Shown piece after piece: positions 1 to 64,000 of a DNA stretch of 64,000 nucleotides. A model generated the notes under the pieces. It was not told the DNA's origin and ran no database searches. It saw only the letters and a program-made list of their open reading frames with translations. The DNA comes from Blepharisma stoltei ATCC 30299 (Eukaryota > Protista > Ciliophora): NCBI GenBank assembly GCA_965603825.1, contig CBFDEM010000061.1, positions 124,001 through 188,000 on the forward strand, read 5' to 3'. The position numbers were made by a program, and so were the translations under genes. Each line of letters begins with the position of its first letter. Position 1 is the stretch's first letter.

Positions 1-3000
1 CTGTTGATACTGGCAAGCAAGAAGTTCCATATCCATAAGGGCAGCTGTTAAGACAGACTGTGCCAACTAATTGGTAGCTTCCTGAACAAGTAGAGCACTC
101 AAAATACGTATTTTTCAAGCAAACCGAGCAAAGCATATCACAAATTTCACATGTCTCTGAAGAATATATCCACAAGCTATTTTGTGCACATGTGCAGCCA
201 CCAGTCCCATCAGGAACTGCATTTGTAATACAAGTCAAGCAGGAATTCGCCCCTGTGAACGCTGTGCAGGTGGCGCATTCTTTCATCTTGCATAATCTAC
301 AAGTATCAGAATTTCTGCATCCTTTCAAACAATTTGCTCTGCAATTTGTGCAGGCAGAACCATTAAAATATTGTGATAACGGACAGCCATCCAAGCAGGT
401 AAAATCAGCAGGGCATTTAGGGCAGCTATTACTGCATCCAACTGTTGTAAAATCGCTTAATGCGAATCCGCTTTGGCAGTAGATTTTTAATGTCCATAAA
501 AATCCAGAAAATCCTAAATCATAATGTCCAATATACATAGAGCCTGATTGGCTGTCTAAAAGATAAAGAGGAGTCGCTGTTGTTGCCGCAATTAAATTAG
601 CCCCATTAGTCCAAGTTTTTATCGTTGTTGTCCCAGCAGCATTAATTTTGCACTCAAACGATACAAAAAATCACCCCTGATTCAGCAGATAGGTAGTCCC
701 TATAACAGAAATCGTCGTTGTTGTGTCTGATAACAACAGAGAAAGCTTAGCATACCCTGAGTTTAAAATCTGTACAAACCATTGGGTTGTTGACACATAT
801 TTAGTTATCACAAGTCCAGCCGCAGTCGGTTTTATCCACATTCCAATTGAAAAAGTCGGAGCAAGCATAAAAGTTGTCTTTAAATAGGTATTGTAATCAA
901 AATAATACCCTCTCAAATATGCAGGATGAGGGTCGTTGGCATCATATGTAGGATATGTATTAACATTTGACAACCCTACGTTTACTCCTGAAATAGTGTC
1001 AAGGAGAATATTATTAGAAAAAGAAAGCCCATAAGTAGTAGAAGAAAGGGTACAAGAATTCGTGGCAGAGTTGGGAAGGTAGCCTCATGGGCATTCAGAT
1101 AAACACTGGATGTTTAAAAAATAAAAGCCACTTTTGCAGCTTGTGCATTGGTGGTAGCCACTTCCTGTACAAGTTTTGCAGCCAGTATAGCAGGCAGAGC
1201 AGATAGCTTGGTTTATAGGCTGATAAAAGCCAGGGTCACATGTACATGGAGTTCCAGAAGCATTAGAAATGCATAATGTGCAAGAATTAGATGCAAAAGA
1301 TGAGCATTGGGAGCATAAAAAATCGTCACAGATATAGCAAGATGTCCCTCTAGTACAGCCTATTGTGCATGACCCTAGACAGGTTTTACAAGTGCTTCCA
1401 TCATAATAATGAGCATAATCACATGGCCATAGAGTTGTGCCTGCACTTGTATATACAGTATAAGATGCTGAAAAATCTGTAACAGTCGTTCCTCATAGCT
1501 GAAAATAGCTAATAAATCCATTAAAATTTGGTGAGCCCTTTCCTATATATAAAGTTCCACCATCTGCTAATCTGAATACATAATCTGTGACTGTAACTGC
1601 AGTTCCAGCGACATTATTAATATATGGCGTTAAAGTTGTAGCTTTATTAGCAAAGCCAACTGAATAAGAAACATAGTTCCAGGTGTTTAAGGTTATAGAT
1701 TTTGATGCTGAGTTGCTTGCGGATGTCCCGTCTCATTTTTCTAAATCAAAATTAATAGTCCCACTTAAGCTGATAGTAAGCTTATTACTGCTATGGCTAA
1801 TTATAGTCCCTGAAACAGCAAAAACCCAAATCCCCATGCTCCAAGTATTAGAAAGATTTATAGACCCAGCTAAAAACTGGTTAGAATTAAAATAAAGGCC
1901 TCTATTTTTTGCTGGAAATGGGTCATCTATCTCAGGAGAGTTTCAATAATTATAGCTGCTAGAGCTTGTCCCAGTATTAAACACAGACCCATAAACTCCA
2001 GCAAAATTTCCTGTAAAATCTACGGTCAAAACCGCATAGCAAGAATTTCCGCAATTATACCACCCATAAGGATACCCATACAAGCAAACTCCTGCATTAT
2101 CAGGGACTCCAGTGCTACACGCAGTATTTGCCCAAGTCTGAGTGCAAGTTGTCCCTAAATGATCACAACAATAAGGAGGAAGTCCTGTATTGCATGAAGA
2201 GCAGCTCAATGGGTAATACCCTGAACAGGAATTACAGTCAGATAATAAGCAAACATTACAGATTGTCCCAGATATGCATCAAGGCCATGTAGGGCAGCTT
2301 CCATCACAGTTTACGCAAGAAGAGCCTGATAAATATTGGTTATCAATGCAATTAACAGTAGGAGTCACAGTTCCATGGGTAACTGTATAGTCAACTCGTA
2401 CCTGCAGCCAGTAAATGAACCCTCTAAATGAATTTCCTCCACTTATGTTTCCAAAAGTTCACGTGTAAGTCCCACTTGGGAAGATTATTTCATAGTTGGC
2501 TAAAGCTGCTGTTCCTATAGGGCTTCCATTCAGATAGAAAATTATATATGCTTGGGCGCAGGATGCCTGATTAAGGGCCACTGAAAGTTTCTGCCAAGAT
2601 GAATTATAAGCTGTAGTTGTCGCTCCAGTTGGTGAGACTTGAACCCCACTTGAATTATATATTAACATACTGCATTTGTAAACAGTCGTATCTGCTCATA
2701 TCCTAATATACGTAGCCGAGCTTATTTGGATATTTAAAATGTCTCCGCTTGCTAGAGGTTTTATTCATAAGTTCAAAAGGAAAAAAATACCTGGAATGTA
2801 GCTCTGGTTTGCAATCATGCTTGATGTAGTCGCAAAATAGAAGCCACGGTCAAAGGTAGGAAGAGGAGAGTTTTGTGTTGGAGATTTATATGAAATTCCT
2901 CCTGGATTAATAAATTTCTTATTAGAATCTGAAGAATCAGCTACATAAGTCAAAGTTAAATCTTTGACAGTTGATAGTTCCAATGTAAATAAGATTGCAT

Positions 3001-3205
3001 CATTTGCAGTAGCAGGCTTGCTGCAATAGTTTTCACATGAAGGGCAATTCAACTGATAATGAGAAAAAAGAGAAGGGCAGGTAGGTGCACATACCTTGGA
3101 ATCAACCATGTATTTTGAATTGTTACACACTGATCCTGTGCTATCATATGGACAAATTGGTAGGCTCAACACAATTTTGGCGATAAAAATAAGCATCAAA
3201 TCCAT
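1..3205 (-). CDS. Copy A (5' part; 3' end runs off window): giant Cys-rich/LamG-repeat surface receptor, LamG modules 1-3 visible
   Basis: ATG at 3205 gives the signal-peptide-like MDLMLIFIAKIVLSL. Track ORFs 2765-3205, 2459-2668, 1943-2209 and 671-973 are all in one phase and end at TGA. CxxC repeats and LamG motifs are present (FSIGMWIKP, WQKLSV, FYLNG). The module motif DP.PAY.RGYYF is present. Confidence 0.85.
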
Positions 3206-3763
3206 TTTATAAAGGATAGTAAGGCATTGATTTGAAAGATTTAGTAGGTTTATAATTAAACTATTAATTTAGAAGAAAATTAGAAAGCTATAGTTTTCTT
3301 ATGACTTAACAGAAGGAATTTTTAAGATATGAATTTATAATTTCCTTGGCCAGAAAATGTAATTTTAAATAATTTTAAGATTTTGAAGAATTTTCTTATT
3401 TTTTGCTCAAATATCTTAATTTTTAATACAGCTTCTATAGAGAATAAAATAAAAATCATAAGAAATAGATATATTGATAGCTCAAATGAACTCATAAGGA
3501 TTTAGCTTTAAATAATTATTTTTAATAAGCATTTATAATTTATATAATGATATTTTATAATTCAAGAATAATTTTATCATATTTATAGGACGTATAGACT
3601 ATTTATTTATTAATCTATAAATAATAATGAGAATTTAATACTGATAATTTTCTCAGATCCATATCTTAAAACAGAAATATTTATAATAAATATACTAATT
3701 TAAATTTTTATTAGAGAATTTTAAAACTTTTAAATGCTCAAAGCCTCTTATTCTGCTTAATTA

Positions 3764-6700
3764 TTATAATTCAATTTTTCTAACTTGATTATATTGCGGA
3801 TTATTGATTTTTTTGACAATTCCTGGCTTCACAAACTTTCTTTTTATAGTTTGGTATAAAGTTTTAGAAAAAATAATTATTGAAGAAATTGTTTGAATTG
3901 CTATAATAGCTATAACAATTATGATAATAGAATCCTCGATCCCTTCTATAGCTTCTTGCCCAAAATTAAATAAATAAGCCGTTGTAGCGCTCATTATTAA
4001 GAAAATCAATATTTCAGTAATTAAATTGGTCACTTGTAAAATTTGATTTTTAAAGGGCCAGCACAAAGCTAAGTACATCATAGTTAAAAAGGAAAGAACA
4101 ATATTCACAGTCACTTCGGTCTGTGGATAATCTCTCAAGCAAACCGAGTTTATTATATAAACTAGCCTTCTAGCAAAAAATAGAAAATAGTATTGGGTTG
4201 ATACAAATCCTTTATCTGTTCGAAACTCATAAAAAAAAGTGCTAAACGAGGCAAAAAATGCTTTCTCACGGGCTTCAATGCGGAATTTATTTTTATAAGA
4301 CAACAAAAAATATACACTTGGAGTAGCTAGTAGTAATAGGCAAATAGCTAAGCACAAAGCAAAATTTGCAATTTGTGTAATATTACTAAATTCAATAATT
4401 GTAAGTCCGATTAATGCAGCTGCTCCTAACTCAAGATAGCATTGGATCCAAAACCTTAAATAAAAGGCATATTGATAATCTTTCAATCTTTTTGTAAATT
4501 TATTGCCTATCCATCTATTAGTGCATCGTGAAAAATATAAAATTAAAGGTAGAGCTGCAATTGAGCCTAAAAGCAATGTAAAATCATTTCCTTGATTTAT
4601 TAGGATTAGATTAGTATCAAATCCAAATTCTTCAGCTTGAGAGTATGGAGTATTTCCTTTGTTTTTATCTATAAAGTATGGGAAAACGTTAGGGAATAAA
4701 TTAAAAGAATTCAAATTATTCAAAAATGACCTCATTTTGCTTGAAAAAGGGATCCCTGATAAAGTCATGTAGCTCAGAATTTGCAAAGTGTTCATCAGGC
4801 TTCATAAAGAGCTTGGACTTGAATTTATAATTGATAAAGAAGCTATTACAGATACAGTTGTTTGAGATGCTGCTTGAGATTGATGTGAAACTGAATCTGT
4901 AACTGGTGAATATGATGCTGGGTCATATGAATTTAAGCTTGATGATATCTCTGATGATTTTAAGATGCCATTTGATACCGAGATCACTTTTGATAGATCT
5001 AAGAACTCAATAATAACTAAAGTACCTTTGGAAATTTTTTTAGATATTGCTAAAGAAATGTAATAGCAGGTACTATTCTTTTTTTCTAATTTATATGAAA
5101 TTTCTCCTTGATTTTCAATTCTTATAATAAAATCTGAATCAGTGAGATTTTTTGCTAGACTTTCAGAAAAAGTCAGATATAAAGAGTTATCAGCCAAAAC
5201 TGTAATTTTTGCTGAAAAATAGGCTACTATACAATTCGATGTTCCATTGTAGCCTAAGTGGCAATAGCATAGATCATTTTTAAGGCTGGCATTACTTGAA
5301 CAAGCTGTGCATTTTGTAAGAGACTCACAAGATGAGCATAAATTTGGACATTTATGATAGTGTCCATCCTCCCCTTTGAATCCGCCAGATTTAATTGGAA
5401 TACATGTATTACTTTGGGTGTCATCGAGCACATATTTATCATCACAGGCACATGAATCAGGGTTAATAGCGTGTTCTTTACAAGCTTCACAGCTTGAATA
5501 ATCACTACAGGATTCACATAATAAATTATCGCAAAGCGAACAAGTATCTCGTCAGTCTCTGCAACTTTTTGTACATTTAATATTACAGGTATAGCATTTG
5601 TTATAGGCTGGGCCGCTTCAATATTCTTTTATTTTGCAGTTAGGTATGCATACTTGGCTGATAGGACAAACACTGCAGCTTTCAGTACAAGATGTAGTTG
5701 ATAGGCTTGATATAGGTTTTAGTGCATTAAAAATCTGAATAGTATAAATAAAGCCTTGATAATAATTATAAACTGCTGAAGAGCTAATTTGAGCTCCTAT
5801 AGTCATTGTGGTATGAGGAACTATATCATTAAAAGTTCCATATCCTGTCGTCGTAGAAGAGTCAAATAACCCATTTACATAGCTTGAAATTATATTAGAG
5901 CTACTGTTCATTTTCAAAGTAAATACAATATGGCTCCATTCATTATTACTAAGTGATGCTTGCGACATATAAAAAAACGCAGCTGAGTTTATTAAAAGAG
6001 AAAATGCTGGCTTGCCTGCTATTAAAGAAATATAGTAAAGCTTTGAGTAATTGTCAGAAACATCGTGCTTTGAAATTATAGTAGAATAAGATGTTTCAGT
6101 GTTAAGCCATATAGAAATAGTGAAGGTAGGGGCTATAACCAGTTTTGGCGATACATAGGTTGAGTACTCTGGCATCCTTAAAATTGAAGATTCCCCATTA
6201 AAATAGAAACCTCTTAGGTAAGCAGGGATAGGGTCATCGGCTTCATAGTCTGGATAAAATTTTTTTGTTGATCCAGTTACAACTGGGATTGAACTAGCTT
6301 TATCATAAACTACTCCATTCAGAGTATTCAAATTTAAATCAAATATTTTTTCTTGAGAAAATATACACACACCTGCTGATGAAGAAGTATATCCTGATGG
6401 ACAGCTTGATGAGCAAAATCCTAAAATCATATAATATCCACTATAGCACGTCAAACAGTCATACCAATTAGGAGACGTACAGGATTTGCATGATGTATCG
6501 CATAGCTCACAATTTTCATTACTATCATTCCAATAATACCCAGAATTACATTGGCAGCTTGTCCCTATTAAACTTGCATTTGTTTTGCAGTTATTGCAAG
6601 TACTTGTATAGTCGTCGCATTTTTCACATATGACATCCTGGCAAAGGTTACAATTTAAATCATTTCTTACACAGCCTTTTCTTGAGCATCCAGTTAAGCA

Positions 6701-9700
6701 GGTTATGCAGCTGCTACCATTCCAATAGCTGTCTATTAAGCAGCTATCCAGACAAGTATTAGCATTATCAATTGGGCATAATGAACAAGCATTGCAAGTA
6801 CTTGACACTAAAGCACTTGATGGAATATCATTATATATTTTAAGATCCCATAAGAAGCCTTTGAAAAATGAAAAAAATGCAGAAGCATTTAGGTATCTAG
6901 CACCAATTGTAATTAAAAACGAATTTTGTAAATCAATAAATCAGCTGGAAGGCAAGCTGCTTGAAAAATCTGAATTTGAGTTTGTTTGTATGCTAATGGT
7001 TTGCTGAGGGGTAGTTCCACTTATACTAGACTTTATGAAAAGAAAATTCCATTGTAAAAGAGTTACTTCTAATAGTGGATTGGAGCTTGTGTAGGTTATG
7101 GTAGTTGAATCTTGTAGGGTCAAAGCTAGTGATGGCATTTTTCCTGTGAACTCAAAACTGACATATTTTTTAAATGTCCCACCGCTGATTTGCCCTTTAG
7201 AAAAAATAGTCCCAGTACTTGATATTGGCTTTATTCAGGTTGTCATCACAAACTTTGGAGAAAAAGTAAACAACGGTGATGAAGTATCTGTGTAGTGGGG
7301 CAGCTGCATATAAGATGACCCAGTAAAATAATACCCTCTATAAATAGTAGCTATAGGGTCTGTTGTATCATAATTTGGATAAAAATTATTATCTTTGCCT
7401 GTAAGGACTGGAATACTTGATGCTAAATCTGTCACAATGTCTTTTATTTGATGAGGCATCAGATTAAACACTAAAAAATTCGCATAGCCAGGAGCTCTGT
7501 CACAATTGCTGCCATTTATAACATATCCAGTAGGGCAAAATGGCATGCATAAAGATTGAATAAGATAATACCCTGATATACAAGTAAGGCAGCCATCAAA
7601 TTGAACTGTAGAACAATTATCACAAATAGGATCACAAAGTTCGCAGGTTTTTGAACTCGAAATCCACCCAGTTCCAGCAACACATTTGCAATGTCCGCTT
7701 ACTTTAGCAGCATTTGCAATACAACTGGTGCATTCCTCTGTAAAACTATCACAAGCCTCACATTCTTTATCTCTGCAAAGACTGCATGATAAATTATCAA
7801 CACATCCTTTATCACATCCTGATAAGCAAGAACTGCAGCTATCTGGATATGAATTAAAGGCGCATTCACTTAAGCATTGAAAATTTGATGGACATGCAGA
7901 ACACCCAGAGCTGCATGAAGAAGTTTTATAGTCATCAGCCTGGCGGCTATAAGAGTTATATATCATGACTCTAGATAAAAATCCTTCAAACCCAATAGAG
8001 CCTAGTCGTTGGTTATTTCCGACAAAAAGCTCTCCTAAGTTGACGTCTTCAAAGTATATTGAAGTTGATGTTGTATAAGAATTTATAAGTGCAGTATTAA
8101 TATAGAGATTTAAAAGCGTTTTTCCATTACTTTGGATTTGCCCTGTAAAGCTTAAAAAATGTCAGCTGTTAAATGTGCTAGTAGAAGTAGATAAGGTGGC
8201 TGATGAGGAGTCAGAAAGGATTATCAATAAAGATGGATGTCCTGAAGTGTCTATAGAAATTGTAAGAATAGGACTGTTAAGGTGGTGTTTTGACAAAATA
8301 TTCCCAGCCACAATTGGTTTCACTCATATAGAAATTGCAAAGGCTGGTGCAATCATAACTGACGACACAACATAGCTGTTTCCATTAAAATAATAGCCTC
8401 GTTTGTAAGAAGGAATTGGATCATTGGCATCAGTCCACATAGGATAAGTATTGGCGATGTCCCAGCCTACATCAAATCCAGAAACAGTATTAAGACGGAT
8501 ATTATCAGTTAAATCAAGGTTAATTCCATAATCTACCAAATAATCACAAGTATTTGACCCTTTGTTATACCCAGATGGGCAGTCATTTAAGCATTGCCCA
8601 GTTGGAGAAAAAAAGTAAAACCCTATATTGCAAGCGCTGCATTTGTTATAAGCTGTATCTGTGCAATGAGAGCACCTGCTTGAGCATGCTACACATGAAG
8701 ATCCATCAGAAGAGGTCATAAATCCTGCAATGCATGTGCATGGAGTTCCAATTGCATTGTAAACACATTGGGTGCATTTTCCTGATCCAAAACCACTACA
8801 AATTGAGCATAATGAATCTTCACAAATATTGCAATTTAGTGTTCTAACACATCCTTTGCTGCAGGAATTGCAGGATAAATAAGAAGATCCGCTTCAATAA
8901 TGAGACAAATCGCAAGACCATAAGCAGGCATGCCCTGATCCACACACAGCATTAATATAGCTTGAAAAAGAGCTGATTGGTGCATTTCAAAGCTGAAAAG
9001 AGTTAATAAACCCTTTAAACCCGGACGAGCTGCTTTTGCCAATCATTAAGTTTGTGGAAGCAAGGTCTCTATAAATATAATTTGAAATAGGTAGAGTTGA
9101 AACTATAGCATTGTTGACATAGATTGTGATAGTTGTACTACCAGATAAATATTCAAAAGTAACTGACAAATAATTCCAATCAGCAAGCGTTGTGCCTAAA
9201 GTCAATGTTTTAGAAGCCGTAGCTTGAGTAGGATCTTCCATAATAGCTGTAATTCCTGATGATGACAAAATAAGCTGAGTTTGTTTTTCTAATATATCGC
9301 CACTCGCTGTTACATATAGCCATAATCCAATAGAAAAACTATGATAAAGGAGTACCGATGTAGATGATAAAAGATAAGCACTCCCATCAAAATATAAGCC
9401 TCTCATATAGGCAGGAATAGGGTCAACTGATTCTGGAGTGTTAAAAAACTGAAAAGATGATGAACTGGCTCCTGCTGTCAAAACTCCATACGAGCCTTGA
9501 AAATCTACATTGAAAGACTCATCTATCACAGGGGTCGTTGCAGGCAAACAAGACCCTCCAAACCCATAAGGACAGCCATTTAGACAGACATTTCCAACTA
9601 ATTGATAGCTCCCTGTACAAGTTGAGCACTCAAAATAAGCTGTTTTTAAGCAATTTGAACAAATCACATCGCACTTTTCACATGATTGAGTTAAAGATAC

Positions 9701-11287
9701 CAAAAATGCATATGTATCGCAAGTGCATCCTCCATTTCCATCGCTAACGGCATTCGTAATGCAAGTCAAACATGAATCTGTCCCTATGAATGCTGTGCAT
9801 GTAGCACATTCTTTAGTCTTACATAAACTGCAAGTGCCTGAGCTTACACATCCTTTATCACAGCTTGCCATACAGTCTAAGTAAGATGAACCATATATAT
9901 ATTTATTTAATGGGCAATCACTTGGACAACTCAGGTCATTTGAGCATTTTGTGCAGGGTGATGTGCATCCTACTGTTCTCCATTCGCTTAAGTGTCAGCC
10001 ATTTGAGTTATAAATATTCAATTTCCATAAAAAGCCTGTAAAGCCTAAGCTGTCGTGCCCTACATATATATTTCCTGAAACACTGTCTTGTATATACATT
10101 GCAGTCGACGTTGTAAAAGATTGTAAGAGTGATCCATCAATATAAGAGCTTATTGTTGTGGTCCCGTCAGTATTAATATAGCCGTCAAATGAAACAAAGA
10201 ATCATCCGTTTAGAACATTAGAACCTCCTGTTACTGAAATCCTAGTTGATGAATCTGACATAAGAAGGGATAGCTTAGGATATCCTGAGGACAAAATTTC
10301 TACAACCCATTGGTATGTTGGTATAGGCTTAACTAGAACTATTCCTGCCGCCAGAGTCTTTAACCATATAGCAATTGAATATGAGGGAGAAAGCATAAGA
10401 GGCGATGTTAAATAGCTATCAGATCTAAAGTAGTAGCCACTCCATTTGGCTGGATAAGGATCGTTTGCATCATAAGTTGGATAAGTATTAGTAATTGAAT
10501 TTCCTACAGAAATTCCATCTATTATATCAAGAATAATCTGATTTCTTAAAACCACATCAAGCGTAACAAGAAAGTTTAAATCGCAGGCATTTGTGCCTGT
10601 ATTTTGTAAATATCCTGTAGGGCAATATGACAAACATAATATGTTTTGGTATGAGAAAGAGCCAGAACCACAGGTTATGCAATAAACTTGTGTTATGAGA
10701 CCAGCTATAGTAATTAGCTGAAAATTGAGCTTGGCGTCTCTATTTGCTAAATCTAGAATTTTACAAGTAAATAGAATCAGAAATGCATAAAACACAATTA
10801 AAAAATAAGGTGCATTAAAAATTTCTGAGAAAATCTTTGTCCTTGATATATAAGAATTTGAAGCTTTTTCTCAAGCAAGTGGATTTATTGATAAAACCCA
10901 CTTAAAATAATCATAAAGTGTAAATTTTTGGTTTTCTATTATGCTTGAGTCTGCATCAAAATAAAATAATTGATTAGTAGATGATATCAGGAATCGTTGA
11001 GTGCAAGATGAAGCAGGTATTGGGACAAGCAACAATTGTGGAGAATAATTTGAATTTGAGAATTTTTTTGCTGCTAAATCTTGAACAATTGAAAAATTAA
11101 ATTCAAGTGAATTAGCCTTATCTTCGCTAACTATTGTGGATAAGCCAAAGCTAATATTCGCGTCTAATCAACACAAAAGGGAGTGAAGACAAAAGTAGCT
11201 AGAATTTATTCCTCAATTATAGCTGCCGTGCAGACTAAGTAGTCAGATGAATACAGCCTTGGAGATAATAATCAGAATAAAATTCAT
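3764..11287 (-). CDS. Copy B, ~2507 aa: N-terminal leader + 5 LamG modules (3-7) with furin-like Cys-rich spacers + stalk + multi-pass TM domain
   Basis: Eight track ORFs from 3764 to 10795 are in phase and the internal ones end at TGA. The frame stays open upstream to ATG 11287 (MNFILIIISKAVFIW..) and ends in TAA TAA. LamG_3-like motifs: FTISIWLN, WSHIVFT, SYVNG, TIGAQ, YQGFIYTIQIFN. Confidence 0.85.
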
Positions 11288-12260
11288 TACATCATTATGC
11301 TATGATGGCGAAACAAATCAATATTAGATATTAAGAATTAAAAATACTTATTGAAGAAATATTTTGATCTAAGAATTATAAATACCTAAAATATAAAATC
11401 CACACGTCAGTGCTTGAACCCATCACCTAAAAATGCAATGCGTTCGAAAATTTGCCTAAAAAGATAACACTTAGGAATATAATTTCTCGAAGTCTTCCTT
11501 AATTAACTTGGAACTTTGGTACTTGGAATTTTTAATTCAAATTATATAATTTAAAATCGCAAATCTTATAAAGGGTAGTTTCCTTACTTAGACAATTGAG
11601 AGAAGTCATTGATTTCTTGAGGGCCCAAGACCGGAATAGACACTGTTTATTAGCAACAACTTTAGACAGAGACTTGGCTGGACTTCAAGTTGCTATTTGA
11701 ATAGAATAGGCTAGCTAAATAATTTTAGAAATAAAAGCCAGATTAAAAACATTAGTAAATATAAAAAATGGCAAATTTGAATTAAAGAAATTAAAAAAAA
11801 CTAGAAATTATATTTAAGTCCACTAATCTTCTAGAATCAGGAAATAATTTAAAGATATATTTCCTATATTTTGCTTTCCTATTTAGCAACATTTACTTCG
11901 ATTATTTCATTCCAGTTGTTCAAATTAAAGTATTAAATAAATATATATGCTGACTTTAAATAATTTTATCTTTAATTTTCAAAATTTTTAAAAAAAGTTG
12001 AAGCTAGTCTGCCTATGGAAGAAATAATTATTTTTAAGTATTCTCATTTTAACCATTTTAAGTTCAATGAGTATTAAAAAATTCAAAAATAAAAGCCTGA
12101 AATTAAAATATAAATTTTATTAGATCTCAACAGATTATTTTTTGCTTTTAAGTTCAAACATTTAAAACCTATGTTTTATCGGTTTTCAACGAAAAATAAT
12201 TATCATTATAGTTAAATTATAAAACTTTTAAATATTAAAGCTTCTCATACTAAATTCTAC

Positions 12261-15200
12261 TTAATTACATTGCGGATTATTGTTTTCTTTGACAATTCCT
12301 GACTTCACAAGTTTTTCTTTTATAACTTGATATAAAGTTTTAGAAAAAATAATTATTGAAGAAATTGTTTGAATTGCTATAATAACTAGGACAATTATGA
12401 TAATAGAATCCTCAATCCCTTCCATAACTTCTTGCTCAGAATTAAATAAATAAGCAGTTGTAGCGCTCATTATTAAGAAAATCAATATTTCAGTCACTAA
12501 GTTGGTTATCTGTAAAACTTGGTCTTCAAAGGGTCAGCACCAAGCTAAGTATATCATAATTAAAAAGGAAAGAACAATATTCACAGTCACTTCAGTTTGT
12601 GGATAATCTCTCAAATAAACCAAGTTTATTATATAAACTAGCCTTCTAGCAAAAAATAGAAAATAGTATTGAGCTATTATAAATCCTTTGTCTATTCGAA
12701 ACTCATAAAAAAAAAAGTGCTAAATGAGGCAAAAAATGCTTTATCACGGGTTTTAATAAAGGCCTTATTTTTATAAGAAAACCAAAAATATGCACCTGGG
12801 GTAGCTATTAGTAATATACAAAGAGCTAAACACAAAGCAAAATTTGCAATTTGTGTAATATTGCTAAATTCAAAAATTGTAAGTCCAATGCATGCAGCTG
12901 CTCCTAATTCTAGGTAGCATTGGATTCAAAACCTTAAATAAAAGGCATATTGATAATCTCCCAATCTTTTTGTAAATTTTTTACCTATCCATCTGTGAGA
13001 GCATCGAGAAAAATATAAAATTAAAGGTAGAGCTGCAATTGAGCCTAAAAGCAATGTAAAATCATTTCCTTGATTTATTAGGATTAAATCAGTATCAAAT
13101 CCAAATTCTTCAGCTTGAGAGTATGGAGTATTTCCTTTGTTTTTATCTATAAAATATGGGAAAACATTAGGGAATAAATTAAAAGAACTCAAATTATTCA
13201 AAAATGACCTCATTTTGCTTGAAAAAGGGATCCCTGATAAAGTCATGTAGCTCAGAATTTGCAAAGTGTTCATCAGGCATCATAAAGAGCTTGAACTTGA
13301 ATTTATAATTGACATAGAAGCAACTATAGATACAGTTGTTTGAGATATTGCTTGAGATTGAGATGAGACTGACTCAGTAACTGGCGAATTTGATGTTGGG
13401 TCATATGAGTTTAAGCTTGCAGAAATCTCTGATGAATTTAAGATGCCATTTGATATCGATTTTACTTTTGATAGGTCTTTAAATTGAACAGTAGCTAAAG
13501 TACCTTTAGAAATTTTCTCACTAATTGCTAAAGAAATATAATAGCATGTGTTGTTCATTTTTTCTAATTTAGATGAAATTTCTTCTTGATTTCCAATGAT
13601 TATAACAAAATCTGAAGTATTTAGATCTTTTACTAGACTTTCAGAAAAAGTCAGATATAAAGAGTTATCAGCCAAAACTGTAAGCTTTGCTGAAAAAGAG
13701 ACTAAAATACAACTCTCTATTCCATTATATCCTAAGTTGCAATAGCATAGGTCGTTTTGAATACTAGCATTATTTGCACAAGCTGTGCATTTCGTAAGAG
13801 ACTCACAAGATGAGCATAAATTTGGGCATGCATGAAAGTGTCCGTCTTCTCCTTTGAATCCGCCAGACTCAATTGGAATGCATGTATTACTTTGGGTATC
13901 ATCAAGTACATAGTTATCATCACAGGCACACGAACCAGGGTTAATAGTATTTTCTTTACAAGCTTCACAGCTTGAATAATCACTACAGGATTCACATAAT
14001 AAATTATCGCAAAGCGAGCAAGTATCTCGTCAGTCTCTGCAACTTTTTGTACATTTAATATTACAATTATAGCATTTATTATAAGCTGGGCCACTTCAAT
14101 ATTCTTTTATTTTGCAATTAGGTATGCATACTTGGCTGATAGGACAAACACTACAGCTTTCAGTACAAGATGTTGTTGATAGGCTTGATATAGGTTTTAC
14201 TGCATTAAAAATCTGAATAGTATAAATAAAGCCTTGATAATAATTATAAACTGCTGAAGAGCTAATTTGAGCTCCTATAGTCATTGTGGTGTGAGGACCT
14301 ATATCATTAAAAGTTCCATATCCTGTCGTCACAGAAGAGTCAAATAACCCATTTACATAGCTTGAAATTATATTATAGCCCTGTTCATTTCCAAAGTAAA
14401 TACAATATGGCTCCATTCATAATTATTAAGCGATGTTTGGGACATATAAAAAAATGCAGATGAGCTTATTAGAAGCGAAATTGTTGGCTTGCCTGCTATT
14501 AGAGAAATATAGTAAACAGTTGAGTAATTATCAGAAATATTATGCTTTGAAAATATAGCAGAATCGGCTGTTTCAATATTAAGCCATATAGAAATAGTGA
14601 AAGCCGGGGCTATAACAAGTTTTGGCAATGTATAGGTTGAGCACTCTGGCATCCTTAAAATTGAAGATTCACCATTAAAATAGAAGCCTCTTAGGTAAGC
14701 AGGGATAGGGTCATCGGCTTCATAGTCTGGATAAAATTGTTTTGTTGATCCAGTTATAACTGGAATTAAGCTTGCATCATCATAAACTATGCCATTCAGA
14801 GTATTCAAATTTAAATCAAATATTTTTTCATGAGAAAATGCACACACACCTGAAGAAGAAATATATCCTGATGGGCAGCTTGAAGAGCAAATTCCTAAAA
14901 CCATATAATATCCACTATAGCACGTCAAGCAATCATACCAATTAGCAGATGCACAGGATTTGCATGATATATCGCATAGCTCACAGCTTTCATTAATATC
15001 ATTCCAATAATATCCAGAATTGCATTGGCAATATGTGCCTATAAAACTTGCATTGGAAACGCATTGAGTACATTTTCCTGATCCAAAGCCAGTGCATATT
15101 AAGCATAATGAATCTTCACAGATATTGCAATTTCCAGCTCTTACACAGCCTTTGATGCATGAATTGCAGGATATATAAGAAGATCCACTTCAAAAATGAG

Positions 15201-17100
15201 ACAAGTCACAAGACCATAAACAAGCGTGCCCTGATCCACACACAGCAATAATATAACTTGAAAAAGAGCTGATTGGTGCATTTCAGAGCTGAAAAGAGTT
15301 AATAAACCCTTTAAACCCGGACGAACTGCTTTTGCCAATCATTAAGTTTGTGGAAGCAAGGTCTCTATAAATATATTTTGAAACTGGTAGGGTTGAAGCT
15401 ATAACATTGTTGACATAGATTGTGATAGTTGTACTACCAGATAAATATGCAAAAGTAACTGACAAATAATTCCAATCAGCAAGCGTTGCGCCTAAAGACA
15501 ATGTTTTAGAAGCTGCAGCTTGAGTAGGATCTTCCATAATAGCTGCAACTCCTGATGATGATAAAATAAGCCGAGTTTGTTTTTCTAATATATCGCCACT
15601 CGCAGTCACATATAGCCATAATCCAATAGAAAAACTATGATAAAGGAGTATTGATGCGGATGATAAAAGATAAGCACTCCCATCAAAATATAAGCCTCTC
15701 ATATAGGCAGGAATTGGGTCAACTGATTCTGGAGTGTTAAAAAACTGAAAAGATGATGAACTGGTTCCTGTTGTCAAAATTCCATAATAGCCTTGAAAAT
15801 CTATATTGAAAGAATTATTTATCACAGGGGTTGTTACAGGCAAACAAGACCCACCAAACTCATAAGGACAGCCATTTAGACAGACATTTCCAACTAGTTG
15901 ATAGCTCCCTGTACAAGTTGAGCACTCAAAATAAGCTGTTTTTAAGCAATTCGAGCAAATCACATCACATTTTTCACATGATTGAGTTAAAGATACCCAA
16001 AATGCATTAGTATTGCAAGTGCATCCTCCATTTCCATCACTAACAGCATTCGTAATGCAAGTCGAGCATGAGTCTGTCCCTGTGAATGCTTCGCATGTAG
16101 CACATTCTTTAGTCTTACATAAATTGCAAGTATCAGAGCTTACGCATCCTTTATCACAGCTTGCCATACAGTCTAAGCAAGATGAACCATATATATATTT
16201 ATTTAATGGGCAATCACTTGGACAACTCAGGTTATTTGAACATTTTGTGCAGGGTGATGTGCATCCTACTGTTCTCCAATCGCTTAAGTGTAAGCCATTT
16301 GAGTTATAAATATTCAATTTCCATAAAAAGCCTGTAAAGCCAGAGCTGTCGTGCCCTACATGTACATTTCCTGAAACACTGTCTTGTATAAACATTGCAG
16401 TCGACGTTGTAAAAGATTGTAAATTTCCCGTAGGACAATATGATAAACATAATATGTTTTGGTATGAGAAAGAGCCAGAATCATAGGTAATGCAATAAAC
16501 TTGTGCTGTGAGACCAACTATAATAATTAGCTGAAAATTGAGCTTGCCATCTCTATTTGCTAAATCCATAATTTTACGAGCAAATAGAATCAGAAATGCA
16601 TAAAGCACAATTAAATGATAAGGTGCATTATAAAAATCTGAAAAAATGTTTGATTTTGATATATATGAATTTGGAGCTTTTTCTCAAATAAGTGGATTTA
16701 TTGATAAATCCCACTTAAAATAATAACATAGTGTAAATTTTTGGTTTTCTATGATGCTTGAGGCTGCATCAAAATAAAATAATTGATTAGTAGATGATAT
16801 AAGGAATTTTTGAGTGCAAGATATAGTAGGCATTGGAACAGGCAAAAATTGTGAAGAATAATTTAAATTTGAGAAATTTGTTGTGGCTAAATCTTGAACA
16901 ATTGAAACATTAAATTCAAGTGAATTAGCTTTATCTTTGTTGAGCATTGTATATAAGCCAAAGCTAATATTATGGTCTAATCAATACAAAAGGGAGCAAA
17001 GATAAAAGTGGCCGGGTTTTATTCCTCAATTGCAGTTGCCATGCAGGCTAAGTAGTCAGATGAGCACAGCCTTGGAGATTATAATCAGAATAAATTTCAT
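12261..17100 (-). pseudogene. Copy C: short-form paralog with two frameshifts, an in-frame deletion of most of LamG3 and a shortened C-terminus
   Basis: ATG 17100 (MKFILIIISKAVLIW). There is a -1 nt change at ~14380 (gccctg vs gccactg in paralogs) and a +2 nt change in an A-run at 12707-12716 (10 A vs 8 A). It ends ENNNPQCN-TAA at 12261. The homopolymer shift could be a sequencing error. Confidence 0.7.
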
Positions 17101-17493
17101 TACTTCATTATGTTATGATGGCGAAACAAATCGATATTCGGTATTAAGAATTAAAAATACTTATTGAAGAAATATTTGAAAACGGTTTGATCTAAGAATT
17201 ATAAATGCCTAAAATATAAAATCCACACATAAGTGCTTGAATTATTTGAAAACCCTTAACTAAAAATTGCAATGCATTCGAAAATTCTAATGAAAAGATA
17301 AATATGATAAGCACGTAGGAATATAATTAATAGTAGTCTTACTTAATTAGCTTGGAACTTTTGTACATGAAAGTTTTAATTCAAATGAAATTTCGAAATT
17401 AAATAGGCTTATTGAGCTAATAGAAAAGGGTATATTTCTATATGTAATTCTGAACCAGCTTTGCATTTATATGCTTAAAAGTCAAAAAATGGC

Positions 17494-17690
17494 TCAAGTT
17501 GCTATTTGAATAGAATAGGCTGACCAAATAATTTTAGAAATAAAAGCCAGATTAAACATTAATAAATATAATAAATGCCAAATTTGCATTAAAGAAATTA
17601 AAAAAAGTTGAAATTATAGTTAAGTCCATTAAGCTTTTAGAATTAGGAAATAATTTAAAGATAAAATTCCTATATTTTGCTTTCATATTT
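17494..17690. repeat. Conserved intergenic block (TCAAGTTGCTATTTGAATAGAATAGGCTGACCAAATAATTTTAGAAATAAAAGCCAGATTAAA...), with copies at ~11686, ~17494, ~23979 and ~50915
   Basis: A near-identical ~65-bp core occurs in four spacers whose neighbouring sequence differs by many indels. Confidence 0.75.
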
Positions 17691-18249
17691 ACTCCTCATT
17701 AAAAAATATTTAAAGATTTATATATCTTAAAAGTATTTTTCAAATTTCAAAAAATTCTATAGAAAATTCCGTTTAATATAATTAGCTTTGATAACCATTA
17801 TTGAAAGAAAATTTTATCTATAAATAGGATTTTTGAAATGTTTCTCAAGTAGCTAGCAACATTTACTTCGATTATTTTATTCCAGCTGCTTCAAATTAAA
17901 CTATTAAAATAAATATATATATTGACTTCAAATAATTTTATCTTTAATTTACAAGCATTTAAAAACTATTTGTCTAGTTATGGAAGAAATAATTATTTTT
18001 AATTTAATATGTTTAAAATGAGACCCTATTCTCATTTTGACCATTTTTAGTCCACTGAGTATTAGCAAACCCGAAATAAAAGCCTGCAATTAAAATATAA
18101 ATTTTATTAGATCTCTCTAGCAGATTATTTTTTGCTTTTAAGTTCAAACATCTAAAACCTATGCTTTATCGGTTTTCGGCGGAAAATTATTATAACTATA
18201 GCTAAATTATAAACTTTTAAATATTCAAAGCTTCTCATTCTGTTAATTA

Positions 18250-21200
18250 TTATATTTGAATTTTTCTAATGTGATTACATAGCGGATTATTGTTTTCTTT
18301 GACAATTCCTGACTTCACAAGTTTTTCTTTAATAGCTTGGTATAAAGTTTTAGAAAAAATAATTATTGAAGAAATTGTTTGAATTGCTATAATAACTAGG
18401 ACAATTATGATAATAGAATCCTCAATTCCTTCTATCACTTCTTGCTCAAAATTAAATAAATAAGCAGCTGTAGCACTCATTATTAAGAAAATCAATATTT
18501 CAGTCACTAAGTTAGTTATTTGTAAAATTTGGTCTTTAAAGGGTCAGCATAAAGCTAAGTACATTATAGTTAAAATGGAAAGAACAATATTCACAGTCAC
18601 TTCGGTTTGTGGATAATCTCTCAAGTAAACCAAGTTTATTATATAAGCTAGCCTTCTAGCAAAAAATAGAAAATAGTATTGGGCTGTTAAAAGTCCTTTT
18701 TCTGTTCGAAACTCATAAAAAAAAGTGCTAAATGAGGCAAAAAATGCTTTATCATGGGTTTTAATGAGGACTTTATTTTTATAAGAAAACCAAAAATATG
18801 CACCTGGAGTAGCTAGTAGTAATATGCAAAGAGATAAACTCAAAGCAAAATTTGCAATTTGTGTAATATTGCTAAATTTAAAAATTGTAAGTCCAATGCA
18901 TGCAGCTGCTCCTAATTCTAAGTAGCATTGGATCCAAAACCTTAAATAAAAGGCATATTGATAATCTTTCAATCTTTTTGTAAATTTATTGCCTATCCAT
19001 CTATTAGAGCATCGTGAAAAATATAAAATTAAAGGTAGAGCTGCAATTGAGCCTAATAGCAATGTAAAATCATTTCCTTGATTTATTAGGATTAAATCAG
19101 TATCAAATCCAAATTCTTCAGCTTGAGAGTATGGGGTATTTCCTTTGTTTTTATCTATAAAATATTGGAAAACGTTAGGAAATAAATTAAAAGAATTCAA
19201 GTTATTCAAAAACGATCTCATTTTGCTTGAAAAAGGGATCCCTGATAAAGTCATGTAGCTCAGAATTTGCAAAGTGTTTATCAGGCATCATAAAGAGCTT
19301 GGATTTGAATTTAAAATTGATATAGAAGCAACTACAGATACGGCCGCTTGAGATGTTGTTTGAGATTGAGATGAGACTGACTCAGTAACTGGCGAATTTG
19401 ATGCTGGGTCATATGAGTTTAAGCTTGCAGAAATCTCTGATGAATTTAAGATACCATTTGATACCGATTTCACTATTGATAGATCTATAAATTGAATAAT
19501 AGCTAAAGTACCTTTAGAAATTTTCTCACTAATTGCTAAAGAAATATAATAGCATGTGTTGTTCATTTTTTCTAATTTAGATGAAATTTCTTCTTGATTT
19601 CCAATGATTATAACAAAATCTGAAGTATTTAGATCTTTTACTAGACTTTCAGAAAAAGTCAGATATAAAGAGTTATCAGCCAAAACTGTAAGCTTTGCTG
19701 AAAAAGAGACTAAAATACAACTCTCTATTCCATTATATCCTAAGTTGCAATAGCATAGGTCGTTTTGAATACTAGCATTACTTGTACAAGCTGTGCATTT
19801 TGTAAGAGACTCACAAGATGAGCATAAATTTGGACATTTATGAAAGTGTCCATCTTCCCCTTTGAATCCGCCAGACTCAATTGGAATGCATGTATTACTT
19901 TGGGTATCATCAAGTACATAGTTATCATCACAGGCACACGAATCAGGGTTAATAGCATGTTCTTTACAAACTTCACAGCTTGAATAATCACTACAGGATT
20001 CACATAATAAATTATCGCAAAGCGAGCAAGTATCTCGTCAGTCTCTGCAGCTTTTTTTACATTTAATATTGCAACTATAGCATTTGTTATAGGCTGGGCC
20101 GCTTCAATATTCTTTTATTTTGCAGTTTGGGATGCAGATTTGGTTGATAGGACAAACACTACAGCTTTCAGTACAAGATGTTGTTGATAGGCTTGATATA
20201 GGTTTTACTGCATTAAAAATCTGAATAGTATAAATAAAGCCTTGATAATAATTATAAACTTCTGAAGAGCTAATTTGAGCTCCTATAGTCATTGTGGTGT
20301 GAGGACCTATATCATTAAAAGTTCCATATCCTGCTGCCGCAGAAGAGTCTGATAGCCCATTTACATAGCTTGAAATTATATTAGAGCCACTGTTCATTTC
20401 CAAAGTAAATACAATATGGCTCCATTCATAATTATTAAGCGATGTTTGGGACATATAAAAAAATGCAGATGAGCTTATTAGAAGAGAAAACGCTGGCTTG
20501 CCTTCTATTAGAGAGATATAGTAAACAGTTGAGTAATTATCAAAAATATTATGCTTTGAAATTATAGCAGAATAGGCTGTTTCAATATTAAGCCACATAG
20601 AAATAGTGAAGGCTGGGGCTATAACAAGTTTTGGCAATGTATAGGTTGAGTACTCTGGCATCCTTAAAATTGAAGATTCACCATTAAAATAGAAGCCTCT
20701 TAGATAAGCAGGGATAGGATCATCGGCTTCATAGTCTGGATAAAATTGTTTTGCTGATCCAGTTATAACTGGAATTAAGCTTGCATCATCGTAAACTATA
20801 CCATTCAGAGTATTCAAATTTAAATCAAATATTTTTTCTTGAGAAAATACACACACACCTTCAGATGAAGAAATATATCCTGATGGGCAACTTGAAGAGC
20901 AAATTCCTAAAACCATATAATATCCACTATAGCACGTCAAGCAATCATATCAATTAGCAGATGTGCATGATTTGCATGATGTATCGCATAGCTCACAGCT
21001 TTCACTAATATCATTCCAATAATATCCAGAATTGCATTGGCAATTTGTGCCTATAAAACTTGCATTGGAAACGCATTGAGTACATTTTCCTGATCCAAAG
21101 CCAGTACATATTAAGCATAATGAATCGTCACAGATATTGCAATTTGCGGCTCTTACACAACCTTTGCTGCATGAATTGCAGGATAAATAAGTAGATCCGC

Positions 21201-23604
21201 TTCAAAAATGAGACAATTCACAAGACCATAAACAAGCATGCCCTGATCCACACACAGCATTAATATAGCTTGAAAAAGAGCTGATTGGTGCATTTCAGAG
21301 CTGAAAAGAGTTAATAAACCCTTTAAACCCGGACGAGCTGCTTTTGCCAATCATTAAGTTTGTGGAAGCAAGGTCTCTATAAATATATTTTGAAACTGGT
21401 AGGGTTGAAGCTATAACATTGTTGACATAGATTGTGATAGTTGTACTACCAGATGAATATTCAAAAGTCACTGACAAATAATTCCAATCAGCAAGTGTTG
21501 TGCCTAAAGACAAAGTTTTAGAAGCTGTAGCTTGAGTTGGATCTTCCATAATAGCTGTAACTCCTGATGACGATAAAATAAGCCGAGTTTGTTTTTCTAA
21601 TATATCGCCACTCACTGTTACATATAGCCATAATCCGATAGAAAAGCTATGATAAAGGAGTATTGATGTGGATGATAAAAGATAAGCACTCCCATCAAAA
21701 TATAAGCCTCTCATATAGGCAGGAATAGGGTCAACTGATTCTGGAGTGTTAAAAAACTGAAAAGATGATGAACTGGTTCCTGTTGTCAAAATTCCATACG
21801 AGCCTTGAAAATCTACACTGAAAGACTTGTCTACCACAGGAGTCGTTATAGGCAAACAAGACCCTCCAAACCCATAAGGACAGCCATTTAGACAGACATT
21901 TCCAACTAATTGATAGCTCCCTGAACAAGCTGAGCACTCAAAATAAGATGTTTTTAGGCAATTCGGGCAAAGCACGTCACATCTTTCACATGATTGAGTT
22001 AGAGATAGTCAAAATGCATATGCATCACAAGTGCAACCTCCATTTCCATCACTAACAGCATTCGCAATACAACCCAAGCATGAGCCTGTCCCTATGAATT
22101 CTGTACATGTAGCACATTCTTTAGTCAAACATAAATTGCAGGTATCAGAATTTACGCATCCTTTGTTACAGCTTGTCTTACAGTCTTTACAAGATAAACC
22201 ATCAACATACTTATCTAATGGACAATCACTTGGACAACTTAAATCAGCTGGGCATTTTGTGCAGGGTGGTGTGCATCCTGATGTTTGCCATTCATCTAAG
22301 TCATCATTATTTAAGCAATACATTTTTATTTTCCAAATAAAGCCTGTAAATCCACCAATATCATATCCTATATATAAGTTTCCTAAAACGCTGTCTTGTA
22401 GATACAATGCAGTTGCTGTTGTGAAATATTGTAAGAATATTCCATCAATATAAGAGACTATTGTTGTTATTCCGTCAGCATTAAGGTATCCGTCAAATGA
22501 AACAAAGAATCACCCATTCAAAACATTAGAATTTCCTGTTACTGAAATTATGGTTGATGAATCTGACATAAGTAGGGAAAGCATAGGATATCCTGAGGAC
22601 AAAATTTCTACAACCCATTGGTATGCTGGTATAGGCTTGACTAGAACTATTCCTGCAGATAGAGCCTTTAGCCATATAGCAATTGAAAATGTTGGAGCGA
22701 GCATATGAGGTGATGCTAAATAACTATTAGATTTAAAGTAGTAGCCTCTCGATTTAACTGGTCAAGGATCATTTGTATCATAAGTTGGATAAGTATTAGT
22801 TATCGAATTTCCTACCAAAACCACTCCTTTTTGGTCAAGAATAATCTCATTATCTAAAGACAAGGTAAACGTAACAAAAAAGCTGTAATCGCAGGTATTT
22901 GTGACTATATTTTGTAAATACCCTGTAGGGCAATACGACAAACATAATATGTTTTGGTATGAGAAAGAGCCAGAACCACAGGTTATGCAATAAACTTGTG
23001 TTATGAGACCAGCTATAGTAATTAGCTGAAAATTGAGCTTGGCATCTCTATATGCTAAACCCAGAATTTTACAAGTAAATAGAATCAAAAATGCATAAAG
23101 TGCAATTAAATGATAAGGTGCATTATAAAAGTCTGAAAAAATGCTTGGCCACGATATATAAGAATTTGAAGCTTTTTCTCAAGTAAGTGAATTTATTGAT
23201 AAAACCCACTTAAAATAATCATATAGTTTAAATTTTAGGTTTTCTGTGATGCTTGAAGCTGCATCAAAATAAAATTCCTGATTGGGAGATAGTATCAGGG
23301 ATTGCTTAGCGCGAAATGAAACAGGGATTGGAATAAAAGGAGAAATATTTGAGTATGAGAAATTTGTAGCTGCTAAATCTTGAACATTTGAAAAATTCAT
23401 TTCAAGCGAATTTTCCTTATCTTCGCTTTGTATTATGTAAATATTCTGGCTTATTAAACTAAATAGGGAAGAATTTGCTTTTCTGCAGTCAATTTTCTGT
23501 TTAAGATAAAAGTGATCAGGCTTTATTCCTCAACTATAGCTGTCATGTGGACTGAATGACCAGATGAGCATAGCTTTGAAGAGAATAATCAGAATAAAAT
23601 TCAT
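18250..23604 (-). CDS. Copy D, ~1784 aa: short form (leader, LamG3, LamG4, LamG7, stalk, multi-pass TM)
   Basis: Nine track ORFs from 18250 to 23400 are in one phase. The upstream frame was read by hand and is open to ATG 23604 (MNFILIILFKAMLIW). Stop is TAA TAA. Confidence 0.85.
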
Positions 23605-24549
23605 TATGTCATTAAGGCATCATGGTGAAACAAATCAATAATTAGATGTTAAGAACTAAAAAATTTTATAGGAGATATTTGAAAATGTTTTGATCTAAGA
23701 ATTATAAATACCTAACATATAAAATTTATAGCACCAGTGCTTGAAACCCTTACCTAAAAAATGCAATGCTTCGAAAATTTGCATGAAAAGATAAGCATGA
23801 TAAGTACTTAGGAATGTAATTAATAGCAGTCTTGCTTAATTAGCTTGAAACTTTGGTACTTGGAATTTTTAATTCAAATGAAAATAGTCTTGTTGAACTA
23901 AATACAAAAGGGTAAATTTCTATGTGCAATTTTGAGCTAATACTCCATTTATATGCCAAAAAGCCTAAATTTGTGGCTTCAAGTTGCTATTTGAATAGAA
24001 TAGGCTGACCAAATAATTTTAGAAATAAAAGCCAGATTAAAAATATTAGTAAATATAACAAATGGCAAATTTGCATAAAAGAAATTGAAATTATAATAAA
24101 GTCCATTTAATTTAAAGTCTAATTTGCCAAGCAACTCTAAGAAAAATTTAATGATTTAAGTTTAGAGTATATAATTAACTTTGATTTAGTTATAATAACC
24201 ATATTTATATGAAAATTTTAATTTATGAAACTTGAATAATAAATCTAAAATGGGATTTTTGAATGCTTCTCATTGTCTAGTTATGGAAGAAGTAATTATT
24301 TTTAGTTTAATATGTTTAAAATGAGACCCTGTTCTCATTTTGACCGCGTTTAGTTCAATGAGCATTGACAAATTCAAAATAAAAACCTGCAATTAAAATA
24401 TTAATAATATTAGATCTCACCAGCAGATTATTTTTGCTTTTAAGTTCAAACATCTAAAACCTACGTTTATCGGTTTTCAACGAAAATAATTATAACTATA
24501 GCTAAATTATAAACTTTAAATATTCAAAGCTTCTCATTCTGCTTAATTA

Positions 24550-27500
24550 TTATATTTGAATTTTCCTAATACGATTATATTGCGGATTATTGTTTTCTTT
24601 GACAATTCCTGACTTCACAAGTTTTTCTTTGATAGCTTGGTATAAAGTTTTAGAAAAAATAATTATTGAAGAAATTGTTTGAATTGCTATAATAACTAGG
24701 ACAATTATGATAATAGAGTCCTCAATCCCTTCTATAACTTCTTGCTCAAAATTAAATAAATAAGCAGTTGTAGAGCTCATTATTAAGAAAATCAATATTT
24801 CAGTCACTAAGTTGGTTATTTGTAAAATTTGATCTTCAAAGGGCCAGCATAAAGCTAAGTATATCATAGTTAAAAAGGAAAGAACAATATTCACAGTCAC
24901 TTCGGTTTGTGGATAATCTCTTAAATAAACCAAATTTACTATATAAACGAGCCTCCTAGCAAAAAATAGGAAATAGTATTGGGTTGTTATCAGTCCTTTA
25001 TCTGTTCTAAACTCATAAAAAAAAGTGCTAAATGAGGCAAAAAATGCTTTATCACGGGTTTCAATGCGGGCTTTATTTTTATAAGAAAACCAAAAATATA
25101 CACCTGGAGTAGCTATTAGTAATATGCAAAGAGATAAACACAAAGCAAAATTTGCAATTTGTGTAATATTGGTAAATTCAAAAATTGTAAGTCCAATACA
25201 TGCAGCTGCTCCTAACTCAAGATAGCATTGAATCCAAAACCTAAAATAAAAGGCATATTGATAATCTCCCAATCTTTTTGTAAATTTATTACCTATCCAT
25301 CTATTAGAGCATCGAGAAAAATATAAAATTAAAGGTAGAGCTGCAATTGAGCCTAAAAGCAATGTAAAATCATTTCCTTGATTTATTAGGATTAAATCAG
25401 TATCAAATCCAAATTCTTCAGCTTGAGAGTATGGAGTATTTCCTTTGTTTTTATCTATAAAATATTGGAAAACGTTAGGGAATAAATTAAAAGAATTCAA
25501 ATTATTCAAAAATGACCTCAGTTTGCTTGAAAAAGGGATTCCTGATAAAGTCATGTAGCTCAGAATTTGCAAAGTGTTCATCAGGCATCATAAAGAGCTT
25601 GAACTTGAATTTATAATTGACATAGAAGCAACTACAGATACAGTTGTTTGAGATGCTGTTTGGGATTGAGATGAGACTGACTCAGTAACTGGCGAATTTG
25701 ATTCTGGATCATATGAGTTTAAGCTTGCAGAAATCTCTGATGAATTTAAGATACCATTTGATACCGATTTTACTTTTGATAGATCTATAAATTGAATAAT
25801 AGCTAAAGTACCTTCGGAAATTTTCTCAGTAATTGCTAAAGAAATATAATAGCATGTGTTGTTCATTTTTTCTAATTTAGATGAAATTTCTTCTTGATTT
25901 CCAATTATTATAACAAAATCTGAAGTAGTTAGATTTTTTGCTAGACTTTCAGAAAAAGTCAGATATAAAGAGTTATCAGCCAAAACTGTAAGCTTTGCTG
26001 AAAAAGAGACTAAAATACAACTTTCTGTTCCATTATATCCTAAGTTGCAATAGCATAGGTCGTTTTGAATACTAGCATTACTTGTACAAGCTGTGCATTT
26101 TGTAAGAGACTCACAAGATGAGCATAAATTTGGACATTTATGAAAGTGTCCATCTTCCCCTTTGAATCCGCCAGACTCAATTGGAATGCATGTATTACTT
26201 TGGGTATCATCAAGTACATAGTTATCATCACAGGCACACGAACCAGGGTTAATAGTATTTTCTTTACAAGCTTCACAGCTTGAATAATCACTACAGGATT
26301 CACATAATAAATTATCGCAAAGCGAGCAAGTATCTCGTCAGTCTCTGCAGCTTTTTTTACATTTAATATTGCAACTATAGCATTTGTTATAGGCTGGGCC
26401 GCTTCAATATTCTTTTATTTTGCAGTTAGGTATGCATACTTGGCTGATAGGACAAACACTACAGCTTTCAGTACAAGATGTAGTTGATAGGCTTGATATA
26501 GGTTTTACTGCATTAAAAATCTGAATAGTATAAATAAAGCCTTGATAATAATTATAAACTGCTGAAGAGCTAATTTGAGCTCCTATAGTCATTGTGGTAT
26601 GAGAACCTATATCATTAAAAGTTCCATATCCTGTCGTCACAGAAGAGTCAAATAACCCATTTACATAGCTTGAAATTATATTAGAGCCACTGTTCATTTT
26701 CAAAGTAAATACAATATGGCTCCATTCATAATTATTAAGCGATGCTTGAGACATATAAAAAAATGCAGATGAGCTTATTAGAAGCGAAATTGTTGGCTTG
26801 CCTGCTATCAGAGAAATATAGTAAAGCGTTGAGTAATTGTCAGAAGCATCGTGCTTTGAAATTATAGCTGAATAGGATGTTTCAGTGTTAAGCCATATAG
26901 AAATCGTGAAGATCGGGGCTATAACAAGTTTTGGCGATGTATAGGTTGAATACTCTGGCATCCTTAAAATTGAAGATTCTCCATTAAAATAGAAGCCTCT
27001 TAGGTAAGCAGGAATAGGGTCATCGGCTTCATAGTCTGGATAAAATTGTTTTGCTGATCCAGTTATAACTGGAATTGAGCTTGCATTATCATACACTATA
27101 CCATTCAGAGTATTTAAATTTAAATCAAATATTATTTCTTGAGAAAATACGCACACACCTGTAGATGAAGAAATATATCCTGATGGACAGCTTGAAGAGC
27201 AAATTCCTAAAACCATATAATATCCACTATAGCACGTCAAGCAATCATATCAATTAGCAGATGTACATGATTTGCATGATATATCGCATAGCTCACAGCT
27301 TTCATTAATATCATTCCAATAATATCCAGAATTGCATTGACAATTTGTGCCTATAATACTAGCATTAGAAACGCATTGAGTACATTTTCCTGATCCAAAG
27401 CCAGTGCATATTAAGCACAATGCATCATCACAGACATTGCAATTTGCGGCTCTTACACAGCCTTTGCTGCATGAATTGCAGGATATATAAGAAGATCCGC

Positions 27501-29916
27501 TTCAAAAATGAGACAAGTCACAAGACCATAAACAAGCGTGCCCTGATCCACACACAGCATTAATGTAGCTCGAAAAAGAGCTGATTGGTGCATTTCAGAG
27601 CTGAAAAGAGTTAATAAACCCTTTAAACCCGGACGAGCTGCTTTTGCCAACCATTAAGTTTGTGGAAGCAAGGTCTCTATAAATATAATTTGAAACTGGC
27701 AGGGTTGAAGCTACAACATTGTTGATATAGATTGTGATAGTTGTACTACCAGATGAATATGCAAAAGTCACTGACAAATAATTCCAATCAATCAGTGTTG
27801 TACCTAAAGACAAAGTTTTAGAAGCTGTGGCTTGAGTAGGATCTTCCATAATAGCTGTAACTCCTGATGATAACAAAATAAGCCGAGTTTGTTTTTCTAA
27901 TATATCGCCACTCGCTGTTACATATAGCCATAATCCGATAGAAAAGCTATGATAAAGGAGTATCGATGCGGATGATAAAAGATAAGTACTCCCATCAAAA
28001 TATAAGCCTCTCATATAGGCAGGAATAGGGTCAACTGATTCTGGAGTGTTAAAAAACTGAAAAGATGATGAACTGGTTCCTGTTGTCAAAATTCCATACG
28101 AGCCTTGAAAATCTACACTGAAAGACTTATCTACCACAGGAGTCGTTATAGGCAAACAAGACCCTCCAAACCCATAAGGACAGCCATTTAGACAGACATT
28201 TCCAACTAATTGATAGCTCCCTGAACAAGCTGAGCACTCAAAATATGTTGTTTTTAGGCAATTCGCGCAAAGCACATCACATCTTTCACATGATTGAGTT
28301 AAAGATACCCAAAATGCATATGTGTCGCAAGTGCAACCTCCATTTCCATCACTAACAGCATTCGTAATGCAAGTCAAGCATGATTCTGTCCCTATGAATG
28401 CTGTACATGTAGCGCATTCTTTAGTCAAGCATAAATTGCAGGTATCAGAACTTATGCATCCTTTATTACAGTTTGTCTTACAGTCTTTACAAGATGAGCC
28501 ATCAATATACTTGTCTAATGGACAATCACTTGGACAACTCAAATCAGCTGAACATTTTGTGCAGGGTGATGTACATCCTGATGTTCGCCATTCATCTAAG
28601 TAATAATTATTTAAGCAATAAATTCTCACTTTCCAAATAAAGCCTGTAAATCCAATGATATCATTTCCTACATATACATTTCCTGAAACACTATCTTGCA
28701 TATACAATGCAGTTGCTGTTGTGAAAGATTGTAAGAATGATCCATCAATATACGAGCTTATTGTTGTGGTCCCGTCAGTATTAATGTATCCATCAAATGA
28801 AACAAAAAATCATCCATTCAGAACATTAGAACTTCCTGTTACTGAAATTGTAGTTGAAGAATCTGACATAAGTAGGGAAAGCCTAGGATATCCTGAGGCC
28901 AAAATTTCTACAACCCATTGGTATGCTGGTATAGGTTTGACTAGAACTATTCCTGCTGATAGAGTCTTTAGCCAGATAGCAATTGAAAATGTGGGAGCAA
29001 GCATAACAGGTATTGCTATATAACTATTAGATTTAAAGTAGTAGCCTCTCGATTCAGCTGGATAAGGATCATTTGCATCATAAGTTGGATAAGTATTAGT
29101 TATCGAACTTCCTACCCAAATCGTTCCTTTTTGGTCGAGAATGATCCTATTATCTAAAGTCAAGGTAAGCGTAATATGAGCAATGTAGTCGCAGGTATTT
29201 GTGCTTGTATTTTGTAAATATCCTGTAGGGCAATACGACAAACATAATATGTTTTGGTATGAGAAAGAGCCAGAACCACAGACAATGCAATAAACTTGTG
29301 TTATGAGACCAACTATAGTAATTAGCTGAAAATTGAGCATGGCATCTCTATATGCTAAATCCAGAATTTTACGAGCAAATAGAATCAGAAATGCATAAAG
29401 CACAATTAAATGATAAGGTGCATTATAAAAATCTGAAAAAATGTTTGACTTCGATATATGAGAATTTGAAGCTTTTTCTCAAGTATGTGGATTTATTGAT
29501 AAAACCCACTTAAAATAATCATATAGTTTAAATTTTAAGTTTTCTATGATGCTTGAAGCTCCATCAAAATAAAATTCCTGATTGGGAGATAGTATCAGGG
29601 ATTGCTTAGCGTGAAATGAAGCAGGGATTGGAATAAGAGGAGAAATATTTGAGTATGAGAAATTTGTAGCTGCCAAATCTTGAACACTTGAAAAATTCAT
29701 TTCAAGCGAATTTAACTTATCTTCGCTTAGTATTGTGCAGATGCTGAAGCTAATATTCTGGCTTATTCAACTAAATAGGGAAGGATTTGCTTTTTTGTAG
29801 TCAATTTTATGTTTAAGATAAAAGTGACCAGGCTTTATTCCTCAATTATAGTTGCCATGTGGACCAAATGACCAGATGAGCACAGCTTTGGAGATAATAA
29901 TCAGAATAAAATTCAT
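24550..29916 (-). CDS. Copy E, ~1788 aa: short form (leader, LamG3, LamG4, LamG7, stalk, multi-pass TM)
   Basis: Track ORFs from 24550 to 29700 are in phase and the frame is open to ATG 29916. A possible alternative internal ATG at 29340 gives MLNFQLITIVGLITQVYC. Stop is TAA TAA. Confidence 0.85.
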
Positions 29917-30328
29917 TACGTCATGATGGCATAATGGTGAAACAAATCAATAGTTAGATATTAAGAACTAAAAAATTTTATTGAGGAAATATTTGATTAT
30001 ATATTGATCGAAGTCATTATATAATATAATTATTTCCAATTAAATAAAAAATTGTATATTGAAAATAAGTTTATTTAAATTTGATCAATTTTTGTTCTAA
30101 TTGAAATTATTTTAGTTGCTTTGTTTGATATTTTCACTATAGGTATTCTAAACCAAAAATTTATAAATAATTACAATTAAGACTGTCTAAATATATTAGC
30201 ACAATTTACTCTAAGCTATTATATTCAATGCTAAAGCTATTTTAATATTTTTCTAATTCTTTTCTAAGCACTAAGTTAAATTAATTTTATTATAATTAAA
30301 TGTCATATATAAAGGTTTCTAAATTAAA

Positions 30329-33300
30329 TTATAAAATAATTTTTTGATTAGCTTTCTTTACTTTTTGCACAATTTGGCTTTGAATCGGAAGTATTTTTGC
30401 TTTGTCAATATTTCCAGTGTTGAACTTAATTCTAAAAAACTCATATACAGTCCTAACTAAAATAGTTATTGAAGCAAGCAACTGAACCCCTATTATTATG
30501 ACAATAATAATCACAATACAATTTTCAATTTTAGATATCACATTTGACTCAAGATTAAATAAATAAGCAGCTGTGGAGCCCATTATTATACATATCAATA
30601 TTTCAGAAACTAAGTTGCTTAATTGATATATTTGGTCTTTAAAAGGAGAATAAAGTAATAGGTGCATGATAGTCATTAAGGAAAGCACAATATTAATGGT
30701 CACTTCTGTTTCTGGGTAGTTTCTTAAATAGACTAAGTTTACTATATAAATAAGCCTCCTTACAAAAAACACAAAGTAATATTGGGTTGTGAGAAATTCT
30801 CGGTCAGTTCTAAACTCATAAAATAGTGAGCCAAAAGAGGCAAAAAATGTTTTTTGATGTAATAAGATTTGGTTTTTATTTTTATAGGAAAATGCAAAAA
30901 ATAATCCTGGAGTGATAATGAGTAATATGCAAACTGATGCACAGATAATAAAATTGATTATTTGTGTTGCGTTAATAAACTTTAATTCGATAATTCCTAT
31001 ACTAACTGCAGCTCCTATTTCAAGATAGCATTGAATCCAAAATCTCAAATAAAATGCAAATTGATATGATTTTAATGTTTTTCTAAGCTTACTACCAATT
31101 CATCTCTGAGAGCATTTCGAAAAATAATATATTAATGGTAGAGCTACAATAGAAGCCAATATCAATGTAAAATCATTCCCTTGATTTATCAAAATTAGAT
31201 CAGTCTCATATCCAAAATCCTGAGCTTGAGAATATGGAGTATTTCCTTCTTTCTCATCTATTAAATAAGAAAACATATTTGGAAATAAGTTAAAACTGTT
31301 CAAATTATTCAGAAACGCTCTTAGTTTGTTAGAAAAAGGGATTCCAGATAAAGTCAAATAGCTAAGAATTTGCAATGTATTCACAATGCTTCATAAAGAG
31401 CTTAGATTTGGGCTTATAAATGATAACGCAAGAGCTGCAGCAACTGTAGTTTGCGTTATTGCAGTTGCTTGTGATGTAATTGCCTCAACATCTGAGGAAT
31501 ACGGATCAGGATTATAAGAATTCAAAACCACAGTAAAATCTGATGAATTTAAGATGCCATTAGACACTGATTTTACTTCTTTTAGATCTAAAAATGTAAA
31601 TGTAGCTAAGGTGCCTTTAGAAATTTTCTCTTTTATGTTCAAAGAAATATAATAAAAGGTACTATTTACTTGCTCAATTTTACATGTGATTTCTCCTTGC
31701 TTTTCAATCACTACTATAAAATCATAGACTGTAAGAACTTTTGCTAGGCTTTCTGAAAAGGTAAGGGAGAGGGAATTATCAGAGAGAACTGCAAGTTTGG
31801 CTGAAAAAGGAACCAATGCACAAGTTTTAATGCCATTGTAGCCTAGATTGCAATAGCAGAGATCTGTTTTGAGGCTAGCGTTTTCTACGCAAGCTGTGCA
31901 TTTTGTAACAGATTCACAAAGAGTGCAGAGATTTGGGCAGGGATAAAACACACCATCAGGACCTCTAAACCCGCCTTGTGCAATAGGAATGCAAGTGGTA
32001 TTATTTGGAGTTCCTAGCACATGATTATCATCGCAGATACATGAGTCAGGGTTTATAGCATTTTCTTTGCAAGTCACGCATTCTGCTGATGAATATCCAA
32101 TACAGTCTTCACATAATAAATTACTGCAGAGTGAGCATGTGCCTCGTCAGTCCCTGCAAGACTTTTTGCATTTTATATCACAATTGTAGCATTTATTATA
32201 AGCAGGTCCACTCCAATATTCATTTATTTTGCAGTTTGGGATGCAGATTTGGCTTGTTGGGCAAACATTGCAGTTTTCATTACACAATTTAGTAGACAGA
32301 CTGGATATTGGTTTTATTATATTAAACATCTGGATACTATATATAAAGCCTTGATAATAATTATAAAGTCCTTGTGAGCTAAGTTGAGCTCCTATAGTAA
32401 TTGTAGTGTGAGAACTGATATCAGTAAAAGCTCCATAACCTGTAGTCGCAGAGGAATCAGATAGCCCATTTATATAGCTTGACATTATATTATAACCGCT
32501 ATTTGGCTCTAGTGTAAATACAACATGGCTTCATTCATAATTATTAAGCAAGCCTTGGCACTGGTACATGAAAGGAGATGAATTTATAATCAATGAAATT
32601 GCTGGCTTGCTGCCTATTAACAGGATTGAATAAATCACTGAAAAATTGTTAGTAATATCATGCTTCGATAGCAGAGCAGACGAGGAAATTTCTGTATTAA
32701 TTCATATAGAAATTGTGAAGGTAGTCCCAATTAGAAGATTTGGAGATGCATAGGTCAAATACTCAGGCAGCCTTAAAACTGAAGATTGCCCATTAAAATA
32801 AAACCCTCTTAAATAAGCAGGGATAGGGTCATCAGCTTCATAATCTGGATAAAATTGCTCTGACGACCCAGTTATGACTGGAATTGAGCTTGCTTTATCA
32901 TAAATGACTCCATTCAGAGTATTAAGGTCTAAGTCAAAAAAATTTTCTTTGGCCAACACACATCCACTTGGAGAAGAAGAATATCCTACAGGACAGCCAG
33001 CTTTACAAACTCCTAAAGAGCTATAATATCCATCTGCACAAGATAAGCAGTCCAAAGAGCTAGAAGATGTGCAGGTTTTGCAAGAAACATCACATAATTC
33101 GCAGTCTTCATTAATAGTGTTCCAATAATACCCAGAATTGCATTGGCAGATTGAACCTACTAAATTTGCGTTTGTTTTGCATGTAATACATGTATTTGTA
33201 TATTCGTCACATACTTTGCAGATAACGTCTTTACATAAGTTGCAGCTTTTATCACTTCTTACGCAGCCATTTGTAAAACATCCAGGTAAACAGGCTTCAC

Positions 33301-36300
33301 AGATGCTGTCATCCAAGTATTTGTCTAAATCGCAATGATCAATACAAGCATTGCCATTATCAATAGGACATAGGGAGCATCAATTGCAAGAACTTGAAGC
33401 TAAACTACTGACTGCTATTGGTGTATTATAGATTTTTAGATCCCATAAAAATCCATTAAAAAATGATATTAAAGATGTAGGGCTTGAATAGCATGCCCCA
33501 ATTGCTATTAAAAACGAATTTTCTAAATCATTCAGTCAGCTTGGGGCCAAATCGCTTGACAGATCGCTTGCTCCATTTATAGATAAAGTTATAGTTTGCT
33601 GAGGGGTAGAGCTTATGCTGGAAATTGCTGATATAAAATTTCATTGAGAAAGGGTAGCCTCTAATGAGGGATTAGAGCTTGTATAAATAATTGTGGATGA
33701 GTCTTTTAGAGTCAAAGTAAGCGATGGATACTTGCTTATTAGTTCAAGGCTTATCGATTTTTTAAATGATCCGCTGTTAGCTTGCTTAGAAAAAATAACC
33801 CCAGTGCCTACTATTGGTTTTATTCAAGCTGCTATAGTAAATTTTGGTGCAAAAGTAAATAGTGGTGACGTAGTACCTGCATAAGGAGGCAGCTGCATAT
33901 AAGATGAGCCAGTAAAATAATAACCTCTATTAATAGTTGCTATAGGATCAGTTGTATCGTAATTAGGATAAAAGTTATTATCTTTGCCTGTAAGTACTGG
34001 TATATTTGACTTTAAATCAGTAACGACATCTTTTATTTGATGCGGCATCAAATTGAATACAAAAAAATTGGTATAAGAAGGATTAGCATTACAATTACTA
34101 AAACTTACAGTATATCCAGTAGGGCAAAATGACATACACAAAGATTGAACCAGATAGTACCCTGATATACAAGCAAGGCAGCCATTAAATTTTAGTGTAG
34201 AGCAAGATGCACAAATTGAATGGCACAGCTCACAGCTTTGGAAGTTGGGAACTCATAATGCATTTGCAAGACACATGCAATGACCAGCTGATTTATAAGC
34301 ATTTGTAATACAACTTGTGCATTCTCCTGAAAAGGTAGTGCATGATTCGCATTCTTTATCTCTACAAAGGTTGCATGATAAGTCATTTACACATCCTTGG
34401 ATGCAGCTAGAGCAAGCTGTGCAGCTGTCAGGGTATTTATCGAAATCACATTCACTTAAGCACAAATGATTTGATGGACAAGTAGAGCAACCAGTCACAC
34501 ATGAAGAAGTGGCATAATCATCAGCTTGATTGCTATATGAATTGTATATTATTAATCGTGCTAAAAAACCGTGAAGTCCTGAAGTTCCAAAAGTTTCATC
34601 GTTTCCTATATAAAGATATCCTAAAATAGTATCTTTAAAGTAGGTTAAAGAAGTAGTTGTAATAGAGCTAGTAGATACTGCATTGATGTAGAGATTAATA
34701 ATGGTTTTTCCATCAGACTGGACTTGGCCTGTAAAGCTTAAGAAGTACCAACTGTTTAAAATGCTTGTAGAAGCTGTTAAAGTTGTAGAAGTTGAATCGG
34801 AAAATGCTATTGAGAGGACTGGAAACCCAGATGGGTCTACAGTTATCTTAAAAATATCGCTAGAGATGTATTTGGTTACTAATATCCCACCTGAGAGTGG
34901 TTTAGTTCATATAGAAACTGTAAATGATGGAGCTATCATTACAGTCGATGATAAATATTTGCTGAATTTAAAATAATAGCCTCTTTTATAAGCTGGAATT
35001 GGATCATTAGCATCAAAATTTGGATAAGTATGAGCATTATTAATACCCACATTGAACCCAGAAACAGTATCAAGACGAATCTGGTCTGTTAAATCCAGGC
35101 TTATTCCTATATTTGATACATAATCACATTTATTTGCGATTGAATTTTCAATATACCCTGATGGACACTCACTTAAGCATTGTCCAGTTGAGGCAAACAA
35201 GAAAAACCCTGAAATGCACTCAGTGCATTTATTATAAATCGAAATACTACATAGAGAACACTCGCTTGGACATAGCACACATGAGAGTCCATCTATAGAA
35301 GCCCCATAGCAAGTATTGCAAAAGCATGAGCCAGAAACTAAATGAGCGCTAGAAATGCATTGAGTGCATTTTCCTGCTCCAAACCCTGTACAAACTAAGC
35401 ATAATATATCATAACAAATATTACAGGAATTTCCTCTAACACATCCTTTAGTGCATGAGCTGCAAGATAGGCAAGAAACACTATTTTGATATTCTGAGAA
35501 TGAGCAAGTTGATAAGCAAGAAGATTTTAATCCAGCCCCACAAAATGAGAAGCCATTAATGATACTTACAAAATCACTAATTCTTACATTTCACAGCTGA
35601 AAAGAATATAAAAACCCAACAAATCCAGAGCTGCTGCCTCTTCCTAGTTTTAAATTAGTAGATGATTGGTCTCGAAAAATCAAATTAGGGTTGCTTAATG
35701 AGTTCACTAAATTTCCATTGACATAAATTTCAAAAATAGTCGTGCTTGATGTGTAAGCTACTACGACTGATATGTAATTTCAAGCAGAGAGCAGGATACT
35801 TTGTGTTAATGAAATTATTGAATCTACTTGCATGTTATTCCTTAGTTTTACTCTCATAGATCCATCTGATACTATTTGTAGCCGATTTTTCCTTATAATA
35901 GTGTCATCAGTTATATCTCAGACTCATGTCCCCATAGAAAAGCTGTGAGAAAGTTGAACAGGCAATGAAGACTCTAAATACATGTTCCCATCAAAATAAA
36001 GACCTCTTTTATATGCAGGTACAGGGTCAACTGCTTCAGGGGATACAAAATGCTGATAAGTGCTTGAAGAAGTCCCAGAAATAAAAATACCATAAGAACC
36101 TTGAAAATCACTATCAAATAATAAATCAACAACTGCAGTTGAGACTACTGTGCAAGAAGTTCCATATCCATAAGGGCAGTCATTTAAACATATATCATTT
36201 ACCATCTGGCTTCCCGTTATACAGCTGCTGCATTCAAAATAGCTGGCTTGCTTGCAGACAGAGCAAAGCATATCACACACTTCACAATAACCTGGCTTTC

Positions 36301-39300
36301 AAAACGCATTTGCCTTACATTTACATCCTCCTGATCCATCACTTTCTGCATTTGTGATACAGCTTGAGCAAGACCCAGAAAATGAATCGCATGCATAACA
36401 TTGTAGAGTCTTACAAAGGGTGCATGTACCGCTAGAGCTGCTATATCTACATCCATTCGTGCATGATCCTGCGCAACTTTCACAAACTGATCCATTATAA
36501 AACTCCAAAAATGGGCAAGTTTTAGGACAGTTATAGTCACTAGGACACTGAGTACATGGAGAAGTGCAGCTTGAAGTTTTATAGTCGTTGACATAATAAC
36601 TTGCTGAATTAAAAATTTTTAAATTGTATAAAAAACCTTCAAAACTGCTTGTGCCTGCATTTCCGATATAAAGGGTTCCAGTGTTTTGGTCCTGAAAATA
36701 AGTTTGTGTTGAAGACGTGCTTGACCCTGTAGATATTGAGTTAAAATATGAGTTTATGGTCACTGTGTTGCTGCTCGAGTTAATATTTCCTGTGAATGAA
36801 ACAAAGCTCCAGCTGCTTGTCAAGATATCTTGAGATGATAAAACAGAAAGTGACGAAGAATCACTGAGAGTAAGCGTAAGTTTGGGAAATCCGCCATTGA
36901 GTTCCAGACAAAAAATTTGTAATCCTGAAACTATTTTAGTTACAATTGGGCCTGAAGATATTGGAAATACTCATGTAGATATAGCAAAATATGGGCCTAT
37001 CACAGTATTTGCTAACATATAGCTTGATGATTTAAAATAATATCCTTGCAGATACTGAGGGTATGAATCGCCTGTCTCATAGGTTGGATAAGCATTACTG
37101 GTAGGCCCAACTTGTACCCCTGAGACTGAATCAAGCTTTATTTGGTCGTAAAGGGATAAACTTAGCCCAATTCTTGATGAAAAATTGCAAATTTTTGTTG
37201 AGGAAACCTCTATAAATCCTGATGGACAGTTTATTAGACATACCTTATTAATTAGTAAAAAATAGCCAGATTTGCATGAAGTGCATAAAGTATCTAAAGG
37301 ACCTACACAAGAAGCGCATTTTGCATGGCAAGGAGAGCAAAGAGCTTGGTTTGTAGGCTGATAAAATCCAGAATCGCATTGGCAAGGAGATTCAGAAGCA
37401 TTAGGAATGCATAGTGTGCAGCTGTTTGGTAAAAAAGATGAGCACTGTGCGCATAAAAAATCGTCACAAATGTAGCAAGATGCACCTCTAGTACAGCCCA
37501 TTGTGCAAGATCCTGAGGCTAAGCATGGCTGGCAATTGCTTCCATCATAATAATAGGAATACTCACATGGCCATAAGGTTGATACCACTCCACCTGTAAA
37601 GCCATAAAGATTATAGGGTGTAGAAAAGTCTGTAATGGTGTCTCCTCATAGCTGAAAATAGCTTATAAAGCCATTGAATTTTGGAGAGCCTTTGCCTATA
37701 TACAGCTGCCTACCAGCTGGAAGCCTAAATACGTAATTTGCAACTGTAACTGCTGTCCCAGCTATCATATTTAGATATGGAGTTATTGTCGTAGATTTAT
37801 TAATAAATCCAACTGAACAAGAAATGTAGCTTCATGTTTTTATAGTTATAGGATTCGATACAGCGTAGCTTGCTGTTGTACTGTCTCAAGTTTCTAAGTC
37901 AAAATAAATAGTTCCTGCAGCACTAAAAATAAGTGTATTTGTGCTATCACTAATTAGAGCCCCAGAAATAACATAAGCCCAAATTCCTATGCTCCAAGTA
38001 TTAGATAAATTTATAGACCCACTCAAAAACTGATTCGAATCAAAATAAAGCCCTCTATTTTTAGCTGGTAATGGATCAGACGTTTCTGGAGTATTCCAAT
38101 AATTATAGCTTGAAGAGCTACTACCAGTAATCAATTCTGAATCATATGCCCCAGCAAATGGGGTATTAAAATCAGCTGTTAAAACTGTAAAAGAATAATA
38201 TCCTCCACAGTCCCATGCCCCATATGGAGTTCCATACAAGCAAACTCCTGCATTAGGTAGCCCAAAATTGCATAATGTGCTTGTCCAAGTTTGGGTGCAT
38301 TCTATTGCTAGATGGTCACAGCATAATAGAGGGATTCCTGTAGTGCATGCAGAGCAAGATGCAAAAGAATACCCAGTACAAGAGCTACAATCTGGCGAAT
38401 AGCAAATTGAGCAGTCGCTTCTAATGCATCATGGCCAATTTGGGCATGAACTGTCACAGTCATTGCAATTAGTTCCATCTCAGTACTGCTTATCAGCACA
38501 ATCAACTGTCGGAGCTGACGTTGGACCATTTACTTCATTATCGACCCTTGTTTGAAGCCAATAAATAAACCCTTTAAACGAATCATTTGGACTTATGTAT
38601 CCGAGATTTCAAATATAAGTTCCACTAGGAAAACTCATCTCAGAATCAGTCCATGATGTGCTATAATCTGTACTTCCATCAACATCAATTCTAAATGAGG
38701 CTGTATTACAATTATCCTGGCTAAAATAAATTGACACATAATGCCAAGATGAAGAATATGAATTGGCGTTTATCTCTGAAACAGAATATTGTGATCCGTC
38801 TGAGCTATTAATCAAAGCATCAAATTGATATTTCCCAAGGACTGAAAATATTCTTATATAAGAAATTGGGCCAATTAGGACGTTTAAAATTTCTCCACCA
38901 TCAAGGGCTTTTATTCATAAATTTAAAATAAAATAAAGACCTGGGATAAAGCTTGTGTTGCTGGACATCCCAGATGTAGGGGCAAAATAAAAGCCACGAT
39001 CTAAGGTAGGTAATGGGGAATTTTGTGATTGATCATTAAATGGGATTCCTCCTGGGTTTAAAAATAGTGTGCCGCTGGGATCCTGTATTCTGTCAAACGT
39101 AAAATCTTGAAAGCCAGAAAATTCTAAAGTGAATAAAATTGTATTTGACGGATCAGGCCCAGCACAATATTTATAGCAGCTAGGACAAGCATTTTCATCT
39201 GAAAAGCGAGTTGGGCACTCCTCTGTACATATAAGGTTGTCAGTCATGTATTTTGGCTTATTACAACTAAGTCTTCCACCTACATCTAAACTATCATTTG

Positions 39301-39355
39301 GGCAATCTGAAAGAACTAAAACAGCATGAGCGATTAAAATAAAGATCCCTAGCAT
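30329..39355 (-). CDS. Copy F, ~3008 aa: full-length form with 7 LamG modules, Cys-rich spacers, stalk and multi-pass TM domain
   Basis: Fourteen track ORFs from 30329 to 39376 share one phase. ATG 39355 gives the signal peptide MLGIFILIAHAVLVLS. Seven [DS]..P....G.YF module starts occur at ~39000, 38050, 37050, 36010, 34990, 33930 and 32810. Stop is TAA. Confidence 0.85.
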
Positions 39356-39589
39356 TTTTATTATAACCTCATTCAATAACTTAAAAATAAATAAAAACGA
39401 TAAAATTTAAGAATAAACTTTTTAAACAATAAGATTATTTTTAGAAATTAGGAAAGTTTATAGAGTTTTAGAGAAGACTGGCGAAGAAAATAGATAAACT
39501 AATAGGTTTGGGCAGGAATAAAAAATTCCATCAGGACCTCTGAATCCTCCAGGCATAACAGGAATGCAAGTGTTATTATTGGAAGTACA

Positions 39590-41986
39590 TTATATTCATA
39601 GAGATATTGTAAAATATGGACCAATTACAGTGTTAGCTGTAATAGAGCTAGTAGATTTAAAATAGTAGCCTTGCTGATACTGTGGATATGGATCTCTAGT
39701 ATCATAGATTGGATAAGTGTTATTGGTAAGCCCTACCTGAGCTCCTGAAATTGAATCAAGCTTTATTTCATCATAAAAATTTAAACTCAATCCGACACTG
39801 GATGAAAAAATGCAGGCATTCGTAGAAGAATCCTCTATATACCCTGTAGGACAGTTTATTAGACACATCATGCCATTATATAAAAAATAGCCAAGGTTGC
39901 AGGAAGTACATGAAGAATATAGAGAATCTGTGCATGTAGCACATCCAGTATAGCAGACAGAGTAAAAAGCTTTATTTGGAGGCTGGTGCTCTCCAGAATA
40001 GAGCTTACATGGAGACCCAAAAGCGTTAGAAATACAATAAGTGCAAGTGTTTGCTAAAAATGACGAGCACTGAGAGCATAAAAAATCATCAAAAATGCGG
40101 CAAGATGCTTCTCTAGTACAACCCATCGTGTATGAGTCTGAGCATGGCTTGCATGTGTTTCCATCGTAATAATGAGAAAAATCACAAGGCCATAAAGCTG
40201 ATACCACGCCATTTGTAAACCCATATAAATTATAAGGGGTAGAAAATTCTGCAATAGTTATCCCTCATAACTGAAAATAACTAATAAACCCTTTAAAATT
40301 TGGAAAGCCTTTACCGATGTACAATTTTTGGCCGCTTGGTAATCTAAAAACGAAGTTTATGATAGTAACTGCAGTGCCAGCATTATTATTTATAAATGGT
40401 GTTAAGGTTGTAGCTTTATTTGAAAACCCAATTGAATAAGAAATGTAGCTTCATAAACTGGGAGCCAAAGGTATTGATACAGAATAGCTAGAAGCTGTTC
40501 CATCTCATTTTTCTAAGCCAAAGTTAATAGTCCCATTAGCTTTTATAATAAGTGTATTAGTACTATCACTAATTATAGTCCCAGAAATAGCATAGACCCA
40601 TATGCCTATGCTCCAAGTATTTGACAAATTTATAGACCCGCTCAAAAATTGGCTAGAGTTAAAATAAAGGCCTCGATTTTTTGCTGGAAATGGATCAGAC
40701 GCTTCTGGAAAGTTCCAGTAATTATAGGTTGTAGAGTTGCTGCCTGTAACTAGAGCTGAAGAATAAATTCCTTGAAAAGGGCCATTAAAATCAGCTGCTA
40801 AAACTTCAAAACAAGAAGAGCCTCCACAGTTCCACCACCCATATGGAGTCTCATATAGGCAAACCCCCTCATTGGGCACCCCATTACTGCACAATGTATT
40901 TGTCCAAGTCTGAGAACATTCTCTTCCTAAGTGATCACAGCATAGTGGAGGAATTCCTGTATAGCATGAAGTGCATGAATTAGCAGAATACCCTGTACAA
41001 ACACTACAATCTTCAATATGGCAATATTTGCAGTCACTTCCTCTAATGCACCAAGGCCAAGTTGGACAATTAATATCGCAATCTTGGCATAACGCCCCAT
41101 CTCAGTATTGTTTGTCAACACAATCAACAATAGGAGTTATAGCTGGATAGCTTGCATCATTATCAGCTCTTGCTTGAAGCCAATAAATAAACCCCCTAAA
41201 TGAATTCCTTCCACCTGTATTTCCCAAAGTCCATGTATAAGCCCCACTTGGAAAATTTATTTCATAGCCACTTAAAATAGTTGTACCAGCTTCTTGCTTA
41301 TTTATTTCAAAATTAATTGAGCCTGTATCACATGAAATCTGGTTAATATATATTGAAACATAATGCCAAGATGAGTAATAAGAAATAGTGCTTGACTCAA
41401 CAACTTGAGCTTGAAATCCATTTGAGTCTAAAACTAATGCGCTCAGCTTAAAGGCTCCTAAGTCCGCTCATATTCTTATATATGTAGTTTGGCCGATTTG
41501 GACATTTAGCATGTCTCCATCTACAAAAGGCTTTATCCATAGCTTCAAAATAAAATAAAGCCCAGGGATAAGGTTACGATCACTAATTATCCCTGATGAA
41601 GTCGCAAAATAAAAGCCACGGTCTAATGTGGGGAGTGGGGAGTTTTGCGATGGGTCGCTATACGGGATATCATCTGGATTTATAAATTTTAAGCCAGAAC
41701 CTGATGAATCCTCTATATAGTTAGACATTAATTCTTGAAGGCCAAAAAACTCTAAAGTAAATAAAATTGCGTTTTCTTCTCTGGGTTTGCCGCAATAATT
41801 AAAGCATGTAGGGCAATTTAGCAGATCTGGTTCGAAAAGAGATGGACAGTCATTTGCGCATATTTTGGAGTCAACCATGTATTTTGGAATATTGCAGCGA
41901 GTTTCCCCAGAAACAGACAAGCTCCCATACGGGCAAGCTGAAAGAGTCAATACAACGCAAGTTATTAAAATAAAGATCACTGTCAT
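39590..41986 (-). pseudogene. Copy G: truncated paralog, ~798 aa (signal, LamG1, LamG2, start of LamG3), no TM domain; pseudogene or secreted form
   Basis: ATG 41986 (MTVIFILITCVVLTLSA). ORFs 41468, 40505 and 39596 are in phase. After TISL-TGA-ATA comes TAA at 39590-39592. Several conserved Cys are lost (CRIFDD, CKLYSG). Confidence 0.7.
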
Positions 41987-42405
41987 TATTGTTTATAAAT
42001 CAATTAATTATCATCAAACTAAATGAAAATGTTAATTTAAGAATATGCATATAGTTCTTTAAAAATGTGGCGAATAAATAGGAAGCAGATAACTATAAAT
42101 GAAATATGATATTTCACAGCAATAATAAGAGAAATATAGGATTAATAGATAAGTTTACAGTCAAAACCTTTTAGGCGATTTAAATAAAGTTGATAACTGT
42201 TTTTGATTTGGTATTTAAATTGATCATGAATCTTGAAATGATTTATTATAGACTTGTGCATGCCAGCACTATTTTAAACTTCAATTAAGAAAAAGGTCAA
42301 ACTATCGAATTTAATTTATTCACCTGAGTAATTTCCTTTCTTGGTTTTATATCATTAGAAATATAAACTAGCTTTCATGATGATTTTTATAAAAATATAA
42401 ATATT

Positions 42406-43280
42406 TTAAAGAAATAACGACAAATAAACATTTATTAGCGAAGAGAAAACAAGTGAAGTGCTTGATGAGGAATTACATGCGTTTGTGCCTGAGTTGTTGG
42501 TTAACCTGAGGAGCAGTCTGGAAGCCATATCGTGCTGCTTTATAAAAATAACTGGATCTGCAAGAGGTACATACATGATCACTCGAGCCTGCACATGAGT
42601 GCGTCTTGCATAGCAAGGCTTGGCTGGCAGGTTGATAATATCCAGAATTACATTGGCATGGAAACCCTGATGCATTATCAATGCATAAACTACAGATTCC
42701 CGACCAAAAAGAGTGGTGCCTTAGCATAAAAATCGTCATAGATGTAACAGAATGCATCCATTTGATCAAGTTAGGTCTAAGCATGATTTGAATGCGGAGC
42801 TTGAAAGAAACTATAAATTTCTTCACTATCAAGAGGCGTAATCCATAAACTTGAACTAAAATAAAGGTTCAGACATATTTTGATTGCAGAATGTGCTGGG
42901 AAGTTTTAGTAAAGTAAAAGCCACGATCAATGATAGGGGGTGGGACTTTTTGCGTTAGAGATTTGCAGGTAATATTTTTTGAATTATAAACTGCACATAA
43001 TAGCCAGTCGTGCTTATAGCAAAGCTCTCTGTTAAATCAATAGATATCAAAATTCAAAGGTAAATAATATTTGCATCATCTCCGCTTAGTGGATTGCATA
43101 TTTCAGGTGTTCCAAAGCTAGTCGGGTAAGGGCAAGTGTCTACGCATATATTCAAGAGTCAATCATTTAAGGTGAGCTTAGGCAGGCTAATATTTCTCCA
43201 TTGGCATAACTGCTATAGGGACAAAGCGAGCATGCTAGCACAGCATTGATGACAAAAATAATTGCTAGATAGCAATTTCT
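42406..43280 (-). pseudogene. Fragment H: heavily decayed 5' portion of a family member
   Basis: Recognisable remnants are IIFVINAVLACSLCPYSS (signal), MIDS..ICVDTCP, PPPIIDRGFYFTKTS (~42905-42950) and CIDNASGFPCQCNSGYYQP (~42630-42690). They are separated by TAA/TAG stops and frameshifts. Confidence 0.7.
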
Positions 43281-43474
43281 ATTGATATGAATTTAAAAAA
43301 ACAAATTTAAAGATTCAGATAGGCTAGATTATAAATTAGGCAAGTAATATATTATGATTAGATGAGGAAGTAAGTAATTAAAGTGTTTAAATTTAGCTTA
43401 AATAGTATTGTTGCAATTTTATAATCAAAATTTATATTTGTTTTATTAAAAATCTAATTTTGAGCAACTTTATG

Positions 43475-44026
43475 GAATACCTGCATTTTTTTTATTTTCT
43501 TATAAAAATAAAAATCGAATCCAGTCACAAGAAAAATCGTTTTTTGCATCATTTAGTTCTTTATTTTATGAGTTTCGGACTGATCGTGGGCTACTTGGAA
43601 CACAGTATTACTGTGTATTTTTTCTGAGGAGACTTATTTATATAATAAATTTGGTATATTTAAGGGATTTCCCTCAAACAGAAGTGACTATTAATATTGT
43701 CCTGCCACTGATGACTATTATGCATTTATGATTTTTCTGGCCCTTGAAGACTCTATTTTACAGGTGAGCAATTTTTTGACGGAAATGTTGATTTTTTTAA
43801 TAATGAGTGCGACATCGGTATATTTGTTTGATTTAGAGCAGGAAATTGTTCAATTATGGAAAATGCTATTATAGCGACTGTAGTAACAGCTATTGGAATT
43901 CAGTCATCTGCATCAATTGCAATTTTTGGAAGAACTTTATATGGAGTGATTAAAAATAAACTTACGAAAGCAGGAATTATGAAAAAAAATCCTTATGAGT
44001 ATAAAAAGCAGCCTGTAAAATCCTAA
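43475..44026 (+). pseudogene. Fragment I: orphan 3' half of the multi-pass TM domain (not in ORF track)
   Basis: Reads SYKNKNRIQSQEKSFFASFSSLFYEFRTDRGLLGTQYYCVFFLRRLIYIINLVYLRDFPQTEVTINIV. Frameshifts at ~43744 and ~43852. It ends KKQPVKS-TAA at 44024-44026, and no upstream gene body is present. Confidence 0.8.
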
Positions 44027-44417
44027 AAATAATAAATTTATATATCAATTATATAATGTAATCACAAAACTTTAGTTTATTTAATATTTTCAATTTCTTT
44101 AATAGAAAATTAAATTAAGAGATTGCTATAATAAATGAAATTTGAAGCCACAAAAAGACTAGCCAAAAATGTTATGAATTAAAGCAATCAATTTATTAGA
44201 ATATTATTTAAATTTAAGCAAATAATTATCTTATGTCTTAATTTAGGCGACTCTAGAAGCATAAAGCCATTTTTATTAATAAAAATTTCATGGCTTCTGA
44301 TATTCTTCTCCAAGCACTTTAAAGCGTTTTAAAACCTTAAAACAACAATAAATTTAATTATTATCCTAAATTTAAATTATCTTATACTAATCTAATCAAC
44401 TTATAATAATAAATTTA

Positions 44418-47400
44418 ATGAGCTTACTCTTCTTTGTTATCTCTCAAGTTGTGTTGACTCTTTCAAGCTGTCCATATGATAGCTGAGGATCTGGGTGTAA
44501 TAACCCAAAATTTATGGTTGATTCCAAAGTATGTGCAGCTGGATGCCCTACACTTTATCATTTCTATCAACAGTATTTTGATATAGGATTTTTTAACTAC
44601 TGTAGTAAGCCTACTGGCAGTGATGCAATTTTATTCACATTAATACTATCAAAGGTTCAAGATTTAACCTTAACTTATGTGTCAGACCTAAATGATTATA
44701 GTAAGAAATTTGTGAACCCAGGAGGAATCCCATATATTTCTGAAACACAAAATTCTCCACTTCCAACTTTAGATCGTGGCTTTTATTTTGCTACTACATC
44801 AAGTATGACAAGCAATCAGAGCTATACACCTGGCCTTTATTTTATTTTAAATTTGATAATCAAGTCTTTGGGAAGTGGAGAAATTTTAAATATACAAATA
44901 AATTCAACACAATATGTGAGGATATGAGCAGATACCTCTGGCTATTATAAAATTAGTGCATTAATTTTTAACGCCAATGGGGCTCAAATAGCAGTATCTG
45001 GAGCCTCCTCTGCTAAATATTCGTCATCTTGGCACTCACTCTCAGTTTCTTTATCTCAGTTGTCTTGTGATTTAGGCTCCATAACCTTTTATATAGATTG
45101 GAATGAGGCTGGAACAGCAATCTTAAGTAGCTCTGAAATAAGTTTTCCAACTGAGACTTATATATGGACTTTTGGAAATAATGGCAGAAACAACTCATTT
45201 AAAGGGTTTATTTATTGGATTCAAGCAAGAGCTGATAGCAATATAAACTATGGGATTATGACTATCACTATTGATTGTACTGATAATCAATATTGAGATG
45301 GATTTGCTTGTCAAAATTGCGAAGCTGGCTGCCAAACTTGGCCTTGGTGCATTAGAGGCGGTGACTGTAGTTTTTGTAGTTCCCTATATTGCAGTTCATG
45401 CTACGGTTATTCTTTATCAATGTGCACAGATCGTTTTTCTAATCAAATACCTAAAATTTCCCGCTTTGTCTGCTCAACAGGATGCCAAACTTGTACAGGA
45501 ATTGAATATCATGAATGCACAAGCTGCCAAACTGGCTATTACTTCCTTAATATACAATGTTTACCTGAATGCCCAACAGGATATATCCCAAACTCTTCAA
45601 CAAAAAATTGTGATCTTAGTGTGAATTGAGCGTATAATTTTTTATTTTCTAATATAATACTTTTAAACTCAATTTCTGGAATAGACGTAGGATCATCGAA
45701 TACCAATTCATACCCAAATTATGACCCTAATGATCCTTATCCAGCTTATAATCGGGGATATTATTTTAACTCTAACAGCTACTTAAAAACAAGTTTTATG
45801 CTTGCCCCTTCTAATTCTATCACTGCCTGAATAAGGCCTATAGCAGCTGGTCTCCTCTTTATTAAGTATATATCAGGTGCAACTCAATGGTCTGTGCAAA
45901 TTTTGCCTTCAGGACAGCCAAAACTTTCTCTTCTCCTCTCAGACTCTTCTACAACTCTTTCTGTAACAGGTGCTTCAAGCGTCCTAAATTATTGATTTTT
46001 CGTTTTATTTGAATGTGATATTAATTCTGATGGGACAACTACTGCAAAATCTTATATTGATACAACCAACCTGGTCACCTCTTCAACTACAATTCCTCTT
46101 TATCCATTAGATAGCTTTTCAGGGGATTTATATCTAGGGCACTATAGCTCAGGATTCACAGGATTTGCGTGAAAAGTTAAGCTTCGTTGTATACCAAACT
46201 TGTGAGAGAGTCTTTATGCATCTTCAGGATGTTTAGGAAATTGCACAAAATGCGCAGGAGATTTAACTTGTCTGGATAACTGTTCAATTAATCAATATTT
46301 TGACGGATCTATATGCAAAGACTGCATAGATACTTGCACTAAAGGATGCAGAAATTCTAATACCTGCAGATTATGCAACACAAAAGAATGCGCTACCTGC
46401 ACAGAATTTTCAGGGGCGAATTCATGCCTAACTTGTATTGCAAATGCTGTAGATGATGGAGCTGGGGGCTGTAAATGTGCAAATAATGCTTTCTGGGTAT
46501 CTTCATCGCAGTCTTGCGAAATTTGTGATAATTTCTGCTCAACTTGTTTGAAAACAGCTTATTTTGAATGCTCAGCGTGTTCAGGAACAAATTTTTTGGT
46601 TGGGACAGTCTGCTTTAGTCGCTGTCCTTATGGGTTTGGATCTCCCTGCTCACCAGTGTCAACCGCTGTCATCGATCTCTCTTTTGATGGAGATTTTCTA
46701 GGTCAATACGGACTTTTTGTAACAGGTACAAATTTCGCATCTTTTCAGTTTTTTAGTAGCCCTGAGACTCTTGATCCTATCCCTGCATATAATCGAGGCT
46801 TATTTTTTGATGGAACTAAATATTTATCAACCTGAACAAACCCTCAATTGTTTCATAGTTTTTCTTTAGGGGCTTGAATTTATGTAATTATTGATGGTGG
46901 TTGAATGGAAAAATCTATCTTGATTAATTATTCTTCATTGGGGAGCTTTACTATTAGACTTCAACTTTGGAATAATACCAATATTCCTGTAACTTTGTCC
47001 TCATCAGGTCTACTCAACACTTGAAAGTACTTATCAGTCACCTCTATTTATTATCTAGGGCAAACTACTTTAGCAATCTATATGAATGGCGCTGCTCTCT
47101 CATCACTTCTAGTTCCAGATAGGATTTTTAGAGATAGTGCCACAAGCACTATAACAATTGGAAAGAGCAGCACATCGGGTTTTGTAGGATTCGTTAGGTC
47201 TTTTCAGATGTGAAATACTCCAATAAATGATTTTTCCAGCTATATAAATGCAGCTTGTGGATCAGGGTCAGCTTGCTTATGGTCTTGTGATTTGTATCAT
47301 TATTATGATGGTGCGAACTGTGTATCCTGCAATTCATGCAGCCTTGGATGTGTAAGGGGAAATACCTGCAATATTTGTTATGGCTTATTATGCTTGAAAT

Positions 47401-50400
47401 GTACAGGATTTGACTCAGGAAAATGCACTCAATGTGTTATTAATGCGAGTTTAAATGTAGGGGTATGTGCTTGTAATCCTGGATATGGGGTGTCTTATGA
47501 TGGGCTTTCATGCATTGCGTGCTATACTGGGTGCTCTCAATGTACAGGCTCAACTTCTCATGAATGCAAAGCATGCTTTTCAGGATATTTTTTCTATGAA
47601 GATACTGGTGAATGCTTAACTGCATGCCCAACGGGGTATATTGCCAATCCAGGGACAAATATTTGTGTAAAATGCGATGTCTCATGTAAAACATGCACTT
47701 CTGCTAGCTATTTGGATTGCTTGGAATGTGCTGATAGCTATTATAAGGTTACTGGAATTTGTTTAGGTAGCTGCCCGTCAGGGTATTCTTTGTCTGCAAA
47801 TGGGTGTATGCTAGTGCAGGAGAAAATTTTTGACTTAGATTTGAATACTCTAAATGGAATCATTTATGATAAAGCAAGCTCAATACCAGTTGCTACGGGC
47901 TCTACTAATAAATTTTATCCAGATTATGAACCTGACGACCCAATCCCTGCTTATCTGAGAGGATTCTGATTTAATGGTCAGTCTTCAGTTTTAAGGCTAC
48001 CTGAATTTTCAAATTATACATATCCAAAACTCATTATAGCCCCAACCTTTACTATTTCTATATGGCTAAACACCGAAACATCATTCTCAGCTCTATTGTC
48101 AAAAAATAGCATTTCTGATAATTACTCAGCTCTTTATTTTATCTCATTAATAAGCAGTAAACCTGCAATTTCTCTTCTAATAAGCTCATCCCCTTTCTTT
48201 TACTCATGTCAAGCAACACTCAACAACTATGAATGAAGCCATATTGTATATACATTAGAAGTTGCTCAAAATGGGTATAATAAGATTTCCTGCTATATAA
48301 ATGGAATGCTTGATTCATCAGGAATGACAGGATATGGAGCTTTTCTTGATATAGGCCCTCATACCACAATGACTATAGGAGCTCAAATAAGCTCATCAGC
48401 AGTTTATAATTTTTATCAAGGCTTTATTTATACTATTCAAATATTTAATACAGTAAAATCAATATCTAGTCTATCGACAACATCTTGCACCGAACCCTGC
48501 AGTGTTTGCCCAATAAGCCAAATCTGCATTCCAAACTGTAAAATAAATGAATATTGGAGTGGTCCTGCTTATAATAAATGCTATAGTTGCAATATTAAAT
48601 GCAAGAAAACCTGCAGAGACTGGCGATCTGCATGTTCACTTTGTAGTAATTTATTATGCGACATCTGCACTGATTATTCAGCTTCTGGATGCTCAGCTTG
48701 CAAAGAGTATGCAATTAATCCTGATTCCTGTATCTGTGACATAAATTATGTATTAGATGCTTCTAATAATAGCAGCTGCATTCCTCTTGAGGCTGGCGGA
48801 TTTAGAGATCCTAGTGGAATTTTTTATCCTTGTCCAAATTACTGCACTATTTGTGAATCCCTTACTAAATGCTCTGCTTGTGTAGAAAATGCGAGTCTAA
48901 TTAATAATCTCTGTTATTGCAATATAGTCTATAACGGTACTAAAAATTGTATTTTAGTTCCTTTTTCAGCAAAACTCACCGTTTTATCAGATAATTCTCT
49001 CTATCTCACTTTTTCAGACAGTCTTGCTAAAATCCTTACTACAAATGATTTTACCATAAAAATTGCAAAGCTAGGAAATATTTCCTATAAATTTGAGCAA
49101 GTAAATAATACTTGTTATTATATTACTTTAAAAATTTCAGAAGAAGTATCTAAAGGGACATTAGCTACGCTTGAGTTTTTAAATTTGACAGAAGTGAGAT
49201 CAGTCTCAAATGGGCTCTTAAATTCGTCAGAAATTTCAGCATCTTTAAATTCTTATGACCCTGCGCCATATTCGCCTACTATTGCTGCAGTCAGTTCTCA
49301 AGCAGAAGCAATAGCTCAGACGACTGTTGCTGTAGCTGCTGCTTTATCGATTATCAATCCTAATCCGAGCTCTCTATGGAGCATGATGAATACTTTACAA
49401 ATCCTCAGTTACTTGACATTATCAGGGATCCCTTTGTCTAAAAAAATAAGAGCCTTTTTGAATAGCTTGAACTCCTTTAGCTTATTCCCAAATGCATTTA
49501 TATATATTACGAATGAAGATGAAGGAAAAACTCTTTATTCTCAAGCAAAAGAGTTTGGTTTTGAGACTGATCTGATACTATTAAATACTGGAAATGATTT
49601 TACGCTTATATTGGCTTCATTTTTAGCTTTTCCTATTATTTTATTTTTTTCTCGATGCTCATTCAGATGAATTGGTAAGAAATTTACGAAAACTGTTAAG
49701 GCTTATCAGTTTGCCTTTTATTTGAGATTTTGGATGCAATGCTATTTAGAACTAGGAGCAGCTGCAAGTATTGGACTTATTACTTTTGGATTTAATAATA
49801 TCACTCAGATAGCGAATTTTCTTATATGTATAGCTATTTATATTTTGCATGCTATTACTCCAGCAGTGTTTTTTTGGCTTTCTTATAAAAATAAAAATAG
49901 GATCCAGTCACGAGAAAAAACCTTTAATAGACGATTTAGCTCGTTTTTTTATGAATTTCGAACTGATCGAGGGTTACTTGCAACACAGTATTATTTTGTA
50001 TTTTTTATAAGGAGACTTATCTATATCATAAGTTTGGTCTTCTTAAGAAACTATCCACAAACTGAAGTAACAATTAATGTCATTCTTTCAATAATGACTA
50101 TAATGCATTTAATTTTCTTTTGGCCATTTAAAGACTCTACTTTACAAATTTGTAATTTATTGACTGAAATAGGTATTTTTTTCATAATGACCGCTATTTC
50201 TGTTTATTTATTTAATTTAGACCAAGAAATTTTGTCAATTATTGAGGAAGCGATTGTAGCAATTGTAATAGCTATTATGGGAATTCAGATTTTAGCTTCA
50301 ATAGTTATTTCTGTAAGGACGTTATATAAGATTATCAAATATAAGCTAGAAAAACAAAATTTTTTAAAGGTCAATTCATGCGAGATAACAAAAATTAAAT

Positions 50401-50402
50401 AA
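44418..50402 (+). CDS. Copy J, ~1994 aa, inverted orientation: signal, LamG1, LamG3, LamG4, LamG7, stalk, multi-pass TM
   Basis: ATG 44418 gives MSLLFFVISQVVLTLSSCPYDS-TGA-G. Track ORFs at 44514, 45060, 45420, 46548, 47292, 48306 and 49722 are in phase. The 45629-46230 gap was read by hand and contains only TGA. Stop is TAA TAA. Confidence 0.85.
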
Positions 50403-51180
50403 TAAAACTTATCATTTTAGCTTTTATTTTGACAAAAGACTGATTCTTTTATATGAAATTATATATAATTTAATTTTTTATATGTCGAAGCTTTCTTTAA
50501 ATTCCAAATAATTCAATTTTGCATAATTATTCAGCCTTTTTATAATAATTTATATAATTTAAGTTTGAGGTATAAATTCGATATATAGCTAGCTTCAATC
50601 TAGTTACAATAAGCATCACTTATTTGAAAATTTTAATTCATGAAATTCGAATATTTTTTTAAAATGGGATTTTTGAAACGCTTCTCGGTGGTTAACAACG
50701 CTTATTTTATTCTAGTTGCTTTCAAATGAAATTTCAAAATTAAATAGGCTTGTTGAAATAAATATAAAAAAGTTGAAAATTATTTTTTTAATAAAAAAAA
50801 TTATAAATAAAGTCTTTATTTAGGAGGTATTTATTTTGGCCAATGGGTAAATTTCTATGTGCAATTCTGAGCCAGCTTTGCATTTAGATGCCAGAAAGTC
50901 AAAAGTTGTGGCTTCAAGTTGCTATTTGAATAGAATAGACTGACCAAATAATTTTAGAAATAAAAGCCAGATTAAAACAGTAAATAAAACTAATAGCAAA
51001 TTTACATTAAAGAAATTAGAAAAGTTAAAAATTATATTTAAGTCCATTAAGCTTTTAGAATCAGGAAATATATTAAAGATATATTTCCTATATTTTGCTT
51101 TCCTATTTGCTCCTCATTATAAATATTTAAGGATTTATATACCTTAAAAGTAAAATTGAATTTTATTTTTTGATTTTTTG

Positions 51181-51444
51181 ATGGAAATTTTTGAAAAAGG
51201 ATTTATGCTGAAGAACTTAGGTTTTGACTTGGAAATTGCTATGAGAATGCTGGAAGCATGTGGAGGAGATGCTGAGCTTGCATTTAGCCTGCTCCTAGAT
51301 GCTGGAACTGATGTCATGTGTGGATTGGATGATGATGTCACGGAGGGGTCACTGAGTTATGAAGATAGACAAGATTATGAATTTGAAGAGGAATTAGGAG
51401 TCAAGTTGAAGAAGAAGATGCAGAATATGAAAAAGAAAGTTTAA
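51181..51444 (+). pseudogene. UBA-like domain ORF with acidic tail inside the insertion; appears to continue through frameshifts
   Basis: MLKNLGFDLEIAMRMLEACGGDAELAFSLLLD matches the UBA pattern (LxxLGF...A...L....GD.E.A...LL). An acidic frame continues after a shift at ~51400 (QVEEEDAEYEKESLNNTGNDVDEELIEKGKGQDEDES). Confidence 0.6.
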
Positions 51445-51794
51445 ATAATACTGGAAACGATGTAGATGAAGAGCTTATCGAGAAAGGTAAAGGTCAAGAT
51501 GAAGACGAGAGTGCCGCGAAAAAGTAGTAATTGGAAAAGATGGTGATTTGAATTTTGGACGGAAAAGTGAGAAGTATGATATTGATATCTTCAAATTAAG
51601 GGCCGGCTTTAGTGCAGCATCGTATTCACAGAATTTAAGGCATTTAAGACAGAGTCCCAAATATGAGAGATGTAGGTGAAATGAGAATGAAATCCATCTG
51701 TATAATGATTGTTTTTTGAATGAAAATGAAAGAACTAATTTATTGCTGAGTTGCTACTGAGCTTGATGTGGTAGATGAAGCTGGATCTGTTGAT

Positions 51795-51942
51795 GTAGAA
51801 GTTGGAATTGTTTGGAGTTATTGGAATTGCTTAGAGTTGTTGGAATGTTTGAGTTATTGGAGTTGTTGGAATTGTAGGAGTAGCTGTAGCTGCTGCAGTT
51901 GCTGAAGTTATTGGAATTGCTGGAGTTGTTGGAGTGGTTGGA
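51795..51942 (+). repeat. Degenerate 9-bp tandem repeat, consensus TGGA(A/G)TTG(T/C)
   Basis: Directly visible: gttggaattg tttggagtta ttggaattgc ... ttggaattgc tggagttgtt ggagtggttg. It would encode W-[SN]-C on the + strand. Confidence 0.8.
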
Positions 51943-52622
51943 GAAAGCAGAGAGAAAAAAAGGGAGAAATGCTGCTAAGCAGCGTTAAAATAATTTTAAG
52001 ATATACCTTAAAAGTATTTTTCAAATTTCAAAATATTCAATAGAAAATTCCCTTTAGAAGCCCTTCAGTTCACAATTTGTTGGACCAAATTGTAATTTTA
52101 ACAGGCAATTAGCCCATTGATAGGGCTATCTATTTGAATTGCGTATAATTCAAGCAACTGTAAGAAAAATTTAAAGATTTAATTTAAGTTTAGAGTATAT
52201 AATTAGCTTTGATAACCATTATTGAAAGAAAATTTTAATTCTGAAACTTGAATAATTTTTTCTATAAATAGGATTTTTGAAATGCTTCTCAAGTGGCTAG
52301 CAACATTTACTTTGAATATTTTATTCCAATTGCTTCAAATTAAATTATTAAAATAAATAAATAATTATTTTTAATTTAACATGTTTAAAATGAGACCCTA
52401 TTTTTATTTTGACCATTTTTAGTTCAATGAGTATTGACAAATCTGAAATAAAAACCTGCAATTAAAATATAAATGTTATTAGATCTCTCCAGCAGATTAT
52501 TTTTTGCTTTTAAGCTCAAACATCTAAAACCTAAGCTTTATCAGTTTTCAACGGAAAATAATTATCATTATAGCTAAATTATAATTTTTTAAACATTTAA
52601 AGCTTCACATTTTGCTTAATTA

Positions 52623-55600
52623 TTATATTTGAATTTTTCTAATACGATTACATTGCAAATTATTGTTTTCTTTGACAATTCCTGACTTCACAAGTTTTTC
52701 TTTTCTAGCATGGTATAATGTTTTAGAAAAAATAATTATTGAAGAAATTGTTTGAATTGCTATAATAACTAGGACAATTATGATAATAAAATCCTCAATC
52801 CCTTCTATAACTTCTTGCTCAAAATTAAATAAATAAGCAGTTGTAGCGCTCATAATTAAGAAAATCAATATTTCAGTCACTAAGTTGGTTATTTGCAAAA
52901 TTTGATCTTCAAAGGGCCAGCACAAAGCTAAGTACATCATAGTTAAAAAGGAAAGAACAATATTCACAGTCACTTCGGTTTGTGGATAATCTCTTAAATA
53001 AATCAAATTTATTATATAAACGAGCCTTCTAGCAAAAAATAGGAAATAGTATTGGGTTGTTATCAGTCCTTTATCTGTTCGAAACTCATAAAAAAAAGTG
53101 CTAAACGAGGCAAAAAATGTTTTATCACGGGTTTCAATGCGGGCTTTATTTTTATAAGAAAACCAAAAATATGCACCTGGAGTAGCTATTAGTAATATGC
53201 AAAGAGATAAACACAAAGCAAAATTTGCAATTTGTGTAATATTGGTAAATTCAAAAATTGTAAGTCCAACACATGCAGCTGCTCCTAACTCAAGATAGCA
53301 TTGAATCCAAAACCTAAAATAAAAGGCATATTGATAATCTCCCAATCTTTTTGTAAATTTATTACCTATCCATCTATTAGAGCATCGTGAAAAATATAAA
53401 ATTAAAGGTAGAGCTGCAATTGAGCCTAATAGCAATGTAAAATCATTTCCTTGATTTATTAGGATTAGATTAGTGTCAAATCCAAATTCTTCAGCTTGAG
53501 AGTATGGAGTATTTCCTTTGTTTTTATCTATAAAATATTGGAAAACGTTAGGGAATAAATTAAAAGAATTCAAATTATTCAAAAATGACCTCATTTTGCT
53601 TGAAAAAGGGATTCCTGATAAAGTCATGTAGCTCAGAATTTGCAAAGTATTCATCAGGCATCATAAAGAGCTTGGACTTGAATTTATAATTGACATAGAA
53701 GCAACTACAGATACAGTTGTTTGAGATGCTGTTTGGGATTGAGATGAGACTGACTCAGTAACTGGCGAATTTGATTCTGGATCATATGAGTTTAAGCTTG
53801 CAGAAATCTCTGATGAATTTAAGATACCATTTGATATCGATTTTACTTTTGATAGATCTAAGAATTGTATAATAGCTAAAGTACCTTGGGAAATTTTCTC
53901 AGTAATTGCTAAAGAAATATAGTAGCATGTGTCGTTCATTTTTTCTAATTTAGATGAAATTTCTTCTTGATTTCTAATTATTATAACAAAATCTGAAATA
54001 GTTAGATTTTTTGCTAGACTTTCGGAAAAAGTCAGATATAAAGAGTTATCAGCCAAAACTGTAAGCTTTGCTGAAAAAGAGACTAAAATACAACTTTCTG
54101 TTCCATTATATCCTAAGTTGCAAGAGCATAGGTCGTTTTGAAGACTAGCATTACTTGTACAAGCTGTGCATTTTGTAAGAGACTCACAAGATGAGCATAA
54201 ATTTGGACATTTATGAAAGTGCCCATCTTCTCCTTTGAATCCGCCAGACTCAATTGGAATGCATGTATTACTTTGGGTATCATCAAGTACATAGTTATCA
54301 TCACAGGCACACGAATCAGGGTTAATAGCATGCTCTTTACAAACTTCACAGCTTGAATAATCACTACAGGATTCACATAATAAATTATTGCAAAGCGAAC
54401 AAGTATCTCGTCAGTCTCTGCAACTTTTTTTACATTTAATATTGCAACTATAGCATTTGTTATAGGCTGGGCCGCTTCAATATTCTTTTATTTTGCAGTT
54501 AGGTATGCATACTTGGCTGCTAGGACAAACACTACAGCTTTCAGTACAAGATGTAGTTGATAGGCTTGATATAGGTTTTACTGCATTAAAAATCTGAATA
54601 GTATAAATAAAGCCTTGATAATAATTATAAACTTCTGAAGAGCTAATTTGAGCTCCTATAGTCATTGTGGTGTGAGGACCTATATCATTAAAAGTTCCAT
54701 ATCCTGTCGTCACAGAAGAATCAAATAACCCATTTACATAGCTTGAAATTATATTAGAGCCACTGTTCATTTTCAAAGTAAATACAATATGGCTCCATTC
54801 ATAATTATTAAGCGATGCTTGAGAAATATAAAAAAATGCAGATGAGCTTATTAGAAGCGAAATTGTCGGCTTGCCTGCTATTAGAGAAATATAGTAAAGC
54901 GTTGAGTAATTGTCAGAAACATCGTGCTTTGAAATTATAGCTGAATAAGATGTTTCAGTGTTAAGCCATATAGAAATCGTGAAGGTCGGGGGTATAACAA
55001 GTTTTGGCGATGTATAGGTTGAGTACTCTGGCATCCTTAAAATTGAAGATTCTCCATTAAAATAGAAGCCTCTTAGGTAAGCAGGAATAGGATCATCGGC
55101 TTCATAGTCTGGATAAAATTGTTTTGCTGATCCAGTTATAACTGGAATTGAGCTTGCATCATCATACACTATACCATTCAGAGTATTCAAATTTAAATCA
55201 AATATTTTTTCTTGAGAAAATACACACACACCTGTAGATGAAGAAATATATCCTGATGGACAGCTTGAAGAGCAAATTCCTAAAACCATATAATATCCAT
55301 TATAGCATGTCAAGCAATCATACCAATTAGCAGATGTACATGATTTGCATGATATATCGCAAAGCTCACAGCTTTCATTAGTATCATTCCAATAATATCC
55401 AGAATTGCATTGGCAATTTGTGTCTATAATACTAGCATTAGAAACGCATTGAGTGCATTTTCCTGATCCAAAATCAGTGCATATTAAGCATAATAAATCG
55501 TCACAGACATTGCAATTTCCGGCTCTTACACAGCCTTTGGTGCATGAATTGCAGGATAAATAAGAAGATCCGCTTCAAAAATGAGACAAGTCACAAGACC

Positions 55601-57998
55601 ATAAACAAGCGTGCCCTGATCCACATACAGCATTAATATAGTTTGAAAAAGAGCTGATTGGTGCGTTTCAGAGCTGAAAAGAGTTAATAAACCCTTTAAA
55701 CCCAGACGAGCTGCTTTTGCCAATCATTAAGTTTGTGGAAGCAAGGTCTCTATAAATATAATTTGAAACTGGTAGGGTTGAAGCTACAACATTGTTGATA
55801 TAATTTGTGATAGTTGTACTACCAGATGAATATGCAAAAGTCACTGACAAATAATTCCAATCAATCAGTGTTGTACCTAAAGACAAAGTTTTAGAGGCTA
55901 ATGTTTGAGTAGGATCTTCCATAATAGCTGTAACTCCTGATGATGACAAAATAAGCTGAGTTTGTTTTTCTAATATATCGCCACTCGCTGTTACATATAG
56001 CCATAATCCAATAGAAAAACTATGATAAAGGAGTACCGATGTAGATGATAAAAGATAAGCACTCCCATCAAAATATAAGCCTCTCATATAGGCAGGAATA
56101 GGGTCAACTGATTCTGGAGTGTTAAAAAACTGAAAAGATGATGAACTGGCTCCTGCTGTCAAAACTCCATACGAGCCTTGAAAATCTACATTGAAAGACT
56201 CATCTATCACAGGGGTCGTTGCAGGCAAACAAGACCCTCCAAACCCATAAGGACAGCCATTTAGACAGACATTTCCAACTAATTGATAGCTCCCTGAACA
56301 AGCTGAGCACTCAAAATAAGATGTTTTTAGGCAATTCGGGCAAAGCACGTCACATCTTTCACATGATTGAGTTAAAGACACCCAAAATGCATATGAATCG
56401 CAAGTACAACCTCCATTTCCATCACTAACAGCATTCGTAATGCAAGTCAAGCATGACCCTGTCCCTATGAATGCTGTGCATGCAGCGCATTCTTTAGTAA
56501 AACATAAACTGCAGGTATCAGAACTTACACATCCCTTATTACAGTTTGTCTTACAGTCTTTACAAGATGAGCCATCAATGTACTTATCTAATGGACAATC
56601 ACTTGGACAACTTAAATCAGCTGAACATTTTGTGCAGGGTGATGTGCATCCTGATGTTCGCCATTCATCTAAGTAATAATTATTTAAGCAATAAATTTTC
56701 ATTTTCCAAATAAAGCCTGTAAATCCAATGATATCATTTCCTATATATGCATTCCCTGAAATACTGTCTTCTGCATATAATGCAGTTGCTGTTGTGAAAG
56801 ATTGTAAGAATGATCCATCAATATAAGAGCTTATTGTTGTAGTTCCGTCAGCATTAATGTAGCCATCAAATGAAATAAAGAATCATCCATTCAGAACATT
56901 AGAACTTCCTGTTACTGAAATTGTAGTTCATGAATCTGAAATAAGTAGGGAAAGCCTAGGATATCCTGAGTACAAAATTTCGACAAACCATTGGTATGTT
57001 GTTATAGTTTTGACTAGAACTATTCCTGCTGATTGAGCCTTTAGCCAAATAGCAATTGAAAATGTTGGAGAAAGCATAAGAGGTGATGCTAAATAACTAT
57101 TAGATTTAAAGTAGTAGCCTCTCGATTTAACTGGTCAAGGATCATTTGTATCATAAGTTGGATAAGTATTAGTTATCGAATTTCCTGCCAAAACCCCTCC
57201 CCCTTGGTTAAGAATAATCTTATTATCTAAAATCATGGCAAGAGTAACAAGATAATTGTAATCACAGGTATTTGTACCTGCATTTTGCAAATATCCTGTA
57301 GGACAATATGACAAGCATAACATGTTTTGGTATGAGAAAGAACCAGAGCCACAGGCAATGCAATAAACTTGTGCTATGAGGCCAGTTATAGTAATTAGCT
57401 GAAAATTGAGCTTGGCATCTCTATTTGCTAAATCCAGAATTTTACGAGCAAATAGAATCAAAAATGCATAAAGCACAATTAAATAATAAGGTGCATTATA
57501 AAATTCTGAAAAAATGTTTGACCTCGATACATAAGAATTCGAAGCTTTTTTTCAAGTAAGCGGATTTATTGATAAATCTAACCTAAAATAATGATTTTGT
57601 GTAAAATTTTGGTTTTCTATGATGCTTGGAGCTGCATCAAAATAGAATTCCTGATAGGGAGATATTATCAGGGATTGCTTAGCGCGAAATGAAGCCGCGA
57701 TTGGAATAAACAAATTTTGAGGATAATTATTTGAGTATGAGAAATTTGTAGCTGCCAAATCTTGAACACTTGAAAAATTCATTTCAAGCGAATTTGCCTT
57801 ATCTTCGCTTAGTATTGTGTAGATGCTGAAGCTAATATTCTGGCTTATTCAACTAAATAGGGAAGGATTTGCTTTTAAGCAGTCAATTTTATGTTTAAGA
57901 TAAAAGTGAACAGGCTTTATTCCTCAATTATAGTTGCCATGTGGACCAAATGACCAGATGAGCACAGCTTTGGAGATAATAATCAGAATAAAATTCAT
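52623..57998 (-). CDS. Copy K, ~1791 aa: short form (leader, LamG3, LamG4, LamG7, stalk, multi-pass TM)
   Basis: Track ORFs from 52623 to 57782 are in phase and the frame is open to ATG 57998. It is positionally equivalent to copy E. Stop is TAA TAA. Confidence 0.85.
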
Positions 57999-58467
57999 TA
58001 CGTCATTATGGCATAATGGTGAAACAAATAAATAATTAGACATTAAGAACTAAAAAATTTTATTGAGGAAATATTTGATTATATATTGATCTAAGTCATT
58101 ATATAAGATCTATAGCTATTTCCAATTAAATATAATAAAAATTTGTATAGCGAAAATAAGTTTATTTAAATTTGATCAATTTTTATTTTAACTGAAATTC
58201 TTTTAGTTGCTTTGTTTGGTATCTTCACTATAGGTATTCTTAACCAAAAATCGATAAATAATTACAATTGAGATTATCTAAATATTTTAGCACAATTTAC
58301 TCTAAGCTATTATATTAATGCTAAAGCTATTTTACGATTTTTCTAATTCTTTGTAAGTATTAAGTTTAATTAATTTTATTAGAATTAAATATCATATATA
58401 ACATAAAGGTTTCTAAATTAAATTATAAAATATTTTTTTGATCTGCATTATTAACTTTTTGCTCAAT

Positions 58468-61400
58468 TTAGCTATCTGCCGGAAGTATTTTTGCTTTATC
58501 AATATTTCCAGTGTTGAACCTAACTCTAAAAAACTCATATACAGTCCTAACAAAAATAGTTATTGAAGCAAGCAACTGAGCCCCTATTATTATGACAATA
58601 ATAATCACAATACAATTTTCAATTTTAGACATCACATTTGGCTCAAGATTAAATAAATAAGCAGCTGTACTGCCCATTATTATACATATTAATATTTCAG
58701 ACACTAAGTTGCTTAATTGCAATATTTGGTCTTTAAAAGGAGAATAAAGTAATAGGTGCATGATAGTCATTAAGGAAAGCACAATATTAATGGTCACTTC
58801 TGTTTCTGGGTAGTTTCTTAAATAGATTAAGTTTACTATATAAATAACCCTCCTTACAAAAAATACAAAGTAATATTGGGTTGTGAGAAATCGGTCAGTT
58901 CTAAACTCATAAAATAATGAGCCAAAAGAGGCAAAAAATGTTTTTTGATGTAATAAGATTCGATTTTTATTTTTATAGGAAAATGCAAAAAATAATCCTG
59001 GAGTAATAATGAGTAATATGCCGACTGATGCACAGATAATAAAATTGATTATTTGTGTTGCGTTAGTAAACTTTAATTCGATAATTCCTATACAAACTGC
59101 AGCTCCTAATTCAAGATAGCATTGAATCCAAAATCTCAAATAAAATGCAAATTGATATGATTTTAAAGTTTTTCTAAGCTTATTACCAAGCCATCTCTGA
59201 GAACATCTCGAAAAATAAAAAACTAATGGTAGAGCTACAATAGAAGTCAATATCAATGTAAAATCATTGCCTTGATTTATCAAAATTAGATCAGTCTCAA
59301 ATCCAAAATCCTGAGCTTGAGAATATGGTGTATTTCCTTCTTGTTCATCTATTAAATAAGAAAACATATTTGGAAATAAGTTAAAACTGTTCAGATTATT
59401 CAAAAACGCTCTTAGTTGGCTAGAAAAAGGAATTCCAGATAAAGTCAAATAGCTAAGAATTTGCAATGTATTCATAATGCTTCATAAAGAGCTTGGATTT
59501 GGGCTTATAAATGATGATGCAAGAGCTGCAGCAACTGTAGTTTGCGTTATTGCCGTTGCTTGTGATGTAGTTGCTGCAATATCTGAGGAATACGGATCAG
59601 GATCATAAGAATTCAAAACCACAGAATAATCTGATGATTTTAAGATGCCATTAGACACTGATTTTACTTCTTTTAGATCTAAAAACGTCAATTTAGCTAA
59701 TGTGCCTTTAGAAATTTTCTCTTTTATGTTCAGAGAAATATAATAAAAGGTACTATTTACTTGCTCAATTTTACATGCAATTTCTCCTTGCTTTTCAATT
59801 ACTACTATAAAATCATAGACTCTAAGATCTTTGGCTAGGCTTTCTGAAAAGGCAAGGGAGAGGGAATTATCAGAGAGAACTGCAAGTTTGGCTGAAAAAG
59901 GAACCAATATACACGCTTTGATACCATTGTAGCCTAGATTGCAATAGCAGATATCTGTTTTGAGGCTAGCATTTTCTACACAAGCTGTGCATTTTGTAAC
60001 AGATTCACAAAGAGCGCAGAGGTTTGGACAGGGATAAAAGACTCCATCAGGACCTCTAAACCCGCCTTGTGCTATAGTAATACAAGTGGTGTTATTTGGA
60101 GTTCCTAGCACATGATTATCATCGCAGATGCATGAGTCAGGGTTTATAGCATTTTCTTTGCAAGTCACGCATTCTATTAATGAATATCCAATACAGTCTT
60201 CACATAATAAATTATTGCAGAGTGAGCAGGTGTCTCGTCAGTCCCTGCAAGACTTTTTGCATTTTATATTGCAATTATAACATTTATTATAAGCAGGCCC
60301 ACTCCAATATTCATATATTTTACAGTTTGGGATGCAGATTTGGTTTGTTGGGCAAACATTGCAGTTTTCATTACACAATTTAGTAGACAGGCTTGATATT
60401 GGTTTTATTATGTTAAACATCTGAATACTATAAATAAAGCCTTGATAATAATTATAAAGTCCTTGTGAGCTAAGTTGGGCTCCTATAGTAATTGTAGTGT
60501 GAGAAACCGTATCAGTAAATGCTCCATAGCCTGTAGTCAAAGAGGAATCAGATCGCCCATTTATATAGCTTGACATTATATTATAGCCGTTATTTGGTTC
60601 TAGTGTAAATACAATATGGCTTCATTCATAATTATTAATCAAGGCTTGAGACTGGTATATGAAAGGAGATGAACTTATAATCAATGAAATTGCTGGCTTA
60701 CTGCCTATTAACAGGATTGAGTAAAGCACTGAAAAATTGTTAGTAATATCATGTTTCGATAACAGAGCAGAGGAAGAAATTTCTGTATTAATTCATATAG
60801 AAATTGTGAAGGCAGTCCCAATTAGAAGATTTGGAGATGTATAGGTCGAATACTCAGGCAGCCTTAAAACTGAAGATTGCCCATTAAAATAAAACCCTCT
60901 TAAATAAGCAGGGATAGGATCATCAGCTTCATAATCTGGATAAAATTGTTCAGATGACCCAGTTATGACTGGGATTGAGCTTGCTCTATCATAAATGACT
61001 CCATTCAGAGTATTAAGGTCTAAGTCAAAAAAATTTTCTTTGGCCAGCACACATCCACTTGGAGAAGAAGAATATCCTACAGGACACCCAGCTTTACAAA
61101 CTCCTAAAGAACTATAATATCCATCTGCACAGGATAAGCAGTCCAAAGAGCTAGAAGATGTGCAGGTTTTGCAAGAAATATCACATAATTCGCAGTCTTC
61201 ATTAATAGTGTTCCAATAATACCCAGAATTGCATTGGCAGTTTGTGCCTACTAAATTTGCGTTTGTTTTGCAAGTAATGCACGTATTTGTATAGTCGTCA
61301 CATACTTTGCAGATAACGTCTTTACATAAGTTGCAGCTTTTATCACTTCTTACGCAGCCATTTGCAGAGCATCCAGGTAAACAAGCTACACAGATGCTGC

Positions 61401-64000
61401 CATCAAAGTATTTGTCCAAACCACAATTATCAATACAAGCATTGCTATTATCAATAGGGCAGAGAGAGCATGAATTACAAGAACTTGAAGCTAAACTACC
61501 TAATGCTATTGGTGTATTATAGATTTTTAGATCCCATAAAAATCCAGTAAAAAATGACACTAAAGATGTAGGGCTTGAATGGCATGCCCCAATTGCTATT
61601 AAAAATGAATTTTCTAAATCATTCAGTCAACTTGGTGCTAAATCGCTTGACACATCACTTGCTCCATTTAGAGATAAAGTTATAGTTTGTTGAGGAGTAG
61701 AGCTTATGCTGGAAATTGCTGATATAAAATTTCATTGAGAAAGGGTAGCCTCTAATGAGGGATTAGAGCTTGTATAAGTAATTGTGGATGAGTCTTTTAG
61801 AGTCAAAGTAAGAGATGGATATTTGCTTATTAGTTCAAGACTAATCGATTTTTTAAATAATCCGTTGTTAGCTTGCTTAGAAAAAATAACCCCAGTGCCT
61901 ACTATTGGTTTTATTCAAACTGCTATAGTAAATTTTGGTGCAAAAGTTAGTAGTGCTGTCGTAGTACCTGCATAAGGAGGCAGCTGCATATAAGATGAGC
62001 CAGTAAAATAATAACCTCTATTAATAGTTGCTATAGGATCAGCTGCATCATAATTAGGATAAAAACTATTATCTTTGCCTGTAAGTACTGGTATATTTGA
62101 CTTTAAATCGGTAACGACATCTTTTATTTGATGCGGCATCAAATTGAATACAAAAAAATTGGTATAAGCAGGATAAGCATTACAATTGCTACCATTTATA
62201 AAATATCCAGTAGGGCAAAATGACATACACAAAGATTGAATCAGATAATACCCTGATATACAAGTAAGGCAGCCATTAAATTTAAGTGTAGAGCAAGATG
62301 CACAAATTGAATGGCAAAGCTCACAGCTTTGGAAGTTGGGAACTCACAATGCATTTGCAAGACACATACAATGACCAGCTGATTTATAAGCATTTGTAAT
62401 ACAGCTTGTGCATTCTCCTGAAAAAGTAGTGCATGATTCGCATTCTTTATCTCTGCAAAGGTTGCATGATAAGTCATTAACACATCCTTGGATGCAGCTA
62501 GAGCAAGCTATACAGCTATCAGGGTATTTATCGAAATCGCATTCACTTAAGCACAAATGATTTGATGGACAAGCAGAGCAACCAGTCACACATGAAGAAG
62601 TCGCATAATCATCAGCTTGGTAGCTATACGAGTTATATATTATTAATCTTGCTAAAAAACCGTGAAGTCCTGAAGTTCCAAAAGTTTCATCATTTCCTAT
62701 ATAAAGGTAGCCTAAAATGGTATCTTTAAAATAGGTCAAAGAAGTAGTTGTAATAGAGCTAGTAGATACTGCATTGATGTAGAAATTAATAATGGTTTTT
62801 CCATTAGACTGGACTTGGCCTGTAAAGCTTAAGAAATTCCAACTGCTTAAAATACTTGTAGAAGCTGTTAAAGTTTTAGAAGTTGAATCGGAAAATTTTA
62901 TTGAGAGGACTGGAAACCCAGATGAGTCTACAGTTATCTTAAAAATATCGCTCGAGATGTACTTTGTTACCAATATTCCACCTGAAAGTGGTTTAGTTCA
63001 TATAGAAACTGCAAATGATGGCGCTATCATTACAGTCGATGATAAATATTTGCTGAATTTAAAATAGTAGCCTCTTTTATAAGCTGGAATTGGATCATTA
63101 GCATCAAAATTTGGATAAGTATAAGCATTATTAATACCTACATTGAACCCAGAAACCGTATCAAGACGAATCTGGTCTGTTAAATCCAGGCTTATTCCTA
63201 TATTTGATACATAATCACATGCATTTGTGATTGAATTTTTAATATACCCCGATGGACACTCACTTAAGCATTGTCCAGTTGAGGCAAACAAGAAAAACCC
63301 TGATATGCATGCAGTGCATTTATTATAAATCGAAATAGTACATAGAGAGCACTCGCTTGGACATAACGCACATGAGAGTCCATCTATAGAAGCCCCATAG
63401 CCAGGATTGCAAAAGCATGAACCAGAAACCAAATGAGCGCTAGAAATGCATTGAGTGCATTTTCCTGCTCCAAACCCTATACAAACTAAGCATAATATAT
63501 CATAACAAATATTGCAGGAATTTCCTCTAACACATCCTTTAGTGCATGAGCTGCAAGATAGGCAAGAAGCACCATTTTGATATGCTGAGAATAAACAAGT
63601 TGATAAGCAAGAAGATTTTAATCCAGCCCCACAAAATGAGAAGCCATTAAGGATACTTAAAAAATCACTAATTCTTACATTCCACAGCTGAAAAGAATAT
63701 AAAAACCCAACAAATCCAGAGCTGTTGCTTTTTCCCAATTTCAAATTAGTAGATGATTGGTCTCGAAAAATCAAATTAGGGTTGCTTAATGAGTTCACTA
63801 AATTTCCATTGACATAAATTTCAAAAATAGTCGTACTTGATGCGTAAGCTACTACGACTGATACGTAATTTCAAGCTGCGAGCAAAATACTTTGTGCTAA
63901 TGAAATTCATGACTCTACTTGCATATTATTTTCCAGTTTTACTCTCATAGATCCATCTGATACTATTTGTAGCTTATTTTTCCTTATAACAGTGTCATCA
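58468..64000 (-). CDS. Copy L (3' part; 5' end off window): long form, close paralog of F, LamG4(end)-7 + stalk + TM
   Basis: Track ORFs from 58468 to 63798 are in one phase and colinear with F 30329-35920. TAA at 58468 gives a shorter cytoplasmic tail than F. Confidence 0.85.

Follow-up and report, generated by a model that had tools for sequence, protein, structure and literature searches.

An array of putative giant LamG/Cys-rich multi-pass surface proteins of germline origin on macronuclear contig 61 of Blepharisma stoltei

The stretch of 64,000 nucleotides analysed here (the window) lies at C61:124001-188000 on the 298-kb macronuclear contig 61 of Blepharisma stoltei. It carries an array of related genes and raises the question of what such an array serves and how its variants arise. 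The original prediction, made from the letters alone, offered the hypothesis of an immune-type recognition repertoire in a ciliate. The ciliate origin is borne out by the database labels of the contig-61 proteins, which read Blepharisma stoltei; the contig begins with telomere repeats (CCCTAACA). In B. stoltei UGA encodes tryptophan and introns measure 15-16 nt (PMC9942806). With TAA and TAG as the sole stops, most of the window resolved into 13 long ORFs, and the TGA codons fell in tryptophan columns of the family alignment, so retranslating TGA as tryptophan, as had been advised, gives long intronless frames. Under the standard code the same ORFs are indeed shredded, into 48 fragments with a maximum of 477 aa. 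In this genome the family is not, as had further been claimed, missed by annotation, because full-length annotated proteins equal single ORFs: the annotated protein P0002 matches one single ORF (gene A) exactly, and the family proteins already stand in NCBI/UniRef at full length, with automatic names only.

A typical gene is intronless and encodes 1,800-3,000 aa, in the order signal peptide, three to seven units of a LamG module plus CxxC linker, Ig-like domain, about nine TM helices and short tail. The Ig-like domain and the helices are called the anchor below. The features of the window (window coordinates) are as follows.

1..3205, minus strand: 5' part of gene A, 2,990 aa as a whole, modules 1-7 (1, 2 and 3 in the window) and anchor; runs on left of the window; its ORF is P0002
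3764..11287, minus strand: gene B, 2,507 aa; modules 3-7 behind an N-terminal extension, then the Ig-like domain and nine TM helices
3860..4849, minus strand: FLC/Pkd2-like (PF06011-like) membrane domain of gene B, ~9 helices
4910..5224, minus strand: juxtamembrane Ig-like beta-sandwich of gene B
12261..17100, minus strand: locus C, probable pseudogene; partial module 3 (internally deleted), modules 4 and 7, anchor; two frameshifts, at ~14390 and ~12700
18250..23604, minus strand: gene D, 1,784 aa; a 3, 4, 7 form with extension and anchor; the MAC+IES record shows no IES in it
24550..29916, minus strand: gene E, 1,788 aa; a 3, 4, 7 form with extension and anchor
29100..29215, minus strand: variable head of the distal LamG module of gene E; pN 0.18, pS 0.18 (D/E/K/K2)
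29287..29916, minus strand: N-terminal extension of gene E, ~200 aa; private to seven contig-61 copies, all indels keeping the frame
30329..39355, minus strand: gene F, 3,008 aa; modules 1-7, anchor; matched exactly by contigs of two runs that are probably RNA
38495-39157, 37562-38194, 36551-37198 and 35501-36151, minus strand: LamG modules 1-4 of gene F
34484-35134, 33380-34081 and 32267-32965, minus strand: LamG modules 5-7 of gene F
39590..41986, minus strand: gene G, 798 aa; modules 1, 2 and the start of 3, then a stop; anchorless deletion remnant
42473..43993: degraded remnants, namely H (module 1) on the minus strand and anchor fragments at 43480-43993 on the plus strand
44418..50402, plus strand: gene J, 1,994 aa; modules 1, 3, 4, 7, anchor
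52623..57998, minus strand: gene K, 1,791 aa; a 3, 4, 7 form with extension and anchor; five IES sites in common with E
58468..64000, minus strand: 3' part of gene L, F-type, 92% identical to F; its 5' end, outside the window, is frameshifted

The module classes of the window were assigned from the positions of 36 LamG modules in a tree and from identity to the modules of gene F, and both upheld the earlier module map. Loci C and G do contain modules 4 and 7 and modules 1 and 2, respectively, as had been stated, but each also has a partial module 3. Genes A and L (the latter with modules 5, 6, 7 and part of 4 in the window) are full 1-7 forms cut by the window edges. The count of at least 12 loci sharing the anchor is reached with 11 loci plus the anchor remnant at 43480-43993, but G and H lack an anchor. 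Directly after the stop of G, the DNA at 39400-39590 resembles the Cys linker that follows module 7, and thus one large deletion removed modules 3-7 of this gene; its product is secreted, or the gene is dead. The J-K spacer holds a GC-richer insert between 16-nt direct repeats (51137-52016) with a 9-nt tandem repeat inside it (51801-51943), and several IESs, one of 3,165 bp, cluster near it.

On contig 61 the family comprises 25 long ORFs and two broken loci, which make up 79% of the DNA (258 kb covered). The forms include 1-7; 1,2,3,4,3,4,5,6,7; 1,3,4,3,4,7; 1,2,5,6,7; and 3,4,7. All 142 modules sort into classes 1, 2/4, 3/5, 6 and 7, and because classes 2/4 and 3/5 pair up, the seven-module form contains an old two-module duplication. 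Module order is fixed and never permuted among the 142, and the length variants are in-register deletions or duplications with junctions at equivalent sites of the Cys linkers (the 4-to-7 junction of the short genes corresponds to 2,178 bp of gene B), which contradicts the free module shuffling originally envisaged. The birth-and-death evolution envisaged with it is seen in the pseudogenes C and H and the truncated G. Blocks of unrelated genes, some duplicated, break up the array at C61:87594-96370 and 23552-34013; the stretches C61:44758-47418 and 95468-96370 have similar starts.

Regarding the ectodomain, PF13385 matched gene A with 157.9 bits (cut-off 27.6) in five stretches, and the predicted structure of the unit is a LamG/ConA antiparallel beta-sandwich, as had been expected. 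LamG folds bind proteins as well, or are structural. The linkers are rich in CxxC motifs (50 in gene A), so the furin-like repeats of the original prediction stand as a resemblance only, with PF15913 below its cut-off on gene A (20.9 vs 28 bits). Copies B, C, D, E and K in the window, and seven copies in all on contig 61, carry the orphan N-terminal extension of ~200 aa. It has three hydrophobic segments, a pN/pS of 1.1 and indels that are all multiples of three, and no contig of the probable RNA runs lies over that of E. This extension may tether the ectodomain at both ends.

The anchor, according to predicted models, consists of the Ig-like domain and about nine TM helices, followed by a C-terminal tail of ~35 aa with no enzyme domain. 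Its model resembles that of fungal FLC/Pkd2 with a TM-score of 0.69, both models being predicted. The window's own anchors gave no match to PF06011, but the profile matches 10 of 64 kin of the anchor, and one paralogue from the same genome exceeds the cut-off. PF14558 (TRP_N) matched no member of the anchor alignment, and structure searches found no solved structure for the anchor family. The proposed PF06011-type anchor is therefore supported as PF06011-like by predicted fold and kin, through a transitive link, and not by a direct match. Fungal FLC and S. pombe Pkd2 (PF06011 + PF14558) are likewise built of about nine TM helices with an Ig-like domain outside the cell. Unlike them, the Blepharisma family has up to 13 LamG/Cys units in front, the short tail, many copies and an Ig domain that Pfam does not match to TRP_N; the anchor is not a canonical 6-TM TRP. 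S. pombe Pkd2 is a yeast stretch-activated calcium channel. Polar residues within the membrane domain are invariant across distant kin, which suggests a role beyond mere anchoring.

The genome-wide count that had been called for gave 60-80 anchors in 41.46 Mb (64 contigs), about 30 of them on contig 61 and the others clustered on contigs 6, 12, 29, 40, 43, 63 and others. The contig-61 anchors form one clade (FastTree support 0.995), with two members assigned to the contig through matching scores. None of the intact contig-61 anchors has an in-frame TAG. On contigs 2, 6, 12, 24, 29, 40, 48 and 63, close relatives nearly all have one or two, and a slightly longer span; judged indirectly, from anchor matches, these are probably very small introns that the founder of the contig-61 copies lost.

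We also looked at exchange and selection among the copies. Informative sites lie in tracts, with 46 runs against 68 expected in D/E/K/K2 and 75 against 110 in F/L/M/g096, and none of 10,000 shuffles was as low in either group. Such clustering is what conversion or crossover predicts, and the conversion part of the original prediction is supported by this mosaicism. Whole units have been gained or lost in register, tracts have passed between paralogues and some copies have died; as the cause we infer conversion between genes and unequal crossing-over, both in the micronucleus. The pN/pS values, which are pairwise counts from few, non-independent sequences, stay at about 0.3 (0.2-0.35) in the membrane and Cys regions and in most of the LamG regions. 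Higher values come from the distal module of E-type genes, at 0.83 (0.56-1.27), from module 3 of J, at 0.75, and from modules 2 and 4 of F, at 0.68 and 0.62. As far as sequence counts tell, selection is purifying and relaxed in some LamG modules (0.6-0.8); in no region is pN/pS significantly above 1, the intervals including or falling below 1. For the patch at 29100-29215, predicted to be hypervariable, pN/pS is 0.98 (CI 0.50-2.32) with pS raised too, which does not bear out positive selection there. Variation concentrates in certain LamG modules, and a loosening of constraint, or conversion with remote paralogues as donors, accounts for this as well as diversifying selection does.

Two runs over 27001-33000, whose RNA identity is a guess, gave exact contigs on F, diverged contigs on E, and none on the F-E spacer or the first kilobase of E. 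Such a pattern favours low-level transcription of the family, which is probable, over the untranscribed copies that had been named as a result that would overturn the original prediction.

We are highly confident of the anatomy and the germline origin of the family. As to function, we lean modestly towards giant surface receptors or adhesins, expanded in Blepharisma, with a receptor or sensor role, a reading that leans on predicted models. The ectodomain would form a long multivalent antenna for glycans or proteins of prey, substrate or other cells, the more variable LamG modules would tune specificity, and the Pkd2-like unit would receive the binding or pull, with Ca2+ entry as a possible result. 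An unlikely alternative is a structural coat, cyst or extrusome component, in which the nine helices just anchor the protein and the number of copies is a matter of dosage, or of drift where the array is unstable. The mainly purifying selection, short tails and many broken copies agree with it, and the anchors of T. cruzi DGF-1 have been described solely as anchors (PMC9967923). The invariant polar residues argue against it, as does, weakly, the low depth in the probable RNA runs, which is unsuited to a coat (contig depth cannot rank expression).

We find it doubtful that the family is a repertoire dedicated to recognising self and non-self, mates or pathogens, kept under diversifying selection and expressed by stage or in a mutually exclusive manner. 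It might include the receptor of gamone 1, which is termed putative (PMC10892320), and ciliate mating-type proteins share furin-like repeats and TM helices (PMC7786109). The elevated pN/pS of some LamG modules, the mosaicism of paralogues and a second strain that likely has fewer close paralogues (see below) would suit such a repertoire. However, no region rises significantly above 1, the elevated modules are not always distal (modules 2 and 4 of F), the number of genes exceeds the need of two mating types, and related genes occur throughout heterotrichs.

That the module sets are made somatically, by alternative IES excision as in V(D)J joining, is highly improbable, although ciliates edit their genomes. 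We used the MAC+IES record GCA_914767885.1, stitched across 89 kb of MAC sequence including the whole window, where 84 IESs add 29.9 kb. A tblastn search with a family protein found no match, and so no module, inside any of the 84, and the IESs in short genes measure at most 660 bp against the 2,178 bp required for the missing modules. The record is otherwise colinear, which by itself is not independent evidence as it was built on the MAC reference. E and K have five IES sites in common, with related yet diverged sequences; several sites are common to F, L and M, and one to J and J2. Duplications of paralogues with common IESs took place in the germline, and together with the lack of modules within IESs this makes the diversity germline and largely refutes the somatic origin in the 89-kb region. 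The mechanism of diversification is itself ordinary germline recombination. Gene D and K2 (C61:105836-111238) have zero IESs in the record, unlike their close paralogues E and K; either they are IES-free (soma- or RNA-derived) germline copies, or calls were missed via read mis-mapping. An element of ~385 bp recurs in many IESs, at times nested in an older common IES (660 bp in E, 280 bp in K), and is probably the MITE that has been reported from the Blepharisma germline.

An artefact of assembly, with haplotypes collapsed or expanded, which the near-identical repeats might suggest and which had been named as a possible refutation, is hardly credible: the closest paralogues are 91.5-95% identical in a strain with a heterozygosity of 3e-5 (bioRxiv 10.1101/2021.12.14.471607), each has its own diverged IESs, short-read contigs of DNA run X1 cover all 6,000 letters of 27001-33000 and carry paralogue variants, and a contig of run X11, ~3-6% diverged there, bridges the F stop and the E start. 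Present data refute the artefact, barring single homopolymer frameshifts such as the second break of C. X11 is probably a second strain; its contigs run unbroken to 1,187 bp where the reference is expected to break every 100-190 bp, which suggests that this sample holds fewer close paralogues.

The receptor/adhesin reading has its nearest described parallel, by analogy, in Bodo saltans bodonin, for which attachment to prey has been proposed (PMC4728078), and in DGF-1 (PF11040): multi-copy, clustered giant surface proteins with 7-9 C-terminal TM helices and pseudogenes. Their ectodomains are Ser/Thr-rich or autotransporter-like, whereas that of Blepharisma is LamG/CxxC. Language-model features scored the anchor 0.90 against DGF-1_C; PF11040 found nothing over this genome, the control being equally blank. 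Tetrahymena MTA/MTB and Paramecium mtA are also surface proteins with furin-like Cys repeats before C-terminal TM helices. Identity with them was rejected by description, their five TM helices, one Cys domain, head-to-head pairs and somatic joining/deletion not being found in the Blepharisma family. The likeness to metazoan tandem LNS/LamG receptors (neurexin, agrin, laminin G), which are single-pass or secreted and have other spacers, is probably convergent. Heterotrich UniRef proteins named "TNFR-Cys / Laminin G domain-containing", e.g. Stentor SteCoe_20140/20141, have the same LamG + CxxC + anchor plan and are the family itself, within which the contig-61 members form a clade specific to Blepharisma. 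Stentor coeruleus shows the architecture, and so do metagenome contigs, where the two examples checked are single genes. We found no literature description of it beyond automatic database names; the family is large, apparently undescribed and part of a wider heterotrich family.

Prey, kin and mate discrimination by free-living ciliates is largely unknown, and the family is a concrete candidate set for it, the Blepharisma gamone 1 receptor being still putative. Its members would be an inherited, slowly diversifying sensor set resembling bodonin and not a somatically generated repertoire. More speculatively, and leaning on predicted models, they could be ligand-tethered mechanosensitive Ca2+ channels that join a variable multi-lectin antenna and a Pkd2-type unit in one chain, 60-80 inherited sensors that would distinguish prey, kin or mates and set off feeding or pairing. 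The family also suggests that protists commonly use the nine-helix unit of FLC/Pkd2 type as a base for giant variable ectodomains.
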